In this document: piece by piece, positions 1 through 64,000 of the stretch
Layout of the letters: each line of letters opens with the position of its first letter
Numbering within the stretch: position 1 is the stretch's first letter
NCBI GenBank assembly: GCA_021786355.1
Contig: JAJYNK010000009.1
Coordinates: 517 to 64,516 of the forward strand
DNA length: 64,000 nt
Reading direction: 5' to 3'
From: a bacterium
GTDB taxonomy: Bacteria > Patescibacteriota > Minisyncoccia > UBA6257 > UBA9933
Program-made: the position numbers and the translations under genes
Notes under the pieces: generated by a model
The model's database searches: none
What the model was told of the DNA's origin: nothing
What the model saw: the letters and a program-made list of their open reading frames with translations, nothing else

Positions 1-84
1 TTCAGACATTCGGATAAACCGGGCGGGAAAAATCCGGAATCAGAGCAATACCCCGGGCTTAGCGAAAAAGGAGCTGAAAAAGCT

Positions 85-837
85 ATGGAGCAAAAATCCA
101 GGGAAATAAAAGAAAATGTTGAAAACGCCCCTGACCGGGCTCTAATTTATATTGGAGGAGCCACGGAGCTCGCAAGAACCAAATCAACAGCCGTTGCCGT
201 GGGCGAAGGATTAAAAGCGTTGTACAAAGACGATGAAAACGTGCTGGTCTTAACCAAAGAGGAAATTTTAAGCCGAGCAGGAAAAACCGAATCACTTTCG
301 TCCACGATTAAAAAAATCGTTGAAATAATCGAAAGCGACGAAAATAAAAACAAAAAAATAGTGGTTGATTTTCCTCTGTTCGTTAAAGAACTTTCATTTG
401 GCCGCCGTTGGGACGCTAAAAAAGATAATTTTGAATATTTCGATTATCTGGATAAAAAATACGGCGATGACGAGGAAGGAGCTTTTGAAGAATGGTCTCT
501 TACCAAAGGAGAAAACATTGAAGGGGTAGAGGGTCCGAATCCGGAGACGGTAGCGGAGGAATATTTATTTGGTCTGGACAGAATTCATGAATTTGCAAAA
601 AAATATTTTCCTGACAGACCGGTGGTTATCGGCGCGGTTTCGCATCGCTGGGATTTGGACGCCGCCATTTTAAAATTGATAGCAGGCGAGGTTTCTCCTA
701 AAAGTTTTAAAGAAATTTCTAACGAAAAGCTTACAGACACCACGGAGGGCACGGCCATAACAATCGGCGAAGATCAGATGAAAATCGCGTGGAGGGGAAA
801 AGAATTTGAGATAAAAATAGAAGAACAAAATGAATAA
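85..837 (+). CDS. Histidine-phosphatase (phosphoglycerate-mutase-like) fold protein with a degenerate N-terminal catalytic motif; first gene of a 4-gene operon
   Basis: C-terminal motif VIGAVSHRWDLDAAILKL resembles the second His motif (VSHGG..) of histidine phosphatases. The N-terminal position LIYIGGATELARTKS aligns to LxxVRHGETxxN but has GGA in place of RHG. AAAGGAG RBS 8 nt before ATG 85. The stop overlaps the next ORF's start by 8 nt. Confidence 0.35.
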   Translation: MEQKSREIKENVENAPDRALIYIGGATELARTKSTAVAVGEGLKALYKDDENVLVLTKEEILSRAGKTESLSSTIKKIVEIIESDENKNKKIVVDFPLFVKELSFGRRWDAKKDNFEYFDYLDKKYGDDEEGAFEEWSLTKGENIEGVEGPNPETVAEEYLFGLDRIHEFAKKYFPDRPVVIGAVSHRWDLDAAILKLIAGEVSPKSFKEISNEKLTDTTEGTAITIGEDQMKIAWRGKEFEIKIEEQNE

Positions 838-1228
838 TTTAAACCCAAATAAATGGATACGGGATTATTCTGATGCCGTAAGTGATTTTACTTTCGGCGA
901 CCACGATCCGGCATCTCATCTGCCGTTCAATGCCTTTAAATTTTATCCTTTATATTTTAATCTTTGGATGGATAAAATTTATTCCGCTATCAAAATAATT
1001 GAAAGCGAAAAAATCTCCAAAAATAAAATCTTAACAATTCTCCCCAATTATGGCTCTATAAAATATATATTTTATACGCTTGTAAATATGGGCGCTTATT
1101 TTAATTATGACAAGGAAAAAGCAAAAACTATTTTTGACTTTTTTATAAAGTATATGTCTTGGTTAAGCAAAGACAAAAATTTATTTAATGAAAAAAGCTG
1201 TGTTTTAAGAACAAAAAAAAGAAATTAG
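830..1228 (+). CDS. Hypothetical protein, probable N-terminal part of a gene interrupted by a frameshift in an A8 tract
   Basis: The start overlaps the stop of the upstream ORF. The ORF ends at TAG 1226-1228, just after an A8 run at 1212-1220. Another frame is open from 1209 into the next ORF. Confidence 0.4.
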   Translation: MNNLNPNKWIRDYSDAVSDFTFGDHDPASHLPFNAFKFYPLYFNLWMDKIYSAIKIIESEKISKNKILTILPNYGSIKYIFYTLVNMGAYFNYDKEKAKTIFDFFIKYMSWLSKDKNLFNEKSCVLRTKKRN

Positions 1229-1427
1229 CAGGATTCTTCCAAAATTAAAGGTTGCCGACGAAAAGGAAAAGGCAAATATATCCAAATTAAGCGGTATTTT
1301 AGCGCTGTATAACCACGCGCTTTACAACGATTATTCAACCGAATACGGATATTCCAACGATGGCCCTTACAAATACAAAAATTTCTCTCTACTTGTAAAG
1401 AATTATCCCGATTTATCTCCTAAAGAA

Positions 1428-1895
1428 TTGTGGCCTCAATTAAAAAATTTTAAATTCAAAAAAATAATTATTTTTGTTTTGTATAAAAACACAAGGATCA
1501 AAATGCGTTTTGTAACTACCCATATTTTAGCGGATAGAAACTATGCCAAAAAATTGTTTAAATACCTGGTTTTTTTGGACGGAAAACCAGCGACTAGCTT
1601 TAAAATTGAAAAATTAATCCGGCAAATAGCTGATAAAATCGGCGAAATTTATCTTGAGGCAAAAAGGTATAATTTTGAAAAAACAAAATTAAAATTTTTG
1701 GAGCAACAATCTTATGAATTAAAAGGGTTATTTGCCTTGGCCGGTTTAAATTGGCGGCCGGAGAAAGCAATGATTAAAAAAGTAAAAAATAAGCGGTTAA
1801 AAACAGATTTTATAAAAATGTCCTACCCGAAAAATAAAAAGGAATACGAAAAATATATAGGAGTGGCATACTTGAAAAAGATTTACAATTTATGA
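1428..1895 (+). CDS. Hypothetical protein, probable C-terminal part of the same frameshifted gene (frame open from 1209; 1428 is a TTG codon)
   Basis: Hand translation of frame 0 from 1209 runs without a stop through 1428 into this ORF. No in-frame ATG lies upstream of the TTG at 1428. Its stop overlaps the ATG of the next gene (ATGA). Confidence 0.4.
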   Translation: MWPQLKNFKFKKIIIFVLYKNTRIKMRFVTTHILADRNYAKKLFKYLVFLDGKPATSFKIEKLIRQIADKIGEIYLEAKRYNFEKTKLKFLEQQSYELKGLFALAGLNWRPEKAMIKKVKNKRLKTDFIKMSYPKNKKEYEKYIGVAYLKKIYNL

Positions 1896-2215
1896 AAGAA
1901 ATAAAAGGGATCGTGGCAAACAAAGGAAAAGCCAGGGGTAGAGTAAAAATCATTAAAAACTCCGCGGACTTTAAAAATTTTAAAGAAGGAGAAATTTTAG
2001 TTGCGGAATTAACCAATCCCTCTTTCGCGGCAATTATTATAAAAGCAGCGGCTATAATTACGGATAAAGGAGGAATAACTTCTCATCCTGCTATCATAGC
2101 CAGAGAATTCGGCATACCTTGCCTTGTCGGCGCGAAAAACGCCACTAAAATTTTAAAAGATGGCGACAGGATTGAAATGGATTTAAACAAAGGAACTGTA
2201 AAAATTTTGAAATAA
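1892..2215 (+). CDS. Stand-alone PEP-utilising enzyme mobile (phosphohistidine swivel) domain protein
   Basis: Contains GGITSHPAIIAREFGIPCLVG, the classic phospho-His motif of PEP synthase/PPDK/enzyme I. Only 107 aa long, with no ATP-grasp or TIM-barrel domain. Confidence 0.8.
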   Translation: MKEIKGIVANKGKARGRVKIIKNSADFKNFKEGEILVAELTNPSFAAIIIKAAAIITDKGGITSHPAIIAREFGIPCLVGAKNATKILKDGDRIEMDLNKGTVKILK

Positions 2216-3154
2216 ATGTACACAAAGAATTTTAAGAAATTATCTAAAGAAAACACTGGCACTGCAGGAGGCAAGGGAGCGTCACTGGGAGAAATGACTC
2301 GAGCCGGTATTCCAGTGCCGCCCGGATTCGTAGTTTTAGCGCAAGCTTTTGACAATTTTTTAGAAGAAACCGATTTGGGCGTTGAAATTGAGGCGCTGCT
2401 TCATAAAGTAAAGGTTAAGGACATAAACCCCATTGAAAAAGTTTCCGAAGAAATCAGGAATTTAATTTTAAGCGCCAAATTTCCCAAAGATATCGCCAAA
2501 GAGATTTTGATTGAATTTTCCAAGCTAAAAGCAAAATACGTAGCGGTAAGAAGTTCAGCCACTGCCGAGGATTCCTTTACCGCTTCCTGGGCCGGAGAGC
2601 TGGAAACCTATTTAAATACCTCAAAGGAAAATCTTTTGGAAAATGTTAAAAAGTGCTGGGCATCGCTTTTCACTCCCCGAGCTATTTTTTACCGCTTTGA
2701 AAAAAAATTGAACAGGCAAAAGGTTTCCGTGGCGGTTGTTGTGCAGAAAATGGTCCAGTCGGAAATTTCGGGCATTACTTTCACGGTTCATCCGGTAACA
2801 AAAGATTATAACCAAATGGTGATTGAAGCCGGATATGGCCTTGGCGAAGCGATTGTTGGGGGCAAAATCACTCCGGATACCTATATAGTGCATAAAATTA
2901 AAAATACTATTTTAGACGCGAATATCTCCGAACAAAAAATGATGGTTGTCCGCCACGGAAACGGCACAAAAGAAGACGTCGTCCCTAAAGCCAAGCAGAA
3001 AAAGCAGAAGTTGTCTGATAAGTATATTTTAGAACTGGTAAAAATATGCCAGAATATAGAAAATTATTATAAAAAACCACAGGATATTGAATGGGCTTTG
3101 GAGAAAAATAAATTTTATATTGTTCAAAGCAGGCCGATTACAACATTAAAATAA
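2216..3154 (+). CDS. Stand-alone PEP synthase / pyruvate phosphate dikinase N-terminal ATP-grasp (PPDK_N) domain protein
   Basis: GTAGGKGASLGEMTRAGIPVPPGFVV matches the N-terminus of PpsA (GGKNASLGEM). At 312 aa it ends before any His domain. Its start codon directly follows the stop of the His-domain gene. Confidence 0.8.
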   Translation: MYTKNFKKLSKENTGTAGGKGASLGEMTRAGIPVPPGFVVLAQAFDNFLEETDLGVEIEALLHKVKVKDINPIEKVSEEIRNLILSAKFPKDIAKEILIEFSKLKAKYVAVRSSATAEDSFTASWAGELETYLNTSKENLLENVKKCWASLFTPRAIFYRFEKKLNRQKVSVAVVVQKMVQSEISGITFTVHPVTKDYNQMVIEAGYGLGEAIVGGKITPDTYIVHKIKNTILDANISEQKMMVVRHGNGTKEDVVPKAKQKKQKLSDKYILELVKICQNIENYYKKPQDIEWALEKNKFYIVQSRPITTLK

Positions 3155-3192
3155 CTTTGACTATATAAAAGTTTTTGCTATATTTACCGGAT

Positions 3193-3264
3193 GCGAGTGT
3201 AGCTCAGTGGTAGAGCACCGCCCTTATAAGACGGCCGTCGCAGGTTCGATCCCTGCCACTCGCA
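3193..3264 (+). tRNA. tRNA with anticodon UAU (Ile-AUA decoder)
   Basis: Hand-folded cloverleaf: acceptor GCGAGTG/CACTCGC, D arm GCTC-AGTGGTA-GAGC, anticodon loop CTTATAA, T arm GCAGG-TTCGATC-CCTGC. There is one C-A mismatch in the anticodon stem. No encoded CCA. Confidence 0.55.
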
Positions 3265-3288
3265 CTTTTTTTGTTATAATAAATACAT

Positions 3289-3897
3289 ATGGAATCTTTG
3301 TTTTTAAACCTCTCCGAAGTTCACCGAATACTCGCGTATCTGGCTATATTTATAGGAATGTTCATAGAAGGAGAAATTATTTTGGTGCTCACCGGGGTGT
3401 TAGTAAGAAGCGGGGCTATTAGTTTTTTCCCTTCGCTGTTAACGGCTTTTGTTGGAGTTATTTTGTGTGATCTTTTTTATTGGAGCCTGGGGAAAAGATT
3501 GGTTGAAAGCGGAAGAAAAAAATTTTTATTTTTCACAACCGAGAATACCGCGCCAATTTTGCGGAAGCTGGAAAAAAGAAGCGGTTTTTGGATTTTTATT
3601 TCTAAATTCGCTTGGAATTTAAACAGAGTGGTTTTGGTCTGCGCCGGTTATTCAAAAATTTCTCTTAAAAAACTTCTAAAATACAGCGCCACCGCCGCGG
3701 CCGTCTGGACAGCCTTATTAATTTCTCTCGGATACATTTTCGCCCACCAAACCGATATTCTTAAACACGACTTAAAACGCGCTGCTCTATTTTTGACGCT
3801 TTTAATAATAGGCGTTATATTCTTTGAGTACGCTCTTAAAAAAGTTTTTAATGCGTTAAGCAACGGCGGTAACGGAAATACGACTGAAACGCATTAA
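3289..3897 (+). CDS. DedA/SNARE-associated (VTT domain) membrane protein
   Basis: About 200 aa and multi-TM. Carries an IFIGMFIEGEIILVLTGVL..FFPSLLTAFVGVILCDLFYWSLGKR pattern typical of the DedA family. Confidence 0.7.
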   Translation: MESLFLNLSEVHRILAYLAIFIGMFIEGEIILVLTGVLVRSGAISFFPSLLTAFVGVILCDLFYWSLGKRLVESGRKKFLFFTTENTAPILRKLEKRSGFWIFISKFAWNLNRVVLVCAGYSKISLKKLLKYSATAAAVWTALLISLGYIFAHQTDILKHDLKRAALFLTLLIIGVIFFEYALKKVFNALSNGGNGNTTETH

Positions 3898-3926
3898 AAG
3901 CTCGTGGAAATAAAATTATAATTATC

Positions 3927-4000
3927 GGGCGATTAGCTCAGTTGGTTAGAGCGTCTCGTTTACACCGAGAAGGCCGGGGGTTCGAATCCCTCATCGCCCA
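3927..4000 (+). tRNA. tRNA-Val (anticodon UAC)
   Basis: Acceptor GGGCGAT/ATCGCCC, D arm GCTC-AGTTGGTTA-GAGC, anticodon stem TCTCG/CGAGA with loop TTTACAC, T arm GGGGG-TTCGAAT-CCCTC, discriminator A. Confidence 0.8.
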
Positions 4001-4024
4001 CAAATATTTAAACTCCTTAATTTA

Positions 4025-4053
4025 TTGTAATAATCGAACCCGTATGCTATATT
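4025..4053 (+). promoter_or_regulatory. Putative sigma70 promoter TTGTAA-N17-TATATT upstream of the 4085 gene
   Basis: Hexamers at 4025-4030 and 4048-4053 with 17-nt spacing, about 30 nt upstream of the ATG at 4085. Confidence 0.35.
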
Positions 4054-4084
4054 CAATATAGCAATTATCTTCACCAGTTCGATT

Positions 4085-4738
4085 ATGAAGCAAGATAAAA
4101 AACAAAAAGCGCGGGAACTCCGAGCTTATGGTTACTCTCTGAACGAGATTGCGAAAAACTTAAACGTTTCAAAAAGCAGCGCGAGTATCTGGGTCCGCAA
4201 CGTCGCCCTAACCAAAGACCAGGAGAAAACGTTATCAAGGCGTACCGCGAAACTCTCTGTTGTGGAAAAAAGACGCGCAACTCGACTAGCTCGGAAAATC
4301 GCCTCACAAGAAAACCTCTTAAACCAATCGCAAAAGCAAATAAAGAAAGTGACCCAAAATGAGCTCCGGCTAATTGGCTCGGTATTGTATTGGACAGGGG
4401 GAGGAAAAACCCAAAAAGGCCTTGTCCGGTTCTCAAACAGCGATCCAGAGACGGTTAAGCTAATGATGGCTTTTTTTAGGAGCGTTTGCGAGGTTCCGGA
4501 ATACAAATTTCGGGGCCATATTTATACCCAACCCCACATAAACCCGCGAAACGCAGAAAAATACTGGTCGGAAATTTCCGGCATCCCCTTAAAGCAATTT
4601 TTCAAACCCTCGGTAAAAAAAGCTACTAAATCCAAAAAAGGGTGGCTTTCTTATGGATCTTTTGAAATCTATATCTGTAATGTTGAGCTATTCTTAAAAA
4701 TCCAGGGGTGGGTTAAGGGCATTTTTGCCTTTTTTTAG
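4085..4738 (+). CDS. HTH-domain protein. The N-terminal helix-turn-helix is LNEIAKNLNVSKSSASIW. The C-terminal half is loosely reminiscent of a degenerate LAGLIDADG-type nuclease fold.
   Basis: RAYGYSLNEIAKNLNVSKSSASIWVRN is an HTH-like segment. The C-terminal part (LIGSVLYWTGGGK..) has no confident family match. Confidence 0.35.
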   Translation: MKQDKKQKARELRAYGYSLNEIAKNLNVSKSSASIWVRNVALTKDQEKTLSRRTAKLSVVEKRRATRLARKIASQENLLNQSQKQIKKVTQNELRLIGSVLYWTGGGKTQKGLVRFSNSDPETVKLMMAFFRSVCEVPEYKFRGHIYTQPHINPRNAEKYWSEISGIPLKQFFKPSVKKATKSKKGWLSYGSFEIYICNVELFLKIQGWVKGIFAFF

Positions 4739-5004
4739 TTCGGCAATTGCCGAACTAACCAATTGGCAAGTTGCCGAACTTTTTTATTAAAACACTAGAA
4801 AATGTTTATCAAGTTTTGATAAACATTTTCTAGCCTAATTTTAGACTAATCTGTCGTAAAAGATTGTTTATCAAAACTTGATAAACATTTTTTATACTTT
4901 AGACCCCTGAAATTTGTTTTAAAGTGTTTGTTGTCTACACAAGCCAGACATTTTAATTCGGCAAAGCCACTGTTTTAATTCGGCAATGGTCATTGCCGAA
5001 TTAA
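4737..5004. repeat. Palindrome-dense convergent intergenic region
   Basis: P1 at 4737-4756 is a 20-bp perfect palindrome (AGTTCGGCAATTGCCGAACT) followed by a GGCAA-GT-TTGCC hairpin and a T-run that acts as a terminator. P2 at 4795-4833 is a 39-bp palindrome around TGTTTATCAA-GTT-TTGATAAACA. P3 at 4865-4887 is the inverted copy TGTTTATCAA-AAC-TTGATAAACA. P4 at 4975-5004 is TTAATTCGGCAATG-GT-CATTGCCGAATTAA. The four are arranged with overall dyad symmetry. Confidence 0.7.
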
Positions 5005-5030
5005 AAAACCTATAAATAACGGTGGTAGAA

Positions 5031-5534
5031 TTAATCCTTAAACTTGTTTAAAAACCGTTCCTCGTCATAAATTCCCCATTTATAAAGCCGGTACAACGAT
5101 TTGTGCCTATCGGAAACATCCGGATCGCTACCGATTTTTTCAAGCCAATTAACGAATTGAGTCCCTTTATATCCATGTAATTTCTTATAAAATAGAGGAA
5201 TTATTATGTCTTTTAATTGATCAAATTCTCGCACTATTAAAGTAGCCCTTCTTCCGCGTTTTACTCCATCTCCTTGCCATGATTTATGATTATAAATTTT
5301 ATTTCTCAGACCTAACTTTTCCTTAACTAATCTAATAAGTTTCTCGTCTCTTTCGTGCATTGCCAGCACAAATGCCGGTTGTTTTTGCTTTCTCCCATCA
5401 CTTTTTTTATATCCTGGAGTAAATGAGAAACATCCCTCTCCATCAATAAGCCCTCTTATATAATCAAAGGTTAATGGATTTGTTTCAAATTGTTTCGCGG
5501 CCAACATTGGCACCATATTTTTATATTGTATCAC
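5031..5534 (-). CDS. LAGLIDADG homing endonuclease (single-motif, homodimer type)
   Basis: YIRGLIDGEGCFSF is a canonical LAGLIDADG motif. At 167 aa it is free-standing. Confidence 0.8.
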   Translation of the reverse strand: MIQYKNMVPMLAAKQFETNPLTFDYIRGLIDGEGCFSFTPGYKKSDGRKQKQPAFVLAMHERDEKLIRLVKEKLGLRNKIYNHKSWQGDGVKRGRRATLIVREFDQLKDIIIPLFYKKLHGYKGTQFVNWLEKIGSDPDVSDRHKSLYRLYKWGIYDEERFLNKFKD

Positions 5535-5566
5535 CGATTAACATTTAGTATAATTATATCATAATA

Positions 5567-5944
5567 ATGACTCTAAAATCTGAATTGGGTAATTATGGCG
5601 AAGATTTGGCTTGCGAGTACTTGGTTAACAACAAATACCGGATTATCGAGCGGAATTATAAAAAGCCGTGGGGAGAAATCGATATTGTAGCAATAGACCC
5701 TGACAAAACCCTTGTTTTTATAGAAGTCAAAACTCTCCGGCAATCTACTAATTTTGGCCTAAAACCTGAGGATCAATTAACCTCTTCTAAACTTAAAAAA
5801 GTGGCCAGGACCGCCTCTTTATATTCAAACGCTAACCAAGGCTTAATAAATAAGACGAGGGGATGGCGAATTGATTTGATCGCTATAACCCTGAATAACG
5901 CTGACAGCCCAACTATTTCTCATTATAAAAATATTTCTATTTGA
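5567..5944 (+). CDS. yraN: YraN family (UPF0102) endonuclease-like protein
   Basis: GEDLACEYLVNNKYRIIERNYKKPWGEIDIVA...LVFIEVKT fits the UPF0102 pattern. About 120 aa. Confidence 0.75.
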   Translation: MTLKSELGNYGEDLACEYLVNNKYRIIERNYKKPWGEIDIVAIDPDKTLVFIEVKTLRQSTNFGLKPEDQLTSSKLKKVARTASLYSNANQGLINKTRGWRIDLIAITLNNADSPTISHYKNISI

Positions 5945-5965
5945 CTGTATTTATAGGGTATTTAC

Positions 5966-6068
5966 CCCCACACCAAACGAGGATTAAATCAAATCCACAG
6001 CTTTGATAAAGCGAATTTATTCCGTCAACTGACGGAATAAATTAAAATATCCTCGTTTGGTGTGGGGG
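5966..6068. repeat. Hairpin repeat, family C copy 1. A 20-bp perfect inverted repeat (CCCCCACACCAAACGAGGAT / ATCCTCGTTTGGTGTGGGGG) encloses a nested 11-bp hairpin TTATTCCGTCA-AC-TGACGGAATAA.
   Basis: Read directly from the sequence. A second copy with a different but complementary inner stem lies at 39529-39666. Confidence 0.8.
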
Positions 6069-6134
6069 TTTACAAGATTTAAAAAATATGCTATTATTTA
6101 GTTAGATCGTAAAAAAATCTTTGAGGGGGTAAAA

Positions 6135-6317
6135 ATGTTCAACTACACGAACCAGAAGCACAACAGCAAAAGGAAGCGGAGTGACCGCTTCACTCGCAAG
6201 TTTTTCCAGCCGATATTCAGCGGAATGCTGGCCATGACCGTGTTCGCCTTCATGATGGTGATCCTGACCTCTCGCTATCCCGCTTTCATGAAGTCGATCC
6301 TAACATTCCATTACTAG
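6135..6317 (+). CDS. Small hydrophobic protein (60 aa) in a higher-GC cassette
   Basis: G-rich RBS GAGGGGGTAAAA before the ATG. One predicted TM segment (MLAMTVFAFMMVILT). Local GC is clearly above the surroundings. Confidence 0.3.
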   Translation: MFNYTNQKHNSKRKRSDRFTRKFFQPIFSGMLAMTVFAFMMVILTSRYPAFMKSILTFHY

Positions 6318-6336
6318 GAAAGGAAGGAGGTGCGCC

Positions 6337-6621
6337 GTGCTGGATGTCTGGGTTTTTGAAACAGGTAGGAAACTCGGCAACCCGAACATGGTTCAGATAT
6401 GGACAGAAGGTGTTATTATACCCTTCCGTCACAAGAAACACTTCGGCCGTCGCATAATAACGGCCGGCGGCGTAAACGAAAGGTTCAAGCCGGGCGCACA
6501 TACCCGCGACACTCACAACTACTTTGTCGCGCCGGCTGCTTTTGCCTTGGCCTGCGACAAAGCTAAAGAGTATTTCCGAAGAAACCCCCCAGAAAAGAAA
6601 GGAGATTGGGTCCCCGCATAG
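6337..6621 (+). CDS. Hypothetical 94-aa protein in a higher-GC cassette
   Basis: AGGAGG RBS directly upstream (GTG at 6331 or ATG at 6337). Followed by a rho-independent terminator. Confidence 0.35.
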   Translation: MLDVWVFETGRKLGNPNMVQIWTEGVIIPFRHKKHFGRRIITAGGVNERFKPGAHTRDTHNYFVAPAAFALACDKAKEYFRRNPPEKKGDWVPA

Positions 6622-6640
6622 GGACCCTTTTTTTTACGCA
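6608..6640 (+). terminator. Rho-independent terminator GGGTCCC-CGCATA-GGGACCC followed by T8
   Basis: A perfect 7-bp GC stem plus a T-run directly after the 6337 ORF. Confidence 0.75.
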
Positions 6641-6661
6641 AAAAGCGGGGTAAGCAAAATT

Positions 6662-8008
6662 TTATTTTAAAGCTTCTAATACTGTTTCTTTTTCATCCCA
6701 GTAGATTTTCTTACCATTTTTGATGCACATTGATACTTCTCCTCCTTTGCCGGTTAAAACCACGACATCGCCTTTTTTCGCAAAAGAAAAAACTTTTTGG
6801 ATCGCTTCTTTTCTGTCTATAATTTTATTTACGGTTGCGAATTTTTTCGGATTATTGCGAAGTCCGGCTCGAACGCCTTCTTCAATATCGTCTAGAATTT
6901 GATTTGGATTTTCGTCGTAAGGATCTTCATTCGTTAAAATTATCTTGTCACAATATTGAGCGGCAATATTTCCCATTTTCGGCCTCTTCCATCTGTCGCG
7001 TCCGCCGCCTTGAGCCCCTAATAAACAAATCAATGAGTTTTTAGCTGATAGCTTATAGCTTATAGCAGCTTTATAAACCGATTCCAAGCTAAACGGTTCG
7101 TGCGCGTAATCAATAATAACCGTAAATCCTTTTTTATTTTCCACTTTTTCCAATCTGCCGGGGGTTTGTTTTGCCTTGCCGATAATAGGCTTTATTTTAT
7201 CAAGCGGAACGCCCTGCGACATCGCAACGGCAATAGCGGCTACCGCATTGTAAACATTAAATTCTCCTATCAGGGGGGTTTTAAATCTCTCGCTTTTGAT
7301 TGAAAATTTCGATCCCTCCGGCCCCAGTTCAACTTTCTTAATTTCAATTATTTTATCAAGGTTTAATTTTAAATTTTTATTTTTAAATTTTAAATTTTCT
7401 ATTGTGTACCCTATTTTTGTTTTTATTCCAGGCTCCAAAAAATATTTAACATCCGAATCATCCAAATTATAAATTCCTATGCTATTTTCTTTTTTGGCCA
7501 GTTTTTCAAATAGTTTTACTTTAGCGCTTCTATAATTTTCAAAACCGCCATGGCGTTCAATATGTTCGGGGGATAAATTGGTAAAAACCGCCACATCGTA
7601 ATCTATAAACCGGTGCCTATATTGCAAAATACCCTCTGAGGACGTTTCCACAACAGCATACCGGCATTTTAACTCGTCGGCTTGGCTTAAAAATTTCTGG
7701 AGCTTAAACCGGCCAAGCATAGTTTGCTTATGCTCATTTTTCCATTCTTCATCTCCTATGCGCACTAGAGCGGTTGTAACGAGCGCGGTTTTATAACCGA
7801 ATGAATTTAAGATTTGAGCAATAAGGTCACAAGTGGTGGTTTTGCCTTTTGTCCCTGTAACTCCGATAATTATCATATTCTTTGACGGAGAACCATAAAG
7901 AAACGCGCCTAAAAAAGCCAGCATCCAATGGTAAGCTGGCTGAAAAAATTCAAAAACCGGTTTTGGAATAGCTTTTCTTCCTAAATTTAAAATTTTTTCT
8001 AAATTCAT
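6662..8008 (-). CDS. Mur ligase family protein, MurE-like
   Basis: GVTGTKGKTTT P-loop, Mur ligase middle-domain pattern, GGGRDRWKRPKMG and a TNEDPYDENP (DNPR-like) C-terminal motif. Assignment among MurE/MurF paralogs is uncertain. Confidence 0.65.
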   Translation of the reverse strand: MNLEKILNLGRKAIPKPVFEFFQPAYHWMLAFLGAFLYGSPSKNMIIIGVTGTKGKTTTCDLIAQILNSFGYKTALVTTALVRIGDEEWKNEHKQTMLGRFKLQKFLSQADELKCRYAVVETSSEGILQYRHRFIDYDVAVFTNLSPEHIERHGGFENYRSAKVKLFEKLAKKENSIGIYNLDDSDVKYFLEPGIKTKIGYTIENLKFKNKNLKLNLDKIIEIKKVELGPEGSKFSIKSERFKTPLIGEFNVYNAVAAIAVAMSQGVPLDKIKPIIGKAKQTPGRLEKVENKKGFTVIIDYAHEPFSLESVYKAAISYKLSAKNSLICLLGAQGGGRDRWKRPKMGNIAAQYCDKIILTNEDPYDENPNQILDDIEEGVRAGLRNNPKKFATVNKIIDRKEAIQKVFSFAKKGDVVVLTGKGGEVSMCIKNGKKIYWDEKETVLEALK

Positions 8009-8009
8009 T

Positions 8010-8290
8010 TTTTTAATACGCGATCAAGTATATTCTCGCTACCGTTCAGCCGCCCGGCGAGCGGCTTCACTGGCGCCACTCCTTCGCTCGTCCAGCCGCA
8101 AGTTCCGTAGAGCAGCTCTCGGAGGTATCGCAAGCTTGGTGTCGCCTTAGGCGACTTGCGATGCCGAGAGCGCAGGCGGGATTTGGCCGCTGGAGCCAAA
8201 GAACCGCCGGTGCTCATAGGAATTTGCGGCTGGACACCTTGCCCGCTCAGTCGCGGAGCCGCGCTACGAATATATTTGCTCGCGAATACA
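8010..8290. other. GC-rich, ORF-poor intergenic block of about 280 bp, flanked by imperfect inverted ends (AAGTATATTCTCGC ... GCGAGCAAATATATTCG)
   Basis: Conspicuous GC and nested hairpins (for example GTCGCCTTAGGCGAC) between the Mur ligase gene and ruvA. Only a 70-aa ORF overlaps it, judged spurious. Confidence 0.5.
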
Positions 8291-8294
8291 CTCC

Positions 8295-8873
8295 CTATCT
8301 TTTACTTAAAAATTTTAATGCCGTTCTTATTCTTTCTTCCGGTTTTTCAATTTTTGAAGAAATGGATTTTACGGCTTCTTTTACTTCGTTTTGCCTATAA
8401 CCCATTCTTTTGAGCGCTTCGGAAATATCAACGTCGATTTCCAGCATAGAAATAATTTCTTCGCTTTCTTTAACCGCTATTTTGTCTTTTAATTCCAAAA
8501 TTATGCGCTCGGCGGTTTTTTTGCCGACTCCGGAAATTTTTGTAAGAAGGTCGGAGCGTTTTTTGTTTACGGCGGACATTAATTCTTCCGGTTTTATGAC
8601 TGATAAAATTTTCAAAGCCATTTTCGGACCGACGCCGGAAATCGAGGTCAGCATTTCAAAAACATCCATTTCGGTTTTATCGTAAAATCCGTAAAGCTCG
8701 ATTCCGTTTTGATTGACGTGAGTATGGCAAAAAATTTTCGCTTTGGAATTTATTTTCGGAAGTTTATTAATCGTCCGCTTCGAAACAAAAACCTTAAAGC
8801 CTATTCCGCTTGTTTCAATAATAATAAAAAGTTTGGTTTTGACGGTGAGCGTGCCTGAGAGGGAATAAATCAT
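8295..8873 (-). CDS. ruvA: Holliday junction branch-migration protein RuvA (start taken at MIYSLSG; the ORF track extends to 8930)
   Basis: Contains the SISGVGPKMALKIL and ISGVGKKTAERIILELKDK helix-hairpin-helix pairs and the N-terminal OB pattern LFIIIETSGIGFKVFVS. Confidence 0.8.
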   Translation of the reverse strand: MIYSLSGTLTVKTKLFIIIETSGIGFKVFVSKRTINKLPKINSKAKIFCHTHVNQNGIELYGFYDKTEMDVFEMLTSISGVGPKMALKILSVIKPEELMSAVNKKRSDLLTKISGVGKKTAERIILELKDKIAVKESEEIISMLEIDVDISEALKRMGYRQNEVKEAVKSISSKIEKPEERIRTALKFLSKR

Positions 8874-8995
8874 TATGGATAGTATAAAATACAAAGCAAA
8901 AATTATAAAGGGAGGAAAATTGACAAACAAATTGGTTTTCTTTAGTCTATAGAAAGATATTAGAAAATAAATTAGGAATCAGGGGGGGGTGGACT

Positions 8996-9571
8996 ATGAA
9001 ACAGAGTCAGAAGAACCAAGAACTGAAAGACACGATTGAAATATTAGCGTTTAAAGGACTCGACTTCGGACTGGCGGTTTCGCTGCTTTACAACGCAAAA
9101 ATTATCTCCCAAGATTTTATTGATAGGCTTGAATTCGATCAATTAGTCAAAATTTACCGAGCAAATATTTATTCAGGTCACAAAATATTTATTTTGGACT
9201 TAATGGAAAAACGCGCTTCTGATTTTTGGCACTGGAAAACGATTTTTGACCTTACTCCGCGAGACGAATCAACCATTTCCACCTGCAAAAACCGTGATGA
9301 AATAATTTCCAAAATGAAAAAGGCGGCGATGGATGACTTTGATAAATTATACACGCTGTTTAAATTACTGGATGTATGTTATTATGAACTCCGTGACAAT
9401 ATCAGACGAGTCAAAAAAGAAGTGGAGGATAAAATTTGTCGCGATATTCAACTGACATTTAGTCAGTGCGTACAAATTCTAAACTCCGCCGACCCGAATA
9501 GTAATTTATATACTAAAGCATTTCAAGAAATCTCGGTTTATATATTGGATGAATTCAGACAAAAAACCTGA
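8996..9571 (+). CDS. Hypothetical protein (191 aa)
   Basis: ORF preceded by a G8 tract (AGGGGGGGGTGGACT ATG). A rho-independent terminator lies downstream. Confidence 0.45.
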   Translation: MKQSQKNQELKDTIEILAFKGLDFGLAVSLLYNAKIISQDFIDRLEFDQLVKIYRANIYSGHKIFILDLMEKRASDFWHWKTIFDLTPRDESTISTCKNRDEIISKMKKAAMDDFDKLYTLFKLLDVCYYELRDNIRRVKKEVEDKICRDIQLTFSQCVQILNSADPNSNLYTKAFQEISVYILDEFRQKT

Positions 9572-9584
9572 TTTTCTAAGACGA

Positions 9585-9616
9585 AATGCTATTGGTTGGC
9601 CGGAGCCTTGCTCCGG
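9585..9616 (+). terminator. Rho-independent terminator GGCCGGAGC-CTTG-CTCCGGCC followed by T6
   Basis: Seen directly, downstream of the 8996 ORF. Confidence 0.7.
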
Positions 9617-9654
9617 CCATTTTTTATTATTCATAAGTTTTTATAAATAAATCG

Positions 9655-9690
9655 TTGACAATTAATCTCTTATATAATAAGATGACGAAC
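9655..9690 (+). promoter_or_regulatory. Putative promoter for rpsT (TTGACA -35 with an AT-rich TATATAATAAG -10 region)
   Basis: TTGACA at 9655-9660. Several -10 candidates follow at 12-17 nt. Start codon at 9711. Confidence 0.35.
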
Positions 9691-9710
9691 ATAAACAAAT
9701 TTTAATTTAC

Positions 9711-9965
9711 ATGCCAAGAACAAAATCAGCAAAAAAAGCTTTAAGACAAAGCGAGCGGAAAAGAAAAATAAACGCGAAAAGAAAACTTGATTTGAGAAAA
9801 GTTCTCAAGGAATATAAAAATCTCCTTGAAACCAAGGACAAAGAAAAAGCGAAGGAACAGTTGAAAACCGTTTATAAAAAATTGGACAAGGCCGCGAAAG
9901 TTAAAATAATAGCAAAAAACAGAGCGGCCCGGCTCAAATCCCGCTTAACTAAAAAACTCGCCTAA
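9711..9965 (+). CDS. rpsT: 30S ribosomal protein S20
   Basis: MPRTKSAKKALRQSERKR...AARLKSRL is a typical S20 sequence. Confidence 0.9.
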   Translation: MPRTKSAKKALRQSERKRKINAKRKLDLRKVLKEYKNLLETKDKEKAKEQLKTVYKKLDKAAKVKIIAKNRAARLKSRLTKKLA

Positions 9966-9979
9966 AGGCGAGTTTTTTA
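9957..9979 (+). terminator. Terminator CTCGCCT-AA-AGGCGAG followed by T6
   Basis: Overlaps the last rpsT codons. Confidence 0.65.
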
Positions 9980-10029
9980 GTTATTCAACCGAATTAGTTT
10001 TCTATTTTTATTCTGACTTTTTTTGGTTT

Positions 10030-12180
10030 TTATTGCATTAGGGCTTTTATCGAAAGTCCGATTTTTCCGTTTTCAACTTTTATAATTTTTGCTTTTACAA
10101 TATCGCCTAATTTAAGGACTTCGTTAATATCTTTTACGAATCCGCTTTTTACTTCTGAAATGTGGATCATTCCGTCGTTACCGCCGCCCAAATCGACAAT
10201 GGCGCCGAATTCCAAAAGCTTGATAATTTTACCCTCAATAATTTCTCCGACTTCAAATTCTTTTGTTAAGGACTGGATGTACTGAATCGCCGCTTGAGCT
10301 TGTTCTGGGGTAGTTGCGGAAACAAATACTTTTCCGGTTTGTTCGATGTCTATTGTCGTAACGCCGGTGTCTTTAATTATCATATTAATAATTTTGCCGC
10401 CCGGACCGATAACCTCGCCGATTCTTTCGGGATTTATATCAAGGGTTAAAATAATCGGCGCAAATTCGGATAATTTCTCGCGCGGTTTATCGATAACTTT
10501 TTTCATAACTTCCAGAATTTCCAGCCGGGCTTTTTTAGCTTGAGCCAGCACGTCTTTTAAAATATCCGCCGTAACTCCTTCAATTTTCACGTCCATTTGC
10601 ATGGCGGTAATTCCGTCTGTCGTACCCGCAACCTTACAATCCATATCTCCGTAGTGATCTTCCGGCCCTTGAATGTCGGTTAAAACCTTGTATTTCTGTT
10701 TGTCGTTTGTAGTTTGTGGTTTCTCTGTGATTATACCCATTGCAATGCCTGCCACCGGCTTTTTAATAGGAACGCCCGCGTCCATCAAAGACAATATCGA
10801 AGCGCAGACAGTTGCCATAGAAGACGACCCGTTCGAAGACAAAATTTCTGAAACAACGCGGATAGTATAAGGAAATTCCTCTTTTGAAGGGATTATTGAC
10901 CTTATGGCTTTTTCCGCCAAAGCGCCGTGGCCGATTTCTCTGCGGCCGGGAGCGCCCATTCTGCCTATTTCGCCGACCGAATAGGGGGGGAAATTGTAAT
11001 GGAGCATAAATCTGCGTTTCCCTGAAACCTCCATTGTTTCTATCATTTGTTCCTGTCCTGGAGCGGCTAAAGTTGTAACTGCCAACGATTGAGTACTGCC
11101 CCTAAAAAATAACGCTGAACCGTGAAGCCGCTTGAACAAACCGACTTGGCCAAAAAGCGTCCTGACTTCGTCGAGTTTTCGAGAGTCGGGCCTCAAATCT
11201 TTTTCCAAAACATTTTTATGGATAAGCGCGTCGATTTCTTCTTCAATAATAGAGTCTATTCCGTCAGGAATCAGCCCCTCGGAAACCAAATATTCTTTCA
11301 AATCTTCTTTTAGTTTTCGTAAATTGTCGTTCTGCTCGGCTTTGTCGGAAACATAAACCGCGGCTTCCAATTTGGTTTTTCCCGACGCTTCGGTCGGGAC
11401 TCCGACTGTTTCACGTCGGAGCAAAAATTCCTGAACTTTATGCTTCAGATTCGGGTCCGGCTCCGTCAAAAGCACCTCGGATTTTGGTTTGCCGATTTTG
11501 GAAATTATTTCTTTTTGGAATTTAATAAGTTTTTTTATTTCTTCCTGGGCTGTTTCAAACGAGCCGATGGCTTCTTTTTCGGAAACTTCGTTTGCCGCCA
11601 GCTCTATCATATTTATTTTACTTTCATTTCCGGCGACAAAGGATTCGAATAAAAATTCCCCGCCGTTAATTTCCGTCTTGGTCGGGTTAATCATTAAATT
11701 TCCGTCTTTCATTTTTGCCAACCTAACGCCCGCGACCGGCCCGTTCCACGGAATATCGGAAATTGCCAAAGCAACAGAAGCGGAAAGAAGGGAAATAAAA
11801 TCCGGATCGTTTTCTTCGTCGTAAGAAAGAATGGTGATAACAATTTGAACATCGCGCCTCATTCGCGAATTAAAAAAAGGCCTTAGCACTCTATCTATCA
11901 TCCGGCCGGAAAGAATGGCTTCTTCTGAAGGCCGGCCTTCGCGCCGGATAAAACGGCTGCCGATAATTTTACCGGCGGCGTAAAATTTTTCTTCGTAATC
12001 AACTACTAATGGAAAATAATCCGTGGCGCGGTCATTTTTCCCCATCGTGGCGGTTACCAAAACCACAGTGTCGCCATACTGGCCTAAAACAGCCGAGTTG
12101 GCTTGCTCGGCTATTTTTGAAACTTTTAGACTAAGGGGCTTACCCTGAAAATCAATTGAAAATTCTTTGAATTCAAGCAT
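10030..12180 (-). CDS. pnp: Polyribonucleotide nucleotidyltransferase (PNPase)
   Basis: 716 aa with two RNase PH domains, KH and a C-terminal S1 domain (GKIIKLLEFGAIVDLGGG). Confidence 0.95.
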   Translation of the reverse strand: MLEFKEFSIDFQGKPLSLKVSKIAEQANSAVLGQYGDTVVLVTATMGKNDRATDYFPLVVDYEEKFYAAGKIIGSRFIRREGRPSEEAILSGRMIDRVLRPFFNSRMRRDVQIVITILSYDEENDPDFISLLSASVALAISDIPWNGPVAGVRLAKMKDGNLMINPTKTEINGGEFLFESFVAGNESKINMIELAANEVSEKEAIGSFETAQEEIKKLIKFQKEIISKIGKPKSEVLLTEPDPNLKHKVQEFLLRRETVGVPTEASGKTKLEAAVYVSDKAEQNDNLRKLKEDLKEYLVSEGLIPDGIDSIIEEEIDALIHKNVLEKDLRPDSRKLDEVRTLFGQVGLFKRLHGSALFFRGSTQSLAVTTLAAPGQEQMIETMEVSGKRRFMLHYNFPPYSVGEIGRMGAPGRREIGHGALAEKAIRSIIPSKEEFPYTIRVVSEILSSNGSSSMATVCASILSLMDAGVPIKKPVAGIAMGIITEKPQTTNDKQKYKVLTDIQGPEDHYGDMDCKVAGTTDGITAMQMDVKIEGVTADILKDVLAQAKKARLEILEVMKKVIDKPREKLSEFAPIILTLDINPERIGEVIGPGGKIINMIIKDTGVTTIDIEQTGKVFVSATTPEQAQAAIQYIQSLTKEFEVGEIIEGKIIKLLEFGAIVDLGGGNDGMIHISEVKSGFVKDINEVLKLGDIVKAKIIKVENGKIGLSIKALMQ

Positions 12181-12181
12181 T

Positions 12182-12697
12182 TTATTTTTTTATCATTATT
12201 CTGGGATTTTTTTCTAAATTAATAAAAAGATCGGCCGCTTCTTTTAATTTCGATGAAGTATTATAACTGAAAGCGGCAACTTCAACAATCCTGCCCATAC
12301 CCCATTGGATATATTCAACAAGCGGTTCGAAATCGCCGTCGCCGGTAACTAAAATTATGACATCCAAAAATCCCGACATTCTTAAAGCGTCAACGGCCAT
12401 TCCAACGTCCCAATTGGCTTTTTTAACGCCGCCCGGAAAAACTTGGATATCCTTCATCCTTAATTCAACGCCGGCTTTCTCTAGGGCCTCAAAAAAGGAC
12501 GCCTCGCCCGTAGGCGCGGACTTATCGGACGTTTCGCTTTTAACGACATAGCCCAAAGCTCTGATAAGCTGGCGACCGTCAACGAGCGTTTTAATAAGCT
12601 CCCGATAATTTACCTTGCCGCCGTAAAGATGCTTGGCTGAATGATAAAGATTTTGGACATCTATAAAAATGCCCACTCTTTGATTTTTATTTCTCAT
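12182..12697 (-). CDS. NYN/LabA-like (PIN-like) domain protein inserted between rpsO and pnp
   Basis: Contains VGIFIDVQNL and ILVTGDGDFEPLV, hallmarks of NYN/LabA. Confidence 0.75.
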   Translation of the reverse strand: MRNKNQRVGIFIDVQNLYHSAKHLYGGKVNYRELIKTLVDGRQLIRALGYVVKSETSDKSAPTGEASFFEALEKAGVELRMKDIQVFPGGVKKANWDVGMAVDALRMSGFLDVIILVTGDGDFEPLVEYIQWGMGRIVEVAAFSYNTSSKLKEAADLFINLEKNPRIMIKK

Positions 12698-12832
12698 GTG
12701 CCGGTTTTATTTAAATTTTACAAGTGGAGCGAAGTTAAATTTAACTTTAAAACCGAACACCCCGCCGCGGCGGGGCAAGGGTTTTGTGTCTGAATTTTGT
12801 TCGCTCGCTCTCCAAAATTCAGACAAAGCCCT

Positions 12833-13099
12833 TTATTTTTTAAGTCCGAGTTTTTTAACAATCTTGTCGTAAGAAGATTTCCTTTTGGTTAAAAGATAGT
12901 CAAGAAATCTTTTTCTCTTGCCAACCATTTGAAGCAATCCCCTTCTGGAAGAATGATCTTTTGGATTTTTTTTAAGATGGCCGGAGAGCTCGTTAATTTG
13001 CTTGGTTAAAAAAGCAACCTGGACCTCCACGGACCCGCTGTCTTTTTCGTGAATAGCGTGATCTTTGATCAAACTTTTCTTTTGAGTTTTAGTTAACAT
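12833..13099 (-). CDS. rpsO: 30S ribosomal protein S15
   Basis: [48 protein letters not shown]. Confidence 0.9.
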
Positions 13100-13223
13100 G
13101 ATTTTTAAAGGGTATCATTTAAAGCCTTGATTGTCAATTCTTAAATTTATTTTACGACAAATTAATGATATAATCAGTTAATTGGCTAAATAGAAAATTT
13201 GTTAATTATTAAGAACTATTTAT

Positions 13224-14186
13224 TTGTTCAGCAAATTAACTAATCAACTAATTAACCAGACTGCAACACGCATGGCTGATATAAATAAACTACTTAAAAA
13301 CTATCTCGACTATCTTGAGATAGAGAAAGGCAGAACCAAAGAAACGCGGGAGAATTACGAACATTACTTAAAAACGTTTTTTGAATTTGCCAGAATAAAA
13401 TCCGAAAGCGATATCAACGCTGACAACGTAAGAGATTTTAGAATCTATCTGGCGCGGCTCCATAATCTTCGAGATGGTGAAAATTTTAAGCGCACAACTC
13501 AAAGCTATTATATAATAGCGCTTAGAAACTTTTTGAAATTTTTGGCGAAAAACGACTATAAAGTTTTGGCTTCGGAAAAAATCGAGCTTCCCAGGATCCC
13601 AAAACAACAAATAGACATAATGGAATACTCGGATTTGGAGCGGCTTATGGCGGCGCCCAAAACAACCGATTTAAAAGGGCTGCGCGACAAGGCGATTTTG
13701 GAAGTTTTGTTTTCAACCGGACTTCGAGTGTCGGAATTGTGCGCTTTAAACCGATATTTTGACTTGAATAGGGGAGAAATTTCCGTACGCGGTAAAGGCG
13801 GGAAAATACGAGTGGTATTTTTAGCCGACTCCGCTAAAAAAGCCATTAAAAATTATCTGGATAAACGAACCGACGCCGAAGAAGCTTTATTTGTGAGCTT
13901 AACCAAAGCAAAAAATCCAAAAGTGCTTGGAAGAATTATTCCTCGCACAGTCCAACGCTTGATAGATTTTTATGGAAGAAAGGCAGGCATCTCACAAAAA
14001 ATCCATCCGCATTTAATCCGACACAGCTTTGCCACTGATTTATTAATAGGCGGAGCGGATTTAAGGTCAGTACAGGAACTTTTAGGCCACAGCAATATCT
14101 CCACAACCCAGATTTATACGCACTTGACCAATAAAGAGCTTAAAGAAATACATAAAACTTTTCACGGGAGACGCAGGAGCGAGTAG
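13224..14186 (+). CDS. Tyrosine site-specific recombinase, XerC/XerD-like (true start possibly MADINK at 13272)
   Basis: Catalytic signatures LIRHSFATDLL (HxxR) and LGHSNISTTQIYTHL (Tyr) plus an N-terminal SAM-like core-binding domain. Confidence 0.85.
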   Translation: MFSKLTNQLINQTATRMADINKLLKNYLDYLEIEKGRTKETRENYEHYLKTFFEFARIKSESDINADNVRDFRIYLARLHNLRDGENFKRTTQSYYIIALRNFLKFLAKNDYKVLASEKIELPRIPKQQIDIMEYSDLERLMAAPKTTDLKGLRDKAILEVLFSTGLRVSELCALNRYFDLNRGEISVRGKGGKIRVVFLADSAKKAIKNYLDKRTDAEEALFVSLTKAKNPKVLGRIIPRTVQRLIDFYGRKAGISQKIHPHLIRHSFATDLLIGGADLRSVQELLGHSNISTTQIYTHLTNKELKEIHKTFHGRRRSE

Positions 14187-14239
14187 AAGCAACCACCAAC
14201 TAATAAGATTTAGGACATAAATAAAAAACGTAGAAGTGT

Positions 14240-14263
14240 CGTTGTATAGTATACTATACAACG
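14240..14263. repeat. Palindrome CGTTGTATAGTATACTATACAACG, one of five copies of the TATAGTATACTATA-core palindrome
   Basis: Other copies at 16889-16912, 32445-32466, 43175-43200 (inside a CDS) and 54896-54923. Confidence 0.85.
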
Positions 14264-14303
14264 CAAGAGGAAACGTACTTTAGTGATTAAATAAGTTTTT
14301 TGT

Positions 14304-14324
14304 TTTGTGTCCTCGGTGGGAGTC
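14304..14324. repeat. 21-bp direct repeat TTTGTGTCCTCGGTGGGAGTC duplicating the tRNA-Leu 3' end (att-like). Second copy at 14483-14503.
   Basis: Identical 21-mer at both positions. The second copy includes the last 17 nt of the tRNA. Confidence 0.8.
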
Positions 14325-14486
14325 CTCTTCCCCCGTAATTTTTCGTTCATAAATAAACATGAAAAATTACTCCTCCAGAGCCGGGGTTTTAAAAAAGCAA
14401 AGCAGTTTGCTTTTTTAAATACCCTTCTCCTCCCTTGTGATGTAAAAACTATAAATCCCTTTGAAATCAAAGGGATTTATAGTTTG

Positions 14487-14568
14487 TGTCCTCGGTGGGA
14501 GTCGAACCCACAACCCTTACGGGATAGCGTCCTAAGCGCTACGCGTATTCCATTTCCGCCACGAGGAC
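14487..14568 (-). tRNA. tRNA-Leu (anticodon UAG), long variable arm
   Basis: Reverse complement folds as acceptor GTCCTCG/CGAGGAC, anticodon stem TAGCG/CGCTA with loop CTTAGGA, variable arm TCCCGTAAGGGTT, T arm GTGGG-TTCGACT-CCCAC. Confidence 0.8.
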
Positions 14569-14629
14569 ATATTAAACAAATAAATTATACATTATTAAAG
14601 TGTGCTTTTTAATAAACCCCCTTATTTTA

Positions 14630-14708
14630 CCCCGTAGTGAATTTTGACTTTATTAATTTTATAAATTAATGTCGCCTTTGGCGACTACAGTCAAAATCTA
14701 CTATAGTG
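14630..14708. repeat. Hairpin repeat, family H copy 1 (CCCCGTAGTGAATTTTGACT ... AGTCAAAATCTACTATAGTG) with inner hairpin GTCGCC-TTT-GGCGAC
   Basis: Seen in the sequence. Belongs with copies at 14831, 40933, 43802 and 56613. Confidence 0.8.
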
Positions 14709-14830
14709 TTGACTTTTAAATAATTTTATTGTATTATATCTCAATATTTTGGATTAGACAATCCCACACATAAATACTGTGTATGGGACAAACTATCCCA
14801 AAATTTGCTCTTATAAATAGTTTACGTCAA

Positions 14831-14909
14831 CCCGGTAGTGAAGCTTCGGCCGAAATAAATTTTATCCTCCGACGTAACGTCGGAGGAAAGCCGAAGTTCT
14901 ACTACGGGG
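14831..14909. repeat. Hairpin repeat, family H copy 2 (CCCGGTAGTGAAGCTTCGGCC ... GCCGAAGTTCTACTACGGGG) with inner hairpin CCTCCGACG-TAA-CGTCGGAGG
   Basis: Seen in the sequence, immediately upstream of the higher-GC operon starting at 14953. Confidence 0.8.
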
Positions 14910-14952
14910 TCAATAATTCTGATATCTTAATCCTGAAAGGGGGACGACAACC

Positions 14953-15669
14953 ATGGCAGAAGAAAAGAAAGCTGATTTCAGCGCCGGAGAAGTTGGAAAA
15001 GAGCTCGGGATAACGGCAGGAGGTATTGCTGTTTTTGAACTCCTCAGAAAAGCCTGGGGGCTTATGAAGGTGGGGTCAAGAACCGCTGCCGCTGAAGTCA
15101 TTCGCGAAGTCGGGAGCAAGGCGGCCGCGGAAACGGCCAAAAAAGTGCAGGCGAAGATGAGCGATCATTACCGCGCCAAACTTCTTGTTTTTCTACAGAA
15201 GATGGAGTCTTCAACGGAACCGAGGCAGCAGAGCGCGGCAAAAACCATCAGAAAGAGGCAAGAGGACCGACAGTTTTGCCGGCCCCGGTCTTATTCTGAC
15301 GGCGGAAATTATCGACCCGGCGAAGAAAACCTTCTCGTGAATTGCCTCGGAAAAGTTCTAATACTCAAAGAACCTGAGAAAGAAGTAGCGGCAGAGGCGG
15401 CGGCGACAGAAAAAGAAACCATCAATTTCTTCGTCTGGCTCGGCGAACTCCCGCCTCAAGAATTCGACAGCGCGATTGAGTTTCTCAACCATGACATAGT
15501 TATGCAGTGGTTAAGAATGCTCGGCATTCGTTTCAACGAAATATTCGGTATCGTCGGTTCAGAACTACGTCCTTTCAACGATAAATGGGTTAAGTGGCTC
15601 AACAATCGCCGCACAGCACGCGGTCGGAGGACTGTAGAATATCAAAAGGAGGGCCCTCCTCATGCGTGA
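14953..15669 (+). CDS. Hypothetical protein (238 aa) in a higher-GC island
   Basis: GC visibly higher than the backbone. The stop overlaps the next start (ATGCGTGA), which suggests translational coupling. Confidence 0.5.
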   Translation: MAEEKKADFSAGEVGKELGITAGGIAVFELLRKAWGLMKVGSRTAAAEVIREVGSKAAAETAKKVQAKMSDHYRAKLLVFLQKMESSTEPRQQSAAKTIRKRQEDRQFCRPRSYSDGGNYRPGEENLLVNCLGKVLILKEPEKEVAAEAAATEKETINFFVWLGELPPQEFDSAIEFLNHDIVMQWLRMLGIRFNEIFGIVGSELRPFNDKWVKWLNNRRTARGRRTVEYQKEGPPHA

Positions 15670-16612
15670 AACTCTTAGTGAAATACTCCTAACGCTGCGG
15701 CTCATTCTCGACACAGTCATCACCGGCGCCGCGGACGCCGCCGAGGTCCTTGCCTTTGTCAGGGGCGAAAACAGAACCGATCTTGAAATATATCGGATCG
15801 GACTTTCACGGCTCGCGATTGCAGCGGCGCTTCTGCCTATACCAATCCTGCTTCTGGGAATTTTCGGATTCTCGATGTGGATTTCAATTGCGGGACTTAT
15901 TTGGGCGTTCTTCACGATCTTACTCTCTTTGCTGGCCGCGCCGATTGCGTTGATAATCGACGCGGTCTGGCACAGAACAACAGTAGGACTTGGAGAACGT
16001 TATGTTCGATTAACGCTACATGTTATTTTCGCCGAGTTATCGTTCGCAATAATGCTTATAGTCATTCCTATCGAGAAAAGACCTGAGTTGATCCCGTTGC
16101 TACTGCTCTTGGCCCTTATCATTTTTATTGGGACTCGTCTTTTTGGGGGCGCTTTCATCTTTAACGGAAGGGCAATAACGGTTGTTGCATCAATGATTTT
16201 CATCGCAATCGTCATTTCGTTGTTTCTCCCCCGCACAACGGCTCTCGCGAGAACCGCGGCGAGAGGAATCGATAATAATGTCGTTGCAGTATTTTCCTTA
16301 AATTCTCCTACGAAACCAACGGAAATAGGAACCAACCAGAAAATCCTCGTTGGGATGGAATTCCCGATCAAGCCAGGGGAGGATAATTATCTCTTCGCAA
16401 CTTCGGTCAAGGGAAAACGAACCGAGTACAAGTTGGAGGCCAACCAGCCCATCATCATTCGCTCAGCCCAACCCGACGGTTCTTTAAGGGATTTTCGACT
16501 GGGACCCGGAAGGTTTGGCTGGGAGGTTTTAAGAGATCAACAGGCTGGGCAGCTTCGGGTGCGAAGCGAACAGCCTGCGGTTCTCCGAATTATTGACGTG
16601 AACGAAAGTTGA
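15662..16612 (+). CDS. Polytopic membrane protein (about 6 TM helices) with a C-terminal soluble domain, in a higher-GC island
   Basis: Long hydrophobic stretches (LLLGIFGFSMWISIAGLIWAFFTILLSLLAAPIALII, LLLLLALIIFIGTRLFGGAFIF, VVASMIFIAIVISLF) followed by a 110-aa hydrophilic tail. Confidence 0.5.
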   Translation: MRETLSEILLTLRLILDTVITGAADAAEVLAFVRGENRTDLEIYRIGLSRLAIAAALLPIPILLLGIFGFSMWISIAGLIWAFFTILLSLLAAPIALIIDAVWHRTTVGLGERYVRLTLHVIFAELSFAIMLIVIPIEKRPELIPLLLLLALIIFIGTRLFGGAFIFNGRAITVVASMIFIAIVISLFLPRTTALARTAARGIDNNVVAVFSLNSPTKPTEIGTNQKILVGMEFPIKPGEDNYLFATSVKGKRTEYKLEANQPIIIRSAQPDGSLRDFRLGPGRFGWEVLRDQQAGQLRVRSEQPAVLRIIDVNES

Positions 16613-16618
16613 TCTTTG

Positions 16619-16738
16619 CCCCGTTAGAGAAAAGTCGCCGCGAGCGACTGAAGTCGTGCTCTTAGCACGGCGTTCTCTAATGGGGTTTGCCCCGTTAGAA
16701 GTAGGACGCGTACGATGCGTCCGCGACTTCTAACGGTG
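16619..16738. repeat. Two tandem hairpin repeats of family B: CCCCGTTAGAGA...TCTCTAATGGGG (16619-16685) and CCCCGTTAGAAGT...ACTTCTAACGGTG (16690-16738)
   Basis: Each arm pair is complementary apart from single G-T and C-T mismatches. The inner parts hold small hairpins. Confidence 0.75.
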
Positions 16739-16742
16739 TTTG

Positions 16743-16793
16743 CCCCACTTGTACTTCAGCGCAAGAGCGCTGAAGTACAAGTGGGATTTTTTT
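16743..16793 (+). terminator. Terminator in the same hairpin style: CCCCACTTGTACTTCAGCGC-AAGA-GCGCTGAAGTACAAGTGGG followed by T7
   Basis: A 19-20-bp perfect stem plus a T-run ending the island. Confidence 0.8.
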
Positions 16794-17029
16794 ATTTATT
16801 ACAGTTTCATACGAATTATAAATACACACGGATTGGTGCGTATAAAAAAATAAAATAGTTTGCAAAATTAATTCGGAAATAAATTTTTAGTGGTATAGTA
16901 TACTATACCACTTAACCGTTTTATATCGCATATAAAAATTATTTATTGTAAGAATATTGATTATAGGAAAAATAATAAAAAACACCCCAGTAAATCGGAG
17001 TGTTTTTTTAAATCACTAAATAAATAAAT

Positions 17030-17413
17030 TTATAAGTTTCCGGCAATTCCTCTTATTGCTGCGACTAGCCCTTTAGCAAGCAAGCCAACCGCGACAGATA
17101 CAAGAGCCCAGAGTATATGATTTCTTGCCGCTTTGGTTTTTGCTTCATCTCCGCCGGAAGTTAAAAACTGAAACGCTCCCCAAACAATAAAAACAACCGC
17201 CAAGGCAATTAATAATCCCAATAAATAATTAGCCACTGTATCTAGCGTATCGTACACATTAGAAAGGCCGGTTATGGGGATATTTCCGGGTTGTCCTTGG
17301 CCTGGCGGAGTAAATATCGCGGCAAACGAAAATACCGGCAACGCGAGCGATAAAATCGCTCCTGAATAAATAATACTTTGTAAAACTTTTTTCATTTTTT
17401 TGTATCGTATCAA
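17030..17413 (-). CDS. VirB2/TrbC-like pilin-family protein A (signal peptide, then two hydrophobic helices joined by TSGGD)
   Basis: YLLGLLIALAVVFIVWGAFQFLTSGGDEAKTKAARNHILWALVSVAVGLLAKGLV is the characteristic two-helix hairpin. Confidence 0.5.
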   Translation of the reverse strand: MIRYKKMKKVLQSIIYSGAILSLALPVFSFAAIFTPPGQGQPGNIPITGLSNVYDTLDTVANYLLGLLIALAVVFIVWGAFQFLTSGGDEAKTKAARNHILWALVSVAVGLLAKGLVAAIRGIAGNL

Positions 17414-17442
17414 TTCGACCTCGACCTTTTTCTTTATATTTA

Positions 17443-17853
17443 TTATAACGTTTGTATTATTCCGTACAACGCGCCGATGATTCCTCGCGCGAGTAAAATT
17501 ACTAATAATCCGATTGCGGCGTATAAAACTGTTTTTTGGCCTTCCTGGAATTTTTTAGGGTCGCCTGACGCGGTCATCATTTTCCAAGCGCCGTAGATAA
17601 CTATTATCACAGCCACAGAAACCGAAACGCCGATAAAATAATCGATTATTTTGGAAAGGACGCTATCAAGAGTCGAGCCGGATCCAAAATAATTAAAAAG
17701 CTGGCCGCTCCCGCCGCTAGCAGAAGGACTTGCTCCAGTTGGCTGACCGCCGCTTGTTGTCGGCTGACCTCCGCTTGTTTCGGCTAATTGATAAAAAGCA
17801 AACAAAGGCGCGACTTTAAGCCAATTCAAAATTTTTTTAATGTTTTTTCTCAT
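17443..17853 (-). CDS. VirB2/TrbC-like pilin-family protein B, with a low-complexity TSGGQPTTSGGQPT repeat
   Basis: DYFIGVSVSVAVIIVIYGAWKMMTASGDPKKFQEGQKTVLYAAIGLLVILLARGII has the same architecture as A and C. An imperfect 21-bp tandem repeat in the DNA encodes SGGQPT twice. Confidence 0.5.
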   Translation of the reverse strand: MRKNIKKILNWLKVAPLFAFYQLAETSGGQPTTSGGQPTGASPSASGGSGQLFNYFGSGSTLDSVLSKIIDYFIGVSVSVAVIIVIYGAWKMMTASGDPKKFQEGQKTVLYAAIGLLVILLARGIIGALYGIIQTL

Positions 17854-17994
17854 CCCAGTACTACAACTTCGATTATTTTTGTGTTAATTCTCGAGGTTGT
17901 GATTTATTGATTATTCTTATTTTTATTACCCAATATCAACTTAATTCAGGTTCTCAAAAATTTATAGAGAATGTATCGAAGTTGTAGTACTGGG
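17854..17994. repeat. 20-bp perfect inverted repeat CCCAGTACTACAACTTCGAT (17854-17873) / ATCGAAGTTGTAGTACTGGG (17975-17994) flanking a 101-bp AT-rich segment. The left arm abuts the ATG of pilin gene B.
   Basis: Arms verified base by base. The start codon of B (reverse complement of CAT 17851-17853) is immediately adjacent. Confidence 0.85.
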
Positions 17995-18026
17995 CATTTT
18001 TAAAATTATAAAAAATTTTTAACTGC

Positions 18027-18377
18027 TTAGCAAGGAAATTTATTCCATGGACCTAAACTGCCGCCGACAAGAACTTTCAAAACCAAATCAACTATGAACC
18101 CGGCTAAAAGAAGAATGGCTATGCCGATTAAGATAGTTCTTATTTTTCCAACCGCTTCTTTGTACTTTCCGGGATCTCCGGCAGAAGTCATTATTTTAAA
18201 CCCCGCCCAAACCAAAGCGCCGAGCGCCAAAACAAACGCGAAAACAATGACAAAATTATAAATATTTTGAGCTAACTGGAATAAATCGCAAATAGTACAT
18301 TCGAGCTTAGCCGTTCCCGGACCGCACTGAACTAAAGGGGTCAAAGCCGCATTGGCAATATTAACTAAATTAATCAT
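18027..18377 (-). CDS. VirB2/TrbC-like pilin-family protein C
   Basis: FVIVFAFVLALGALVWAGFKIMTSAGDPGKYKEAVGKIRTILIGIAILLLAGFIV. Confidence 0.5.
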   Translation of the reverse strand: MINLVNIANAALTPLVQCGPGTAKLECTICDLFQLAQNIYNFVIVFAFVLALGALVWAGFKIMTSAGDPGKYKEAVGKIRTILIGIAILLLAGFIVDLVLKVLVGGSLGPWNKFPC

Positions 18378-18388
18378 GGTTTTTCGTT

Positions 18389-18442
18389 GTCATCCCGAGC
18401 GTGGCGAGGGATCTCGAGATTCTTCGCTTCGCTCTGAATGAC
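18389..18442. repeat. Repeated 5'-UTR element D copy 1 (GTCATCCCGAG...AGGGATCTCGAGATTCTTCGCTTCGCTCTGAATGAC)
   Basis: A near-identical copy at 33201-33262 overlaps the holB start codon. Short terminal inverted ends GTCAT/ATGAC. Confidence 0.75.
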
Positions 18443-18476
18443 TCTTTGTTGTTGGTTGTAGGTTGTTAGTTATTGG

Positions 18477-19760
18477 TTATTTAAATAAATTATTTATCTG
18501 CGCGCCGGCTTGGTCAAGCGCTTGCTGGGAATTTGTTTTTCCGTTCAATACTGATTCGACCGCGTTTGAAAAAATCTGACTGGTTTGGTCGGGGTCCGGC
18601 TGATACCAGGAATCAGCAGAAAGTGCTTGGTTTGCGAAAACATTCAAATCCGGATCATTTTGATATTGCTTGATTAAAATTTTTAAAGCCGGCGGGCGTT
18701 TTGTCGCCTGAAGATATGTAAGAGAATTTTGCGGGTCGGTTGTCAGATATTTTATAAAATCCCAGGCAAGATCGGAGTTTAAACTTTTAGAAGAAACCGC
18801 CAGACCCCAATAAGCGGCGTAATTTTTAGGATTCGAAGAATCGACTTGCGGCATAGAAGCAACCGTAAAATTCAAAAGCGGATTTTTTTGTTTGAGATAC
18901 GAAATCTGATTAGCATAACCGAAAATCATCGCGGCCTGCCCCTGACTAAATAAATCAAATGAATTGCCCAGATTCTGATTCCAAACATAGTTACTGCTGG
19001 CTGGCTTGGCAAAACCTGTATAAAAATCAAATGCGTTAGTTGCTTTGCCACTAAAATCGGCTCGCATAAAGGATGGGTCGACCATCAAAGAACCGTATTG
19101 AATCATTAGCGTATTTAAAATATCGGTTCCGTTTACAATATTTTTATCAGAGCTGCCGATAGCGGCGCCTGCTTGAAAAATCTGGCCGTTGGCTTGTTTT
19201 TTTGTAAGCCGTGTCGCCAAATTCGTAAAATCACTCCAATTATCGGGCGGAAAAACAACGGCATTGGCATTAAAAATATCTTTGTTGTAAAAAAGAGCGA
19301 GCGAGTCGAGGTAAAGCGGCGAACCATAAACTCTGCCCTGATAAGTAAAATCTTTTTCAACAACCTGCGGAAAAAGTTGGCGAATATTTGCCAAAGAAAT
19401 TTGAGCGTCAGCGGCTGGCATTAGAAGATCGCCTTGCTTTAAAAGCCAGGAGTTATGGAACATCAAAATATCCGGACCCTGATTTTTCGCCATCGCTCGA
19501 ACAAATTCATTTTCAAAATCCGCTTCGGGAATTTGTTGGTATTGAATTTGAACTTTGCGGTCGTAAAGCTTGCTATAGTTGTCTATAGTGGCCTGAAAAG
19601 CGGAAACATTATCAACTCCCCAGAAAACCAGTTTTCCCGACACGGAAGTTTTGGAGCAATTTTTGGTTATAGGGATAACGCAAAAAATACTTAAGACAAC
19701 TAAAATAAGAACAATTATTCCGACCCCGAATAAAACTATTTTTGAGCGATTATTATACAC
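18477..19760 (-). CDS. Extracellular solute-binding protein (ABC-type family 1, sugar-binding-like) with an N-terminal membrane anchor; no adjacent permease or ATPase
   Basis: About 427 aa with an N-terminal TM segment and typical SBP length and composition (..WGVDNVSAFQATIDNYSKLY..). Confidence 0.65.
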   Translation of the reverse strand: MYNNRSKIVLFGVGIIVLILVVLSIFCVIPITKNCSKTSVSGKLVFWGVDNVSAFQATIDNYSKLYDRKVQIQYQQIPEADFENEFVRAMAKNQGPDILMFHNSWLLKQGDLLMPAADAQISLANIRQLFPQVVEKDFTYQGRVYGSPLYLDSLALFYNKDIFNANAVVFPPDNWSDFTNLATRLTKKQANGQIFQAGAAIGSSDKNIVNGTDILNTLMIQYGSLMVDPSFMRADFSGKATNAFDFYTGFAKPASSNYVWNQNLGNSFDLFSQGQAAMIFGYANQISYLKQKNPLLNFTVASMPQVDSSNPKNYAAYWGLAVSSKSLNSDLAWDFIKYLTTDPQNSLTYLQATKRPPALKILIKQYQNDPDLNVFANQALSADSWYQPDPDQTSQIFSNAVESVLNGKTNSQQALDQAGAQINNLFK

Positions 19761-19770
19761 GAGTTAATTT

Positions 19771-22257
19771 TTATAGCGTAACCGCGCCAGCCAATTTGTC
19801 TCCTCCTTTTAACGTCATTATTTTTACTCCGGAGGTGGCGCGTCCCGCAGTCCGCACGCTTTTCAAGGTCGTTTTAATAATTTGTCCTTTTGTCGAAAGC
19901 GCCAAAAGCTCGGCTTCTTCAAAAATCACTTGCGCGCTGACTATTCTCCCAGTCTTGGAATTAATCTTAGCGGTTTTTATCCCTTGGCCGCTTCGCTTTT
20001 GAACTTTGTATTGCCCAAGTGAAGTTTGTTTGGCAAAACCATTTTCCGTAACAACCAAAACTTTCAGCTTGGAAAGTTTTTCCTTCGACTCTGTATTTAT
20101 TATATCAAGTCCAACGACAAAATCATCCTTTCTTAATTTTATCGCTTTAACGCCGGTGGCAATTCTCGACATCGCCCGAAGCTGGCTTTCTTTGAATCTT
20201 ATCGATTGTCCCAGAGCGGTTACGATTAAAACTTCGTCTTTGCCCGAAGACGATTTAACCCAATGAAGCACGTCGCCTTTCTGCAAATTAATACCGATGA
20301 TTCCGGTGCGTCTGATATTGGTAAAATCCTCAAGCGGAGTTTTTTTAATGACTCCATATTTAGTAGCCATTACCAAAAATTGTCCTTCCTGGCCTTTGCT
20401 TTTAGCGGGATAACTGACTATGGCGCTGACTTTTTCTTCGGGCGGAATTTCCAAAAAGTTTTGGATGACTTTGCCTTTGGCTTGCCGCGACGCCGCTGGG
20501 ATTTCATAAACCTTCGTTTGAAACACTCTTCCTTTTTCCGTAAAAAACAAAATATTGTCGTGGCTATTGGCCGCGATAAAATGCGAAATTAAATCCTCTT
20601 CTCCGACTTCAGAACCAATCAGACCTTTGCCGCCTCTTTGCTGGCTTCTAAAAACATCGGGATTTCCTCTTTTTATGTAGCCGTTTTGGGAAAGAGTGAT
20701 AACAACTTCTTCTTCGGTGATCAAATCTTCTTCTTTAAATTCCGTGAGGCCGCCTGCGACAATTTTAGTGCGCCTTTCGTCGCCGTAATTTTTTTTGATT
20801 TCCGAAAGTTCGTCTTTTATGACTTTTAAAATTTTCTGCGGACTATGTAAAAGAGCTTCCAATTCGCTTATTAACTTTTTCTTTTCTTTAAGCTCATCTT
20901 CTATTTTCTGCCTTTCCAGCGCCGCCAAAGTCGAAAGTTTCATTTCTAAAATCGCTTCGGCTTGAATTTCGGTAAGCTTGAAACGGGAAACCAAATTTTT
21001 GCGCGCTTCTTCTTTATCCTTTGATTTCTTAATCGTCTCGATGACTTTATCTATAACCGAAAGCGCTTTCGCAAGACCCTCTAAAATATGCGCCCGCTCT
21101 TTGGCTTTGCGAAGTTCAAACTCGGCTCTTCGGCGAACAACTTCTTTTCTGTGTTCGATATACTGGGCTAAAAATTCTTTCAGCGAAAGAAGCTGGGGCT
21201 GAAGTCCGCCAACCAAAGCGATTGTGTTCAAATTAAAATTCTTTTGAAGGTCCGTGTGCTTATAAAGCTGGTTTAATATTTTTTGCGCGGGCACATCGTT
21301 TTTAAGCTCAACGACAATTCTTAGTCCGTCGCGATCGCTTTCGTCGCGCAAATCTTTTATGCCTTGAATTTTTTTGTCGGTAACAAGGCCGGCCATTTTT
21401 ATCAGAAGCTCGGACTTGTTAACTTGATAGGGGATTTCGGTGATTATTATATTGAAATTATCCTTTTTTCTTTCTTCAATTTCCGCCACCGCCCTAACTG
21501 GTATGGAACCGCGGCCGGTAGAATACGCCTCGGCTATGGATTTTTTATCGTAAATAATGCCGCCGGTCGGAAAATCAGGACCTTGAACAAACTTCAGCAA
21601 GTCCTCGGTTGTGGCTTTGGGCGAATCAATCAAATGAAGAGTAGCGTCAATAACTTCGGAAAGATTGTGCGGGGGAATGCTGGTCGCCATACCTACCGCG
21701 ATACCCGAAGAACCGTTTAAAAGAAGGTGGGGGAGCTTAGAGGGAAGCACCGACGGTTCTTTTGTGGTGCCGTCATAATTGTCCAGCCAATTAACCGTAT
21801 CCTTTTCTATATCAATAAGAAGCTCTTCGGCTATTTTTGATAAACGGCACTCAGTGTATCTGTAAGCAGCCGCTGAATCTCCGTCCTGGCTGCCGAAATT
21901 GCCTTGGCCGTCAATTAAAGGATAACGAAGAGAAAAGTCCTGGGCCATTCTAACCAACGCGTCGTACACGGAAATATCGCCGTGCGGGTGATAGCTTTTT
22001 AACGTATCTCCGATAACCGAGGCGGATTTCCTATATTTGGCGCTCGCTCTTAGTCCGCTTTCCCACATTGCCCAAAGAATTCTTCGCTGAACCGGCTTTA
22101 AGCCGTCTCTGACATCCGGCAAAGCTCGCGAAACAATAACCGACATCGCGTAATCAAGATATGACTCTTGAAGCTCGTCGGATATTTCTCGCTTTTCAAT
22201 TCCTGAGCCGACGCGAGAACTGCTTTGATTATTTTCCGGTAATTTATCTTTTTTCAT
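19771..22257 (-). CDS. gyrA: DNA gyrase subunit A
   Basis: Contains [14 protein letters not shown] and the active-site region [11 protein letters not shown]. The C-terminal GyrA box QRGGKG is present. Confidence 0.9.
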
Positions 22258-22267
22258 ACGCTTTGCT

Positions 22268-22576
22268 TTACTGATTTTGTATATTTATAATTCTTTCGCC
22301 GCCGATTTTTGGTATTTTTGAATATAAATCGGAAGTTAATTCGCTAAATTTATATTTAATTGATTGGCCGATAACTGCCGCGCCGTTTTTAAAAACCGGC
22401 CAAAACGAAGTTTCGCGAGTTTCGTCCGCTTTGGAAGTCCCCACTTCTTTAATATAGGAACTCATATACCAAATCCAAAAAAAAATAACAATAATCATTG
22501 AAACCGCGCTTAAAAAAATAATCGCTTTTTTCTTTTTTTCTTCATTGGAATGCCTTATTTTACTTAACCAACTCAT
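22268..22576 (-). CDS. Small membrane protein (hypothetical)
   Basis: One TM segment ([21 protein letters not shown]). No recognisable family. Confidence 0.35.
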
Positions 22577-22585
22577 AAATCATTG

Positions 22586-23212
22586 CTAAATCGTCAATAC
22601 TACGACTTTTGTAGGCTTAATTTCCTCGATGTCTTTTTTCTTTATAACCAGCTTGTCCGTTTTTTCAACTTTCGCGGTATCTATTTCTTCCAAAAACTTT
22701 TTAATGTCGTCCGCCTTCCTTTTTAATCCGGGAACCTTATAAAAGGCGGGGATAACTATTTTCGGCTGAATCTGCTTTATCAATTTAACTGCGGTTTTTT
22801 GATCCAAAAACGGCTCGCCTCCCGCAGGCACAACCAAAATATCGATTCCGTTTAACCCTTCCATTATTTCCGGGGAAAGCGCTTGGGAAATATGCCCCAA
22901 AAAACAAAAATTTATCCCTTCCATTTCTGCCCAATAAATGGTTTTTAAAAATTTTTCAGATGATTCTTCCGCGACAAAAAAACCCTTAACGTTTACGCCG
23001 TTAAAATCATATTCTCCGGCTCCTAAAACTTCCGCGGCAGCTTCCTTGTCGGAATTATAAGACAAAGGAAAGGCGGTTAAAGTTTTTAAAACCGCGTCGT
23101 ATTTAAAACGCGGAGCTGTCAAACCGCTAGAGGACTCAATCGGATCTATTAAAATAACTTGGTCGCCGGATTGCAATTTTAAGCATCCTTCGCCGTAATA
23201 AGAAATAACCAT
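22586..23212 (-). CDS. MBL-fold (Lactamase_B_3-like) metal-dependent hydrolase family protein
   Basis: About 200 aa. The N-terminal pattern MVISYYGEGCLKLQSGDQVILIDP is typical of this family. Confidence 0.5.
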   Translation of the reverse strand: MVISYYGEGCLKLQSGDQVILIDPIESSSGLTAPRFKYDAVLKTLTAFPLSYNSDKEAAAEVLGAGEYDFNGVNVKGFFVAEESSEKFLKTIYWAEMEGINFCFLGHISQALSPEIMEGLNGIDILVVPAGGEPFLDQKTAVKLIKQIQPKIVIPAFYKVPGLKRKADDIKKFLEEIDTAKVEKTDKLVIKKKDIEEIKPTKVVVLTI

Positions 23213-23361
23213 AACAAAAGAATATCGCGTAGCCTTTAGGCGAAGCCTATATCGCGCCGAAGGCGCATTTATCCATAAATATCAGGAGGATACTTATAGA
23301 TATAGTTGATATTTGCTCGCTGACGCTCGCGATACTATAATTCACTATACCAGAGAAGCCC

Positions 23362-24519
23362 TTGCTTTTCAATTCCTTTTTGATTACAATTTTTCTCTAT
23401 ACTATATATATGACCGAAACTACAACGTTGCAAAACGATAAACAACTATCGGCAATGAACCAGCTTGCCAAAGCAGCCCCTAACATACTGAGCTTTTTAA
23501 AGCAGGGCGACCTGATAGAAGCCAAACTTTTGGCCCGGACACCGAAAGCGGTTCATTTTGATTTAGGCAAATACGGAACCGGCATCGTATACGGAATCGA
23601 ACTTTTAAACGCCAAAACCATAATTAAAAATCTTAAAGTTGGCGATCCGGTTAACGCCAAAATATCCGAAATAGAAAACAGCGATGGCTTTGTGGAACTG
23701 TCTTTGGCAAACGCCCATCATCAAAAAAATTGGCAGGAACTGGAGGATTTAAAGGAAAAAAACGAGCCCATCGCAATAAAAATAACCGGCGCCAACAGCG
23801 GCGGACTGGTGGCGGAACTTTTGGGAATCAAAGCGTTTTTGCCGGTTTCCCATCTTTCGTCCGAACATTACCCGCGGGTGGAAAAAGCGGACAAAGGCAA
23901 AATTTTGTCTGAATTAAAAAAATTATTGGGCCAGGAATTAAACGTTAAAATAATCGACCTGAACCATCGAACCAATAAATTAATAATATCCGAGAGGGAG
24001 GCGGTTGAAGGAAGCGCCAAAGACTTAATAGCTAAATATAAGGTGGGCGACGTTATTAACGGAATAATTACCGGCATCGCCGATTTCGGAGCTTTTGTCC
24101 GGTTCGCCGACAACCCGGCTATTGAAGGGTTGATACACGTTAGCGAACTTGACTGGCGACTAATAGACAATCCCAAAGAAATAGTCCAAATAAATGAAGC
24201 TGTTGCCGCGAAAATAATAGAAATAAAAGAAGACCGGGTTTTCCTTTCTTTGAAAGCGCTAAAAACCAATCCATGGGAAGAAGCCGCCGGCAAACTTAAA
24301 GAAGGTCAGGAGATTACGGGCGCTGTCCATAAATTCAATCCGTTCGGCGCTTATGTGGATTTAGAAGACGGCTTATGGGGACTGATACACGTTTCGGAAT
24401 TCGAATCGCTCGAAAAAATGAGAGACGAACTTGAAATCGGAAAAAAATACAACTTTATAATCGAATCCATAAAATCGGACGAAAAAAGAATCGTTCTGAA
24501 ACTAAAAAAAGAAGAGTAA
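23362..24519 (+). CDS. rpsA: 30S ribosomal protein S1-like (multiple S1 domains)
   Basis: Four S1-like repeats (GDLIEAKLL.., GDPVNAKISEI.., GDVINGIITGIADFGAFV.., EITGAVHKFNPFGAYV). Confidence 0.75.
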   Translation: MLFNSFLITIFLYTIYMTETTTLQNDKQLSAMNQLAKAAPNILSFLKQGDLIEAKLLARTPKAVHFDLGKYGTGIVYGIELLNAKTIIKNLKVGDPVNAKISEIENSDGFVELSLANAHHQKNWQELEDLKEKNEPIAIKITGANSGGLVAELLGIKAFLPVSHLSSEHYPRVEKADKGKILSELKKLLGQELNVKIIDLNHRTNKLIISEREAVEGSAKDLIAKYKVGDVINGIITGIADFGAFVRFADNPAIEGLIHVSELDWRLIDNPKEIVQINEAVAAKIIEIKEDRVFLSLKALKTNPWEEAAGKLKEGQEITGAVHKFNPFGAYVDLEDGLWGLIHVSEFESLEKMRDELEIGKKYNFIIESIKSDEKRIVLKLKKEE

Positions 24520-24525
24520 ATAAAA

Positions 24526-24552
24526 ACGGTCGCCTAAGGCGACCGTTTTTGT
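24526..24552 (+). terminator. Rho-independent terminator ACGGTCGCC-TAA-GGCGACCGT followed by T5
   Basis: Directly downstream of the S1 gene. Confidence 0.8.
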
Positions 24553-24587
24553 GTTGGAATTATAAATATAAAGTTGTAAAATAGTTA

Positions 24588-25949
24588 TTGATGAAATTAA
24601 CTTTTTGCGGCGGGGCCGGTGAAGTAACTGGCGCCAATTATTTATTGGAAAGCGAAGGCGCGAAAGTTTTGATTGACTGCGGGCTTATTCAAGGCGGAAC
24701 TTTTTGCGATCCAAAAAATTTCGAGGACTTTCCTTACGACCCGAAAACCATCGACGCGGTTTTTGTTACGCACGCGCATATCGACCACACCGGCCGGTTG
24801 CCGCTTTTGTATAAAAGAAATTTTAAAGGAACTATTTATTCTACGCCGCCGACAAAAGATTTTGCCGAACATCTCCTGATAGACTCGGAGGGTATTTTAA
24901 GAAAAGAATTTTTGAGAGAGAAAAAACCTCCGCTTTATTCCCTTTCCGATATAAACGAAACATTGAAGCTTTGGAAAAAAATCAGTTATCACGAAACTCT
25001 TCGCGTCAAAAATTTGATAATCGAATTTTTCGACGCCGGCCATATTTTGGGCTCTTCTTTTATTTCCATAACTTCCGACAGCGGAAAAAAAATCGTTTTT
25101 TCCGGAGATCTGGGAAACTACTCGGCGCCGATGATTAAGGACACGGAGCCAATACCGGCCGCCGATTACGTATTGATTGAATCCACTTACGGCAACCGCT
25201 TGCACGGAGATTTTTCAAAAAGAAAAGATGAACTGGAAGACGCCATTGAAGAAACGGTAAAAAATAACGGCGTGCTGTTAATTCCGGCTTTTGCGATGGA
25301 AAGAACGCAAGAACTTTTATATGAATTGAACGATCTGGTCGAAAAAGGGAAAATTCCGAGAGTGCCGATTTTTATAGACAGCCCGCTGGCCATAAGACTG
25401 ACTGATGTTTATAAAAAATTCTCCCAAAATCCCCTTTATTTCGATACCGAAGCCATTAGCCGGCTTCAAGGGGGCGACGCTATTTTCGATTTTCCGGGGC
25501 TAAGAACATCGCTAACCGTCGAACAATCCAAAGAAATCAATTTCATAAAACCGCCGAAAATAATAATTGCCGGCTCGGGAATGAGTAACGGCGGAAGAAT
25601 AATTTTTCACGAACAGCTTTATTTGTCAGATCCCAGAAACGCGATTTTGTTTATCGGCTACCAAGGCAAAGGAACTTTGGGAAGAAGCATCCAAGACGGC
25701 GCCAAGAAAGCAAAAATTTTCGGACAAAGCGTGGATGTAAATTGCAAAATAAAAGAAATAAGCGCTTACTCGGCGCACGCCGACCAGGCAAAACTTTTGG
25801 GGTGGATAAAACCGATCCGCGAATCTATACAAAAAGTTTTCATCGTACAGGGCGAAGAAGAAGAAATGATTCCTCTTGCCAATAAAATAAAAAACGAGAT
25901 GACGATCGACACATTAATCCCCAAAGAAGGAGAGTCTGTTGTGTTATAA
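24588..25949 (+). CDS. MBL-fold beta-CASP family RNA-metabolising hydrolase (RNase J/CPSF-like)
   Basis: VTHAHIDHTGRLPLL motif 2 plus a downstream beta-CASP-like region. 453 aa. Confidence 0.7.
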   Translation: MMKLTFCGGAGEVTGANYLLESEGAKVLIDCGLIQGGTFCDPKNFEDFPYDPKTIDAVFVTHAHIDHTGRLPLLYKRNFKGTIYSTPPTKDFAEHLLIDSEGILRKEFLREKKPPLYSLSDINETLKLWKKISYHETLRVKNLIIEFFDAGHILGSSFISITSDSGKKIVFSGDLGNYSAPMIKDTEPIPAADYVLIESTYGNRLHGDFSKRKDELEDAIEETVKNNGVLLIPAFAMERTQELLYELNDLVEKGKIPRVPIFIDSPLAIRLTDVYKKFSQNPLYFDTEAISRLQGGDAIFDFPGLRTSLTVEQSKEINFIKPPKIIIAGSGMSNGGRIIFHEQLYLSDPRNAILFIGYQGKGTLGRSIQDGAKKAKIFGQSVDVNCKIKEISAYSAHADQAKLLGWIKPIRESIQKVFIVQGEEEEMIPLANKIKNEMTIDTLIPKEGESVVL

Positions 25950-25956
25950 TTAAATA

Positions 25957-26970
25957 ATGCTTAATAAAGAAATACATCTCTCTTCTAAAATTTTTGAAAA
26001 TCATAACGAAAAGGCGCTTCGAGACGGATTCGGCGAAGGCTTAATGGAGCTCGGGGAAGAAAATAAAGACGTGGTTGTCTTGTGCGCGGATTTAAAAGAA
26101 TCAACACGTTGCCACTGGTTTGCCGATAAATTTCCCGAAAGATTTTTCGAAATCGGCGTCGCGGAACAAAACATGGCGACAATCGCCGCCGGACTGGGAG
26201 TAGCCGGAAAAATTCCTTTTATTTCTTCTTATGCGGTTTTTTCTCCTGGCAGAAATTGGGAGCAAATAAGAACTACAATCGCTTACAACGATTCGAACGT
26301 AAAAATTGCGGGACATCACGCCGGAATTTCAACCGGAGCTGACGGCGCAACCCACCAGGCAACCGAAGACATCGCCACAATGCGGGCGATGGCAAATATG
26401 AAAGTAATCGTTCCGTTTGACTATGAAGAGGCAAAAAAAGCGACTATAGCGGCTGCCAAAATCTGGGGCCCGGTTTATATAAGATTGGCGCGAGAGAAAA
26501 CTCCGGAAATAACAACAAGCAAAACCCGTTTTGTTCCGGGAAAATCCTATATCTTATGGGAATCAAACCCTTCGACGAGCTCAGGACGGAGAAAACCGCA
26601 GGCGGTAATTATCGGCGCCGGACCGTTGCTCTATAACGCGCTTTTGGCGGCAAAAGAACTGGAAAAAGAAAAAATCGGGGTGGTAGTTTTAAATTCTCAC
26701 ACCATAAAACCTCTTGATGAAAATAAAATCGTTGAATTGGCAAAAAAATATCGGGCAATCGTAACAGTTGAAGAACATACTATAATAGGAGGGCTGGGAT
26801 CGGCCGTAGCCGAAGTTTTGGCAAAACACGCGCCAACGGCAATGGAGTTTGTGGGCATACAAGATGTTTTTGGCCAAAGCGGAGAGCCAAAAGAATTGAT
26901 TAGCAAATATGGCATGGGAACAAAAGACATAGAAAATGCCGTTAAAAAGGTTTTAAAAAGAAAAAGATAA
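25957..26970 (+). CDS. Transketolase C-terminal subunit (pyrimidine-binding plus C-terminal domains); no N-terminal subunit gene adjacent
   Basis: FFEIGVAEQNMATIAAGL, GISTGADGATHQATEDIATMRAM and HTIKPLD motifs of transketolase C-terminal sections. Confidence 0.85.
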   Translation: MLNKEIHLSSKIFENHNEKALRDGFGEGLMELGEENKDVVVLCADLKESTRCHWFADKFPERFFEIGVAEQNMATIAAGLGVAGKIPFISSYAVFSPGRNWEQIRTTIAYNDSNVKIAGHHAGISTGADGATHQATEDIATMRAMANMKVIVPFDYEEAKKATIAAAKIWGPVYIRLAREKTPEITTSKTRFVPGKSYILWESNPSTSSGRRKPQAVIIGAGPLLYNALLAAKELEKEKIGVVVLNSHTIKPLDENKIVELAKKYRAIVTVEEHTIIGGLGSAVAEVLAKHAPTAMEFVGIQDVFGQSGEPKELISKYGMGTKDIENAVKKVLKRKR

Positions 26971-26990
26971 TCAAAACACTGGGGAGTTGA

Positions 26991-27298
26991 CCCCGCACCT
27001 TTTAAGCTCACAATCGTTTTTTGAAAATGTATTACATGTATATACTAAAAAGCAAGGTTAATGGTGAATTGTATATAGGAAGCACCGGTAACATCAAAAA
27101 ACGATTAGAAGAGCATAATTTGGGAAAGGAAAAAGCTACCAAAAGTTATAAACCTTGGAAAATCGTTTATCTAGAAGGCTATTTTTCTGAAAATGACGCC
27201 AGAACCAGAGAACACAATCTTAAACACTTCGGCAAGGTTTATTCCCAGCTGAAACGAAGAATTAAAAATAGCCTTCAAGAGTCTTAAAAGGTGCGGGG
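26991..27298. repeat. 16-bp perfect inverted repeat CCCCGCACCTTTTAAG (26991-27006) / CTTAAAAGGTGCGGGG (27283-27298) bracketing the GIY-YIG ORF
   Basis: Verified base by base. The right arm begins at the ORF's stop codon. Confidence 0.85.
27021..27287 (+). CDS. GIY-YIG nuclease domain protein (88 aa, homing-endonuclease-like)
   Basis: YMYILKSKVNGELYIGSTGNIKKRLEEHN matches GIY-YIG. Confidence 0.8.
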   Translation: MKMYYMYILKSKVNGELYIGSTGNIKKRLEEHNLGKEKATKSYKPWKIVYLEGYFSENDARTREHNLKHFGKVYSQLKRRIKNSLQES

Positions 27299-27346
27299 TT
27301 GATGATATAATAAAAGCGACAAAACGGGCGATCAGGAGAAAATAAT

Positions 27347-28387
27347 ATGTTCGACATAATCACCATAGGAACCGCGACTCAAGACGTTTTTTTGACCGGC
27401 AAACTTTTTAAAGTCATAAAAGATCCAAAACACTTGGAAAAAATCGGAATCTTAACCGGAGAAGCCGAGTGTTTTGCTTTGGGCTCGAAAATAGAAATAG
27501 AAAAACCGGTTTTTTCCATCGGCGGAGGAGCGGCAAACGCGGCCGTAACCTTTAGCCGACAAGGATTAAAAACAGCTTCTTTGATAAAGCTGGGGAAAGA
27601 CCCGGAAGCCGAATCTATTTTGAAAGAATTGAAAAGGGAAAAAGTTTTCCCGCTTCCTATTTATGACAAAAAGTTGAGCACTGCTTATTCAGTCGTGCTT
27701 CTTGCGCCGTCAGGAGAAAGAACCATTTTGGTTTACAGAGGCGCCTCAAAATATTTAAAAATAAGCGAAATTCCTTTTAATAAAATAAGATCCCGCTGGG
27801 CTTACATTTCTCCGGGAAACATTCCGTTTCCAACACTTCTAAAAATTTATTCACACCTGAAAAAACAAAATACGCTTATCGCCATAAATCCATCAAAACA
27901 TCTTATGGAAATGGGCATTAAAAAACTTGAGCCGATCTTATCGAAAAGCAAAGTTGTGATTTTAAACCGCGAAGAAGCGTCTTGTCTTACGAAAACTAAA
28001 TACCAGAACGAAAAAGAAATTTTCCGGCGACTGGACAAAGCCGTTTTAGGAATAGCGGTGATGACCGACGGACCAAAAGGAGTTATCGTTTCGGACGGAA
28101 GAAAAATATATCAAGCCGGAACTTTTAAAAACAAAAAAGTTGTCGACGAGACAGGAGCGGGCGATTCTTTCGGAAGCGGATTTGTTTGCGGGCTAATTCG
28201 CAAAAAAGAAAGATGCGATAAAAATAAATGCGTACCCGCCAACATCACTTACGCGATACGGCTCGCTACGGCAAACGCAATTTCAAATCTTGAAAAAATC
28301 GGGGCCACGGAAGGGCTGCTGACAAAAAACGACTTTGAAAAAAATCCAAGGTGGAAAACCTTAAAAATAAAGATTAATGATATTTGA
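27347..28387 (+). CDS. PfkB-family carbohydrate kinase (ribokinase-like)
   Basis: GGGAANAAVTF near the N-terminus and the DETGAGDSFGSGF anion-hole motif. Confidence 0.8.
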   Translation: MFDIITIGTATQDVFLTGKLFKVIKDPKHLEKIGILTGEAECFALGSKIEIEKPVFSIGGGAANAAVTFSRQGLKTASLIKLGKDPEAESILKELKREKVFPLPIYDKKLSTAYSVVLLAPSGERTILVYRGASKYLKISEIPFNKIRSRWAYISPGNIPFPTLLKIYSHLKKQNTLIAINPSKHLMEMGIKKLEPILSKSKVVILNREEASCLTKTKYQNEKEIFRRLDKAVLGIAVMTDGPKGVIVSDGRKIYQAGTFKNKKVVDETGAGDSFGSGFVCGLIRKKERCDKNKCVPANITYAIRLATANAISNLEKIGATEGLLTKNDFEKNPRWKTLKIKINDI

Positions 28388-28460
28388 ACTTCGCGCCTAA
28401 TTATTTTTCTTTTGCAATTTGGAATTTAACTTTTTTTAGTGTTAAATAGATAAACAATGA

Positions 28461-28580
28461 ATCCCGTTAGAAATAATGAACAATATGACTTTATGTTATC
28501 AAATACTTTAATTTATAAAAACGTCGATTATTTAGCATTATTTAACTTTGGCACATTTTTTGTGCAATTTCTAACGGGAT
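28461..28580. repeat. Hairpin repeat, family B copy (ATCCCGTTAGAAAT ... ATTTCTAACGGGAT). The right arm overlaps the ATG of the next gene. Inner hairpin GCACA-TTTTT-TGTGC.
   Basis: 14-bp perfect arms about 92 nt apart. A motif ATGAACAA(T/C)AT occurs after both arms. Confidence 0.8.
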
Positions 28581-29163
28581 GAACAACATAGAAAATTATC
28601 GAAAACCTAAAATCTGCGTTTCCGGAACCGCAGAATTAAGCGATTTCAGCGAAAATACTAATTTAATCGCCGAAAAATTAGGCGAGGAAATAGCCAAACA
28701 AGGCGCGATTTTGGTTGATGGAGCAACAACCGGTTTTCCGCAATGGGCGGCAAAAGGCGCAAAAAATGTCGGGGGCTTTGTAATCGGATTTTCGCCGGCG
28801 GACACGGAAAAAAACCACGTTGAATTATTCGGACTGCCGACCGATTACCACGATATGATAGTTTATACCGGCTTCCATTATTCAGGGCGGAATTTAATTC
28901 TTACTCGATCTTCCGATGCGGTTATTGTCGGTCCGGGAAGAATCGGCACAATCAACGAATTCACCATAGCTTTTGAAGACAACAAGCCTTTGGGAATTTT
29001 ACAAGGCGATTGGGACACGGACGAAACTTTTAAAATGCTTATTGAAAAATCTCACCGCGCCCAGGAAAGGAAAGGAAAAATATTTTTTGATTCTAATCCT
29101 AAATCGTTGGTTGAAAAAATAATCGAAGCTATCAATAAAGAGACTTTAAAATACGAAAAATGA
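28579..29163 (+). CDS. LOG/TIGR00725-like Rossmann-fold protein
   Basis: VDGATTGFPQWAAKGA and VGPGRIGTINEF resemble the GGGxGxMG and PGGxGTxxE motifs of the LOG family. Confidence 0.6.
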   Translation: MNNIENYRKPKICVSGTAELSDFSENTNLIAEKLGEEIAKQGAILVDGATTGFPQWAAKGAKNVGGFVIGFSPADTEKNHVELFGLPTDYHDMIVYTGFHYSGRNLILTRSSDAVIVGPGRIGTINEFTIAFEDNKPLGILQGDWDTDETFKMLIEKSHRAQERKGKIFFDSNPKSLVEKIIEAINKETLKYEK

Positions 29164-29220
29164 CCCCAATTATTCGATGATCTTAAAAGGTCGAGAATAA
29201 ATTCATCGGGACAAATAAAA

Positions 29221-29481
29221 ATGGCCAATTCAAAAAAAGAAAAACCGATCGGCAAAGTAACCCACTATTACGGCAATATCAACGTGGCAATAGTTAAATT
29301 CAACAAAAACGTAGACGTCGGCGCAAAAGTCCATTTTAAGGGCGCCCACACCGATTTTGAACAAGAAATCGGCTCTATGCAGTTTGACCACAAAGATATT
29401 TCTTCCGCTAAAAAAGGCCAAGACGTGGGCATAAAAGTGAACGAAAAAGTTCACGAAAACGACGAAGTTTTTGAAGCTTAG
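29221..29481 (+). CDS. Hypothetical small protein (86 aa)
   Basis: ORF with a plausible RBS. No confident family. Confidence 0.35.
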   Translation: MANSKKEKPIGKVTHYYGNINVAIVKFNKNVDVGAKVHFKGAHTDFEQEIGSMQFDHKDISSAKKGQDVGIKVNEKVHENDEVFEA

Positions 29482-29506
29482 CCTTTAAATTTCTTAATAT
29501 CAAAGC

Positions 29507-30640
29507 ATGATGTTCTTTTTGTTGTCCACCGGACTCCTGGTCGGGTCAATTATCGGGGCGGGAATATTTTCTCTGCCGTATGTTTTTTCAAAATCCGGAT
29601 TTCTCGCCGGAATTATTTATCTTTTAGTTTTAGGTATTTGTACTTTTTTAGTTCATCTAATGTACGCGGACATTATCGCGAGAACCAACGAAACACACCA
29701 TCGTTTTCCGGGATACGCCAAAATTTATCTGGGAGAAAAATCCGGACAACTGGCCGGAATCATAGTGTTTCTGGCAAACTTTTTAACACTGACGGTTTAT
29801 TTAATCCTTTCAATAAGTTTTTTTAATTTAATCAGCCCGCAGTTTCCGCTTTATTATAAATTTTTAATATTTTGGATTCTCGGCTCACTGACTATTTTTT
29901 TGAAAATAGAAAAGGCGGCGTTTTTTGAAATACTGACAACCTCGCTGACAATCGCGGTCATTGTCGCGGTTTTTTTGGCCGGGTACTTTTACGGATTGCC
30001 GGCGGTAAATTCGCCGTCCACGACTTTAAATAATTTAACCCTGCCTTTCAGTCCGACTTTATTTTCTTTATTGGGGCTTGGAGCAATTCCCGCGCTTCTG
30101 GTTTATTTTCGGGAAAAAAAATTGCCTTTTAATAAAATCAAGCGGGTTCTTTTGTGGTCAACGCTAATTGTCGTTATCGCCTATATTTTATTTGTTTTAG
30201 GAATAAGTCGACTTTCGGGAACGGTTTCCGAAGACGCGGTCTCGGGACTGATAGGAAATATCTCTCCGACGATTTTATTTTTCCTGGGAATTTTCGGAAT
30301 TGTTTCGCTTTTAGATTCCTATATGTCGGTGGCTTTTGACGTGGAAAAAACAATGCACTACGAATGGAAGCTGCCGAAGTGGCTTTCTAAAAGTTTCGTG
30401 GTTTTTCTTCCGCCATCCCTTTATTTTTTGGGATTTCAAAATTTTCTTTCTTCAATCGGCGTTGTCGGCGGAATCTTATTTGGCTTGTGGGGGATAATGA
30501 TAATTCTTGTCTGGCGGAAAACCTCGGCTTCATCCTGCCCCACGCAGATTGTCGAAAAAATCCCCAACTGGCTTATTTATTTTCTTTTTGCCGTCTTTAC
30601 CGCAGGAATCGTTTATGAGATTATTTACGCGTTAGCGTAA
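29507..30640 (+). CDS. Amino acid transporter-like polytopic membrane protein
   Basis: About 11 TM segments. The N-terminal GAGIFSLPYVFSKSG resembles Aa_trans/tyrosine-tryptophan permease families. Confidence 0.55.
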   Translation: MMFFLLSTGLLVGSIIGAGIFSLPYVFSKSGFLAGIIYLLVLGICTFLVHLMYADIIARTNETHHRFPGYAKIYLGEKSGQLAGIIVFLANFLTLTVYLILSISFFNLISPQFPLYYKFLIFWILGSLTIFLKIEKAAFFEILTTSLTIAVIVAVFLAGYFYGLPAVNSPSTTLNNLTLPFSPTLFSLLGLGAIPALLVYFREKKLPFNKIKRVLLWSTLIVVIAYILFVLGISRLSGTVSEDAVSGLIGNISPTILFFLGIFGIVSLLDSYMSVAFDVEKTMHYEWKLPKWLSKSFVVFLPPSLYFLGFQNFLSSIGVVGGILFGLWGIMIILVWRKTSASSCPTQIVEKIPNWLIYFLFAVFTAGIVYEIIYALA

Positions 30641-30665
30641 ATTAGCCACTAGAAAAAGAAAAATT

Positions 30666-30737
30666 GCGCCCGTAGTTCAACGGATAGAATACATCCCTCC
30701 GAAGGATGAGATCGAGGTTCAATTCCCCGCAGGCGCA
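30666..30737 (+). tRNA. tRNA-Arg (anticodon CCG) with two C-A mismatches (acceptor 6-67, T stem 51-63)
   Basis: Acceptor GCGCCCG/CAGGCGC, D arm GTTC-AACGGATA-GAAT, anticodon stem CATCC/GGATG with loop CTCCGAA, T loop TTCAATT. Confidence 0.55.
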
Positions 30738-30782
30738 CAAAGGGAAGATTTTACCTAGCACCACCGCTGCCCATTACGAGGG

Positions 30783-31817
30783 TCAAAACCTCGCAATGTC
30801 CTTGATGGTTATCAGTAGCATCAAAGCAAGAAGCAATGCCAAACCAACAGCGTTGGCGTAACGTTCAAACTTAACAGGCAATGGAGAGCCTTTTATTTTT
30901 TCAATTAACAAAAACAAAATTCTTCCGCCGTCCAAAGCCGGAAACGGAAATATGTTTATCGCCGCCAAGTTCAAAGAAATCAGGGCTAGAAGCTGAAATA
31001 AATAAACTATACCTAATTTACTGACCTCGCCGGTGATTTTTACGATCCCGACCGGCCCGGTTAGTCCTGCTAAACTGCCCTCGCCCAAAATCGCGGTTTT
31101 AATAAGATTAAATATCGCCACATAAATCATTGAAAAAATTTCAAACGCGCTTTTTAAACCCTCCCAAACAGCTTTGAACACGTTCATTTTAGGCTGGCCC
31201 GCGTCTATCAAAGCCACTCCCAAAGCGCCTTCGCCAACAGGCGGATTTTTTCTAGGCGTTGATTTTATTTCAATTTCTTTTCCGGCGCGCTCTATTTTTA
31301 AATTAACTTTTTGCCCGCGATGCTGGTCTATAAAACTTATAAAATCTTTAGTTGTTTTAAAATCAACCAGCTTGTCATTAGATAAAATACCGCTTTCAGC
31401 GGCCGGGCTGCCCGCCTTAACATCGGTAATAAAAACCGCCTGCGGCACGCCAATCGAAAAAACAATCGCGATAAGTATCCAGCCGAGGATAAAATTCATC
31501 ACCACTCCGGCGGCGATAATAATAATTCTTTTCCAAACCGGCAAAAATGAAAAATTCCTCGATTTATTCTCTTTTGAAAGAATTTCGTCTTTATCTTCCT
31601 GGTCTTCTCCGTAAATTTTCACGAACCCGCCAAAGGGAAGCGCGTTGATACTATAAACAGTTTCTCCTTTTTTCTTTCCCCAGATTTTGGGGGGTAAGCC
31701 GAATCCGAATTCCTGAATCCAAAGCCCGAATTTTTTGGCAGTCAAAAAATGCCCTAATTCGTGGACTATAATAAAAACGGAAATAAAAATTACAACCACT
31801 ATAATTCCTAGCAACAT
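30783..31817 (-). CDS. rseP: RIP metalloprotease RseP (site-2 protease) with a PDZ domain
   Basis: HELGHFLTAKKFG zinc motif, PDZ region and C-terminal LDGG. Confidence 0.85.
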   Translation of the reverse strand: MLLGIIVVVIFISVFIIVHELGHFLTAKKFGLWIQEFGFGLPPKIWGKKKGETVYSINALPFGGFVKIYGEDQEDKDEILSKENKSRNFSFLPVWKRIIIIAAGVVMNFILGWILIAIVFSIGVPQAVFITDVKAGSPAAESGILSNDKLVDFKTTKDFISFIDQHRGQKVNLKIERAGKEIEIKSTPRKNPPVGEGALGVALIDAGQPKMNVFKAVWEGLKSAFEIFSMIYVAIFNLIKTAILGEGSLAGLTGPVGIVKITGEVSKLGIVYLFQLLALISLNLAAINIFPFPALDGGRILFLLIEKIKGSPLPVKFERYANAVGLALLLALMLLITIKDIARF

Positions 31818-31822
31818 AAATG

Positions 31823-32374
31823 TTATTCTTCTATTTCTTTAATTTTCTGTTCCAATATTTTTTCGATTTCTTCATTGGCTTTGTCGGTTGCTTCCTGAAT
31901 TTTGTCTTTTGCTTTGAATTTACCGTCTTCGGTGATTTTGCCGGCCTCGAATTCATTTTTGCTTTCTTTTATGGCTTCGTCTCTGTGGCTTCTTATTCCG
32001 ATGCGCGCTGATTCGCCTTCTTTTTTAACAATTTTAATAAGCTCTTCGCGGCGCTCTTGCGACAAAGGAGGCAGATTTATATGAATCACATTTCCGTCAA
32101 CCGAGCTGGAAACGTTTAAATTGGAAGATTCAATGGCTTTAGCGACAATATTAACCGCGTTTTTATCCCAAATTGATATTTGAATTTCTCGAGGCGGGAC
32201 AACGCTAATAGCGCCAACTTGCTTGACAGTTAATTTCTGGCCGTAATACTCCACTGAGATGTCTTCCACGAGCTTAGGAGAAGGCCGGTTGCCGCGAACC
32301 GTGCCAAGTTCCGATTTCAAATGTTCCATATTTTGTTTTAACCCAAGCTCGAGGTTTTTTAAGATAATATCCAT
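31823..32374 (-). CDS. frr: Ribosome recycling factor
   Basis: LKSELGTVRGNRPSPKLVEDI..., 183 aa, typical Frr. Confidence 0.9.
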   Translation of the reverse strand: MDIILKNLELGLKQNMEHLKSELGTVRGNRPSPKLVEDISVEYYGQKLTVKQVGAISVVPPREIQISIWDKNAVNIVAKAIESSNLNVSSSVDGNVIHINLPPLSQERREELIKIVKKEGESARIGIRSHRDEAIKESKNEFEAGKITEDGKFKAKDKIQEATDKANEEIEKILEQKIKEIEE

Positions 32375-32497
32375 TGGGTTATTTTAGCATTTAAGATCGG
32401 CGCGCGAAAGCACTATTTTATAATTAATCAAAATTCTGCGCCGCGCACTATAGTATACTATAGTGCCATCAGCTAATCCAGGGTTGTCTTCGCTTAA

Positions 32498-33205
32498 TTA
32501 TTTTTTAGCGTTTTTTAAAAGACTTTCAACCAGTCGAACTTGGAGTTTTTTGTTTAAATTAAAACGCTTCATTAAAGAAAGACGGTTAAGAGCCTCTTTT
32601 AACACGAGGTGATTTTTTTTAACGTCCTTTGCCAGTTTGGCGATTATTTCGTTAAGTTTTTCTGTTTGGTCATCGCCATTTGATTCTTTTTTTTCTTTTT
32701 CTGATTTTTCAGGATGGGGACTCGCCCTCCGAAGCCTTGGCGAAGGAGGGAAATAAATTTTCTGGAAACGCGAAGAAACGGTTGGTAAAAGATTTTCCGG
32801 ATTTTGCCCTATTAAAATTATCAAGGACTGCTTGGGCGGTTCTTCAACTATTTTTAATATCGCGCTTTGAGCTTCAGAAGTTAATTTTTCGGCTCCGGTG
32901 ATTATAACTGTTTTTCTTTTAGCCACAGCCGGCCGATAATAAAGAAATTTTTGCAGATTGCGAATTTCATCTATGCCGATACTACCCTTTTCATTGGGGC
33001 CGATAACGGACAAATCCTGCAGCAGCTTGCTTGAATCGCCAAACTTTCCGATTTCCAAAAAATTCGCCAGCTTTTTGGCAAAATTAAAAATTTCTTTTTG
33101 GCTTTCTCCGAAAAAAAAATAAGAATGGGAGAGATGGCTGTTTTCGGCAAGCGATTTAAAATTTTGTTCGGCTTCTTTGAAAAAATCCATTGGTTTATTT
33201 GTCAT
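32498..33205 (-). CDS. holB: DNA polymerase III delta-prime subunit-like (AAA+ clamp-loader lid)
   Basis: SHSYFFFGESQ (Walker A-degenerate, delta-prime-like) and the TVSSRFQKIYFPP sensor region. Confidence 0.65.
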   Translation of the reverse strand: MTNKPMDFFKEAEQNFKSLAENSHLSHSYFFFGESQKEIFNFAKKLANFLEIGKFGDSSKLLQDLSVIGPNEKGSIGIDEIRNLQKFLYYRPAVAKRKTVIITGAEKLTSEAQSAILKIVEEPPKQSLIILIGQNPENLLPTVSSRFQKIYFPPSPRLRRASPHPEKSEKEKKESNGDDQTEKLNEIIAKLAKDVKKNHLVLKEALNRLSLMKRFNLNKKLQVRLVESLLKNAKK

Positions 33206-33262
33206 CCCGAGTCGCCTTAGGCAACGAGGGATCTCTCGATTCTTCGCTACGCTCAGAATGAC
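33201..33262. repeat. Repeated 5'-UTR element D copy 2. Its end (GGGATGAC) supplies the holB ATG.
   Basis: Shares GTCATCCCGAG and AGGGATCTC..GATTCTTCGCT.CGCTC.GAATGAC with copy 1 at 18389. Confidence 0.75.
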
Positions 33263-33281
33263 AGACGCAGCCTAAATACGA

Positions 33282-33689
33282 TTATCTCTTTTTCATTTTA
33301 ATTATTTTCAAAACGTCTTTACCGCTTAAAATTTCCGCGTTAGACCCGATAACTTTGAGTCCGTTATATTCCTTAGGGTCGTGGGAAGCGGTAATTATCG
33401 CGCCCGGAGCTTTGAATTTATTAGCACAAAAGTTGAGCATAGGCGTTGTAGAAAGACCGATATCGATTATATCCAATTCACCTTTACTTCCTTCAATAAG
33501 GCCTTTCACGAAAGATTTTTTAAGTTGCGGGGAGCTCAAGCGGACATCCTGGCCGATAAAAAATTTTTTATTTTTATTTTTGGTAAAATATTTTCCGAGA
33601 GCAGAGCCAATTTCAAAAAAAGTTTTTGAATTAACATCGGAAGGATATTTTCCTCTGATATCGTAAGCTCGAAAGATACCTTGGTTCAT
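33282..33689 (-). pseudogene. Phosphohexomutase (PGM/PMM/GlmM family) fragment: domain I only, 135 aa
   Basis: Contains the catalytic-Ser loop ITASHDPKEYNG (compare TASHNP) but ends after domain I. Full enzymes are about 450 aa. Confidence 0.6.
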
Positions 33690-33690
33690 T

Positions 33691-33718
33691 GGTTAATTAG
33701 TTAATTGGTTGATTAGTT
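33691..33718. repeat. Octamer-repeat motif M (GGTTAATTAGTTAATTGGTTGATTAGTT) immediately upstream of the start codon of the 33689 gene
   Basis: Related copies at 13234-13257, 54811-54840 and 62110-62146. Confidence 0.75.
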
Positions 33719-33815
33719 CAATAATACAGAAGTAGGTCACGGATGGCAATTTTACTTTACAAAAAAACTATATCTGCTACTTTTAAGACAGCACAAATCC
33801 AGCGAGGAGGCGATT

Positions 33816-34028
33816 ATGAGACTTTCAGTCGAATGCCTAGAGGCGGCCATCACAAGATTACACAACCTTCGGGCTGCTCAGATCATCGCAGAAAACCCAG
33901 CCGTTGCCAGTCTCGTAGCGGAAGAAACCCGGGATGCTGATTACTTATTAAAAAATATCAATGGGCTCCTGCGGGAAAGAATCACCCTCGATCTGATCTT
34001 TGACAAGATAGTCAACCCCGGTAACTGA
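33816..34028 (+). CDS. Hypothetical 70-aa protein in a higher-GC insert (33740-34260)
   Basis: GGAGG RBS 7 nt before the ATG. GC clearly above the backbone. Confidence 0.35.
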   Translation: MRLSVECLEAAITRLHNLRAAQIIAENPAVASLVAEETRDADYLLKNINGLLRERITLDLIFDKIVNPGN

Positions 34029-34257
34029 ACGCCGAGATATAGTCACAGAGAAAGAGAGGCGAAAATGTGTTGGCGAGATGATGTTCACACGAACAGAGTT
34101 TGTTCTTTTTGCCACCAACCCTATTACGGAGATCTTGGCCACAGAAACTGTCCAGCGCTTCGCAAGGAAAAGTCACCGGACAAGCTGAAGAAAATTTCCG
34201 CCGCCTCCAAACATCAAAAGAAGAGTTGTTAAAAATCGATTTCGATTGGACGAAAAA

Positions 34258-34285
34258 GCAGGCCCGGCGCCTGCTTTCTTTTTTA
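34258..34285. terminator. Bidirectional terminator hairpin GCAGGCCCGGCGCCTGC with T-runs on both strands
   Basis: TTTCTTTTTT follows on the plus strand and TTTTTCG follows on the minus strand (glyQS 3' end). Confidence 0.7.
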
Positions 34286-35692
34286 CCCTATTTTTGCTTT
34301 TATATATTCCGCAAGCTCTTCTATTTTTACTCTTTCCTGTTTCATCGTGTCGCGGTCGCGCACGGTAACATCTCCTTTTTCTAGAGTGTCGTAATCAACG
34401 GTTATGCAAAACGGAGTGCCGATTTCGTCCTGCCTTCTGTAGCGCTTGCCGATATTTCCATTGTCGTCAAACTCGCACATAAAATTTTGTTTTAAATTAT
34501 CAAAAATTTCTTTTGCTTTGCCAACCAACTCCGGTTTATTTTTCACCAAGGGGAAAACCGCAACTTTAACCGGCGCTAATTCGGGCTTGAATTTCATCAC
34601 GATTCTAGTTTCTTCCTTGCCGTCTTCGCCCTTGATGGTTTCTTCGGTATAAGCCTCCGCAAGCACCGCTAAAAGAGTGCGAGTTAATCCGAAAGACGGC
34701 TCGATGCAGTGCGGAACAAACTTACTGCCGTCCTCGTCGGCATAACTTAAATCCACTCCGGAAAATTTAATATGCTGGCTCAAATCGTAATCGGTCCGGT
34801 ACGCAAACCCATGAAGCTCTCCCCAGCCCAAAGAAGGGAATTTATACTCCACATCATAAGTGTCTTTTGAATAAAACGAGCGTTCATTGTCGTCGTGGCG
34901 GCGCCATCTCATATTTTCATCGGATAATCCCAAATTTTCTTTGAAAAAACTTTTTATGTCTTCCATCCATTTTTCAAACGGAGCCCGCCAATCTTTTTCG
35001 GTTTGAGGGGGTTTAATAAAATATTCGATTTCCATCTGCTCGAATTCCCGGGTCCGAAAAATAAAATTACCCGGCGTGATTTCATTTCTAAACGCCTTGC
35101 CGATTTGAGCGATGCCAAACGGAAGCTTGGGACGCATGGTGTTTAAAATATTTTTGAAGTTGATAAAAATCCCTTGCGCTGTTTCGCCTCTTAAATAGGC
35201 AATGCTTTTTGAATCCGCCACCACGCCAATGTGGGTTTCGAAAAGAAGGTTGAACTTGCGCGCGTCGGTCCAGTCAGACCCGCCGCAATCAGGACAAACG
35301 ATTTTTAATTCGTTCATTTTTTGCCCGATTTCTTCAAACTTAAGCTTGGCGGTTTCGTCCACGCCGATTTTTTCTTCGAGCAGTTTGTCGCCACGATGCC
35401 TTGTTTTGCATTTTTTGCAATCAACCAAAGGATCGTTGAAATTGCTGACATGACCGGACGCTTCCCAAACTTTCGGGTTGGTGATAATAGCCGAATCGAG
35501 ACCAACAACGTCGTCCCGTTTTTGCACGAAAGTTTTCCACCAGGAAGAGGCGATGTTATTTTTTAATTCCGTTCCGTAAGGTCCGTAATCCCAGGCATTG
35601 GCCATTCCGCCGTAAATTTCCGAGTCAGGAAAAACAAAGCCTCGCCTTTTGCAAAGCGAGACGATTTTCTCCATTGTGAGTTCTTCTTTCAT
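34283..35692 (-). CDS. glyQS: Glycine--tRNA ligase (dimeric class II type)
   Basis: N-terminal FVFPDSEIYGGMANAWDYGPYG and class II motifs. 469 aa. Confidence 0.9.
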   Translation of the reverse strand: MKEELTMEKIVSLCKRRGFVFPDSEIYGGMANAWDYGPYGTELKNNIASSWWKTFVQKRDDVVGLDSAIITNPKVWEASGHVSNFNDPLVDCKKCKTRHRGDKLLEEKIGVDETAKLKFEEIGQKMNELKIVCPDCGGSDWTDARKFNLLFETHIGVVADSKSIAYLRGETAQGIFINFKNILNTMRPKLPFGIAQIGKAFRNEITPGNFIFRTREFEQMEIEYFIKPPQTEKDWRAPFEKWMEDIKSFFKENLGLSDENMRWRRHDDNERSFYSKDTYDVEYKFPSLGWGELHGFAYRTDYDLSQHIKFSGVDLSYADEDGSKFVPHCIEPSFGLTRTLLAVLAEAYTEETIKGEDGKEETRIVMKFKPELAPVKVAVFPLVKNKPELVGKAKEIFDNLKQNFMCEFDDNGNIGKRYRRQDEIGTPFCITVDYDTLEKGDVTVRDRDTMKQERVKIEELAEYIKAKIG

Positions 35693-35694
35693 TA

Positions 35695-37557
35695 TTATCT
35701 TACGATATCAACGGTTTGAAGAGAATCCGTTCCTGAGTTCACCGGAAGACCGGTAAATTCATCGGTCGCCGTAAGCTGAACAGCTGACAAAATCGGAAGT
35801 AGCGCGTTAGCCTGCGAAATACTGGGCGCTATTTCAACTTCAAACGTTGTTTCTATCGGTTTTCCTGTTACGCCTTTATTGGCTATTATCCGTCCGATAT
35901 TCCAAGAAACTTCTTGAGTTCGTTCATTATAGGTAGGCAGGCCGTCAGTGTCAATATTAGCGGCGACGGTCCCGGTCCACGAAGCGCCGGATTGCAAAAC
36001 CGCTTTGATTTTCGCGTCTTTTTTGTCGGTTGCGTAGTTTTTGATAATCCAATGGACAAGATACCGAGTGGGCTTATTAACTTGGGGCGGATAGGGCCCC
36101 TTTTTATTGTATTCGGCATAAGCGCTTATTTCGGTTCTTCCTCCGATTTTTGTTTCGGAACTGTTAACGCCTACTGTTTTGTCGCTGGAAATATAATAAG
36201 GAACGGTGGGCGAGGAAATTTCTCCTTCGGCTTTTAAAGAAAAATTTTTGTCGGATAATTTTTTTATCGGATAAATCGTTTTTGTTTTAAAAGAAAATGA
36301 AACCGTTCCTTTAGCGCCTTGGGAAAGATTTTTTAGCCCCGGTTCCTGCGAAGCATTCCAGATAACAGTATTGCTGTTCGAATCGAAAAACCCGTTACCC
36401 CGATAACTCGCAAAATCAAACATCGCGCCGGAAACTTTTACCTTTATAACCGCGTCCGCTAAACTATCTTCGGTGTTATTGCCATAGATGACGCTATAAT
36501 TTATCGTGTCTCCCGGAAAAGCCACGAAATTAGGATCGTTATTGGGGATGATGCTTAGAGAAAGAGGCGAGGAAGCAATGCCGAGATTGGCGGTTTTTTC
36601 ACCAAGAGGATATTCTTTGCCGTCTAATTCGATAAAAATTTTAGCCCTCACATCAAAAAACATACTATCCGGCCCAACAATGCTTCCTTTTATGGAAACG
36701 TTGTTTTCCATTCCGCCGGGCATTAAAGTTGTCCATATATTATTGCCGCTTGCGGGAGCCGGAGACGCTTCTTTGAATTTAAATGCAGCCGGATAAGCCA
36801 TTTCTAAACGGACTTTTGAAAAATTATAGTCGGAAAAATTTTTGTAGCTTGCGGTTATTTCAAATTGTTCGCCGGAAAAAACTTTTTGCGGAGCGCTCAA
36901 ATTAATGCCAACCGCCGGCTGGTCGGCAAAAATTTCAATGGTTTGTTTTTTTTCAAATTTAGTATTTAAATTCGGAGGTAAATACGAAAAGTAAACATCT
37001 ATTTTTTTTGCCGGATCGTTTGTGTCTAAAATCGCCAGCGAAAAAGATTTTTGATAAGAGTCGCCGCTTTCCAAAATTCCTATATTTTCTTCGATAACCT
37101 GCCTATCGCTATATTTGCCTAATCCGGCAACTCCTTCAGGAATCTGAATATCGATAAGCGAATCCCGCATTGCGCTTTTCGATTTGTTTTCTATGTTTAT
37201 TTTTACTTCAAACGGCTGGCCGGCTAAAACTTTACTTGGCGCTTTGGCTTCGAAAATAAAATCCTTGGTTTTTAAATATTGCGATAAATAATAACCGGCA
37301 AATGATCCGGCAATTATAAGCGTGGCAACAATCAGCCAAAAAATAACTTTTGAAAACTGGCTGACTTTTAAAAAAATCGATGAACTTGTCATTTGGCTTA
37401 TTTTATCGGAAACTCCGCTCCATTTCGGAATTGTTTGTTTTTCTTCCGGCGCTGAAATTTTTTTCTCTTCTTGCTTGGAAATTTTTGGAGTTTCTTTTTC
37501 CGATTCTTTTTTACTTCCCAAGCCGTATAAATTTTTTTCGAGATCTTCTAGACTCAT
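35695..37557 (-). CDS. Large N-terminally membrane-anchored hypothetical protein (620 aa), beta-rich repeat-like ectodomain
   Basis: A TM segment (VIFWLIVATLIIAGSFAGYYL) follows a Lys/Glu-rich N-terminus. No confident domain match. Overlaps recO and glyQS by 4 nt each, which suggests an operon. Confidence 0.45.
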   Translation of the reverse strand: MSLEDLEKNLYGLGSKKESEKETPKISKQEEKKISAPEEKQTIPKWSGVSDKISQMTSSSIFLKVSQFSKVIFWLIVATLIIAGSFAGYYLSQYLKTKDFIFEAKAPSKVLAGQPFEVKINIENKSKSAMRDSLIDIQIPEGVAGLGKYSDRQVIEENIGILESGDSYQKSFSLAILDTNDPAKKIDVYFSYLPPNLNTKFEKKQTIEIFADQPAVGINLSAPQKVFSGEQFEITASYKNFSDYNFSKVRLEMAYPAAFKFKEASPAPASGNNIWTTLMPGGMENNVSIKGSIVGPDSMFFDVRAKIFIELDGKEYPLGEKTANLGIASSPLSLSIIPNNDPNFVAFPGDTINYSVIYGNNTEDSLADAVIKVKVSGAMFDFASYRGNGFFDSNSNTVIWNASQEPGLKNLSQGAKGTVSFSFKTKTIYPIKKLSDKNFSLKAEGEISSPTVPYYISSDKTVGVNSSETKIGGRTEISAYAEYNKKGPYPPQVNKPTRYLVHWIIKNYATDKKDAKIKAVLQSGASWTGTVAANIDTDGLPTYNERTQEVSWNIGRIIANKGVTGKPIETTFEVEIAPSISQANALLPILSAVQLTATDEFTGLPVNSGTDSLQTVDIVR

Positions 37558-38132
37558 ACTTTTATCAATATTAACTCTTTTTTACTTTCTTTTGAAGAAT
37601 GCTCTCTGCACAAAAAATTTTGGTTTTCTTTATTAAAAAATTCCGGATTTTCTTTCTGGCAAATTTCACAGACCGCGAACCGCGGATCAAATCCCAGATC
37701 GCGTAAAATTATTTTATAAGCATCTTCCAGTTTCGGGTTTGTTTTAAAAATATCCACAATCGAATGCCAAAGTTGCTGATCCGGCTGAAATTCAAAAGCT
37801 GTTTCATTGATAAAATTCGCGATTGTTAAAAACTTCGCCAGTTTTTCGGCTGAAGTTTTAATTCCTTGAAAATTATTCCTTTGAGAAGGCAGAGCGTCCA
37901 CCACTTGCATGCGCCCGTTTCCAACAAGGCGGATGTTTATAAAATTAAGCGGCTCCAAGTACGCGCTTAATTTTGATTTTATTCTTTTTAATCCTTTGGC
38001 CTTGGCAACGACTCTGCCCAGTTTTTCGGAATAAATATGGACTGTTGCGTCAGCTTCTCCGTTTTCTTTTTTCGCCAGCACCAAAGCTTCGGTAAAATAT
38101 TCAGTCATTTTATAATCCATAAATCTTAACAA
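37554..38132 (-). CDS. recO: DNA repair protein RecO
   Basis: N-terminal OB region (ALVLAKKENGEADATVHIYSEKLGRVVAKAKG) and a C-terminal Cys cluster CEICQKEN...CREH. Confidence 0.75.
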   Translation of the reverse strand: MLRFMDYKMTEYFTEALVLAKKENGEADATVHIYSEKLGRVVAKAKGLKRIKSKLSAYLEPLNFINIRLVGNGRMQVVDALPSQRNNFQGIKTSAEKLAKFLTIANFINETAFEFQPDQQLWHSIVDIFKTNPKLEDAYKIILRDLGFDPRFAVCEICQKENPEFFNKENQNFLCREHSSKESKKELILIKV

Positions 38133-38160
38133 AAATATTCTTATAGCTAAAGACGTTTGA

Positions 38161-38208
38161 CCCCGTTAGAAGTCGCGAACGCATCACGCGCGTCCTATTT
38201 CTAACAGG
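38161..38208. repeat. Hairpin repeat, family B copy (CCCCGTTAGAAG ... TTTCTAACAGGG), flanked by GTTTGAC on both sides
   Basis: Shares CCCCGTTAGAAGT with the 16690 copy. Confidence 0.75.
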
Positions 38209-38283
38209 GTTTGACTTGGGTTTATTTTTTGTGGTAAAGATTTATTAGTAAATACAAAAAATCAAACGAAGGAGGGCGCCGCG

Positions 38284-39495
38284 ATGAAGCTCAAGTTTGA
38301 CGAAGAGCGAGCGCTCGCGGTATTCCAAGCGCTCGAAAAACCGTACGTCGACGAAAGCGGAATTTACAAAACAGCTACTTTACCCCAAAACCGTTTCCAA
38401 CCAGAGGTGGGAGCACGCGAATACGCAAATTGGCTCTTCTTCCTGTCTCTGTTCGAAAGAGGCGGAATAGTAAGCGGCGACACTATGAAGTTCTTGTGGC
38501 AACTTCACCAGGATCTGCCTGAACTCTACGAGCCCCAAATTGTATCCACCAGCTGGACCCCGCAAAAGATTGAGGATGCATTTAAGACGGTCGCACCCAA
38601 AATCCTCAATGGCAACGGTACCGGTGAAGTCGGCGCAGGTTCCTTAAGCTACAAGCTCAGCGAACACACCGCCGCCTGGTACCGCAACGCGGTCACGCTC
38701 CACAAACACTGGGGTGGCGACATCCGCAATGTTTTCTGGGGCGTCACAGAATTCGAAGAGTCTTTCCGTAGGGTGGATTATCATAACAACCCGGCTGGCT
38801 TCAATGGCATGAGGCGTAAGATTTTTTCCCTATTGGTTATCTGGCTACAGGAAAAAAACTTCATCCCTCTTTTCCCTGGACCTATTCCGGTGGACTTCCA
38901 TGCTATGCGGGTCCTCTGGGAAACAGACATTCTTCGGCTTAACGGTTTCGCCAAACCATTCGAACCCAAGGAAGGAAAACACAGCCCGGCTCTCGCAGGC
39001 AAAATCTCAATGCGCGTCAGCGAGAAATTTATGGATACTATTGCAAAATGGTCCCAAAAATTTCTCCTGAAACACAAAATGAGTCATATGGTTATCAACC
39101 CGGCCCTGTGGCTGCTCTCTCGCGATCTTTGCGCGGAGCAGTTTCAAAACATCACCTTTGCCCAGAAAGCTGAAAATTCAATGGCGCCCGGCAATGAAAG
39201 CGCAGTGCCAAAAACCGGTTCTCGCATGCGTCATTTCCGCAAAGCAAAAGAGGCTATGCGCTTCACCGAGGCGGAAGATCTGCGCCAGAACCACGCTTTA
39301 TGGTCCGCCGGCTACAAGGATCCCTGCGGCCACTGTCCTATTGAAAAGTGGTGTTCGTGGTCCATACCGGCTGCCCCTTATTACACTTGGGGCATCATGG
39401 TTCGTTCCGGTCCCCGCGTTCCCTACCATTCTCCGCTGATTCCTGGAATGTTATGCCCTTCCAGCTATCAATCCCGTAAACGTTCACGCAAGTAG
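38284..39495 (+). CDS. Hypothetical 403-aa protein, clearly higher GC than the backbone
   Basis: GGAGGG RBS. No family recognised. Has a C-terminal Cys cluster (CGHCPIEKWC). Confidence 0.5.
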   Translation: MKLKFDEERALAVFQALEKPYVDESGIYKTATLPQNRFQPEVGAREYANWLFFLSLFERGGIVSGDTMKFLWQLHQDLPELYEPQIVSTSWTPQKIEDAFKTVAPKILNGNGTGEVGAGSLSYKLSEHTAAWYRNAVTLHKHWGGDIRNVFWGVTEFEESFRRVDYHNNPAGFNGMRRKIFSLLVIWLQEKNFIPLFPGPIPVDFHAMRVLWETDILRLNGFAKPFEPKEGKHSPALAGKISMRVSEKFMDTIAKWSQKFLLKHKMSHMVINPALWLLSRDLCAEQFQNITFAQKAENSMAPGNESAVPKTGSRMRHFRKAKEAMRFTEAEDLRQNHALWSAGYKDPCGHCPIEKWCSWSIPAAPYYTWGIMVRSGPRVPYHSPLIPGMLCPSSYQSRKRSRK

Positions 39496-39528
39496 CCCCG
39501 CTGTTTTTCCAGGCGGGGCGTTTTTTTA
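39496..39528 (+). terminator. Rho-independent terminator CCCCGC-(11-nt loop)-GCGGGG followed by CG and T7
   Basis: Directly after the stop at 39493-39495. Confidence 0.7.
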
Positions 39529-39666
39529 CCCCCACACCAAAGAAAGATCTAAATTTTTTCGAAGTCAAAAATATTTAAGAAATAACAGTAATTATTTAAC
39601 AAAACAATATAAAAAACCACTAACAAAGAAATTTAATCGCTTCGCAATCTTTCTTTGGTGAGGGGG
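39529..39666. repeat. Hairpin repeat, family C copy 2 (CCCCCACACCAAAGAAAGAT ... ATCTTTCTTTGGTGAGGGGG, one A-A mismatch) enclosing about 98 nt of AT-rich DNA
   Basis: Same CCCCCACACCAAA terminus as the copy at 5966. The inner stem differs but stays complementary. Confidence 0.8.
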
Positions 39667-39786
39667 TTTATTAACACCTTACGAACAAAATCTCTTGCTT
39701 TAAAACGCCGATTACTGATAATATGCCTTTAGAACACTGCTAATTTAAAATTCTGAGCTTATATAAAATTTGAGGAGGTGTTTGGG

Positions 39787-40803
39787 ATGAAGAAAATCGG
39801 TCCGATTCCATTAGAACAACTTGTCAAAGACGATGTTAACCGAGTAATCCAACATGCTTCAATAATTATTTCGCTCACGCCCGAAGGACCTATGATTTTC
39901 GCCAACCCGAAGCCGACGTTAAATGTACTGGCGGTTATTGGACCCGGAATAGGAACTCCTTTTAAACGCTTTTTTGAACGAGCCCTGCTTTTGGAAGTGG
40001 GCATTGGAGTTGGACGGCCTTACCACGAAGCAAAAAGTTCGATTGAAAAAACATCCAGCGGCAAGCCAAAAAGCATCCCAAAACGCCGTAAATGGTTTCG
40101 TCTTACCGAACAGCAATATATCCAGGTGGCTTCGTGGATTTTCCCCTGTTTGCAAGAAATCACCAACCAGAAAGTAGCGAATTGGAAATGCAATCATGAA
40201 AGTCCGTTTTTTATTCCGACTTCCCGCCACTACTTTTCTCGCCATCAAAAAACCCTTTTCATCGAAGAGGGGTACAAATCGTGGCCGCGGGGGACGCGCT
40301 TTGCCGTATCGCTTGAAGACCGCTTCTTGCTCTCCGATATTTACTGGGCGGAAAAACACAACCCCGACTTGCGCCGGCGCCTGAAAGGTCTCGCTAAATT
40401 TATAGATCTGCGGCTTAATTTCTCCGGCGCCAAAAAAACAAAAAGTCGTCCTCGCAAAGAATTCCGGGAGCTAAAACGTTTTGTACAAGTTGCCGGAATA
40501 CTTGAGAAACGCAACTTGCCGGTCCGGCACATTGTTGACCTCCTTGATTTTCTGCCGCTGAAAAATGGTCGCAGCCGCAGCCTGTATTACTACGAGATTT
40601 CTCACTTACTCGGCTATACCGGCGAAGAATTTAGGGAGGAAAAATTCGTCCATCAGGCATTGGCCAACCCGAGCCAACGACTCAACGGCATTAAGCTCCG
40701 AATCACTACTGGCCTCTCATGCCGGGACCATATTGTTTTTGAAATATCCACCAATCTCCCCGTGGGAGAAGAGATGCCTCTTCCCGCGCCTGTCCCCAAA
40801 TAG
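39787..40803 (+). CDS. Hypothetical protein (about 339 aa from ATG 39787; the ORF track starts at GTG 39778)
   Basis: GAGGAGG RBS 8 nt upstream of ATG 39787. Basic, moderately GC-rich. No family recognised. Confidence 0.5.
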   Translation: MKKIGPIPLEQLVKDDVNRVIQHASIIISLTPEGPMIFANPKPTLNVLAVIGPGIGTPFKRFFERALLLEVGIGVGRPYHEAKSSIEKTSSGKPKSIPKRRKWFRLTEQQYIQVASWIFPCLQEITNQKVANWKCNHESPFFIPTSRHYFSRHQKTLFIEEGYKSWPRGTRFAVSLEDRFLLSDIYWAEKHNPDLRRRLKGLAKFIDLRLNFSGAKKTKSRPRKEFRELKRFVQVAGILEKRNLPVRHIVDLLDFLPLKNGRSRSLYYYEISHLLGYTGEEFREEKFVHQALANPSQRLNGIKLRITTGLSCRDHIVFEISTNLPVGEEMPLPAPVPK

Positions 40804-40932
40804 CATAAATTGCCGGGGGTGGGCGCTTTTTTTGTGATTGCGGGTTTTTTGAGTAATATTTGCTAACCCCTTGACACCAACAACCGCCATGATAAAATGG
40901 ATTATTATCGCTTAACAGGCGATTTTTTGTTT

Positions 40933-41009
40933 GCCCTGTAGTGAATTTTGGCTTGATAAAATCTGATTTTATTCGCTTTTGGCGAAGACAGCCAAAATCT
41001 ACTACTGGG
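40933..41009. repeat. Hairpin repeat, family H copy 3 (CCCTGTAGTGAATTTTGGCT ... GCCAAAATCTACTACTGGG)
   Basis: Seen in the sequence. A half-copy (ATATGCCCGGTTAGTGAAAAAACGATTGATT) follows at 41024-41059. Confidence 0.8.
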
Positions 41010-41023
41010 TTGAAAAATCAAAA

Positions 41024-41059
41024 ATATGCCCGGTTAGTGAAAAAACGATTGATTTCTAC
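41024..41059. repeat. Left member of a 36-bp inverted-repeat pair (AAAATATGCCCGGTTAGTGAAA[A/C]AACGAT[T/C]GATT). The partner lies at 43690-43725 in reverse orientation.
   Basis: About 33 of 36 bases identical after reverse-complementing. The pair flanks a 2.7-kb segment. Confidence 0.7.
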
Positions 41060-41180
41060 AGCTTTTTTCCAACCAAACCGTCGCTGGGCATAAATTAACT
41101 AAAAACATAATTTTAGGTAAAACAGAGGCGAAACAAATTAAAATCTTATTTTAATTTAGATCGTTTTTCTACTACCGGGT

Positions 41181-41696
41181 ATGGGTAAACGTCTAGCTTT
41201 TTTACTTGCTTTAACCAGTATAAACCTGGTTTTTGCCGCAGAGGAGCTTACATTCGCAAACCCTAAAACTAACGGGTTTGACAGTAAAAAATTGGCTTCG
41301 AGTGAATCTACAGTGATGATTTTTGACGGCGCAGTGGCGTCAAAATCAGCTCTGGCAAACACAAAACAGCTGAAAACCGCGATTTCTTATGAAGTTGCGG
41401 ATGTGGATAGAGTAACCGTAACCGGTTATTCCAGCACCGAATCCGAAACCGACGAAACGCCGTTTATAACCGCTACCGGCAAATATGTTTTCCCGGGAGT
41501 GGCGGCCAGCAATGTCCTGCCTATCGGAACCAAATTCCGCTTGCCAAGTCTCTTTGGCGACAGAATTTTCGTTGTCGAAGACAGAATGCATTCAAGATAT
41601 AACGGCAAAAAATGGGTAGATGTCTGGTTTGACAGTCAGGACAAAGCTCTAAAATTTGGCAAGAGATTTTCATCGATTGAAATTTTAGAGGGCTAA
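41181..41696 (+). CDS. Secreted 3D-domain (MltA/RlpA-like double-psi barrel) protein
   Basis: Signal peptide MGKRLAFLLALTSINLVFA. C-terminal segment VTVTGYSS..DETPFITATGKYVFPGVAASNVLPIGTKFRLP..VVEDRMHSRY..VDVWFDS. Confidence 0.6.
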   Translation: MGKRLAFLLALTSINLVFAAEELTFANPKTNGFDSKKLASSESTVMIFDGAVASKSALANTKQLKTAISYEVADVDRVTVTGYSSTESETDETPFITATGKYVFPGVAASNVLPIGTKFRLPSLFGDRIFVVEDRMHSRYNGKKWVDVWFDSQDKALKFGKRFSSIEILEG

Positions 41697-41741
41697 TTCC
41701 TCAGAATATTCCTTCGGAACTAGTCGAATAGAATCGACCAA

Positions 41742-41773
41742 CCCCGCCAGTCTATGGACTGGCGGGGTTTTTT
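41742..41773 (+). terminator. Rho-independent terminator CCCCGCCAGTC-TATG-GACTGGCGGGG followed by T6
   Basis: Directly after the 3D-domain gene. Confidence 0.8.
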
Positions 41774-41967
41774 ACGCGGGCGACCATGATTTTCACTACT
41801 CGCGCGCGCCTCGCTAAGCTCGGCACGGCTGCGTTCTAAAACCCTGCGGTTTTAGTATTTCCGCAACGGGAAAACGAGTTTTCCCGACCCCTTTCTTGGC
41901 GGTTCAAATCCGCGATTCACATCAGAAAAATAAAACAACAGTTTCGACTGTTGTTTTATTTTTCTTG

Positions 41968-42041
41968 CGCGGGCGACCGGATTTGAACCGGCGACCTCTG
42001 CCGTGACAGGGCAGCGCTCTACCAGACTAAGCTACGCCCGC
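41968..42041 (-). tRNA. tRNA-Asp (anticodon GUC)
   Basis: Reverse complement folds as acceptor GCGGGCG/CGCCCGC, anticodon stem CTGCC/GGCAG with loop CTGTCAC, T arm GCCGG-TTCAAAT-CCGGT. The 5' end overlaps the last 15 nt of the LAGLIDADG ORF. Confidence 0.8.
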
Positions 42042-42695
42042 TTGCCGGTATATATTATATTTTCTCCTTAAATAAATCAACTTTTCTGGATTACGCTCGT
42101 ACATGAACATAAATAATTTTCCTGAGTCCCTAATAGAATAATTTAGATACCAAGAATTATCGCTTTTTTTAAAAAGTGATCCTGTAAGATTTATCGAATC
42201 CGATAAGGCCTTTTTTAACTCCTTGATAAAAACTTCGCTTCCTGAAGTAAACCGGCTAAGAAGTACTCGCGATTTGTTTTTTCGATCCGCTTTTTTAAAA
42301 AACCCGAATGAAACATTTCCGCCTCCATCAAAATAACCTCGCACAAAGTGGCAAAAATATTTACTTGGGACGCGTGGTAATTTTATTGTTTTGCTTTTTG
42401 CCGGAGTAAGACCTAATTTTATTAAGTCACAAAACATGGCCTTACTCCCTATTTGCAATCTATAAACGGTCTTGTGCTTTTTATCTCTTTGAATAATCGA
42501 AATTTTATGGTTTGATTCAAGAGTTTTTTGAATTTCTCTTAATAAATCCGCGTCTGTAATTTGAAACTCTATAAAATGCGCGCCTCTTTTGTTTTTAAGC
42601 ATATTCCCATCCGCCGTGAAAAACCCCAAAATATACGCCATTTCCGGAGTCCATTTTTTGAAAAAATTTTCGTTTTTTGTTTTATAAATCGGCAT
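42027..42695 (-). CDS. LAGLIDADG homing endonuclease (two-motif, monomeric type)
   Basis: Motifs AYILGFFTADGN and HFVRGYFDGGGNVSF. Confidence 0.8.
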   Translation of the reverse strand: MPIYKTKNENFFKKWTPEMAYILGFFTADGNMLKNKRGAHFIEFQITDADLLREIQKTLESNHKISIIQRDKKHKTVYRLQIGSKAMFCDLIKLGLTPAKSKTIKLPRVPSKYFCHFVRGYFDGGGNVSFGFFKKADRKNKSRVLLSRFTSGSEVFIKELKKALSDSINLTGSLFKKSDNSWYLNYSIRDSGKLFMFMYERNPEKLIYLRRKYNIYRQAGVA

Positions 42696-42729
42696 TTATA
42701 CCAATTTTACCACAAAAAACATGGATTTT

Positions 42730-43563
42730 TTACTTCGGTTTTATAACTATAAATCTTTTCTTCCACCCTTTTTTAAATTCCTCTGTTGTGGCTTTTCTCT
42801 CAATAAGATTTGGATTGTTTATGTCGGGATCGGCGAATAAAACAATGTCGCCGTCTATCCCAAAAATAACCACCAAATGTCCGCCGTTTTGCGGATTTAG
42901 ATTCTTATATATGGAAGCTATGACCGGCCCGTTTTTTAACTCTTCAATCATTCGTTCAAAAGCGGTTTCCGTTTCTTCTTTCGCGAAATCAAATCTATTG
43001 CCCCTTAAACCAAAGTGTTTTACTGCGGCGTCTATTAATCCTTGATGCAGCCACCCTATGTTTTCTACATAAGCTTTGTTTTTGACCCCGTCGGAAATTA
43101 TAAAGTCAACTAAAAATTCGGAAAGTTTTTTCATCTTATCTTCGTCTACGTTTTTTGTCGGCCAAGCTCTTTCCAAGTGGTATAGTATACTATACCACTT
43201 GACTGAGTCGTGTTCGTCTAATAATTCGTTGAGTTTGTTTGTTTCGTTGCTTATCCAGTTTGCGTCATTTACGCTAGAAATAATCTTTGAATCTTTTAAA
43301 AGTTTTTTAATCGCTTTAACTACGTTTGGATCTTTTTTTGAAACACAATAAATCACAATCATCGCCAAAGAAGCGGGACCGCAGACTCTTTTTGCCCAAA
43401 ATTCGTTGCAGCCGTCGCCTTCGCAAAGCCCCTGTCCGTCCGGCAGGCGGGCATACCCGCTTTTGCCGATATCCAAATGCTGAGAAATGTTAACCGGAAG
43501 ATGGTGGCGAATTAAGAATTTTTTTTCCCGTCTTTTGTCCTGTTTTTTATTTATCGTATTCAT
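42730..43563 (-). CDS. Papain-like cysteine peptidase, C39-like family (Peptidase_C39_2-like)
   Basis: Cys box RVCGPASLAMIVIY and a C-terminal GGHLVVIFGIDGDIVLFADPD His/Asp region. The CDS contains a 26-bp perfect palindrome encoding KWYSILYHL. Confidence 0.5.
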   Translation of the reverse strand: MNTINKKQDKRREKKFLIRHHLPVNISQHLDIGKSGYARLPDGQGLCEGDGCNEFWAKRVCGPASLAMIVIYCVSKKDPNVVKAIKKLLKDSKIISSVNDANWISNETNKLNELLDEHDSVKWYSILYHLERAWPTKNVDEDKMKKLSEFLVDFIISDGVKNKAYVENIGWLHQGLIDAAVKHFGLRGNRFDFAKEETETAFERMIEELKNGPVIASIYKNLNPQNGGHLVVIFGIDGDIVLFADPDINNPNLIERKATTEEFKKGWKKRFIVIKPK

Positions 43564-43771
43564 GCCCGGTAGTAGAACAACGATTTATAAATCAAATATT
43601 TCTAAATATTTGATTTATTCCGTTTATTTAAATTAGATTTGTTTATTTATAAATATCTTTATATTTTACCCTTCAATGATTTAATAACCAGAAAAGGAAT
43701 CGATCGTTGTTTCACTAACCGGGCATATTTTGTTAAATCTACTTGATATTGAAATTATTGCAATATTTTAC

Positions 43772-45971
<2,200 letters not shown>

Positions 45972-46102
45972 AAAAGAATGCCCCTGCCTGAGACCAGGCA
46001 GGGGCTTAAAAAAATGAAATATTGCCGTAAATACCTACCCTCCTTTCGGTGTGCTAATTAAAACTTAGCACAGTATACAAAATTTGTCAATACCCTTAAA
46101 AT

Positions 46103-47842
46103 GTGGTATTTTATAACCCTATTATGGCTTCCGCAACAGTAGAAAATTTAATAAAAATCTCCCGGGAAAAACGATTAACAAAATCAGTTGACGCGGCGCT
46201 TATTCAAAAAGCGTTTTCTTTTTCCAAGTCAGCGCACCAAGGACAAAAAAGAAAGTCCGGCGAGGAATATTTCAATCATTCGTACCAAACAGCCCTGCAA
46301 CTGGCCGAATGGGGACTAGACTCAAACACAATTTCAGCCGGCCTGCTTCATGATGTTGCCGAAGATACGCTTAAAACTCTTGATGATATAAAAAATACTT
46401 TCGGCGAAGAAATAGTTTTTTTGGTAAACGGCGTTACAAAGTTGGGTCGATTAAAATACCGAGGAACCCAAAGACAGGTGGAAAATTTAAGAAAAATGTT
46501 TCTGGCAATCAGCGAAGACCTTCGCGTGGTTTTAATAAAACTCGCGGACCGTCTTCATAATATGAAAACTCTCGGCGCGGTGCCTTTGCAAAAGCAAAAA
46601 AGAATAGCTCTCGAAACCGATGAAATTTACGCGCCTTTGGCATACCGGCTTGGAATGCAAAACCTGGCGGGCGAATTGGAAGATTTGTCCTTCCCATACC
46701 TTCATCCGCAGGAATACAAGTGGCTTAACGAAAACGTAAAAGAAAAATATGAAGAGCGGTTGAAGTATTTGGAAAAAGTAAAAATCGTTGTCAATGATTT
46801 ATTAAAAAAAATTGGTATTTCTCCGGCAGGAATAGATTTTCGCGCCAAACGCTACAGCAGTTTGTACAAAAAACTTATTCGCAACGAAATGAATTTGGAA
46901 CAGATTTACGACCTGGTCGCGTTCAGAATAATCGTTTCGTCCGTTGAAGAGTGTTACGCGACGCTGGGCGCTATCCACCAAATGTGGCCGCCGCTTCCGG
47001 GAAAAATAAAAGACTATATCGCTTTGCCAAAACCGAACGGCTACAGAAGCCTGCACACTACGGTTTTTTGCGTTGACAATAAAATTGTGGAATTTCAAAT
47101 CAGAACAAAAGAGATGCACGACGAAGCGGAAAACGGCATTGCCGCCCACTGGGCCTACCATGAAGCGAAAGAAAAAAACCTCGAAAATAAACCTGTTTTC
47201 ACCAGTAGAAAAGAACTGGAATGGGTTAATCAGCTAAAAAATTGGCAGGAAGAATTTTTAAATTCCGGAGAGTCTTTAGAGGCTCTTAAAATAGATTTTT
47301 TTAAAGACCGGATTTTTGCCATCACGCCGAAAGGGGAAGTGATCGACTTACCGGCCGGGTCCACGCCGGTTGATTTTGCCTATTCAATACACAGCAAAAT
47401 AGGGGACAATTGCGTCGGCGCGAAAATAAACAATAGAATTGTTCCGCTGGATTATCAAATTCAATCGGGCGATATGGTTGAAATACTTATTCAAAAAAAC
47501 AAAAAACCTTCCGAGTCGTGGGTGAGATTCGTGAAAACCGATATTGCCAAGAAAAGGATTCGTTCTTCTCTTAAAAAAGATCACTTGCCCGGAAGCCGAG
47601 AGCGTCTGCGCACGGAAATCAAAATCATCGCCGAAGACAGAATTGGCTTGTTAAAAGACATAACAAGCATTGTTTCTCGATCTCACATTAATATAAGTAA
47701 TGTTTTAACTGCCCCGACTTCGCCGATTTTAACGTCTATAAAATTTCTTTGCGACACAAACAACAAAGACAAAATCGAGAAAGTAATTTTGAAACTAAAA
47801 AAAATAAAAGAAATTAAGCAGATCGGCTCTAAACTTATTTAA
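46103..47842 (+). CDS. RelA/SpoT-homolog (p)ppGpp synthetase/hydrolase (start possibly MASATVEN at 46124)
   Basis: HD hydrolase motif LHDVAEDT, synthetase region (YKKLIRNE...DLVAFRIIV) and a C-terminal ACT-like tail. Confidence 0.8.
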   Translation: MVFYNPIMASATVENLIKISREKRLTKSVDAALIQKAFSFSKSAHQGQKRKSGEEYFNHSYQTALQLAEWGLDSNTISAGLLHDVAEDTLKTLDDIKNTFGEEIVFLVNGVTKLGRLKYRGTQRQVENLRKMFLAISEDLRVVLIKLADRLHNMKTLGAVPLQKQKRIALETDEIYAPLAYRLGMQNLAGELEDLSFPYLHPQEYKWLNENVKEKYEERLKYLEKVKIVVNDLLKKIGISPAGIDFRAKRYSSLYKKLIRNEMNLEQIYDLVAFRIIVSSVEECYATLGAIHQMWPPLPGKIKDYIALPKPNGYRSLHTTVFCVDNKIVEFQIRTKEMHDEAENGIAAHWAYHEAKEKNLENKPVFTSRKELEWVNQLKNWQEEFLNSGESLEALKIDFFKDRIFAITPKGEVIDLPAGSTPVDFAYSIHSKIGDNCVGAKINNRIVPLDYQIQSGDMVEILIQKNKKPSESWVRFVKTDIAKKRIRSSLKKDHLPGSRERLRTEIKIIAEDRIGLLKDITSIVSRSHINISNVLTAPTSPILTSIKFLCDTNNKDKIEKVILKLKKIKEIKQIGSKLI

Positions 47843-48170
47843 CTAAAAAAATTTCCTTTGAGATTATTTCAATTACTTCTTTTGCTTCGAGTTTAAAAAT
47901 TTTTGCCGCTGGAGAAATTAAAATATCAATTCCTTTTTTAGAGGTATTTTTTTCTTGATTTTTTCCTTGACGGAAATATTCAAAAATTATTCTTTTAACT
48001 CGGTTCCGCCGAACTGAACTTTTTTCTGTTTTTTTGCTTATGACTAAGCCGACGCGATCAAATGGAAGTTGATTGGCCAAATACCTGAAATAAAAATTGG
48101 AGGTTTTGATAATTTTCGGTTTTTTTGATAAAAATTCCTTAACCGGCAGACGAAATTTCTTTGCCAACAT
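47835..48170 (-). CDS. rnpA: Ribonuclease P protein component
   Basis: SKKTEKSSVRRNRVKRI matches the RnpA RNR motif region. 111 aa, immediately downstream of rpmH. Confidence 0.8.
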   Translation of the reverse strand: MLAKKFRLPVKEFLSKKPKIIKTSNFYFRYLANQLPFDRVGLVISKKTEKSSVRRNRVKRIIFEYFRQGKNQEKNTSKKGIDILISPAAKIFKLEAKEVIEIISKEIFLVK

Positions 48171-48185
48171 TGGTTTTTGAAAAAA

Positions 48186-48320
48186 TTAAGCCGAAATTCT
48201 TTTTCTTCCTTTTGCTCTTCTTCTAGAAAGCGTTCTTTTGCCGCCGGAGGTTTTTGATCTCTTTAAAAATCCGTGCGAGCGAGCCCTTTTTCTTTTTTTG
48301 GGTTTATAGGTTATAGACAT
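48186..48320 (-). CDS. rpmH: 50S ribosomal protein L34 (44 aa; not in the ORF track because it is under 60 aa)
   Basis: Hand translation of the minus strand gives [44 protein letters not shown], matching the L34 consensus (..KRTFQPS..RKR.HGFR.RM.T..GR.VL..RR.KGR..L). Confidence 0.85.
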
Positions 48321-48497
48321 TATTTATTATTGTAGTAAAATCTTTTTAAAAATACAAGGGGGGGGAGGATGGTTTTTCTTATGTTTTAAAAGCGTTTTAA
48401 AAGTTATCAACACTTAATTCACATTTCTATCTTTTGCCTGCATTTGACATCGCTTTTTTTACTTATAAACTTGAGTTATTAGTTTTACTTCTTTTTT
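48321..48497. other. Origin-proximal AT-rich region upstream of dnaA (candidate oriC part 1)
   Basis: Classic rpmH-rnpA / dnaA-dnaN arrangement. Contains TTATCAACA (one mismatch to the DnaA box) at 48394-48402, a duplicated GTTTTAAAAG, and a G8 tract followed by GGAGG ATG and a 6-codon mini-ORF. Confidence 0.55.
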
Positions 48498-49856
48498 ATG
48501 GATCACGAACAAGTTTGGAAACAGGTTTTAGCAGAGGTTGAAATTCAATTATCCAAGCCCAATTTTGTTACGTGGTTTAAAAACAGCCGCTTAATTGAAA
48601 AAAACGACGACGGTCGAGTCATTGTCGGGCTCGGAAATAATTTCGCCAAGGAATGGGTTGAGAATAAATACCATAAATTGCTTAGCGACATTTTTTATTC
48701 ACTTGATTCGTCGGTAAAAAAGGTGGAATACGCTGTTTTGACATTGCCTGCCGAACAAAGACCGCAACCTTATAGCCGAGCGCCCGCGGTTTCAAGCCAA
48801 CCGGCGCTTATAGAGGTAAGAATCGATCCGGAAACGAATCTTCATCCTCGTTATAATTTTAAATCTTTTATTGTTGGGTCTTCAAATGAACTTGCTTACG
48901 CCGCTGCGATGGGGGTTGTTAAAGAGGTTGGATCAAAATATAATCCTCTTTTTATTTACGGGGGCACGGGACTTGGTAAGACCCATCTTCTTCAAGCGAT
49001 CGGCAATGAAATTAAATTTAATTACAAAGAGCGGCTTAAAACAAAATATGTTCCTTCGGAAAAATTCGTAAACGATATTATTTCGGGAATTCGTAATAAA
49101 AGGATGGAGGATATAAAAGACAAATATCGAAGCGTCGACGTTTTAATTATTGACGACATCCAATTTATCGCCGGCAAAGAAAGAAGTGAGGAAGAATTTT
49201 TCCACACTTTTAATGTTTTATACGATAGCGGCAAACAAATAATAATCTCGTCAGATAGACCGCCAGCGGCAACACCAATTTTAGAAGAGCGCCTAAGATC
49301 TCGTTTTAGCGGGGGAATGATCGCGGATATTGGTTTTCCGGATTATGAAATGAGGGTGGCCATAATAAAATCCAAAATTCGAGAAAAAGGAATGGGCCTG
49401 GAAGATGCTTTATGCTCCTTAATAGCCTCTAAAATACAAAGAAATATAAGGGAATTGGAAGGGGTTTTGAATAAGATCGTTTTTTACCAAGAAGCTAAAA
49501 ATATAGAGCCGAGCCATGAATTAATTAATGAAATAATAGAAAAAAACATCAAACAAACATTTAAAAACGTTTCTCCGACTCAAATAATAAAAGCGGTTTC
49601 CGGTTTTTTTGAAATTACTGAAAAAGAAATTTCCGACCACTCGCGCCGAAAAGAATTAGTGGAGCCAAGACAGATTGCGATGTATTTATTGAAAGATATT
49701 TTGGGGATGTCCTATTCTGATATTGGGAATAAGTTGGGGAAAAGAGACCACTCAACGGTTATTCACGCGTGCGAAAAGGTCTCAAAAAAGATTAATAATG
49801 ACCAGAAATTAAACCAAAAAATTATTTTAGTTAGAGAAATCATCGAGAAGAATTAA
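48498..49856 (+). CDS. dnaA: Chromosomal replication initiator protein DnaA
   Basis: AAA+ Walker A GGTGLGKTHLLQAIGNE, DnaA signature and a C-terminal HTH (..IAMYLLKDILGMSYSDIGNKLGKRDHSTVIHA). Confidence 0.95.
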   Translation: MDHEQVWKQVLAEVEIQLSKPNFVTWFKNSRLIEKNDDGRVIVGLGNNFAKEWVENKYHKLLSDIFYSLDSSVKKVEYAVLTLPAEQRPQPYSRAPAVSSQPALIEVRIDPETNLHPRYNFKSFIVGSSNELAYAAAMGVVKEVGSKYNPLFIYGGTGLGKTHLLQAIGNEIKFNYKERLKTKYVPSEKFVNDIISGIRNKRMEDIKDKYRSVDVLIIDDIQFIAGKERSEEEFFHTFNVLYDSGKQIIISSDRPPAATPILEERLRSRFSGGMIADIGFPDYEMRVAIIKSKIREKGMGLEDALCSLIASKIQRNIRELEGVLNKIVFYQEAKNIEPSHELINEIIEKNIKQTFKNVSPTQIIKAVSGFFEITEKEISDHSRRKELVEPRQIAMYLLKDILGMSYSDIGNKLGKRDHSTVIHACEKVSKKINNDQKLNQKIILVREIIEKN

Positions 49857-49973
49857 TTTATCAACAGAATTTAAACATTATTTTTTTTGATTTTTTTATT
49901 TAATTAAATGAATTTTTGCGCTTATCCACAAAATTTCATTCCTCTACTATAACTACAATTTATATTTATTATT
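49857..49973. other. dnaA-dnaN intergenic region with a perfect DnaA box TTATCCACA (49922-49930); candidate oriC part 2
   Basis: Consensus 9-mer seen directly, embedded in very AT-rich DNA. Confidence 0.6.
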
Positions 49974-51089
49974 ATGAAATTAATAGTATTGAAAACTAAT
50001 TTAAGAGATGGGTTGGGTATTGTTGGAAAAATAAATTCAGAAACGCCATCACTCCCAATCTTAAAAAATTTTTTATTGGAAACAGTTGATAATCAAATTA
50101 AAATTTCCACAACTAATTTAGAACTGGCGATTACCGGGTATGTTTCCGGAAAAATAATTGAAAACGGAGGATTAACTATTCCGTTGAATATTTTTTCGGC
50201 TATTATTAACAATCTTCAAAGCGAAAGAATTGAGTTAGAAACCGAAAAAGATAATTTAATAATTAAAACGGAAAATTACGAAGCTAAACTTCAAGGAATA
50301 AAAAAAGAAGACTTTCCGCTTTTGCCAAAAGTGGAAAACAGTGAAAATTATATTGAGATTCAAAACTCTATTCTTAAAAAAACTCTAGCGTTGGTTATGA
50401 GCGCCGCCCAAGCTTCCAACGCGAGACCGGTTTTGAATAGTATTTTATTAGATTTCCAAACAAGTTTCATAAAGTTAGCCGCCACCGACGGTTTTAGATT
50501 GGCGGAGCAAACAATAAGCGAGAGTTATTATAAAACAAATCTTGAAAAAAACATAAAAATGGTTATCCCTCTAAAAACAATCCAAGAATTAATAAGAATT
50601 ATTCAAGACGAAGAAAACGGCAATATTAGGGTTTATTTCGATAATAATTTAATAATTTTTAAAAACAACAAATATGAGGTTATTTCAAGATTAATAAACG
50701 AAGAATTTCCAAATTACGACCCAATCATACCGAAGGTTATAAACACTGAAATAATAGTAAATAAAAACCAACTAATAAGCGCGCTGAAGTTAACTGGGGT
50801 TTTTAGCGACAGATTAAACGAAATAAAAATAAACATCCCAAAAGAGAGGAAGAATATCGAAATTTATTCATCCAACTCGTTTGTGGGAGAAAATAAATAT
50901 TTAATTCCGGCGAAAATAAAAGGAGAGCCGCTGGAAATAGTTTTTAATTGGCGGTTTATAACCGATGGAATAAAAAATTTAGAAACCGAAAATGTGTTTG
51001 TGGGGTTAACAAGCGATAAAAGCCCTGCGCTTGTAAAACCAGCAAGCGACTCCAATTATTTTTATATCGTTATGCCGATTAAGGCGTAA
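49974..51089 (+). CDS. dnaN: DNA polymerase III beta sliding clamp
   Basis: 371 aa. Position after dnaA plus a three-domain clamp-like pattern. Confidence 0.85.
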   Translation: MKLIVLKTNLRDGLGIVGKINSETPSLPILKNFLLETVDNQIKISTTNLELAITGYVSGKIIENGGLTIPLNIFSAIINNLQSERIELETEKDNLIIKTENYEAKLQGIKKEDFPLLPKVENSENYIEIQNSILKKTLALVMSAAQASNARPVLNSILLDFQTSFIKLAATDGFRLAEQTISESYYKTNLEKNIKMVIPLKTIQELIRIIQDEENGNIRVYFDNNLIIFKNNKYEVISRLINEEFPNYDPIIPKVINTEIIVNKNQLISALKLTGVFSDRLNEIKINIPKERKNIEIYSSNSFVGENKYLIPAKIKGEPLEIVFNWRFITDGIKNLETENVFVGLTSDKSPALVKPASDSNYFYIVMPIKA

Positions 51090-51095
51090 GAAAAT

Positions 51096-53198
51096 CTATT
51101 GTGTCCAAGAGCGAACTGGCGTTTCCCAATTTAGAAACTGAGGATCGTCATTTGGATTAGTGGGGGGTGGGCCAAGTGGGTCGTTTCTGTTTACGTAAAA
51201 AAGAATATTGTGGAATTGAGAATTGATATTGTACTGACCGTTCAGTATTGGTTTGGATTGGATTATAGGGTCGGGATTGTTAAATGGTTCATTAGGAAAT
51301 TTACTTATAACTTGTTTCATAAACGAACTCCAAATTGGGAGAGCCGCTAGTATGCTTCCAGCGCTTTTTTGCATTGGTTCTCTGTGGTTGTTTCCGGCCC
51401 AAACGCCAACAGCTAAAGAAGGCGTGTATCCAAAAGTCCAGGCGTCAACGTAGTCGTTGGTGGTTCCGGTTTTGAGCGCGACTTCTCTGTCGTCGAAAGT
51501 TGTCAGGTTGTAGCTGCTCTGATAAAGAGGTCGGCGGGCTTCGTTATCCGAAAGCACATCGTTTATAAGTCGAGCGTATTGAGAGTCTATGGCTTGGATT
51601 GGCTTATCAACAAAACTTTCCATGATCCTTCCTTTGGAATCTTTGATGTTTAAAATTATCGTTTGTTGATGTCGCGTTCCTTCTTGGGCAAAAACTGAAT
51701 AAGCGCCAACAAGTTCGGTAAGTTTTATTTCTCCGCCGCCGAGCACAAGCGAGAGTCCGATTCTATCGGCGTCGTTTAGAGTCGTGATGCCGAAATCTTC
51801 CGCTGTTTTTATGACATTGTTCAATCCGGCTAAGTATAAAACTTTTACCGCCGGCACGTTTATTGATTGGGCAAGGGCATTTCTTAAATTAACCGGCCCG
51901 CGGAAAATATGGTCGTAATTTTGGGGGTGATAACAAGGCGGGTTGCTTATTTGATAATTTATATTCGATAACGGGCACGACGGGTTGTTGGACGCGAATT
52001 CGGTTGGCAAATCAAAAACAACAGTGTCCGGAGAGTAACCTTCTTTAAATGCCGTTGCATAAACTAATGGTTTTATCGAAGAGCCTGGTTGGCGGACGCC
52101 TTGGCTTGCAACATTAAAATTGCCGTCTATAGATTTATCGAAATAATTTGCCGAGCCTACTAAGGCCAGAATTTGACCAGTTTTCGGGTCTTCGGCAACT
52201 AAAGCGGCATTTTTCCCTTTGTAGAGTTCAGCGTTTCGGCTGGCTCCTTCTCTTACGACCTTGTCTGCTGTCTGTTGTAGATCCCAATCAAGGGTTGTGA
52301 TAACTTCGAAACCGTTGGTATTTAAAGCTTCTTCCCCGTACTTATCTATTAAATAATCCCTAACCATCATTACGAAGTGGGGGGCTTTTATGCTGCCGAG
52401 GTTTTGTTGAGTAAATTTAGGCGTTGTTTTTTGAGCTAATTCTTTTTCTTTTTCGGAAATAAACCCCATTTTTTGCATTTGATCGAGAATATGATTTTTT
52501 CTCGCTAAAAGATCGTCACTGTGGTTGCCCCAAGGAGAATAATAAGGGGGTGATTTTGGCAGAACCGCCATTGTGGCGGCCTCGGCGAGAGTCAAATCTT
52601 TGGCTGATTTAGCCAAATAAAGCTGCGATGCGGATTCTATGCCGTAGGTATTCGATCCGTAGGAAATCTGGTTTAAATATAAATTCAAAATAGCATCTTT
52701 CGAATAATATTTTTCTATCCAGTAAGTTAAAATAAGCTCTTTGATTTTTCTCTGCAAAGTTTTTTCGTTTGTCAGAAAAGCATTTTTCGCCAATTGCTGG
52801 GTTATGGTCGAGCCTCCTTGGACAAATTTTCCGCTAAGGATATTTGCGAAAACCGCACGGGCGATTCCTTTCCAATCAAGGCCGGCGTGCTTGTAAAAAT
52901 TTTGATCCTCCGCGGCTATGGTCGCATTTCTCATGTTGTCGGGGATTTCGGTCGATGAAAGGATTGTGCGTCTGCCTTGGCCGCTTATTTCGTAAAGCAA
53001 AATTTTTCCGGTGCGGTCATAAATTTTTGTGGACTGGGCCACTTGCCACGCAACGGCTTTTTCGGGGTTGGGCAAGCTTTTGGCAATTTTTGCCGTTTCA
53101 AATAAGCCCCAAACCGCAATGGCCAAGAAAATAATAAAAAGAACTCCAGAAATTTTTAAAACTTGGTAAAGTTTTTTATTTTTTACCGGAAGAGACAT
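51096..53198 (-). CDS. Class A penicillin-binding protein (PBP1A-type transglycosylase/transpeptidase)
   Basis: N-terminal TM segment, glycosyltransferase motifs (EDQNFYKHAGLD, GGSTITQQLAKN) and a transpeptidase SxxK region. Confidence 0.85.
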   Translation of the reverse strand: MSLPVKNKKLYQVLKISGVLFIIFLAIAVWGLFETAKIAKSLPNPEKAVAWQVAQSTKIYDRTGKILLYEISGQGRRTILSSTEIPDNMRNATIAAEDQNFYKHAGLDWKGIARAVFANILSGKFVQGGSTITQQLAKNAFLTNEKTLQRKIKELILTYWIEKYYSKDAILNLYLNQISYGSNTYGIESASQLYLAKSAKDLTLAEAATMAVLPKSPPYYSPWGNHSDDLLARKNHILDQMQKMGFISEKEKELAQKTTPKFTQQNLGSIKAPHFVMMVRDYLIDKYGEEALNTNGFEVITTLDWDLQQTADKVVREGASRNAELYKGKNAALVAEDPKTGQILALVGSANYFDKSIDGNFNVASQGVRQPGSSIKPLVYATAFKEGYSPDTVVFDLPTEFASNNPSCPLSNINYQISNPPCYHPQNYDHIFRGPVNLRNALAQSINVPAVKVLYLAGLNNVIKTAEDFGITTLNDADRIGLSLVLGGGEIKLTELVGAYSVFAQEGTRHQQTIILNIKDSKGRIMESFVDKPIQAIDSQYARLINDVLSDNEARRPLYQSSYNLTTFDDREVALKTGTTNDYVDAWTFGYTPSLAVGVWAGNNHREPMQKSAGSILAALPIWSSFMKQVISKFPNEPFNNPDPIIQSKPILNGQYNINSQFHNILFYVNRNDPLGPPPTNPNDDPQFLNWETPVRSWTQ

Positions 53199-53231
53199 AA
53201 TTTTGTTAAATTATAACATTTTAAATAAATC

Positions 53232-53258
53232 CCGCCCCAACCTAAGTCGGGGCGGGTG
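53232..53258 (-). terminator. Terminator hairpin CCCGCCCCGACTTAGGTTGGGGCGGG followed by a T-rich run on the minus strand
   Basis: Downstream (minus sense) of the 53269 ORF. Confidence 0.6.
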
Positions 53259-53268
53259 ATTAAATTTA

Positions 53269-53538
53269 TTATTCTAAATTGCCGTCGCTGTATTCTTTTA
53301 AATAAGAATCGTCGACCGGAGGTTGGTAATTATCTTCAGAATCGCCTAAAAGATCATCATCGGTTTTCCGGGGCGACTTTTTAGCTTTTTCCGGGTCATG
53401 TTCTTCTTCTCCGGCGGAATCAAGAACGTCATCTTCTTTGCCTTGCGGTTCTATATCCGCTTCTAGTTCGTCGATTGAAAATGAAGACATTGTAAATTTT
53501 ACAAAAAACGACCTTTCTTTGCGCCGAATAAATATCAA
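53269..53538 (-). CDS. Small highly acidic hypothetical protein (possibly starting at MSSFSIDEL, 53490)
   Basis: ORF with a strongly Asp/Glu-rich composition. Confidence 0.35.
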   Translation of the reverse strand: MIFIRRKERSFFVKFTMSSFSIDELEADIEPQGKEDDVLDSAGEEEHDPEKAKKSPRKTDDDLLGDSEDNYQPPVDDSYLKEYSDGNLE

Positions 53539-53592
53539 ATTATGGCGCGGTTTGCTTAATTAGCAAAAGAATAAGTTATATATTTTTTTTGT

Positions 53593-53743
53593 CAATCCCG
53601 CACCTTTCGCGGATTGCGAAGCTATAAAATTCCAGAAACTAAAAAGATAAAAAGTCACCCACCTTTCTTAAAGAAAAACGGTTTGGATTTAGTTCGGCGG
53701 CTTCGAAAAGAATTTATATCCGCGAAAGGTGCGGGATCAATCG
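53593..53743. repeat. 19-bp perfect inverted repeat TCCCGCACCTTTCGCGGAT / ATCCGCGAAAGGTGCGGGA about 100 nt apart, spanning the ruvC 3' end
   Basis: The right arm encodes IDPAPFAD in the RuvC C-terminal tail. It shares the CCCGCACCTTT core with the GIY-YIG-flanking repeat. Confidence 0.75.
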
Positions 53744-54218
53744 TGGATAACCAACGTATTTGATTAGAGGCAACAATGGCAATCGCAATTGCATCCGAGA
53801 CATCGTCCAAAATATTTATTTTTTTTATTTTTAATATTTTAAAAATCATATCCGCCACCAATTTTTTATTGGCGTTGCCCAGGCCAGTAATATTTAATTT
53901 AACTTCCGACGGGGCCAGTTCGATAATCGGTATTTTTTGAGCCGTAGCCGTTAATATTAAAACTCCTCGCGATTGGGCGACCTCCAGGGCGGTTTTAAGA
54001 TTTTTCATAAAGAAAAGTTTTTCTATAGCAACAAAAGCAGGCCTCTGTTTTTTTAGAAGAGAGGCGAACGATTTTGAAAGTTCCAAGAGTCGAACATTTT
54101 TGTCTTGAGATGATATTTTTAACAAGCCGCTTTTTATAAGCTTTAAATCGCGGCCTTGTTTTTCTATTAATCCGTAACCGGCGCGAGTGCTGCCCGGATC
54201 GACACCTAAAATAAGCAT
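53655..54218 (-). CDS. ruvC: Crossover junction endodeoxyribonuclease RuvC
   Basis: MLILGVDPGSTRAGYGLIE catalytic N-terminus and the DAIAIAIVASN helix. The 30-aa basic C-terminal tail runs through the inverted repeat. Confidence 0.85.
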   Translation of the reverse strand: MLILGVDPGSTRAGYGLIEKQGRDLKLIKSGLLKISSQDKNVRLLELSKSFASLLKKQRPAFVAIEKLFFMKNLKTALEVAQSRGVLILTATAQKIPIIELAPSEVKLNITGLGNANKKLVADMIFKILKIKKINILDDVSDAIAIAIVASNQIRWLSTIDPAPFADINSFRSRRTKSKPFFFKKGG

Positions 54219-54276
54219 ATAATTTTCAATTTTTAATTTAAAATTTTCATTGAATTTTTAATGACTCAATTTAAAA

Positions 54277-54810
54277 TTATTTTAAGTCCGTGTTCGTTAC
54301 TATATTTTGTACATCATCGTGATTTTCTAGCGCTTCGATTAAAAAGTTTAATTTTTCTTTTCCGGCAGAAGTTGTTTCGTTTTTGAATTTCGCTGAATAG
54401 CCTTCGGCGGTTTTTTTAAAAGCCCATACAACGCTTCCCGGATCGGCCCACTTGGCTTCGTGGTCGGATAAAATTTTTTTAGTTTCCGCAACGGTCCGGT
54501 TTTTGCTGTCGGTGATGGCTTCTATTAAAATCGCGACGCCCTCCGGTCCGTAGGCCTCCATAATCAATTCTTCTAAATTGTCGGATTTTTCCGAAGCGCG
54601 TTTAATGGCTTTTTCAATATTGTCTTGCGGAACGTTGTTTTGTTTTGCTTTGTCGATCGCAGAACGAAGTGTCGGGTTGAATTGAGGATTGGGTTCTTTT
54701 TTGGCGGTAATAGTAACAACGTTTAAAAGTTTGGAAAACAAGGCGCCGCGTTTTTTATCGGTTGTTTCTTTTTTACGTTTTATTCCCGACCAGTGGGAGT
54801 GACCAGACAT
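54277..54810 (-). CDS. yebC: YebC/PmpR family transcriptional regulator (start at MSGHSHW; the ORF track extension to 54891 is rejected)
   Basis: MSGHSHWSGIKRKKETTDKKRGALFSKL matches the YebC N-terminus. Classic yebC-ruvC linkage. Confidence 0.8.
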   Translation of the reverse strand: MSGHSHWSGIKRKKETTDKKRGALFSKLLNVVTITAKKEPNPQFNPTLRSAIDKAKQNNVPQDNIEKAIKRASEKSDNLEELIMEAYGPEGVAILIEAITDSKNRTVAETKKILSDHEAKWADPGSVVWAFKKTAEGYSAKFKNETTSAGKEKLNFLIEALENHDDVQNIVTNTDLK

Positions 54811-55015
54811 GGTTGGTTGATTAGTTAATTGGTTAGCTGGCAAGAAGAGACAAGATAATAATAGAATAGAAACTAAGGAGATAAAAGTCAAAACCTAAGT
54901 TGTATAGTATACTATACAACTTAAACTTTCTTTTTTAGAGAATAATTTGTGTGTAAAAAACAGCCCGTTGGCGAAACGCCGCGGGGCTGGTGCAAAGAGC
55001 GAGAAAATCAGATGT

Positions 55016-55345
55016 TCAGGCGGTTTTGGAAAATTCCGAGGCGGGGTAGAAGGCGTAGAGTTGCATAATTTCGATGTCGATTTTGAGAGGCATCAATGCC
55101 TCTGCAATATCGTCCGCCCGACTGGTGTCTGTGTCGCAGATGCGGAGAAACGGCACGCGTTTCCCTTCAAGGTTGTGGCAATAACTGTCGTGAACTGTGA
55201 TAATCACATCCTTGGCAAAAGGGAAACGTTTCAGAATTTTTATGGCCGCGTTTTTAAGACGGGATTCTTCGATCAAGTTATGATGGGTGGTTTCACCGGC
55301 CATTCCGTATTTCCTACTCCAACCGTGAATCTCGATGTTCGGCAT
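55016..55345 (-). CDS. Hypothetical 109-aa protein beginning Met-Pro (possible tautomerase-superfamily-like), in a higher-GC block
   Basis: Starts MPNIEIHGW. Length and Pro1 are reminiscent of tautomerase/MIF folds. Weak call. Confidence 0.3.
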   Translation of the reverse strand: MPNIEIHGWSRKYGMAGETTHHNLIEESRLKNAAIKILKRFPFAKDVIITVHDSYCHNLEGKRVPFLRICDTDTSRADDIAEALMPLKIDIEIMQLYAFYPASEFSKTA

Positions 55346-55366
55346 AACGTCTCCTTTTAGTATGGG

Positions 55367-55816
55367 TTATCGATCGGATAGGTAAAATATTTGTGGTTGG
55401 CCGTCGAGGTGGATGTAAAAATTGAAAGTCCGTATCGTGTCCCAACTTCCGTAATATTGCGTCAAACGCTCAACACGCACTCGAACGGTGTGTTTCGCAA
55501 TGTCTTCGCGCCCTGAGTTTATGGGAAACGCAAAGCACTTCGATTTACCCGGAGGTAGATAAAATTTATATCGGTCATCAATCGTAATGTGAAGTTTGCG
55601 ATCTGTTGCGCTTGTAAAAGTTACAAGAGAAGGATCGCCGGCCACGGAATAGAAAGGATCGTCGGCTTTGATTGTCTGAAGAGGCGGATGAGTCGGTTCT
55701 ATTTGCGACGGATATTTTTTTATGACAAGCTGGGGGATTTCGGTTGCCGCGCATTCCGCGACTACTACGAGTAAAATGAAACAGAAAAACAGAGCGCAGG
55801 TTTTTGGAAGTTTCAT
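55367..55816 (-). CDS. Secreted hypothetical protein (signal peptide) in a higher-GC block
   Basis: MKLPKTCALFFCFILLVVVAECAA signal peptide. Confidence 0.45.
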   Translation of the reverse strand: MKLPKTCALFFCFILLVVVAECAATEIPQLVIKKYPSQIEPTHPPLQTIKADDPFYSVAGDPSLVTFTSATDRKLHITIDDRYKFYLPPGKSKCFAFPINSGREDIAKHTVRVRVERLTQYYGSWDTIRTFNFYIHLDGQPQIFYLSDR

Positions 55817-56376
55817 CGGAATAAGCTCCTTACGAAGTTCACGGCATCAGTTGCTATTCCGGTTGTTTGAATGTCTACAGTAGGCGATTGATAGTCGTAT
55901 TGCGGGATGTCGCCGGTGTAAATACTTACGCCCCAACCCCAATCTTTCCGCGTGTATTGGCGGTCGGAAAAGGCGCGCGGATCATTTCCAACCCAAACTC
56001 CGGCAGTGTATCGGTAAAGAGAAATGAGTTTGCGACTGGCCGGAAATATATAGTTCTGGTAGTAAAACGTTTCTATTTCCAATTTCCAACTGCCCTTGGG
56101 AAGAGCCGTAATATATACCCTTGTCGGAGCTCTGCCGTTGAAGGTGAGTGCCGGACTTTCGCCGCGGTCGCTCCATTCCATAAAGAGTTCGTTTGTGGTG
56201 GCGTTGATGAATTTGATTGTGCACGATGCCGCGCCTTCCAAAATCACCACGCCTTTTGCGGGGTCGGTGTTGAACTTGGGCCACATTTCGGCCTGGTTTA
56301 TCGGACGCGTGCCGGCGCACCCCAAAACAACTACCAGAAATCCTAAAATAAGCGCTTTTTTCGTCCTGGTTTTCAT
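55813..56376 (-). CDS. Putative lipoprotein (signal peptide with lipobox LGCAG) in a higher-GC block
   Basis: MKTRTKKALILGFLVVVLGCAGT. G-rich RBS AGAGGGGGGTG upstream. 4-nt overlap with the next gene. Confidence 0.45.
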   Translation of the reverse strand: MKTRTKKALILGFLVVVLGCAGTRPINQAEMWPKFNTDPAKGVVILEGAASCTIKFINATTNELFMEWSDRGESPALTFNGRAPTRVYITALPKGSWKLEIETFYYQNYIFPASRKLISLYRYTAGVWVGNDPRAFSDRQYTRKDWGWGVSIYTGDIPQYDYQSPTVDIQTTGIATDAVNFVRSLFR

Positions 56377-56572
56377 TTCGCACCCCCCTCTTTTGTCTTC
56401 TTTGTGATTTTCCAGCGTTTTTCAAATCATTTTCAGGCTATGTAAAGTTGGGAAAGACCAAAATTATTACCATACAATATCAAAAACACAATAATTTGTC
56501 AATTATAGGTGTTTTGATTTAAGAAAGAAAAGGAAAGGGAAAATTAAAAAATTTTTTGAGATTTAGTCAATT

Positions 56573-56601
56573 TTGATTTTAATTTTTTTAACACCTATAA
56601 T
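56573..56601 (+). promoter_or_regulatory. Sigma70-type promoter TTGATT-N17-TATAAT upstream of dnaE
   Basis: -35 at 56573-56578, -10 at 56596-56601, exact 17-nt spacer. Hairpin H5 starts about 12 nt downstream. Confidence 0.55.
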
Positions 56602-56612
56602 GAGAGCGATAT

Positions 56613-56756
56613 GCCCCGTTAGTGAAGCTTCGGCCGATTAAATTTTTATTGATAAATAGTTAACCAAAAATAACCAAACTTTAAAAAAATGAAAGAGTCG
56701 TTGATAATAAAATTTAATTTGCCTTCGGCAAAAAAGCCGAAGCTCTACTACGGGGT
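56613..56756. repeat. Hairpin repeat, family H copy 5 (GCCCCGTTAGTGAAGCTTCGGCC ... GGCCGAAGCTCTACTACGGGGT), forming the whole dnaE 5' leader. Its 3' end abuts the dnaE ATG.
   Basis: Seen in the sequence. Inner hairpin TGCC-TTCG-GCA. About 100 nt of AT-rich spacer. Confidence 0.8.
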
Positions 56757-59700
56757 ATGAAGTTTGTCCATCTACATACTCATTCTCATTTTTCTCTTCT
56801 TGATGGACTTATTAAAATAGATGAACTTGTTTCCCGCGCCAAAGAATTAGGCATGGAGGCCCTGGCTTTGACGGATCACGGCAATCTTTACGGAGCCGTT
56901 GAGTTTTATAAAAAAGCGACTAAGGCCGGGATCAAACCGATTTTAGGAATGGAGGCGTATGTCGCGCCGACAAGCCGCTTTGAAAAAAATGGAAAAGAAA
57001 ATAAATACCGCCACCTTACTTTATTGGCCGAAAATCAAACCGGATGGCAGAATTTAATAAAAATTTCCACCAAAGCGCATCTTGAAGGATTTTATTACAA
57101 ACCGCGCGCGGACAAAGAACTTTTAAAAGAGCACAGCGAAGGCCTTATCGCGATGTCGGGATGCTTGGGCGGAGAGATCCCCCAATTAATTTTGGAAAAT
57201 AAATTTATCGACGCGGAAAAAGTTGCGCGCGAATACCAAATTATTTTCGGAGAAAATAATTTTTTCCTGGAAGTTTGGCACCACCCGAATATCGAAGGAA
57301 TGGAAAAAGTTAAAAATGGAATAATCGAGCTGGGAAGAAAATTAAATATTCCTCTTGTCGCCACTCAAGACATTCATTACTTAAATCCCGACGACGGAAA
57401 ATATCACGATATTCTTTTGGCGGTGCAGACCGGAAACAAAGTCGAAGACGATGACCGCTTGAGTTTGCGAGCCGATGATTTTTCAATGCGGCCTCCGGAA
57501 ATTATGGCGGAACTTTTTAAAGATTTGCCGGAAGCGCTGGAAAACACGAATAAAATTTCCGATCGCTGCGACGTCAAATTAAGCATAGGAAAAATCCATC
57601 TTCCAAAATTTTCTTTGCCCGAAGGAGAAACTTGCAGCAATAAATTTTTAAGAAAATTAATCGGCGAACAGATTTCGCGAAGATTTCCGGAAATAAACGA
57701 AGAGATAAAAAACCGTTTCGAATATGAACTCGACGTTATTGAAAAAATGGGGTTTGCCGACTACTTTTTAATCGTTTCCGATTTTGTGAATTGGGCCAAA
57801 GCCCATGGGATTATGGTCGGGCCAGGAAGGGGTTCGGCTGCCGGAAGCATTATTTCTTATATTTTGGGAATTACGGATGTCGATCCTTTAAAATACGATT
57901 TACTTTTTGAAAGATTTTTAAATCCCGACCGCATACAGCTCCCGGATATCGATTTGGATTTTGCCGATACCCGCAGAGACGAAGTTCTGGATTATGTAAG
58001 AAATAAATACGGAGAAGACAGGGTTGCGCAAATAATCACTTTCGGGACAATGGCTGCCAGAGCCTCCATTCGCGACGCCGGAAGGGCTTTAGGCATGCCT
58101 TACAGCTTTTGCGACCAGATAGCCAAGCTGATTCCTTTCAATATGGATTTAACACAGTCTCTGGAGGCTGTTTCGGAGCTAAGACAATTATACGAAACCA
58201 GTCCGGACGCCAAAAACATAATAGACGCGGCAAAAAAATTGGAAGGAGTGGCTCGGCACGCTTCGGTCCACGCTTGCGGGGTGGTGATTTCAAATGAAGA
58301 ATTGACTTGCCATTTGCCGCTTCAGCGCTCTCCCCAGCAAGAGAATATAACTATCACACAATTTGAAATGCACAATGTCGAAGACCTCGGGCTTCTTAAA
58401 ATGGACTTCCTGGGCCTTAAAAACCTAACCATTATCGAAAACACAATGCGATTGGTTGCCGAAAGCGGAGGCGGTAAAATTAATTTGTCGGAGATTCCTT
58501 TTGACGACAAAGAAACTTTTTTGATTTTGCAAAAAGGAGATACGACCGGAGTTTTTCAATTGGAATCTTCCGGAATGAGAAGATATTTAAAAGAATTAAA
58601 GCCTACGGAATTTGAAGATATTGTCGTGATGGTCGCTCTTTACCGGCCGGGACCAATGGATCTTATTCCATCTTATATAGCCAGAAAATACGGCAAAGAA
58701 GAGGTTGTCTATTTGCATCCTCAACTCGAGCCGATTCTTAAAGGAACCCACGGAATAGGAATTTATCAAGAACAAATGATGAGAATCGCGCGCGACTTAG
58801 CCGGATTTACGCTTTCGGAAGCGGACACTTTAAGAAAAGCGATCGGGAAGAAAATCAAAGAGTTGCTAGATCAGCAGAGAGGAAAATTAATAGAGGGAAT
58901 GAAGGCTAGAGGGATTGAAGAAAAAACCGCGTTAAAAATTTGGGAATTATTCCCGCCTTTTGCCAGATACGGATTTAACAGAAGCCACGCGGTTTGTTAC
59001 GCGCTGATTGCGTATCAAACGGCTTATTTGAAAGCGCGATATCCTTTGGAATTTGCAACGGCGCTTTTCAACGCCGACAGCGGCGACGTGGAAAGGGCCG
59101 CCTTTCTAATAACCGAGGTGAAAAAAATGGGCATAGCGGTTTTACCGCCGGATATCAATTCTAGTTTTATGAATTTTACGCCCGAGGGAAAAAACATCCG
59201 TTTTGGATTATTGGCGATTAAAAATGTGGGATCAAACGTCGTTGAGGCGATTATCGAAGAAAGACAAAGAGGAGGGCCGTTTTTAGACCTAATCGATTTT
59301 TTAAAAAGAGTTACGCATAAAGATTTAAACCGAAAATCTTTGGAGAGTTCGATAAAAGCCGGAGTGTTCGATTCGTTTAAAATAAGCCGGGGAAAGCTTT
59401 TGGCCAACTTGGATGAAATTTTAAGATTCAGCCAGCAAAATAAAAAAAGCGCGGATACGACACAGAACAATCTTTTTGGCGACGCGTATTTCGGAGGAGG
59501 CTTGGACCTTAAAGCCGATATGCCGATTTCCAGCAAAGACAGATTGCTTTGGGAGAAAGAACTTTTAGGTTTATTTGTGTCAGGACATCCAATGAATGAA
59601 TACGCGGCGAAACTTGAAGAAAAAAACGTAAGATTTATAAGAGAACTTATTGCCAGTAGCCGAGGTAAAAATAATTTCCATAAAAGGCATAGAATCGCGG

Positions 59701-59927
59701 GGGTAATAACGAAAATACAAAAAATTTTAACAAAAGCCGGGCAACCTATGGTTTTTGCCAAAGTCGAGGATTTTGATTCGGAAATAGAAATTTTGGTTTT
59801 CAACAGCGCGCTTACAAAAACAACCGATATTTGGAAAGAAAACAATATTATAATCGGCGAGGGCCGGGTTTCCTGGAAAGACGACCAGCCGAAATTTATC
59901 TGCGAAGACGCGGCGATTCTCGCGTAA
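56757..59927 (+). CDS. dnaE: DNA polymerase III alpha subunit
   Basis: PHP domain HLHTHSHFSLLDG, polymerase core, HhH and OB. 1056 aa. Confidence 0.95.
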   Translation: MKFVHLHTHSHFSLLDGLIKIDELVSRAKELGMEALALTDHGNLYGAVEFYKKATKAGIKPILGMEAYVAPTSRFEKNGKENKYRHLTLLAENQTGWQNLIKISTKAHLEGFYYKPRADKELLKEHSEGLIAMSGCLGGEIPQLILENKFIDAEKVAREYQIIFGENNFFLEVWHHPNIEGMEKVKNGIIELGRKLNIPLVATQDIHYLNPDDGKYHDILLAVQTGNKVEDDDRLSLRADDFSMRPPEIMAELFKDLPEALENTNKISDRCDVKLSIGKIHLPKFSLPEGETCSNKFLRKLIGEQISRRFPEINEEIKNRFEYELDVIEKMGFADYFLIVSDFVNWAKAHGIMVGPGRGSAAGSIISYILGITDVDPLKYDLLFERFLNPDRIQLPDIDLDFADTRRDEVLDYVRNKYGEDRVAQIITFGTMAARASIRDAGRALGMPYSFCDQIAKLIPFNMDLTQSLEAVSELRQLYETSPDAKNIIDAAKKLEGVARHASVHACGVVISNEELTCHLPLQRSPQQENITITQFEMHNVEDLGLLKMDFLGLKNLTIIENTMRLVAESGGGKINLSEIPFDDKETFLILQKGDTTGVFQLESSGMRRYLKELKPTEFEDIVVMVALYRPGPMDLIPSYIARKYGKEEVVYLHPQLEPILKGTHGIGIYQEQMMRIARDLAGFTLSEADTLRKAIGKKIKELLDQQRGKLIEGMKARGIEEKTALKIWELFPPFARYGFNRSHAVCYALIAYQTAYLKARYPLEFATALFNADSGDVERAAFLITEVKKMGIAVLPPDINSSFMNFTPEGKNIRFGLLAIKNVGSNVVEAIIEERQRGGPFLDLIDFLKRVTHKDLNRKSLESSIKAGVFDSFKISRGKLLANLDEILRFSQQNKKSADTTQNNLFGDAYFGGGLDLKADMPISSKDRLLWEKELLGLFVSGHPMNEYAAKLEEKNVRFIRELIASSRGKNNFHKRHRIAGVITKIQKILTKAGQPMVFAKVEDFDSEIEILVFNSALTKTTDIWKENNIIIGEGRVSWKDDQPKFICEDAAILA

Positions 59928-60005
59928 CATTAATTAGTAATTTTAGCGGGGAATACAAAGCTAATTTATTGAAATTATCGCTTTTCTGGTATAAAGTGGT
60001 CTTTA

Positions 60006-61859
60006 ATGGCTCAAAATGAAGATAAAGATCTTGATAAAAAAAGGCACTCTTTGGCCCATATTTTAGCAATGGCGGTTTTGGACTTATGCGCGGATAAACG
60101 CGGACTAAACGCGGAACAACGCGGAAAAGGATCTGTTCAATTAGGAATCGGACCGACAATAGAAAACGGATTTTATTATGACTTTGACTTTTCGCAGACG
60201 AAAGCGGATCAACGCGGATCTAAACGCGGATTTACGCAGATAACAGCGGAGGATTTGCCGAAAATCGAAGAACGCATAAAAGAATTAGTCTCGCACGATT
60301 TGAAGTTTAAAAAAGAAGTTATAACATTTGAACAAGCGAAGAAACTTTTTAAAAACCAAAAATATAAACTTGAGCTTATCAAGGAGTTAAAAGATCAGAA
60401 AAAGGCGATTAATATTTACGGCACTTTCGGAAAAGACCCAAAAGAAACTTTTGTTGATTTATGCGCCGGGCCGCACGTCAAATCAACAAAGGAAATAAAC
60501 AAAGGCGCTTTTAGACTGACAAAGCTTGCGGGCGCGTATTGGCGGGGCAGCGAAAAAAATCCGATGTTAACCCGAGTTTACGGCGTGGCTTTTAACACTC
60601 CAGACGAACTTAAGGATTATTTAAAACTTTTAGAAGAAGCGGAAAAGCGCGATCACAGAGTTTTGGGCGAGAAAATGGATTTGTTTACGGTCGATGAGAA
60701 TATCGGAAAGGGTTTGCCGTTGTGGCTACCGAAAGGCTATCTAATACGCCGATTAATTGAAGATTATATTTATAAGGCGGAACAGGAAAACGGGTATCTC
60801 CATGTTTTAACTCCGGAATTAGCCAAAGAAGTTCTTTATAAAACTTCGGGACATTTGGCGCATTATAAAGAAGATATGTACTCGCCCATAGAGATTGAAA
60901 ACGAGAAATATTATTTAAGGCCGATGAATTGTCCGCATCACCACTCCATATATAAGCACAAATTAAGAAGCTATAAGGATTTGCCTTTAAGAATAGCGGA
61001 GTTCGGCACGGTTTACAGGCACGAAAGATCGGGGGTGTTAAGCGGACTTATAAGAGTGCGGGGATTTACGCAAAACGACGCGCATATTTACATAACTTCC
61101 GAAAAACTGGAAGCGGAGATTATAAAAATATTGGAAATCCACAAGAAAGTTTTTGATGATTTTAAAATCAGCGATTATTGGTTTAGATTATCGCTTCCGG
61201 ATTTCAAAAATAAAGAAAAATACGGCGACATAAAAAATCGGAAAATGTGGGAACAAGGAGCGGAGGTTTTAAAAAAAGTTTTGAACAAACAAAAAATAAA
61301 ATTTGTTGAGGGCGTCGGCGAAGCGACTTTTTACGGACCGAAAATCGACGTTCAAATAAAAAATATTTACGGCAAAGAAGACACAATTGCAACAATTCAG
61401 GTGGATTATTATTCCGCCGGAAGATTCAATTTAAACTATATAGATAAAGACGGCAAAGAAAAACCGGTTGTGATAATTCACCGGGCGATACTGGGATCTT
61501 TTGAAAGATTTTTCGCTTTCCTTTTGGAAAAAACCGGAGGAGATTTGCCTTTATGGCTGGCCCCGGCGCAGGTAAGGATTATAAATATCGGCGAGGGCCA
61601 CAGAAAATACGCCGAAGATATTTTAACCGAACTTATAAAAAATAAAATCAGGGCAGAGTTAAGCGATGAAGACTCGACGGTTTCAAAAAAAATTCGTGAA
61701 GCTGAACTTCAAAAAATACCTTATATATTGGTAGTCGGTGACAAGGAAATTCAAAATAAGACCGTTAACGTACGACACTATAAACGCGGCCAGGAAGGAG
61801 AAATGAGCTTAGACGCAGTTATTAAAAAAATCGAAAACGAAGTCGAAAGTAAAATATAA
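60006..61859 (+). CDS. thrS: Threonine--tRNA ligase (no N-terminal TGS domain)
   Basis: Second additional domain HSLAHIL..., class II catalytic motifs (RPMNCPHH, FRLSLPDF) and an anticodon-binding domain. Confidence 0.9.
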   Translation: MAQNEDKDLDKKRHSLAHILAMAVLDLCADKRGLNAEQRGKGSVQLGIGPTIENGFYYDFDFSQTKADQRGSKRGFTQITAEDLPKIEERIKELVSHDLKFKKEVITFEQAKKLFKNQKYKLELIKELKDQKKAINIYGTFGKDPKETFVDLCAGPHVKSTKEINKGAFRLTKLAGAYWRGSEKNPMLTRVYGVAFNTPDELKDYLKLLEEAEKRDHRVLGEKMDLFTVDENIGKGLPLWLPKGYLIRRLIEDYIYKAEQENGYLHVLTPELAKEVLYKTSGHLAHYKEDMYSPIEIENEKYYLRPMNCPHHHSIYKHKLRSYKDLPLRIAEFGTVYRHERSGVLSGLIRVRGFTQNDAHIYITSEKLEAEIIKILEIHKKVFDDFKISDYWFRLSLPDFKNKEKYGDIKNRKMWEQGAEVLKKVLNKQKIKFVEGVGEATFYGPKIDVQIKNIYGKEDTIATIQVDYYSAGRFNLNYIDKDGKEKPVVIIHRAILGSFERFFAFLLEKTGGDLPLWLAPAQVRIINIGEGHRKYAEDILTELIKNKIRAELSDEDSTVSKKIREAELQKIPYILVVGDKEIQNKTVNVRHYKRGQEGEMSLDAVIKKIENEVESKI

Positions 61860-61909
61860 AGCAGATTTTTGTTGACTTTTGAGGGCTATTTATATATTCT
61901 TTTAAAACT

Positions 61910-62107
61910 ATGGGTGGCGTGCCAATGAAGCATCATACAAAGTCAAAAGTAGGGAGACGGAGATCGCATCTCGCGTTAAAGCCCTCCTCTATTTTTGTTT
62001 GTTCAAATTGCAAACATCCGACGTTGCCCCATAGGATTTGTTCCAATTGCGGCTTTTACAAAGGGAAGCTTATGAAGGAGCAGAAAGTGAAGGTAAGAAA
62101 AAGCTAG
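61910..62107 (+). CDS. rpmF: 50S ribosomal protein L32
   Basis: HHTKSKVGRRRSHLALKP...CSNCKHPTLPHRICSNCGFYKGK is the L32 zinc-ribbon pattern. Confidence 0.75.
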   Translation: MGGVPMKHHTKSKVGRRRSHLALKPSSIFVCSNCKHPTLPHRICSNCGFYKGKLMKEQKVKVRKS

Positions 62108-62109
62108 CA

Positions 62110-62146
62110 GGTTAATTGGGGAACTGGTTGATTAGTTAATTGGTTT
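62110..62146. repeat. Octamer-repeat motif M copy (GGTTAATTGGGGAACTGGTTGATTAGTTAATTGGTTT) between rpmF and nusB
   Basis: Contains the shared core TTGATTAGTTAATTGGTT. Confidence 0.7.
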
Positions 62147-62175
62147 AAGAACATTTAAAAAAATATATTTGAAGC

Positions 62176-62628
62176 ATGGCTACTCGTCATTTGATACGCT
62201 CAATAGTTCTTCAATCGCTTTACGAATGGGACTTTTCCGGAAGAAAGGCCGATTTAATAAAGATCGTCGAGCATAATTTAAATGAGTTCGGATCCGGAGT
62301 GGATGAGCCGGAATTCGCCTGGCGGATAGTAAAGGGAGTAATTTCCAACATCGCTAAAATCGACGAGATAATCGGCAAGGTGGCGCCGCAATGGCCCATA
62401 AACCAGGTTTTTATAATCGATAGAAATATTTTAAGAATCGGCCTTTACGAACTTTTGTATGCAGATCACAGTGAAGTGCCGGAGAAGGTGGCGATAAACG
62501 AAGCGATCGAGCTGGCGAAAAATTTCGGCGGGCCGAATTCCGGAAAATTCGTTAACGGAGTTTTGGGAACAGTATACAGCCAAATGCAGGAATTAGGCGG
62601 CGACAAAGAAAAAAAAGAAAACAATTAG
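62176..62628 (+). CDS. nusB: Transcription antitermination factor NusB
   Basis: [14 protein letters not shown]...[14 protein letters not shown]. Confidence 0.85.
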
Positions 62629-62692
62629 GGTTTAGAATTTAGAGTTTATAAATAAAAATTTAAGCTTTGAATTCTAAGTCTTACAATTTAAC

Positions 62693-63379
62693 GTGGATCT
62701 TTCTTCGTTTGAAAAAAAAATAAATTATAACTTTAAAGATCAAAACCTTTTAAAAGAGGCTTTGACTCACCGTTCTTACATAAACGAAAATCCCGACTGG
62801 GGCGTTTCTCATAATGAGCGGTTGGAATTTTTAGGAGACGCGGTTTTGGAATTAACAGTGACCGAAATTTTATTTTTGAAATATCTCGAAATGCCCGAAG
62901 GAGAACTTACAAGTATTCGGGCGGCTTTGGTTAATTATCAAATGCTTGCCGAGATTGCTAAGATAATTGGTTTGGAGGAGGTTATTTTGCTTTCCAAAGG
63001 CGAAACCAAAGATACCGGACGAGCAAGGGAGGTTATTTTAGCGAATGCTTTAGAGGCGCTTTTAGGGGCTTTGTATTTGGATTCCGGATACGAAACGGCT
63101 AAAAAATTTGTCAGCGAAACTGTCTTGTCTCAGCTTTCCAAAGTGATGAAAGAAAAGCTTTATAAAGATCCAAAAAGTTATTTGCAGGAAATAACTCAGG
63201 AAAAAATGAAGCTTACCCCAACGTACGAGGTTTTATCCGAGGAAGGGCCTGACCACGCGAAAGTTTTTGAATCTGGAGTTTATTTCGGCAAGAAATTAAT
63301 CGCCGTAGGCAAAGGTTTTTCCAAGCAAGAAGCGGAGGTGGAAGCGGCCAAGAACGCGCTCGAAGAAATTAGCCACTAG
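62693..63379 (+). CDS. rnc: Ribonuclease III (GTG start)
   Basis: ERLEFLGDAVLELTVTEIL signature and a C-terminal dsRBD. Confidence 0.9.
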   Translation: MDLSSFEKKINYNFKDQNLLKEALTHRSYINENPDWGVSHNERLEFLGDAVLELTVTEILFLKYLEMPEGELTSIRAALVNYQMLAEIAKIIGLEEVILLSKGETKDTGRAREVILANALEALLGALYLDSGYETAKKFVSETVLSQLSKVMKEKLYKDPKSYLQEITQEKMKLTPTYEVLSEEGPDHAKVFESGVYFGKKLIAVGKGFSKQEAEVEAAKNALEEISH

Positions 63380-63399
63380 CCACTAATAATTATTTAGAT

Positions 63400-64000
63400 A
63401 TGCATTTAAAATCTTTAGAACTAAACGGATTCAAGTCTTTTGCCCAAAAAACAGTATTAGAATTTCCAAAAGGCATTACGGCTATTGTCGGGCCGAATGG
63501 TTCCGGCAAGTCAAATGTTATTGACGCTATACGATGGCTTTTGGGAGAAAGGGAAGCTAAAAATTTAAGAGGTGGCAAAACGGAAGATCTTATTTTCGCC
63601 GGCACTAATCAAAAACCGAGAATGGGGATGGCCAGCGTAGGCGTTTATTTTGACAATAATTCGGGTTTTTTTCCGGTAGAATTCGACGAAGTTGCAATAG
63701 TTCGCCAAATAGACCGAGACAGCAATTCTAAATACACGCTTAATAAATCGGAAGTTAGAGTAAAAGATATTATTGATTTTTTTGCGAGGGTTCGGTTAGG
63801 CACAAGAGGATTGACAATTATAAATCAGGGTTCGAGCGATCTGTTTGTGCGGGTTACGTCAGAAGAACGCCGAGCTATGATAGAAGAAATTTTAGGACTT
63901 AAAGAATACCAGCTTAAAAAATCAGAAGCTTCCAGAAAACTGAAAAATACCTCGCAGAATTTGGATAAAGTTAAAGCAATGGTTGACGAAGTTTTTCCGA
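63400..64000 (+). CDS. smc: Chromosome segregation protein SMC, N-terminal part (continues beyond the window)
   Basis: MHLKSLELNGFKSFAQKTVLEFPKGITAIVGPNGSGKSNVIDAIRWLLGE. Walker A plus a coiled-coil beginning. Confidence 0.8.
   Translation, partial: MHLKSLELNGFKSFAQKTVLEFPKGITAIVGPNGSGKSNVIDAIRWLLGEREAKNLRGGKTEDLIFAGTNQKPRMGMASVGVYFDNNSGFFPVEFDEVAIVRQIDRDSNSKYTLNKSEVRVKDIIDFFARVRLGTRGLTIINQGSSDLFVRVTSEERRAMIEEILGLKEYQLKKSEASRKLKNTSQNLDKVKAMVDEVFP

What the first reader, a model, noticed from the sequence alone, without database searches (positions are those of the whole stretch)
17851..17997. 20-bp perfect inverted repeats flanking a 101-bp AT-rich segment at the start codon of pilin gene B: candidate invertible switch or long-range translational hairpin
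CCCAGTACTACAACTTCGAT (17854-17873) and its exact reverse complement (17975-17994) bracket an AT-rich 101-bp spacer. The left arm is directly adjacent to the ATG of gene B, with no Shine-Dalgarno between them. As DNA this resembles invertible promoter cassettes, with the Xer-like tyrosine recombinase at 13224 as a possible invertase. As RNA the 20-bp stem would sequester the start region. Either reading would give on/off control of a variable surface protein.
Basis: partly seen in the sequence, partly recalled or inferred. Interest (0 to 1): 0.65.

Follow-up and report, generated by a model that had tools for sequence, protein, structure and literature searches.

The report
Mobile hairpin element in a start codon
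The perfect inverted repeat in front of pilin gene B is a 141-bp copy of a tiny mobile element, widespread in Patescibacteria, that inserts exactly at gene start codons; its full-length relatives encode only a ~95-residue GIY-YIG nuclease read from the host gene's own ATG, and I found no description of such an element.

Summary
CCCAGTACTACAACTTCGAT (17854-17873) and its exact reverse complement (17975-17994) flank a 101-nt spacer of 24% GC. The arm abuts the ATG of a T4SS-pilin gene on the minus strand.

It is an insertion, not a native switch. An orthologous locus (L090) reads TATAATTTTAAAAATG followed directly by gene B. The window has the same sequence with the 141-nt element placed after the ATG and the ATG duplicated.

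The same arms bound 53 non-redundant copies in Patescibacteria genomes and metagenomes.
- 50 of 53 have flanking repeats matching in at least 3 of 4 bases, mostly TATG.
- 49 of 53 abut the first ATG of a long ORF.
- All are co-oriented with the host gene.

Copies of 292-322 bp encode one SLX1/UPF0213-type GIY-YIG nuclease. Its ORF starts at the duplicated host ATG and runs through the 5' arm (MPSTTTS). In most intact copies it stops at a TAG inside the 3' arm, 8 nt before the host ATG.

The window copy is a non-coding derivative. Seven assemblies show one orientation only, so the invertible-switch reading is not supported. The RNA-hairpin reading is plausible, but as a consequence of the insertion. 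Seven literature searches found no description of this element class.

The parts
17975..17994 (-). 5' terminal inverted repeat in the gene B sense orientation: CCCAGTACTACAACTTCGAT. In full-length relatives it encodes residues 2-7 (PSTTTS) of the nuclease.
17874..17974 (-). Internal 101-nt AT-rich segment of the non-autonomous copy. It is 71-80% identical to copies at three other host genes (L003, L008/L056, L034). It has no significant similarity to the GIY-YIG gene.
17854..17873 (-). 3' terminal inverted repeat (ATCGAAGTTGTAGTACTGGG in sense), directly abutting the gene B ATG. It contains the TAG that ends the nuclease ORF in most intact full-length relatives (...SKL*).
17995..17997 (-). ATG#1: the copy of the host start codon left upstream of the element (target-site duplication). 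It lies 7 nt downstream of the -10 box.
17851..17853 (-). ATG#2: the duplicated start codon that now begins pilin gene B.
17962..17997 (-). Residual upstream ORF MPSTTTSIHSL* (11 codons plus stop), read from ATG#1 through the 5' arm. Its stop lies 108 nt before ATG#2.
18005..18033 (-). Sigma-70-like promoter TTGCTA-17-TATAAT, overlapping the gene A stop codon and conserved in the orthologous loci L090, L091 and L095. In the empty site the -10 box is 7 nt from the gene B ATG, which is a leaderless-type arrangement (inferred).
17443..17853 (-). Host gene B, a T4SS pilin (PF18895), 136 aa. dN/dS is 0.14 against the ortholog at the empty site.
18027..18377 (-). Upstream paralog, pilin gene A (PF18895).
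17030..17413 (-). Downstream paralog, pilin gene C (PF18895).

Best explanation
Window 17854-17994 is a non-autonomous, MITE-like copy of a family of very small TIR-bounded mobile elements of Patescibacteria. It inserted at the start codon of pilin gene B and duplicated the ATG.

**Shown**
- Autonomous-size members (292-322 bp) have the layout (T)ATG-[20-bp TIR / about 95-aa GIY-YIG ORF / 20-bp TIR]-(T)ATG-host gene.
- Their only ORF begins at the upstream copy of the host ATG and reads through the 5' TIR (MPSTTTS). In 7 of the 8 intact copies it ends at a TAG inside the 3' TIR, 7-8 nt before the host ATG. L009 ends at a TAA 24 nt before it.

**Inferred**
- The element uses the host gene's own transcription and translation-initiation signals for its nuclease. 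Ribosomes pass to the host gene by termination-reinitiation.
- The SLX1/UPF0213-type, structure-specific-like nuclease is the mobility enzyme. It may cut at the base of the hairpin or cruciform formed by the TIRs.

**The window copy**
- The coding part is gone and only an 11-codon uORF remains.
- The conserved promoter TTGCTA-17-TATAAT now drives an RNA that starts at or near ATG#1. Its first ~144 nt fold into a -45 kcal/mol hairpin, and the gene B AUG sits immediately 3' of the stem.
- I infer that self-folding keeps the insert from pairing with host sequence and brings the original initiation region next to the new AUG. Gene B would then stay expressible, probably at altered efficiency.
- It is not an invertible switch.
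For: **Insertion and target duplication**
- Empty versus filled site: L090 reads ...TATAATTTTAAAAATGGTAAAAAAC. The window reads ...TATAATTTTAAAAATG[141 nt]ATGAGAAAAAAC. Synteny is the same (gyrA, solute-binding protein, pilins A, B, C).
- The syntenic loci L091 and L095 also lack the element.
- A second pair shows a 4-bp duplication: L065 TATG[134 nt]TATG against L013 TATG.

**Family**
- The arm was found in 13 genome loci and 68 metagenome loci, giving 53 non-redundant paired copies.
- 35 of 53 are flanked by TATG/TATG. Most others have CATG or AATG. 3 of 53 have a 3-bp ATG duplication like the window.
- 49 of 53 abut the first ATG of an ORF of at least 90 aa or one running off the contig. 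Only 22.6% of NATG sites in the same loci do so (binomial P = 2e-27).
- Host genes include rpsP-like, FtsW/RodA-like and gyrA.
- Orientation is always the same relative to the host gene: 179 matches against 0.

**Nuclease**
- Full-length copies carry PF01541 GIY-YIG (E = 1.9e-15).
- 144 homologs were found, mostly starting MPSTTTS, MPGATTS or MPGRTIS and ending ...SKL.
- 16 columns are invariant across 40 aligned proteins, among them Y15, Y26, G28, R36, H40 and E60.
- The closest solved relatives are UPF0213 (1zg2) and SLX1.
- A diverged TIR variant has the same layout, between PrgI-like and TraC-like genes.

**Window copy**
- Arms are essentially identical across the subfamily, while the inner part is 71-80% identical.
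- Seven assemblies show a single orientation.
- Gene B dN/dS is 0.14, similar to its neighbours.
Against: - No experiment or read-level data are available. Assemblies report only the consensus orientation.
- No precedent is known to me for a GIY-YIG protein acting as a transposase. A ~95-aa protein has no obvious DNA-binding domain.
- Nothing in the DNA around the targets beyond (T)ATG explains why start codons are hit.
- Termination-reinitiation cannot be essential for host expression. In 25 of 36 short copies, including the window copy, the uORF stops elsewhere than at the TAG of the 3' arm, usually tens of nt before the host ATG. Lengths that keep the frame are not enriched (16:8:12, p = 0.11).
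- Arm mismatches show no RNA-specific bias (13 G.U against 15 A.C).
- The inner part shows no covariation support. RNA-level function is therefore inferred only.
- The inner segment of the window copy has no significant similarity to the nuclease gene.
- No family-1 nuclease gene lies within the 64-kb window.
Confidence: 0.85

Rival explanations
1. Invertible DNA switch. A tyrosine recombinase, for example the Xer-like protein at 13224-14186, inverts the 101-bp segment between the 20-bp repeats and switches pilin B on or off.
For: Perfect 20-bp inverted repeats lie next to the start of a surface-protein gene. A promoter-like TTGATA-18-AATAAT lies inside the segment at 17939..17910. A tyrosine recombinase lies within 4 kb.
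Against: - Seven assemblies from different samples or runs are identical, and none has the spacer inverted.
- None of 179 inter-copy matches is in the opposite orientation.
- The same element sits at the starts of dozens of unrelated genes, and an orthologous empty site exists.
- The internal promoter-like site is not conserved in the subfamily. Such sites are no more frequent than in shuffles (4 found against 5.8 expected).
- The recombinase has the ordinary XerC/D architecture and is not adjacent.
Confidence: 0.03
2. Exapted translational hairpin. The element is mobile in origin, but in this lineage the hairpin has been retained as a host-beneficial regulator. It could act as a temperature- or RNase III-dependent gate, or as a uORF-dependent gate, on pilin B translation.
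For: - The hairpin is very stable and places the AUG at the foot of the stem.
- The insertion appears fixed in all 7 assemblies examined.
- Gene B remains under purifying selection.
- A ribosome translating the 11-codon uORF would have to melt the 5' arm (inference).
Against: - The same architecture occurs at housekeeping genes, where on/off control is unlikely.
- There is no covariation or G.U bias pointing to RNA-level selection.
- No expression data are available.
Confidence: 0.2
3. The TIRs are recognised by a different, unlinked transposase. The small GIY-YIG gene is a passenger or a homing-type nuclease that only rides in the element.
For: No GIY-YIG transposase is known to me. The protein is minimal, at about 95 aa. 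Many copies, including the window copy, lack the gene and would need a trans-acting factor anyway.
Against: - The nuclease ORF is physically fused to both TIRs and is the only ORF that fits in about 300 bp.
- Diverged TIR variants come with their own diverged nucleases: the MPGATTSI variant (L096) and a different 17-bp TIR family at window 26990-27299, whose stop codon also lies in the 3' TIR.
- 16 columns of the nuclease alignment are invariant.
Confidence: 0.15
4. Chance palindrome or assembly artefact.
For: None beyond the general risk of palindromic mis-assemblies in metagenomes.
Against: - No match was found in 100 shuffles.
- The sequence is identical in 7 independent assemblies.
- Dozens of related copies with the same flanks occur in other genomes.
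Confidence: 0.01

Closest known systems
Bacterial MITEs that are co-transcribed and fold into hairpins (Correia/NEMIS of Neisseria, ERIC/IRU, RUP); from my own knowledge
   Same: They are small (about 100-160 bp) and non-coding, with terminal inverted repeats and a short target duplication. They are multi-copy, lie next to genes and form long RNA hairpins within mRNAs.
   Different: Those families derive from, or are mobilised by, DDE-type IS transposases and insert at TA or AT-rich intergenic sites. This family shares its TIRs with about 300-bp elements encoding only a GIY-YIG nuclease. It sits exactly at start codons in a fixed orientation and duplicates the (T)ATG.
Free-standing GIY-YIG homing endonuclease genes (T4 Seg and Mob proteins) and I-TevI; from my own knowledge and PMC1564403
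   Same: A selfish GIY-YIG nuclease gene is wedged between host genes and expressed with them.
   Different: Homing endonucleases have no TIRs and no target duplication. They spread by gene conversion into the cognate allele and carry DNA-binding modules. Here the nuclease is the minimal SLX1/UPF0213 type. It is bounded by perfect TIRs and found at many unrelated genes, with clean empty and filled sites.
REP/REPIN-RAYT systems and IS200/IS605 PATEs; from my own knowledge
   Same: A small nuclease gene is flanked by palindromic repeats, with numerous short non-autonomous hairpin-forming derivatives. Strand- or orientation-specific insertion next to a 4-5-nt target suggests a single-strand hairpin intermediate.
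   Different: Those systems use HUH (Y1) transposases, make no target duplication and lie in extragenic space. Here the nuclease is GIY-YIG, the flanking repeat is 3-4 bp and the position is the start codon.
Invertible promoter switches (fimS, hin, Bacteroides invertons); from my own knowledge
   Same: Short inverted repeats flank a segment of 100-300 bp upstream of a surface-structure gene.
   Different: No second orientation was observed. There is no dedicated adjacent recombinase, the promoter lies outside the repeats, and the segment is an insertion.
Split ribosome-binding sites bridged by a hairpin (phage T4 gene 38), shunting or bypassing (CaMV 35S leader, T4 gene 60); from my own knowledge
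   Same: A stable stem-loop lies between the initiation signals or a short uORF and the start or landing codon. Identical triplets sit at the two feet of the stem.
   Different: There is no evidence here that ribosomes bridge or bypass the hairpin. This is offered only as a possible way host genes stay expressed.

Membership tests
MITE (non-autonomous TIR transposable element) | Small, non-coding, bounded by terminal inverted repeats | tested here: met
   141 bp with 20-bp perfect TIRs. Only an 11-codon residual ORF remains.
MITE (non-autonomous TIR transposable element) | Target-site duplication and a demonstrable empty site | tested here: met
   ATG/ATG flanks in the window, with the empty site in L090. 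4-bp TATG duplication in the L065/L013 pair. 35 of 53 copies are TATG/TATG.
MITE (non-autonomous TIR transposable element) | Multiple copies within genomes | tested here: inconclusive
   Other genomes are multi-copy: DeMMO1_11 has 5 and Wolfebacteria S40-20 has 3. Only one family-1 copy lies in this 64-kb window. The rest of the source genome could not be scanned.
MITE (non-autonomous TIR transposable element) | A longer coding element shares the same TIRs | tested here: met
   Copies of 292-322 bp with the same arms encode a GIY-YIG protein.
Invertible DNA switch (inverton) | Both orientations present in a population | tested here: not met
   7 of 7 assemblies show the same orientation. No opposite-orientation matches were found among the copies. 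Raw reads were not available.
Invertible DNA switch (inverton) | Dedicated site-specific recombinase adjacent to the repeats | tested here: not met
   The nearest recombinase (13224-14186) is an XerC/D-type protein 3.7 kb away, next to a tRNA-Leu gene.
Invertible DNA switch (inverton) | A promoter or coding segment inside the invertible region whose orientation sets expression | tested here: not met
   The conserved promoter lies outside the repeats. The internal promoter-like hexamers are not conserved in the subfamily.
GIY-YIG nuclease superfamily, SLX1/UPF0213 branch (applies to full-length relatives, not the window copy) | GIY-YIG domain with conserved core residues | tested here: met
   PF01541, E = 1.9e-15. 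Y15, Y26, G28, R36, H40 and E60 are among 16 invariant columns in 40 aligned sequences. Best PDB matches are 1zg2 (UPF0213) and SLX1. The window copy itself has no such ORF.
Homing endonuclease gene (free-standing) | Spread into the cognate allele only, with no TIR and no target duplication | tested here: not met
   The element has TIRs and 3-4-bp duplications and occurs at more than 40 unrelated genes.
Known Rfam RNA family | Score at or above a family's gathering threshold | tested here: not met
   Only tRNAs pass in the window. The hairpin gives 20-24 bits against plant miRNA-precursor models whose thresholds are 140-230 bits.
IS element with a DDE, HUH, serine or tyrosine transposase | Encodes such a transposase | tested here: not met
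   The only ORF in the full-length copies is the ~95-aa GIY-YIG protein.

The most novel reading that the evidence does not exclude
These elements would be a previously undescribed class of prokaryotic mobile DNA, roughly 300-bp "start-codon hijackers". Their single gene, a minimal SLX1-like GIY-YIG nuclease, would be both the mobility enzyme and a translational parasite. It is read from the host gene's own start codon through the TIR and hands the ribosome back at a stop codon built into the other TIR. The perfect hairpin would make the insertion nearly silent for the host. The elements would recognise translation starts by a mechanism not explained by local DNA sequence. The window copy would be one of their non-autonomous derivatives. 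The window also holds several related hairpin elements at other gene starts, which suggests that such elements shape 5' ends of mRNAs across Patescibacteria.
Probability: 0.4. Interest if true: 0.85.

Novelty: new variant of a known kind. Interest (0 to 1): 0.72.

Why it matters
If this holds, three points follow.
- It adds a transposable-element type whose only protein is a ~95-residue GIY-YIG nuclease. That fold is known from homing, repair and retroelement endonucleases, but not as the sole protein of a TIR and target-duplication element.
- It is an extreme case of a parasite embedded in host gene expression. The nuclease ORF, the TIRs, the host start codon and the stop codon overlap, so the element needs no promoter or ribosome-binding site of its own.
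- It poses a testable question: how genes, including essential ones, are translated when a 20-bp perfect stem separates them from their initiation signals.

Practically, these elements create spurious "MPSTTTS..." ORFs and mis-called starts in annotations of candidate-phyla genomes. They can also be mistaken for phase-variation switches, as happened here.

Tried and rejected
- **RNA-specific selection on the stem.** Arm mismatches were classed on the sense strand: 13 G.U against 15 A.C, so no bias.
- **Conserved inner RNA structure.** RNAalifold on 6 subfamily members gave a positive (penalising) covariation term and only 3 compensatory pairs.
- **Selection for a uORF ending at the 3'-arm TAG in short copies.** Length classes mod 3 are 16:8:12 (p = 0.11). 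The open frames seen in in-frame copies are what in-frame deletions of an ORF would give anyway.
- **Homology of the window copy's inner segment to the nuclease gene.** blastn found only 8-9-mers, so I do not claim it is a deletion derivative of the gene.
- **Internal promoter 17939..17910.** It is not conserved among relatives, and such sites are at chance frequency.
- **Rfam.** No family matches. The only hits are sub-threshold matches to long plant miRNA hairpins.
- **Unpaired ("solo") arm hits.** About 20 are coincidental 19-mers inside unrelated GC-rich coding sequences, for example ...QYYNFDKPNHW... in 7 contigs. Several of the rest are true copies cut by contig ends.
- **The two Liptonbacteria exceptions (L012).** I tested whether they lie in rRNA genes. 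No rRNA was found. They lie a few nt from, or inside, gene 5' ends.
- **L091-L094.** These lack the element, but their gene B N-terminus and leader differ, so they are not a clean empty site.
- **Literature.** Seven full-text searches found no description of a TIR-bounded GIY-YIG element at start codons. The 2006 GIY-YIG survey describes stand-alone prokaryotic SLX1-like proteins without assigning mobility. Absence from this library is not proof of novelty.

Full report
**1. The observation**

The 20-mer CCCAGTACTACAACTTCGAT occurs at 17854-17873. Its exact reverse complement occurs at 17975-17994. Nothing else in the window matches within three mismatches, and none of 100 shuffles produced a match. 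The 101-nt spacer has 23.8% GC, against 40.3% for the window. Weaker complementarity continues inward to 53-nt arms at 74%.

The genes here are on the minus strand. They are three tandem T4SS-pilin genes (PF18895): A at 18377..18027, B at 17853..17443 and C at 17413..17030. Read in the sense of the genes, the region is as follows:
- the gene A stop codon, overlapped by a promoter-like TTGCTA-17-TATAAT (18033..18005);
- 7 nt;
- ATG (17997..17995);
- the 141-nt element (17994..17854);
- ATG of gene B (17853..17851).

The element is therefore flanked by a direct ATG repeat. The ATG upstream of the element opens an 11-codon ORF, MPSTTTSIHSL*, that runs through the first arm. The sense RNA folds to -45.6 kcal/mol (z = -8.6), and the gene B AUG is unpaired just 3' of the 20-bp stem.

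**2. It is an insertion**

Gene B was traced to GCA_027423115.1 and to 22 contigs from several samples. Related pilin B proteins led to syntenic loci with the same order: gyrA, solute-binding protein, pilins A, B and C, then two further ORFs. In these loci the A-B spacer is only about 30-35 nt.

L090 carries a gene B ortholog that is 82% identical. It reads CCTTGCTAAACGGCTAAAAATTTTTTATAATTTTAAAAATGGTAAAAAAC. This is the window's promoter and ATG followed directly by the gene. The window has the 141 nt inserted after that ATG, followed by a second ATG. L095 (Candidatus Wolfebacteria S40-20) and L091 also lack the element.

In the empty site the -10 box lies 7 nt from the ATG and no Shine-Dalgarno sequence is present. 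Gene B therefore looks like a leaderless gene. This is an inference. In a rough survey of the window, only 7 of 58 ORFs have GGAG or GAGG upstream, and 17 have a -10-like box 5-9 nt upstream.

**3. The family**

The arm was found in 13 loci of the species-representative genome collection and 68 metagenome loci.
- About 20 of the unpaired hits are coincidental matches inside unrelated coding sequences.
- The rest gave 53 non-redundant paired copies, mostly in Patescibacteria genomes and groundwater metagenomes.
- Sizes fall into two classes: about 100-170 bp and 292-322 bp.
- The four bases on either side match in at least 3 of 4 positions in 50 of the 53 copies. TATG/TATG occurs 35 times. Most of the others are CATG or AATG.
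- Three copies have a 3-bp ATG duplication, including the window and a full-length copy, L040.

Position is highly non-random. In 49 of 53 copies the downstream ATG opens an ORF of at least 90 codons or one that runs off the contig. Only 22.6% of NATG sites in the same loci do so (binomial P = 2e-27). In the window only 15 of 58 intergenic TATG sites are first start codons.

Host genes are unrelated to one another. They include rpsP-like, FtsW/RodA-like, prepilin-peptidase-like and gyrA genes.

A second empty/filled pair confirms a 4-bp duplication at an operon-internal start. L065 reads ...gtttaggTATG[134 nt]TATGccggaaaa. L013 reads ...gtttgagTATGccggaaaa. One contig carries two copies in tandem, separated by the repeated tetranucleotide (L055).

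**4. The coding members**

The 292-322-bp copies carry a single ORF. It starts at the upstream ATG and reads through the arm as PSTTTS. It encodes a GIY-YIG domain (PF01541, E = 1.9e-15). In 7 of the 8 intact copies it ends ...SKL* at the TAG inside the 3' arm (TCG AAG TTG TAG), 7-8 nt before the host ATG. L009 ends at a TAA 24 nt before the host ATG. Two further copies, L023 and L049, have interrupted ORFs.

A protein search returned 144 relatives, mostly about 95-97 aa. Most begin MPSTTTS, MPGATTS, MPGRTIS or MPSNTTS, and many end SKL. Several have no internal start codon near the first beta-strand. Initiation at the host-derived ATG is therefore the simplest reading.

Across 40 aligned proteins, 16 columns are invariant, among them Y15, Y26, G28, R36, H40 and E60. 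The nearest solved structures are UPF0213 proteins (1zg2, 1ywl) and SLX1.

A scan of 1.8 billion 50%-identity cluster representatives gave 4,182 hits at E <= 1e-3 and 543 at E <= 1e-10 for this small-nuclease superfamily.

A diverged TIR variant in L096 (CCCGGTGCGACAACTTCGAT ... ATCGAAGTTGTAGCACCGGG) has the same TATG-[TIR-ORF-TIR]-TATG layout. It lies between a PrgI-like and a TraC-like gene.

**5. The window copy among its relatives**

Its inner sequence clusters with copies at three other host genes: L003/L058/L078, L008/L017/L056 and L034. Two of these lie in one Wolfebacteria genome whose own pilin B site is empty.

Across this subfamily the arms are essentially identical, while the inner part is 71-80% identical. 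A shared non-coding interior at four unrelated starts argues that the short form has itself moved.

All 179 significant inner-sequence matches among the 53 copies are co-oriented relative to the host gene. None is opposite.

**6.

The invertible-switch reading is not supported.
- Seven assemblies (L083-L089) are 100% identical over 201 nt, and the spacer is never inverted.
- The family-wide orientation result is equally one-sided.
- The conserved promoter lies outside the repeats.
- The internal promoter-like site is not conserved.
- The Xer-like protein has ordinary XerC/D architecture and sits 3.7 kb away.

The RNA-hairpin reading is partly right. Any transcript from the conserved promoter must contain the hairpin. 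However, I found no RNA-specific signal.
- Arm mismatches are 13 G.U against 15 A.C.
- The inner part shows no covariation.
- No Rfam family matches.

Compensatory double changes do occur in the arms (L065, L010, L055, L096). These are equally expected for TIRs.

**7. Most likely mechanism**

Shown:
- the insertion;
- the 3-4-bp duplication containing the ATG;
- exclusive placement at gene starts;
- fixed orientation;
- a nuclease ORF fused to both TIRs.

Inferred:
- (a) The nuclease is the mobility protein. It is the only ORF, and diverged TIR families carry their own diverged nucleases. One example is a separate 17-bp-TIR element at window 26990-27299 whose stop codon also lies in the 3' TIR.
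- (b) Because it resembles structure-specific SLX1, it may cut at the foot of the hairpin or cruciform formed by the TIRs. A single-strand hairpin intermediate would also explain the fixed orientation next to a non-palindromic TATG.
- (c) Full-length copies are translated from the host's initiation signals and return ribosomes by termination-reinitiation.
- (d) Reinitiation cannot be required for host expression. In 25 of 36 short copies the uORF stops elsewhere than at the arm TAG, usually tens of nt before the host ATG, and frame-preserving lengths are not enriched. The only feature common to all copies is the perfect stem with an ATG at each foot. I therefore propose that self-folding sequesters the insert and brings the original initiation region next to the new AUG.

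Gene B shows dN/dS of 0.14 against the empty-site ortholog, similar to genes A (0.07) and C (0.10). This is consistent with continued function.

What makes start codons the target is unexplained. No motif beyond (T)ATG appears in 44 distinct sites. Survivorship alone does not account for the absence of copies at the more numerous non-start intergenic TATG sites.

**8. Comparison and novelty**

The window feature meets most criteria of a MITE: size, TIRs, target duplication, an empty site and a coding relative with the same TIRs. Multi-copy status in its own genome could not be tested.

The family differs from known bacterial MITEs and IS elements in three ways:
- its protein is GIY-YIG rather than a DDE, HUH, serine or tyrosine transposase;
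- its target is the start codon;
- the ORF, the TIRs and the host start and stop signals overlap.

It differs from homing endonuclease genes in having TIRs and duplications and in occurring at many unrelated loci.

Seven full-text searches and a reading of the 2006 GIY-YIG survey found no description of such elements. This does not prove that none exists.

**9. Verdict**

The switch interpretation is rejected, and the hairpin interpretation is kept only as a consequence of the insertion. The feature is a mobile-element insertion. The family it belongs to is unusual and apparently undescribed.

Noticed in passing
window 41029-41179 (+), 43565-43723 (-), 56614-56755 (+): Three more hairpin elements sit exactly at start codons of ORFs 41181.., 43563.. 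and 56757... Their arm family is related but different (CCCNGTTAGTGAA... / ...TCTACTACNGGG), and they are flanked by TATG...(T/C)ATG. The ATG upstream of each element opens only MPG** or MPR** (TAG TGA inside the 5' arm). The arms pair with a conserved bulge and a G.U pair on the sense strand only. This arm family was not found in the other loci fetched.
   Followed up: partly
window 40934-41009, 43802-43871, 14831-14909 (+): Short 70-79-nt hairpins of the same arm family (CCCNGTAGTGAA...TTCTACTACNGGG) do not abut an ATG. One starts 1 nt after a TATAAT box and ends 15 nt before ATG 43887. Another lies just upstream of the 41029 element.
   Followed up: partly
window 26990-27299; also 53595-53737: A 310-bp element with 17-bp perfect TIRs (ACCCCGCACCTTTTAAG) encodes an 86-aa GIY-YIG protein (27027-27287). 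That protein is 45% identical to the family-1 nuclease, and its stop codon lies in the 3' TIR. The element is intergenic, not at a start codon. A 143-bp pair with 20-bp perfect, similar arms (ATCCCGCACCTTTCGCGGAT) looks like its short derivative.
   Followed up: partly
window 5964-6069 and 39517-39678: Two MITE-like pairs share arms of the form ACCCCCACACCAAA... One is 21 bp and perfect; the other is 32 nt at 81%. They span 106 and 162 bp.
   Followed up: no
window 8090-8235: A GC-rich inverted repeat (25-nt arms, 84% complementary, 96 nt apart) of unknown nature.
   Followed up: no
window 18389-18442: A REP-like imperfect palindrome lies just upstream of pilin gene A. On the minus strand it reads GTCATTCAGAGCGAAGCGAAGAATCTCGAGATCCCTCGCCACGCTCGGGATGAC.
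   Followed up: no
L055:382-634: Two family-1 copies (125 and 124 nt) lie in tandem, separated only by the repeated tetranucleotide. This is consistent with a second insertion into the duplicated start codon.
   Followed up: partly
L012:1498-1625 and L012:3214-3339 (Candidatus Liptonbacteria): These are exceptions to the start-codon rule. They are flanked by CAAG/CAAG and CAAA/CAAA. An ATG inside each element opens an ORF that reads out through the 3' arm (...HRSCSTG...) into the downstream gene. No rRNA gene is present.
   Followed up: partly
L027, L031, L032, L051, L069, L075, L082: The 19-nt arm also occurs, unpaired, inside a conserved GC-rich coding sequence (...QYYNFDKPNHWM...) in unrelated contigs. 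This looks like a coincidental match and warns against counting arm hits without checking for a partner.
   Followed up: partly
window, all ORFs of at least 100 aa: Few ORFs have a Shine-Dalgarno sequence (7 of 58 with GGAG or GAGG in -20..-4). Many have a -10-like TANNNT box 5-9 nt upstream of the start (17 of 58). This suggests frequent leaderless mRNAs in this organism.
   Followed up: partly
protein P0134: A 1,318-aa predicted protein matches the small GIY-YIG query in 14 separate stretches, suggesting an array of partial nuclease repeats.
   Followed up: no
L010 and L011 (MAG labelled uncultured Gammaproteobacteria): Genuine family-1 copies with TATG flanks and host ORFs occur in a MAG labelled Gammaproteobacteria. 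This could be a mis-binned contig or the element occurring outside Patescibacteria.
   Followed up: no

Follow-up and report, generated by a model that had tools for sequence, protein, structure and literature searches.

Two copies of a short repeat lie just ahead of two unrelated genes in a Wolfebacteria genome, which raises the question of whether they act as a common regulator of both genes or are there for another reason. The initial annotation offered three options: a miniature mobile element, a shared cis-regulatory leader and a small RNA gene. The window analysed here is the whole 64-kb stretch of DNA that carries both copies.

Two inverted doublets and their units

The repeats sit at 18389-18442 (copy A) and 33201-33262 (copy B), in the same orientation, and each is located between co-directional minus-strand genes, as initially described. 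They have 38 nt at 89% identity and an 11-nt left end in common, and both left ends carry an exact GTCATCCCGAG. With up to three mismatches allowed, the 25-nt right block has exactly two matches in the window, where shuffled sequences lead to an expectation of 0. There is no third copy elsewhere in the 64-kb window and no further copy in the 8 kb to the right of it, giving a total of two copies in ~72 kb of genome. All sampled strains of the species have copy A; copy B is present in the single strain examined for it.

The ends of the element had been read as short terminal inverted repeats. The inversion is real, but it does not bracket a body: the entire element is an imperfect palindrome, and the predicted RNA folds agree (-30.4 and -23.8 kcal/mol for copy A and -20.1 and -23.2 kcal/mol for copy B, the second value in each case being that of the minus strand). 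Each copy is made up of two inverted ~27-nt units that abut tail to tail. The unit has the form TGTC-AYYCY-GA-GC-GNA-GC-GA-RGRRT-CTC, or d(TGTCATTCTGAGCGAAGCGAAGAATCTC) when written as DNA of the GTC strand. It opens with an unpaired 5' tag (TGTC) and a 5-bp pyrimidine-rich stem whose first base is A. Further in come tandem G.A/A.G mismatches and two G-C pairs around a G-N-A triloop, and the unit ends in a tail of 3 nt, most often CTC. The loop measures 5 nt (CGNAG), or 3 nt (GNA) when the inner G-C pairs are taken as part of the stem. The centre of the unit is exactly GCGNAGC, with N free, a sequence documented as an extraordinarily stable DNA mini-hairpin (PMC13037366). The four units in the window are as follows.

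18388..18415, plus strand: left unit of copy A, with tag TGTC, stem ATCCC/GGGAT, interior GAGCGTGGCGA and tail CTC
18416..18443, minus strand: right unit of copy A, reading AGTC-ATTCA-GAGCGAAGCGA-AGAAT-CTC on the minus strand
33200..33235, plus strand: left unit of copy B, reading TGTC-ATCCC-GAG-[TCGCCTTAGGCAA]-CGA-GGGAT-CTC
33236..33263, minus strand: right unit of copy B, reading TGTC-ATTCT-GAGCGTAGCGA-AGAAT-CGA on the minus strand, fully canonical

Both doublets join an ATCCC-stem unit and an ATTCT-stem unit, tail to tail and with zero spacer, and because the units abut in this way the pair can also fold as one hairpin of ~25 bp. The tag is TGTC in three of the four units. In the right unit of copy A it is replaced by AGTC, and this unit combines an A.A mismatch at stem position 5 with the canonical GCGAAGC core. 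The left unit of copy A has the loop GTG, a degenerate GNA, and that of copy B is a long-loop variant whose 13-nt insert forms its own small hairpin (GCC-TTA-GGC).

Flanking genes and empty sites

The genes and spacers around the two copies are the following.

18027..18377, minus strand: T4SS_pilin/TrbC-like protein of 116 aa, downstream of copy A
18378..18388, minus strand: A-rich spacer of 11 nt from the foot of hairpin A to the pilin ATG (AACGAAAAACC), absent from relatives
18443..18476, minus strand: CCAA-rich, lineage-specific spacer of 34 nt from the stop codon of the solute-binding protein gene to hairpin A
18477..19760, minus strand: extracellular solute-binding protein (SBP_bac_1) of 427 aa, upstream of copy A
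32498..33190, minus strand: holB (DNA_pol3_delta2), beginning MDFF... at an orthologue-supported ATG, downstream of copy B
33191..33200, minus strand: A-rich spacer of 10 nt from the foot of hairpin B to the holB ATG at 33190 (AAATAAACCA)
33263..33281, minus strand: lineage-specific spacer of 19 nt from the stop codon of the PGM_PMM domain-I gene to hairpin B
33282..33689, minus strand: PGM_PMM domain-I-only protein of 135 aa, upstream of copy B

The gene first labelled pilin gene C is more precisely one for a T4SS_pilin/TrbC-type small membrane protein, and the gap between copy A and its ATG is 11 nt (18378-18388) where 12 had been given. Copy B had been credited with supplying the ATG of holB. 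However, the ATG inside it (33203-33205) is only the start of the longest open reading frame, which reaches 33205, and holB of the relative with 96% GlyRS identity starts at ATGGATTTTTT. This is equivalent to window position 33190, 15 nt downstream of the ATG in the element and outside it, so the element most likely does not supply the holB start codon. The annotated holB start would accordingly shift 15 nt downstream, out of the hairpin. Short open reading frames that translate the repeat (…ILRFAQND… and …VILSEAKNL…) are best treated as spurious, and the two elements as inserted repeats, not as conserved regulators.

In close relatives (GyrA 89-92% and GlyRS 96% identical), the site of copy A is empty, with a 5-nt AATTT spacer in place of ~99 nt, and in a relative the site of copy B has a 2-nt spacer in place of 91 nt. 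Neither site is occupied in the nearest relatives available, so the doublets lie within DNA gained in this Wolfebacteria lineage. The inserted DNA exceeds the doublet by 34 + 11 nt at copy A and by 19 + 10 nt at copy B; with this extra sequence, and with relatives 4-11% diverged in the flanking proteins, the insertion boundaries are fuzzy. Alignments of filled and empty sites revealed no target-site duplication, no direct repeat flanking either copy and no precise excision footprint. Truncation of the PGM gene by insertion was ruled out, as the gene of the relative is also domain-I-only (141 aa vs 135 aa). A 593-nt cassette with two open reading frames is located 400 nt from copy B.

A dispersed family and the place of the doublets in it

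Judged by sequence matches, the unit is a dispersed repeat that is near-unchanged across many bacterial phyla and viral contigs. Among the matches listed, it was found in at least 120 genomes of many phyla, cultured isolates included, and in at least 120 viral or metagenomic contigs. A subset of the viral matches (L005, L023, L029, L054 and others) was excluded as chance similarity inside a conserved phage gene. Unit-bearing groups include Nitrospirota, Chloroflexota, Acidobacteriota, Bacteroidota isolates, Planctomycetota, Verrucomicrobiota, Firmicutes, Proteobacteria, Gracilibacteria and Saccharimonadales. Few matches came from the curated collections of phages and plasmids: one phage and five cyanobacterial plasmids, with no repeat annotation in any case. 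The exact doublet junction with the right unit had no match in the genome collection, in which the source species is not among the representatives. A metagenome scan with the junction GGGATCTCNNGATTCTTCGCT returned 22 matches, none the element; these are unrelated high-GC sequences, mostly from one conserved coding region. Tight heterodimers resembling those of the window occur in other sequences too.

We identified 430 perfect-stem units with nine stem types, for a chance expectation of less than one. The tail is CTC in 193 of the 430, followed by CTG, CCC, CTT, CTA and CCA; C follows the stem in nearly all units, and about a quarter have loop inserts of 6-32 nt. In a bystander set free of ascertainment, the stem is fully complementary in 31 of 98 units (~0.1 expected), and the tag of these 31 is TGTC in 26 and CGTC in one. 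When the covariation test suggested for the copies was run family-wide, all five outer pairs proved to vary on both sides, with 22 compensatory cells in the outer stem vs 7.2 in shuffles (0/500) and 88.5% of the outer-stem cells paired vs 18-49% when slid. At the first stem pair, 30 of 41 are A-T; at the second, T-A accounts for 28 and C-G for nine. Among the nine stacked positions, 6 and 7 are near-invariant G.A/A.G and not Watson-Crick. Where the interior was left unconstrained, G.A was counted in 56/59 and A.G in 55/59, pair 3-9 was G-C in 42 and A-T in 16, and N was free. In the units compared, then, the outer stems covary, and the G.A pairs and GNA loop are nearly invariant on the GTC strand only. 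A nearest-neighbour DNA fold gave -1.9 kcal/mol for the unit vs -1.7 kcal/mol for its complement, a comparison that is uninformative on strand specificity since the model has no terms for sheared G.A pairs and GNA triloops. The asymmetry of G.T vs A.C mismatches, a measure of strand-specific selection, was 3 vs 1, numbers too small for power.

The doublets look like REP-type 'selfish' palindromic repeats, not like a shared regulator of both genes. The best explanation overall, and probably the correct one, is that they are head-to-head heterodimers of REP-type units, gained in the lineage, spread as single-stranded DNA in a REPIN-like way and selfish or neutral. A miniature mobile element was the closest of the three options: the widespread dispersed family and the empty sites fit it, but a MITE bounded by terminal inverted repeats does not, and there is no target-site duplication. 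We infer the mobility of the doublets from their composition and the empty sites. Because both copies share the same heterodimer composition, the doublet may have been copied as one unit, as REPINs are. Propagation would act on the GTC strand as single-stranded DNA, as the pattern of sequence conservation suggests. The mover could be a trans-acting enzyme, encoded elsewhere, that reads the hairpin and tag, most obviously a HUH/Y1 transposase of the RAYT/IS200 type; alternatively, host replication or repair could be responsible. A search of the 64-kb window with its 8-kb extension, and of the surroundings of units elsewhere, turned up no HUH/Y1 transposase, and the window yielded no other transposase gene. 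Up to 2.5 kb from the units, no protein family recurred in the genome loci searched; the search for a transposase near units yielded only structural-protein clusters of one related phage lineage and a generic histidine-kinase-like family.

At both sites in the window the elements would be essentially selfish or neutral. As a side effect, gene pairs that formerly abutted (2-5 nt apart) would have been split, and the polycistronic transcript would carry a hairpin of -23 kcal/mol that ends 10-11 nt short of the downstream start codon, where it could uncouple translation and form a barrier to 3' exonucleases. The same orientation and near-equal distance to the downstream ATG in both copies (n = 2) are not predicted by a purely selfish model. 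A broader version of the REP-type reading, which we consider unlikely, is that the unit is a single pan-bacterial ssDNA element that spreads horizontally, with phages among its carriers, and that its invariant tandem G.A pairs and mini-hairpin core are the structure that a conserved enzyme, or a factor of host replication, recognises. On that view, the Wolfebacteria doublets would represent a recent colonisation and the first REP-type repeats documented in a CPR/Patescibacteria genome.

It is unlikely that the elements are kept as cis-acting RNA, shielding the upstream cistron from 3' exonucleases or tuning or uncoupling downstream translation. The shared orientation, the short distance to the ATG with similar A-rich spacers, the stable minus-strand RNA folds and the presence of copy A in all sampled strains and of copy B in the one examined would fit such a role, and work cited in two papers reports REPs as mRNA stabilisers and translation modulators (PMC3733652, PMC6006769). 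However, a shared orientation of two copies has a 50% chance expectation, and family-wide the orientation of units relative to genes is unbiased (84:66; solo units 17/30 and 26/44). Apart from a weak trend, units show no enrichment at the 5' or 3' ends of genes, and they have no preference for 5' regions. The close relatives have abutting genes without the hairpin, and for the two units of a doublet the conserved G.A and GNA features fall on opposite RNA strands. A shared cis-regulatory leader, as a reason for the existence of the elements, is not supported, given the lack of orientation bias and 5' preference and the relatives that do without it. An intrinsic (Rho-independent) terminator was also rejected: the scanner calls none at either element, and the minus-strand tails given above have no U-run after the hairpin.

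Another reading takes the units as recognition or landing sites, not themselves mobile, for a site-specific recombinase or an IS110-type transposase, or as a signal for ssDNA initiation, priming or SSB exclusion. We regard this as quite improbable. The Neisseria repeat dRS3 is a landing site for the prophages of its host. The survey by Di Nocera et al. includes dRS3 in the architecturally similar CGTC-1 repeats (PMC3733652). The d(GCGNAGC) mini-hairpin is nuclease-resistant and poorly bound by SSB (PMC13037366; Hirao and co-workers), and motifs of this type occur at phage G4-type priming origins, at RSF1010 ssiA and at N4 vRNAP promoters (PMC13037366). One-strand conservation, the frequency of units in viral contigs, the extra lineage-specific DNA beside both hairpins and the cassette near copy B are also compatible with landing sites. 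Against this, no recombinase, IS110-type or primase gene recurs beside the units, and the only integrase-like gene in the window is of the Xer type, 4 kb away and conserved in relatives. The extra flanking DNA is short and non-coding, and the spread of hundreds of copies would be left unexplained.

A small RNA gene, with a discrete hairpin transcript of ~55-60 nt from two copies, is very improbable. The hairpin is stable (z-scores of -5.3 and -3.6 for copy A), but Rfam models at the gathering threshold identified only tRNAs in the whole window, and a permissive scan of copy A gave only noise (18 bits or less). Neither strand has a promoter-like site before the hairpin or a terminator behind it, the elements are inside operon spacers, and orientation and gene context are not constant within the family. 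A chance resemblance, or a single local duplication without broader significance, has negligible probability: only two copies are in the window and the exact doublet was not found elsewhere in the genome and metagenome scans, but with 0 matches expected and units with covarying stems in hundreds of unrelated sequences, the family-level data exclude it. Among other candidates, a hammerhead-like ribozyme was rejected because CUGA...GAA...GUC fails to fit the core, a CRISPR repeat because the spacers of tandem cases are 7 nt, and an attC site was also rejected. Unit k-mers and pseudo-peptides searched in the full-text literature had only unrelated primer matches.

Comparison with known systems

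Like the MITEs Correia, RUP and Nezha, the elements are short, non-coding, intergenic and dispersed, and can be co-transcribed and fold. Unlike DDE-derived MITEs, they lack terminal inverted repeats around an unrelated body and target-site duplications. The subterminal hairpins of IS200/IS605 elements and PATEs are likewise small imperfect DNA hairpins with an adjacent tetranucleotide. In IS200/IS605, the tetranucleotide is a guide or cleavage sequence, and the hairpins are acted on as single-stranded DNA with no target duplication, which is consistent with the missing duplication here. However, each of those elements has a body between a left and a right end that differ from one another, whereas here the hairpin itself repeats, alone or in inverted pairs.

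So far, most knowledge of the mini-hairpin DNA motif comes from a small number of phage and plasmid origins. Those are single replication or transcription sites, whereas the unit is dispersed and multi-copy, and has a tag, outer stem and tail; it would give the motif a natural, high-copy biological context.

As in REPIN-RAYT systems, two inverted REP units form one long intergenic hairpin, apparently copied as a doublet, and a hairpin with a 5' tetranucleotide tag is the form of substrate that HUH/Y1 enzymes recognise on ssDNA. In those systems a single-copy RAYT (HUH/Y1) gene is flanked by cognate REPs in the same genome; here, no such gene with units on either side turned up in the window plus 8 kb or near units elsewhere. 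The tag also differs (TGTC, in contrast to GTAG/GTGG in REPINs and in E. coli and Pseudomonas REPs), and copies are few (2 in ~72 kb). Lineage specificity is the usual pattern for REP-type repeats, and REPIN populations, likewise lineage-specific, are vertically inherited. In contrast, near-identical copies of the 25-27-nt unit occur in viral contigs and in bacteria that range from CPR lineages to Bacteroidota, Acidobacteriota and Firmicutes.

The closest architecture, matched by described features, is that of the CGTC/TGTC-tagged REPs, described by Di Nocera, De Gregorio & Rocco (2013, BMC Genomics 14:522; PMC3733652). According to that paper, these repeats comprise four published families (CGTC-1 to -4), include Neisseria dRS3 and Rickettsia RPE-4/-6 and are reported from five phyla. 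They have an unpaired CGTC tag, 'changed to TGTC in many repeats' and with a CCTC variant, a stem of 8-9 bp whose first two positions are complementary A-T residues, a loop of 4-5 nt and an unpaired 3-nt tail with consensus CCA (PMC3733652). The same account gives head-to-head dimers as predominant, tail-to-tail as rare and head-to-tail as negligible, with spacers of 1-2 bp or zero in some dimers, common heterodimers, known intragenic copies and no associated transposase gene (PMC3733652). The unit described here resembles them in its 5' unpaired tag and 3-nt tail, as well as in heterodimers, some dimers with little or no spacer, intragenic copies, occurrence in several phyla and no transposase association. 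Its nine stem positions starting with A-T, its short loop and the predominance of head-to-head pairs, with tags outward in 77 pairs and inward (tail-to-tail) in 16, agree with the description in part. It differs from the repeats so described in its invariant G.A/A.G mismatches at two of the nine stem positions, its GNA loop, a CTC tail where theirs is CCA, and a tag that is almost always TGTC. Tandem pairs are not negligible (32 were counted, although 12 of these come from calls that overlap or nest), and the same 25-mer spans far more phyla than the five reported. The supplements of the paper contain no sequence or peptide of the unit. Di Nocera et al. note as an open question by what route 'CGTC-type' REPs spread without a transposase, and which protein recognises them (PMC3733652). 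Its near-identity across phyla and its conserved features on one strand only make the unit a tractable case for this question.

Two copies of a palindromic element and their genomic setting

The window comes from a Candidatus Wolfebacteria (Patescibacteria/CPR) genome. The closest named homologues are from Wolfebacteria, and a GyrA identical to that of the window is found on contigs of two MAGs, GCA_027423135.1 and GCA_027330945.1, as well as in several ENA assemblies. The repeat reported in the initial annotation is real and was worth flagging, as both copies lie where it placed them, each between co-directional minus-strand genes:

18027-18377, minus strand: T4SS_pilin/TrbC-like protein, one flank of copy A
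18389-18442, plus strand: copy A, 54 nt
18477-19760, minus strand: solute-binding protein, other flank of copy A
33201-33262, plus strand: copy B, 62 nt
33282-33689, minus strand: PGM_PMM domain-I-only protein, flanking copy B with holB on the other side

A 25-nt block at the right end has exactly two matches in the 64-kb window (≤3 mismatches) and none in 100 shuffles, and the 11-nt left end matches exactly at both copies. A repeat finder recovered a common 38-mer (89% identity) and resolved copy A as a 32+32-nt overlapping inverted repeat. The entire element is therefore an imperfect palindrome, rather than a body with short terminal inverted repeats as originally proposed. Predicted RNA folds reach -30.4 kcal/mol (plus strand, z -5.3) and -23.8 kcal/mol (minus strand, z -3.6) for copy A, and -20.1 and -23.2 kcal/mol for copy B.

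The element had also been credited with supplying the holB start codon. Alignment with a relative places the conserved start, ATGGATTTTTT, at 33190; the element's own ATG (33203-33205) lies upstream in the same frame and is chosen by longest-ORF logic and by at least one gene caller. On the other side of copy B, the neighboring gene encodes phosphoglucomutase/phosphomannomutase domain I alone (135-141 aa, in the window and at L131:11413-11838 in a relative). Because this form is conserved between the two species, it is a stand-alone domain gene, and truncation by copy B is ruled out.

The region 44000-51100 contains dnaA (48498-49856) and dnaN (49974-51089), with a cumulative GC-skew minimum near 44 kb. 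These features place the chromosomal replication origin within the window, and thus both copies on one replichore.

Anatomy of the hairpin unit

Scanning IMG/VR with 18 specified bases of the right end matched at least 120 contigs. Among the matches listed, only a module of ~27 nt, GAGATTCTTCGCTNCGCTCAGAATGAC, is conserved; it is mostly solitary, and at times tandem or accompanied by an inverted partner at variable distance. Each window element therefore consists of two units in inverted orientation. An unbiased pattern (GTC, any 5-mer, GAG, loop, CGA, reverse complement of the 5-mer) retrieved 430 units, with fewer than one expected by chance. Their stems include ATTCT, ATCCT, ACCCT, ATCCC, ATTCC and ATGCT, among others, and the prevailing 5-nt center is CGNAG, with N free. 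As an ascertainment control, units were defined by the 11-nt core alone and matches to the search pattern were left out. Full complementarity of the 5-bp stem was seen in 31 of the 98 units so defined (~0.1 expected); 26 of the 31 carry the TGTC tag, and most have a CTC-like tail.

In a set of 41 distinct units tagged with GTC, each of the five outer pairs varies on both sides, compensatory cells number 22 versus 7.2 in shuffles (0/500), and 88.5% of cells are paired versus 18-49% with the partner slid. Interior pairs were tallied over 59 units whose stems were not ATTCT and whose interior was left unconstrained. G.A occupies positions 1-11 in 56 of them and A.G positions 2-10 in 55; pair 3-9 covaries cleanly (G-C in 42, A-T in 16), 52 have C-G at pair 4-8, and the loop reads G-N-A, where N is free. 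Taken together, these counts define the unit as TGTC, five covarying pairs, tandem G.A/A.G, two pairs, a GNA loop and, at its end, CTC. Its center, GCGNAGC, is the 'mini-hairpin DNA' motif, described as having extraordinary stability, resisting nucleases and binding SSB poorly (PMC13037366).

Read on the complementary strand, the interior positions would become T.C/C.T mismatches with a TNC loop; only one strand therefore carries the conserved non-canonical features. Watson-Crick pairs never take the place of the G.A pairs, a pattern that speaks for selection acting on a defined single-stranded shape. In a nearest-neighbor DNA model that has no terms for sheared G.A pairs or GNA triloops, the unit and its complement score alike (-1.9 and -1.7 kcal/mol), and G.T versus A.C mismatches number 3 and 1, too few to tell the strands apart.

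In the window, the TGTC tag is present in three of the four units. Both right units are canonical (GCGAAGC and GCGTAGC), although the stem of one contains an A.A mismatch. Both left units are variants: a GTG loop replaces the usual one in the first, and a 13-nt insert bearing its own mini-stem is present in the second. The two 3-nt tails in each copy abut with no spacer.

Distribution of the family and probable gain in the window lineage

An exact 25-mer of the unit occurs in at least 120 representative genomes. The hosts listed span Nitrospirota, Chloroflexota, Acidobacteriota, Bacteroidota, Ignavibacteria, Planctomycetota, Verrucomicrobiota, Omnitrophota, Nitrospinota, Fibrobacter, Firmicutes, Alpha- and Betaproteobacteria and Desulfobacterota; the matches listed also include Gracilibacteria and Saccharimonadales within the CPR, and cultured Mucilaginibacter, Hymenobacter and Pedobacter within Bacteroidota. 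Cyanobacterial plasmids carry several unannotated copies each, and a curated phage set gave one match. Neighboring units have tags outward in 77 cases and inward in 16, and lie in tandem in 32. Outward pairs are about evenly homo- and heterodimers (33:36), and tight heterodimers resembling those of the window occur elsewhere (e.g. loci L102 and L203).

Crude ORF calling puts 247 units between genes, 48 at contig edges and 113 in long ORFs, many of these ORFs probably being spurious in high-GC DNA. Genes flanking intergenic units are tandem, convergent or divergent in a 150:51:46 ratio. The strand carrying the tag runs in the sense direction in 84 of the 150 (solo units, 17/30 and 26/44), indicating no transcription-strand bias. 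By the same crude calls, units tend weakly to lie closer to the stop of the upstream gene. In the genome loci listed, the 2.5 kb around the units holds no recurrent protein family.

In IMG/VR, 32 loci (e.g. L014, L042, L047, L050, L085, L086 and L117) belong to one uncultivated phage lineage, with a shared capsid-like protein at ~60% identity and several units per contig, and units often lie ~25 nt from the gene for that protein. Phages of this kind could plausibly carry the repeat between phyla. Two loci have tandem arrays, L064 (period 33 nt) and L110 (period 108 nt); their spacers are very short (7 nt) or longer and fixed, and a CRISPR-like reading was rejected.

Relatives of the window species have empty sites. 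At copy A, only AATTT (5 nt) separates the solute-binding protein stop from the pilin ATG in L127 and L128/L129 (GyrA 92% and 89% identical), and 21 nt do so in a 76% relative; the window has ~99 nt there, made up of 34 nt rich in CCAA, the hairpin of 54 nt and a further 11 nt. At copy B, the stop of the domain-I gene is 2 nt from the holB ATG in L131 (GlyRS 96% identical); in the window the 62-nt hairpin lies between them, with 19 nt on the domain-I side and 10 nt on the holB side. No unit was found in ~100 kb of the relatives' syntenic sequence, and together with the empty sites this favors, by parsimony, gain of the doublets within the window's lineage. Copy A is kept in all six strain contigs of the species examined, and copy B in the single contig examined for it. 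No target-site duplication is visible at either copy.

Between GlyRS and the domain-I gene, L131 has a 5-nt spacer and the window a 593-nt lineage-specific insert (33690-34282) ending in a terminator-like hairpin, AAAAAGCAGGCCCGGCGCCTGCTTTCTTTT. It may be a small mobile or toxin-antitoxin-like cassette and carries two small opposite-strand ORFs:

33816-34028: 70 aa, GGAGG 6 nt upstream, no Pfam match
34065-34232: 55 aa, Cys-rich

A perfect 16-24-nt palindrome, (A)GTGGTATAGTATACTATACCACT(T), occurs at 14244, 16893, 43180 and 54902 and once in an 8-kb genome extension (L276:2210), was not seen at the syntenic loci of the relatives, and could represent an operator or bidirectional promoter-like element. 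A second, ~50-nt palindromic element with arms CCGTTAGAAGT...ACTTCTAACGG is intergenic at 16690-16739 and 38160-38209, in opposite orientations; its arms are also in relatives L130 and L131, making it a hairpin family common to Wolfebacteria. An 8-nt-periodic TTGGTTAA/TTAGTTAA repeat lies directly 5' of several start codons (13174-13203, 33673-33726, 54805-54842 and 62108-62145) and is absent from the relatives' loci; the 34-nt spacer adjoining copy A (18443-18476) has the same flavor. The window species seems to have expanded many intergenic spacers. A short family, GCCGAAGYTCTACTAC(GGGGT), at 14887-14910, 43799-43885 and 56711-56758, has some members in inverted pairs able to form hairpins; within the loci examined, it was confined to this species. 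Also found were two LAGLIDADG homing-endonuclease-like ORFs that are free-standing (5031-5534 and 54277-54891, both minus strand) and, on the same strain's contig, a 72-aa GIY-YIG ORF (L275:20271-20489).

Origin of the doublets and comparison with known elements

The element is a hairpin repeat that is dispersed, under structural constraint and specific to one strand, and it is present here in two inserted doublets. Each doublet was probably copied as one unit, because copies A and B have the same heterodimer composition. Spread would proceed via ssDNA, with a trans-acting factor reading the hairpin and its 5' tetranucleotide tag, much as IS200/IS605 TnpA and RAYTs recognize their substrates (PMC6006769). 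No HUH/Y1 or other transposase gene was found in the window, and no TnpA or RAYT gene linked to units in the window or near units in the loci examined.

The effect at both loci is likely incidental: gene pairs that abut in relatives are now apart, and the polycistronic mRNA would carry a hairpin of ~-23 kcal/mol 10-11 nt 5' of the downstream ATG. Such a hairpin could uncouple translation or stop 3' exonucleases; that it is a selected cis-regulatory RNA structure we consider unlikely. A role as a recombination, priming or landing site is an improbable alternative. No promoter or terminator consensus was found at either copy, and intrinsic termination was rejected on the latter count; no Rfam family matched the element, and a small RNA gene is very unlikely. 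For a repeat found twice in the window and never in shuffles, chance duplication is scarcely credible.

Among the options first put forward, a miniature mobile element was the best, here refined to a REP-type head-to-head heterodimer, and this known kind of repeat is the best description of the element. Locally the finding is modest. The family-level picture is the more interesting lead, that of a near-identical mini-hairpin repeat across phyla without a known mobilizing enzyme, for which we found no description in the literature. A MITE was rejected, as the whole element is an imperfect palindrome and shows neither TIRs bounding a body nor target-site duplications. The element works like a REPIN, but without the defining GTAG tag or a demonstrable cognate RAYT. 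The closest published description, likened by description rather than by consensus sequence, is the CGTC-tagged REP superfamily of Di Nocera et al. 2013 (PMC3733652). Those repeats have a CGTC, often TGTC, tag, a 3-nt tail, a stem of 8-9 bp starting A-T and a loop of 4-5 nt. Head-to-head dimers prevail, at times without a spacer, and heterodimers are common; they have no associated transposase, occur in five phyla and include Neisseria dRS3 and Rickettsia RPE-4/-6 (PMC3733652). The unit described here shares their tag, the presence of a tail and the lack of a transposase, and its tags-outward pairs outnumber inward ones in keeping with their dimers, though tandem pairs are not rare. It differs in its invariant G.A pairs, GNA loop, CTC tail and far wider distribution.

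What the first reader, a model, noticed from the sequence alone, without database searches (positions are those of the whole stretch)
26991..27298. GIY-YIG endonuclease ORF exactly bracketed by a 16-bp perfect inverted repeat, plus two LAGLIDADG genes: a dense load of selfish nucleases
The 88-aa GIY-YIG gene (27021-27287) sits between CCCCGCACCTTTTAAG and CTTAAAAGGTGCGGGG. Its stop codon is the first triplet of the right arm. This looks like a HEG dropped into the loop of a pre-existing hairpin (a terminator of the transketolase gene), or a hairpin-bounded mobile cassette. A related CCCGCACCTTT-core inverted repeat spans the ruvC 3' end (53593-53743). Together with the LAGLIDADG genes at 5031 and 42027, three free-standing homing-type nucleases in 64 kb is unusually many for a small genome.
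Basis: partly seen in the sequence, partly recalled or inferred. Interest (0 to 1): 0.55.

Follow-up and report, generated by a model that had tools for sequence, protein, structure and literature searches.

The report
Tiny hairpin-ended mobile nuclease gene cassette
The inverted repeat around this 86-residue GIY-YIG nuclease gene marks the ends of a roughly 308-bp mobile cassette that inserted recently at a TTGA site and duplicated it; it is related to the recently described Ssn single-strand nucleases and is the coding member of a set of tiny hairpin-ended insertions in candidate-phyla-radiation bacteria.

Summary
A 17-bp perfect inverted repeat (26990-27006 / 27283-27299) brackets a GIY-YIG ORF. 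It is not a local tkt terminator, because the arms travel with the gene. In 23 related elements from diverse Patescibacteria, the outer 13 bp (CCCCGCACCTTTT) are essentially invariant. The next 6 bp differ between elements but stay complementary, and pairing stops at position 20. Elements are 288-314 bp, sit in unrelated contexts, and are flanked by 4-bp direct repeats, mostly TTGA. Four filled/empty comparisons among close relatives show one copy of the 4-mer at the empty site and two at the filled site, including the window's own site inside the 3' end of tkt. The target consensus is TTGACA-like, and 9 of 11 TTGA insertions lie in a promoter-like −35 box. Two copies in this lineage have recombined, producing a rearrangement breakpoint at the element. 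The window holds at least six ORF-less hairpin elements with the same termini and duplication. The closest known system is the Ssn GIY-YIG ssDNA nuclease family with its flanking hairpin motifs (Chenal 2025). Here the gene lies inside one split hairpin, and insertion is directly documented. It remains untested whether the nuclease itself moves the element.

The parts
26987..26990 (+). Left copy of the 4-bp target-site duplication TTGA. Together with the first CC of the element it reads TTGACC, a -35-like hexamer.
   Evidence: Relatives L071-L073 have a single TTGA at this position. Direct repeats at the boundary occur in 16 of 20 elements, with the count peaking at offset 0,0. Promoter scan: TTGACC-16-CACAAT.
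26991..27009 (+). Left arm of the terminal stem. The family stem is 19 nt; in this copy 26991-27006 pair, plus A26990:T27299. CCCCGCACCTTTT is the invariant core.
27009..27014 (+). -10-like hexamer CACAAT just inside the left arm. It is the putative promoter of the nuclease gene, combined with the duplicated TTGA (inferred).
27027..27287 (+). GIY-YIG nuclease gene, 86 aa (an alternative TTG start at 27021 gives 88 aa). It is single-domain and Ssn/UPF0213/SLX1-like, and its stop codon lies inside the right arm.
   Evidence: Pfam E=3e-17. Invariant Y5, Y16, R26, H30, E62. AlphaFold pLDDT 91.9. Nearest folds are UPF0213 and SLX1. 35% identity to an SRM-flanked Ssn-type protein.
27280..27298 (+). 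Right arm of the terminal stem (27283-27298 pair in this copy). It ends in the core AAAAGGTGCGGGG.
27299..27302 (+). Right copy of the 4-bp target-site duplication TTGA.
27298..27345 (+). Remnant of the ancestral tkt 3' end (VDDIIKATKRAIRRK*), cut off from tkt by the insertion. It also carries the pfkB promoter (TG-extended TATAAT at 27306-27311).
   Evidence: All 7 codon differences from L071 are synonymous. Promoter scan.
26920..26979 (+). Replacement C-terminal tail of tkt (TKDIENAVKKVLKRKR*) plus 9 nt. It is absent from element-free relatives and its origin is unexplained.
53592..53740 (+). ORF-less hairpin element with the same core (TCCCGCACCTTT...; element 53596-53736), flanked by the duplication TCAA on the + strand (TTGA in the ruvC sense). 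It is inserted 5 codons before the ancestral ruvC stop.
   Evidence: empty site L079; a different family occupies the same site in L080.
5961..6072 (.). ORF-less hairpin element with CCCCCACACCAAA... arms and a TTTA duplication.
39525..39670 (.). Second ORF-less CCCCCACACCAAA... element with a TTTA duplication.
16615..16742 (.). Two adjacent small hairpin elements with CCCCGTTAGA... arms, each flanked by TTTG.
28458..28583 (.). ORF-less hairpin element with TCCCGTTAGAAAT... arms and a TGAA duplication. The 41-aa ORF called here lies inside it.
17854..17994 (.). Hairpin element with CCCAGTACTACAACTTCGAT arms (20-bp perfect inverted repeat), flanked by CAT. Membership in the group is probable but less certain.

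Best explanation
Positions 26991-27298 are a 308-bp mobile cassette. It consists of a terminal stem (13 bp of fixed sequence, CCCCGCACCTTTT, plus about 6 bp that only need to pair) enclosing a single gene for an 86-aa GIY-YIG nuclease of the Ssn type.

Shown by comparison of sequences:
- The cassette inserted recently at a TTGA inside the 3' end of tkt and duplicated those 4 bp.
- Sister copies sit at other TTGA/TCAA/TAAA sites in close relatives.
- Targets are TTGACA-like, so insertions land in promoter -35 boxes without destroying them.
- Copies recombine with each other and rearrange the chromosome.

Inferred, by analogy with SsnA:
- When the DNA is single-stranded, the two arms pair and loop out the gene. 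This recreates, at the stem base, the C-first G+C-rich hairpin with a short 5' flank (GTCAA here, GTCAT in the NTS) that Ssn nucleases bind.
- The encoded nuclease cuts next to the stem base and at G-rich TTGAC targets that resemble the element's own right junction (GCGGGG|TTGAC).
- A 4-nt staggered break is filled in to give the duplication.
- The duplicated TTGA together with a -10-like hexamer just inside the left arm drives the nuclease gene.

The ORF-less hairpin elements in the window are non-coding relatives that insert the same way.
For: - Arms travel with the gene. All 19 loci with 54-87% protein identity carry the same core, and more copies appear.
- Structure is under selection. Of 19 pairs, positions 1-13 are invariant; positions 14-19 show 3-5 Watson-Crick pair types each and are paired in 17-20 of 21 elements; position 20 is paired in 3 of 21. 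The tool count gives 97.3% paired versus 84% in shuffles and about 50% with slid partners, and 51 compensatory cells versus 13 (0 of 500 shuffles). Both DNA strands fold with the terminal stem, z about -6.
- Boundaries and duplication. At least 4 nt of direct repeat in 16 of 20 elements, peaking at offset 0,0.
- Empty versus filled sites: tkt|pfkB with TTGA; dsbA|Bac_transf with TCAA; downstream of Bac_transf with TAAA; the ruvC 3' end with TTGA for the ORF-less relative.
- Recency. All 7 of 7 codon differences in the orphaned tkt tail are synonymous, and copies within this clade are 84-90% identical.
- Contexts differ in all but one pair of loci.
- Target. G-rich, then TTGA, then CA. A -35/-10 arrangement is found in 9 of 11 loci versus 11% of control TTGA sites, p=1e-7.
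- Recombination between copies. The dsbA-pfkB element is a clean chimera, and homology to the window starts exactly at 26990.
- Link to Ssn. 35% identity (E=4e-13 pairwise) to an Azospirillum protein flanked on both sides by CGTCATCCCCGCGAAGGCGGGGATCCAG motifs. These motifs match the published SRM pattern and share the CCCCGC/GCGGGG stem core. Catalytic residues align with SsnA Y6/Y17/E64 (PMC11893778). SsnA still cuts when the hairpin is split into two strands or its loop is extended (PMC11893778).
- A more divergent homolog (52% identity) has different arms (CCCAAACAC...) but the same layout and a 4-bp duplication.
- The window has 8 inverted repeats with 4-nt flanking repeats versus 0.7 expected.
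Against: - There is no biochemical evidence here. Nuclease activity, ssDNA specificity and any role in mobility are all inferred.
- GIY-YIG enzymes are hydrolytic nucleases with no known strand-transfer activity, so integration would need host functions.
- Copy number is low (1-2 per genome), and positions are stable across many samples.
- The published SRM search pattern finds nothing in the window or in L001-L019. Assignment to CDD cd10448 could not be tested. PDB sequence and fold searches place the protein about equally near UPF0213 and SLX1.
- ORF-less families with different stems use the same target and duplication, so the insertion machinery may not be specific to this stem, or may not be this protein.
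- 4 of 20 elements lack a clean 4-nt repeat.
- A simple insertion does not explain the 60-nt replacement tkt tail to the left of the element.
Confidence: 0.7

Rival explanations
1. Cargo or passenger model. The hairpin-ended units, with or without the ORF, are non-autonomous MITE-like elements moved by an unlinked enzyme encoded elsewhere in the genome. The GIY-YIG gene is a passenger, or a domesticated Ssn-type nuclease with a host role such as cutting incoming ssDNA at these hairpins. It is not the agent of transposition.
For: ORF-less families with unrelated stem sequences share the same TTGA target, 4-bp duplication and YCCC...GGGR termini, and even hit the same sites. Copy number is low and positions are stable. 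SsnA in Neisseria has a host-level role in transformation (PMC11893778). GIY-YIG nucleases are not known to join DNA.
Against: The 13-bp core is invariant and always coupled to this one gene across many Patescibacteria lineages, and a divergent protein has divergent arms. That is the pattern expected for a cognate protein-site pair. No transposase gene was seen in any of about 80 loci next to these elements. Compensatory variation in the inner stem is not expected for the terminal repeats of a DDE-type transposon.
Confidence: 0.2
2. Classical free-standing homing endonuclease gene. The nuclease cuts the empty dsDNA allele, and the gene is copied in by recombinational repair. The inverted repeat is incidental or regulatory.
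For: It belongs to the GIY-YIG superfamily, which includes I-TevI-type enzymes (weak NCBIfam and PDB matches). There is one copy per site. The flank replacement to the left of the element and the chimeric copies resemble co-conversion tracts.
Against: 4-bp target duplications at four sites. Insertion sites are unrelated genes that share only TTGA(CA). The protein is the bare catalytic domain with no DNA-binding domain. The terminal stem is conserved and covaries. ORF-less relatives insert identically.
Confidence: 0.07
3. RNA-level role of the stem. The arms pair in read-through transcripts and form an RNase III site (as in rRNA intervening sequences or Neisseria Correia elements), or a translational or stability element. 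This would insulate host operons from the insert, and it, rather than DNA recognition, would be why pairing is conserved.
For: Covariation cannot distinguish DNA pairing from RNA pairing. GIY-YIG ORFs occur in non-intron insertions of CPR rRNA genes, where RNA excision would be needed (PMC11270868). An IVP-type ORF cassette bracketed by inverted repeats sits at the same tkt|pfkB junction in L073.
Against: The predicted promoter of the nuclease gene lies at or inside the left arm, so its own mRNA would lack that arm (inference). Wobble-type exceptions are balanced between the strands (7 versus 5). The outer 13 bp are fixed in sequence, not only in pairing. None of 20 loci lies in an rRNA gene. 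SsnA does not act on RNA (PMC11893778). This role could coexist with the main explanation.
Confidence: 0.12
4. One reading: the gene dropped into the loop of a pre-existing intrinsic terminator of tkt.
For: The arms are G+C-rich and lie downstream of the present tkt stop codon.
Against: Element-free relatives have no hairpin there, and the site is inside the tkt ORF. No terminator-like site was detected. The arm order is the C-rich half followed by T-run first, i.e. circularly permuted relative to a terminator. The same arms flank the gene at more than 20 unrelated loci.
Confidence: 0.02

Closest known systems
Ssn family of GIY-YIG site-specific ssDNA nucleases with NTS/SRM hairpin repeats (SsnA of Neisseria meningitidis; Chenal et al. 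2025, Nat Commun, PMC11893778)
   Same: Both are small single-domain GIY-YIG proteins (86 versus 94 aa) with the catalytic Tyr/Tyr/Glu at matching positions. In both, the gene is bracketed by its presumed recognition sequence. Both use a C-first G+C-rich stem with core YCCCGC...GCGGGR and a short oriented 5' flank containing GTCA. The authors showed cleavage still occurs when the hairpin is split or its loop is extended, and they noted that NTS-ssnA-NTS looks like an insertion sequence.
   Different: Here there is one hairpin split around the gene (a 19-bp stem with a roughly 270-nt loop), not complete 20-50-nt hairpins on each side. The published SRM pattern does not match. Copy number is 1-2 with a handful of ORF-less relatives, rather than hundreds of repeats. 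Insertion with a 4-bp duplication, a TTGACA-like target and empty sites are documented here and are not reported for Ssn. Protein identity to an SRM-flanked member is only 35%. Patescibacteria are not mentioned in that paper.
IS200/IS605 insertion sequences and REP/RAYT (REPtron) systems
   Same: Both are very small elements whose ends form hairpins recognised in single-stranded DNA. Both insert next to a specific tetranucleotide. In REPtrons the nuclease gene is bracketed by inverted palindromic repeats that also occur without a gene.
   Different: Those elements use Y1 HUH transposases with covalent intermediates, have subterminal hairpins rather than one terminal inverted repeat, and make no target duplication. 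This element has perfect terminal inverted repeats, a 4-bp duplication and a GIY-YIG protein.
Bacterial MITEs, especially Neisseria Correia elements (from general knowledge, not tested here)
   Same: Both are roughly 100-150-bp terminal-inverted-repeat elements with short target duplications that insert near genes and can supply or preserve promoter boxes. The ORF-less units in this window fit that description.
   Different: MITEs are by definition non-coding and depend on a DDE transposase of a related insertion sequence. Here the only coding relative carries a GIY-YIG nuclease, and the inner stem covaries.
rRNA intervening sequences with small ORFs in CPR and other bacteria (Tsurumaki et al. 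2024, J Bacteriol, PMC11270868)
   Same: Both are stem-bounded cassettes carrying a small ORF. GIY-YIG and 23S_rRNA_IVP ORFs are reported in non-intron insertions, and an IVP-type cassette occupies the same tkt|pfkB junction in relative L073.
   Different: The elements studied here lie between or in the ends of protein-coding genes, not in rRNA. That paper does not describe inverted repeats or duplications for the GIY-YIG insertions.
UPF0213 (BH0048/YhbQ-type) proteins and the SLX1 nuclease domain
   Same: These are the nearest solved structures by sequence and by fold (1zg2; 6seh with TM 0.68, rmsd 1.9 A, 38% identity). SLX1 is a structure-specific nuclease acting at branched DNA.
   Different: UPF0213 proteins have no known function or flanking repeats. 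SLX1 needs SLX4 and has an extra RING domain.

Membership tests
GIY-YIG nuclease superfamily | GIY-YIG catalytic domain with conserved Tyr (GIY), Tyr (YIG), Arg, His/Asn and metal-binding Glu, in a beta-beta-alpha-beta-alpha fold | tested here: met
   Pfam PF01541 E=3e-17. Y5, Y16, R26, H30 and E62 are invariant in 14- and 48-sequence alignments. AlphaFold pLDDT 91.9 with the expected element order. Foldseek hits to UPF0213, SLX1 and I-TevI.
Ssn family (Chenal 2025) | Single-domain protein of about 90-100 aa with no extra DNA-binding domain | tested here: met
   86 aa, with one Pfam domain covering residues 3-68. The model is a single compact domain.
Ssn family (Chenal 2025) | Assignment to CDD cd10448 (GIY-YIG_unchar_3) or to the SsnA clade | not testable with these tools
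   No CDD and no SsnA sequence were available. Indirect evidence: 35% identity, 45.8 bits, to an Azospirillum protein that is flanked by canonical SRMs, versus 27.8 bits to UPF0213 BH0048.
Ssn family (Chenal 2025) | Gene flanked on the 5' and 3' sides by SRM hairpins matching HGTCWYN(0-2)YYVSBRHN(0-5)WNVSBRGN(0-2)RNCYNB | tested here: not met
   0 matches in the window and in L001-L019, while the pattern does find 4 copies around the Azospirillum gene. What is present instead is one split stem sharing the YCCCGC/GCGGGR core and a GTCAA flank.
Ssn family (Chenal 2025) | Site-specific cleavage of ssDNA only, a few nt 5' of the hairpin | not testable with these tools
   This needs biochemistry.
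Insertion sequence / autonomous DNA transposon | Defined ends (terminal inverted repeats) and a target-site duplication verified against empty sites | tested here: met
Insertion sequence / autonomous DNA transposon | Several copies at different sites within a lineage | tested here: met
   Three sites among close relatives with copies 84-90% identical, and a chimera proving two copies coexisted. No genome with many identical copies was found.
Insertion sequence / autonomous DNA transposon | Encodes a transposase of a known class (DDE, HUH, serine or tyrosine recombinase) | tested here: not met
   The only ORF is GIY-YIG.
IS200/IS605 | Y1 HUH TnpA, subterminal hairpins, no terminal inverted repeats and no target duplication | tested here: not met
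   GIY-YIG protein, terminal inverted repeat and 4-bp duplication.
Homing endonuclease gene (free-standing) | Insertion at one long conserved recognition site, without target duplication, spread by gene conversion | tested here: not met
   More than 17 unrelated sites sharing only TTGA(CA), and duplications at four verified sites.
Intrinsic terminator of tkt | Short G+C-rich hairpin followed by a T-run, present at the locus independently of the ORF | tested here: not met
   No terminator-like site. Relatives lacking the ORF have no hairpin.
MITE (for the ORF-less units at 5965, 16619, 16690, 28462, 39529, 53596) | Short non-coding element with terminal inverted repeats and a target duplication, present or absent at orthologous sites | tested here: met
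   (8 observed versus 0.7 expected). The ruvC site is empty, filled, or filled by another family in different relatives. The dsbA site is occupied by another family in L070.

The most novel reading that the evidence does not exclude
The 86-aa GIY-YIG protein is itself the mobilising enzyme. That would make this roughly 300-bp unit the smallest autonomous transposable element known in cells and the founder of a new prokaryotic transposon class: hairpin-guided, GIY-YIG-driven, with a 4-bp duplication, targeting promoter -35 boxes. The ORF-less hairpin families would be its MITEs. It would also mean the widespread Ssn/SRM systems descend from, or still are, transposons.
Probability: 0.35. Interest if true: 0.9.

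Novelty: new variant of a known kind. Interest (0 to 1): 0.72.

Why it matters
The Ssn paper left open whether the 'hairpin-gene-hairpin' unit is a mobile element, and that question now becomes directly testable. This clade offers a minimal, sharply bounded unit: 308 bp, one 86-aa protein, a 13-bp fixed recognition core and a 6-bp pairing-only segment. It has verified insertion footprints, a defined target (TTGACA-like), natural empty sites, and ORF-less partners to use as substrates.

If the nuclease drives mobility, this would add a new enzyme chemistry to prokaryotic transposition and a very small programmable ssDNA-hairpin nuclease/target pair. Even if it does not, the elements explain rearrangement breakpoints, altered gene ends (tkt, ruvC) and promoter-proximal insertions in the otherwise streamlined genomes of candidate-phyla-radiation bacteria. 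They also cause assembly breaks in metagenomes.

Tried and rejected
- Terminator reading: the consensus scan finds no terminator-like site in 26800-27500, and relatives lack any hairpin there.
- Rfam: only 5 tRNAs in the window, and nothing at the element. No rRNA in 20 related loci, so these copies are not rRNA intervening sequences.
- Published SRM pattern: no hits in the window or L001-L019.
- Further GIY-YIG copies in the window: none (tblastn).
- Multi-copy test through identical proteins on many contigs (P0011, P0049, and the window's 83-aa product): each has one context only.
- ORF-less element 53596-53736 as a deletion derivative of the gene-bearing one: the interiors show no similarity beyond shuffles.
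- Strand-asymmetric wobble pairs as a sign of RNA pairing: the counts are balanced.
- NCBIfam: only sub-threshold hits to group I intron endonuclease and UvrC.
- Plasmid collection: a single hit, but it turned out to be a canonical Ssn locus.
- Whole-element MAFFT alignment for covariation: gaps broke the register of the inner stem, so an ungapped arm-only alignment was used instead.
- Literature: nothing found on GIY-YIG transposons in bacteria, on Ssn follow-ups, or on MITEs in CPR.
- Not attempted: structure comparison with an Ssn structure (none is in the PDB), and CDD assignment.
Full report
**1. The observation.**
The window carries ACCCCGCACCTTTTAAG at 26990-27006 and its exact reverse complement at 27283-27299. 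That is 17 nt, one more than reported, with 276 nt between the arms. The enclosed ORF (27021-27287) is a GIY-YIG domain protein (Pfam PF01541, E=3e-17). Homologs are 84-86 aa, so ATG 27027 is the likely start. The stop codon TAA (27285-27287) lies inside the right arm but is not its first triplet. The neighbours are the transketolase C-terminal subunit (25957-26970) and a PfkB kinase (27347-28387). The second CCCGCACCTTT repeat (53595-53614 / 53718-53737, 20 nt perfect) and both LAGLIDADG ORFs are also real. There is only one GIY-YIG copy in the window. The window is 100% identical to a Logan contig from run SRR13189623 and belongs to a Patescibacteria (CPR) organism.

**2. The arms belong to the gene, not to the locus.**
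A scan of one genome per species returned 29 loci encoding relatives. In all 19 loci with 54-87% protein identity, the ORF is bracketed by the same inverted repeat. These come from Wolfe-, Giovannoni-, Buchanan-, Uhr- and Moranbacteria and other Patescibacteria. More distant non-CPR homologs (50% identity or less) lack the repeat. Further copies found later (L030, L068, L069) follow the same rule.

Read from the ends inward, positions 1-13 (CCCCGCACCTTTT) are essentially invariant. Positions 14-19 vary, with 3-5 different Watson-Crick pair types per position, yet remain paired in 17-20 of 21 elements. From position 20 on, pairing drops to 3-6 of 21.

On an ungapped arm alignment of 23 elements, 97.3% of cells are paired. 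The comparison values are 84.0% in column shuffles and about 50% when partners are slid. Eight of 19 pairs show changes on both sides, and 51 cells are compensatory against 13.1 expected, with 0 of 500 shuffles reaching this. Folded as single-stranded DNA, either strand closes the whole element with this stem in both the minimum-energy and the centroid structures (z = -6.1 and -6.5).

So the outer half of the stem is conserved as sequence and the inner half as structure. In the window's own copy only 16 of the 19 positions pair, plus an A:T contributed by the flanks.

**3. It is an insertion with a 4-bp target duplication.**
Taking the element as CCCCGCACC...GGTGCGGGG (288-314 bp), 16 of 20 copies have an identical stretch of at least 4 nt directly outside both ends. 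These are TTGA 11 times, then ATTGA, TTTTGA, TCAA, TAAAA, AAAAA, and TTAT twice. The count peaks sharply at the chosen boundaries. Flanking genes are unrelated in all loci except one orthologous pair.

Four filled/empty comparisons among close relatives settle the matter:

| Site | Empty | Filled |
|---|---|---|
| tkt / pfkB (the window's own site) | L071-L073 (tkt 88-91%, PfkB 82-88% identical): tkt runs into pfkB with a single ...GGGG TTGA TGATATAATAAAAGC... | Window: ...GGGGAG TTGA [element] TTGA TGATATAATAAAAGCG... |
| dsbA / Bac_transf | L069: ...GCTG TCAA CCCCTTATGAAT... | L068: ...GTG TCAA [element] TCAA CCCCTTAT... ; L070 carries a different, ORF-less hairpin element at the same TCAA |
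| Downstream of Bac_transf | L068: ...CAAA TAAA ATGC... | L069: ...AA TAAA [element] TAAA ATG |
| ruvC 3' end | L079: ...AACAA TTGA CAAAAAG... | Window: TTGA [ORF-less CCCGCACC element, 141 bp] TTGA CAAAAAAAA ; L080: TTGA [TCCCGTTAGAAAT-family element] TTGA at the same position |

At the ruvC site, removing the element and one TTGA restores a 165-aa RuvC ending IDKKNI. Element-free homologs (P0176, P0177) end IDKKNK.

The three gene-bearing copies in this small clade are 84-90% identical to each other.

**4. The insertion in the window is recent and hit a coding sequence.**
The target TTGA lies 15 codons before the ancestral tkt stop. The 48 nt to the right of the element (27298-27345) still read VDDIIKATKRAIRRK*. 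They differ from relative L071 at 7 codons, all synonymously. So this stretch was translated for most of the time since the two lineages split.

The present tkt instead ends with a different but homologous tail, TKDIENAVKKVLKRKR*. It is encoded by about 60 nt (26920-26979) that relatives lack. I cannot explain this piece. It may be donor flank brought in by recombination within the element, as documented in section 6.

**5. Target choice and promoters.**
The reconstructed target consensus is G-rich, then TTGA, then CA. That is a TTGACA-like hexamer, and it resembles the element's own right junction GCGGGG|TTGAC. In 9 of 11 TTGA-type loci the right-hand TTGA begins a -35-like hexamer with a good -10 hexamer 16-18 nt downstream, against 11% of other TTGA occurrences in the same loci (binomial p = 1e-7).

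The duplication therefore leaves the host promoter intact on the right. On the left it creates TTGACC, followed 16-18 nt later, just inside the left arm, by a -10-like hexamer. In the window this is TTGACC-16-CACAAT, a few nt upstream of ATG 27027. That this hybrid promoter drives the nuclease gene is an inference. TTGA outnumbers its complement TCAA 13 to 2 relative to the ORF, so the orientation is not random.

**6. Copies recombine.**
The window's exact PfkB protein occurs on contigs with two different left contexts: tkt, as in the window, or trxB-grx-dsbA. Homology to the window begins exactly at 26990. The element in the second context is a clean chimera. Its left flank and first 50 nt or so match the dsbA/Bac_transf copy (L068), and everything from 27078 or earlier onward matches the window copy. 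The left flank there is TCAA and the right flank is TTGA, as expected for a recombinant. Several unitig-type contigs end at 27081 or start at 27270, which is consistent with the element behaving as a repeat in those samples.

**7. A population of ORF-less relatives.**
The window contains 8 inverted repeats (arm at least 12 nt, spacer 20-450 nt) with identical 4-mers on both sides. The expectation is 0.7, with a maximum of 4 in 30 shuffles. Seven of them have YCCC...GGGR termini:
- 5965-6068 and 39529-39666 (CCCCCACACCAAA, TTTA)
- 16619-16685 and 16690-16738 (CCCCGTTAGA, TTTG)
- 28462-28579 (TCCCGTTAGAAAT, TGAA)
- 53596-53736 (TCCCGCACCTTT, TCAA)
- the gene-bearing element itself

A 52%-identical GIY-YIG homolog (L040) has the same layout (299 bp, 21-bp stem, CCAA duplication) but arms reading CCCAAACACTAAG..., which resemble the CCCCCACACC family. 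So proteins and arms appear to diverge together. The interior of the ORF-less 53596 element shows no remnant of the ORF.

**8. What it is related to.**
The protein has the invariant GIY-YIG catalytic set (Y5, Y16, R26, H30, E62) and a confident single-domain model (pLDDT 91.9). Its nearest solved relatives are UPF0213 BH0048 and the SLX1 nuclease domain.

The literature search found the Ssn family (Chenal et al. 2025, PMC11893778). These are 94-aa single-domain GIY-YIG proteins (catalytic Y6, Y17, E64) that bind a hairpin repeat (NTS/SRM, CGTCATTCCCGCGMAVGCGGGAATCYRG) only in single-stranded DNA and cut a few nt 5' of it. Their genes are typically flanked by such hairpins. They still cut when the hairpin is assembled from two strands or carries a loop extension. 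The authors remark that NTS-ssnA-NTS looks like an insertion sequence but show no transposition.

A plasmid search with the window protein found one hit, an Azospirillum gene between sufB and sufC (35% identity, E = 4e-13 pairwise). Pairs of CGTCATCCCCGCGAAGGCGGGGATCCAG flank it on both sides, which makes it a textbook Ssn locus by the paper's own search pattern. Its stem core CCCCGC/GCGGGG is the core of the window's arms. The window's right end read on the minus strand (CATCAA-CCCCGCA) resembles CGTCAT-CCCCGCG.

The published SRM pattern itself finds nothing in the window or in L001-L019, and CDD membership could not be tested. I therefore describe the element as working like an Ssn/hairpin pair and as a probable divergent member. 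Its new architecture is the gene sitting inside a single split hairpin.

**9. Mechanism, with shown and inferred steps kept apart.**
Shown by comparative sequence:
- discrete ends;
- a stem under selection for both sequence and pairing;
- insertion with a 4-bp duplication at TTGA-type targets;
- overlap of those targets with promoter-like -35 boxes;
- recency of the window's insertion;
- recombination between copies;
- ORF-less relatives that insert identically.

Inferred:
- in single-stranded DNA the arms pair and present the stem base with its flank to the encoded nuclease;
- the nuclease cuts beside the stem and at look-alike G-rich TTGAC targets;
- a 4-nt staggered break is repaired to give the duplication;
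- the duplicated TTGA supplies the gene's -35 box.

The main uncertainty is whether this hydrolytic nuclease is the agent of mobility at all. Families with different stems share the same target and duplication. That could mean recognition only of the YCCC/GGGR stem base, several cognate nucleases, or a different unlinked enzyme. An RNA-level role of the stem, such as RNase III processing of read-through transcripts, is not excluded and could coexist with the DNA-level role.

**10. Verdict.**
Its 'terminator' reading is refuted and its 'hairpin-bounded mobile cassette' reading is upheld and considerably extended. Searches of the held library found no prior description of this architecture, of target duplications for Ssn-type genes, or of such hairpin elements in CPR bacteria. 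I rate it a new variant of a known kind (Ssn/hairpin systems), with a substantial chance (about 0.35) of being a new class of transposon.

Noticed in passing
window 14244-14259, 16893-16908, 32448-32463, 43180-43195, 54902-54917: A 16-nt palindrome GTATAGTATACTATAC occurs at five sites. That gives 18 strand-matches to GTATAGTATAC with at most 1 mismatch, against 0.23 expected. It could be an operator or a bidirectional -10 region.
   Followed up: partly
window 26920-26979: The present tkt ends with a homologous but different C-terminal tail (TKDIENAVKKVLKRKR*), encoded by about 60 nt that element-free relatives lack. The original tail survives intact to the right of the element. The origin of the replacement piece is unexplained.
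   Followed up: partly
L073 (Ga0265292_1000051) about 2040-2500; L072 about 2425-2500: At the same tkt|pfkB junction, one relative carries a roughly 470-nt cassette with a 23S_rRNA_IVP-like ORF bracketed by TAGTAGTTAG-type inverted repeats. Another carries an 80-nt inverted repeat, TTAGCCACTAG...CTAGTGGCTAA. The junction is a hot spot for small cassettes bounded by inverted repeats.
   Followed up: no
window 53655-53736 (ruvC, minus strand): The last 27 codons of the annotated RuvC ORF are encoded by the ORF-less hairpin element. Homologs P0175 (92%) and P0178 (81%) share this tail, P0181 has a tail from a different element family, and P0180 has an in-frame 29-aa insert before the native IDKKNK end.
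   Followed up: yes
window 42027-42695 (-) and 41967-42041 (-): The LAGLIDADG_3 ORF overlaps the 5' end of tRNA-Asp by 15 nt. Whether it is free-standing or part of an insertion next to the tRNA was not examined.
   Followed up: no
window 4799-4825 / 4865-4891: The longest perfect inverted repeat in the window (27 nt, spacer 39), plus smaller palindromes at 4735-4758 and 4973-5006, lie just downstream of the LAGLIDADG_1 ORF 5031-5534(-).
   Followed up: no
window 28457-28582: The 41-aa ORF called here in several public assemblies lies entirely inside an ORF-less hairpin element (28462-28579, TGAA duplication) and has no Pfam match. It is probably not a gene.
   Followed up: partly
L051/L068, between the dsbA start codon and ATGATAAG: About 250 bp of nested CCCCGTAGTAG-type hairpin elements, flanked by CATA, are absent from relative L069. 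A dsbA gene also lies next to the GIY-YIG element in L012 and L016.
   Followed up: partly
L007 3825-3860; L012 about 2905-2947; L011 3328-3398: There are partial or degenerate extra copies of element ends near full elements: a solo left end with 35 nt of 5' sequence in L007, a 3'-end fragment directly upstream of the L012 element, and a 71-bp ORF-less CCCCGCACC hairpin 70 nt downstream of the L011 element.
   Followed up: no
window 27012-27024 / 27094-27106 and 27170-27186 / 27264-27280: Two internal long-range inverted repeats lie inside the element (13 nt perfect, and 17 nt at 94%). The first covers the region just upstream of the start codon. Conservation in other copies was not tested.
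   Followed up: no
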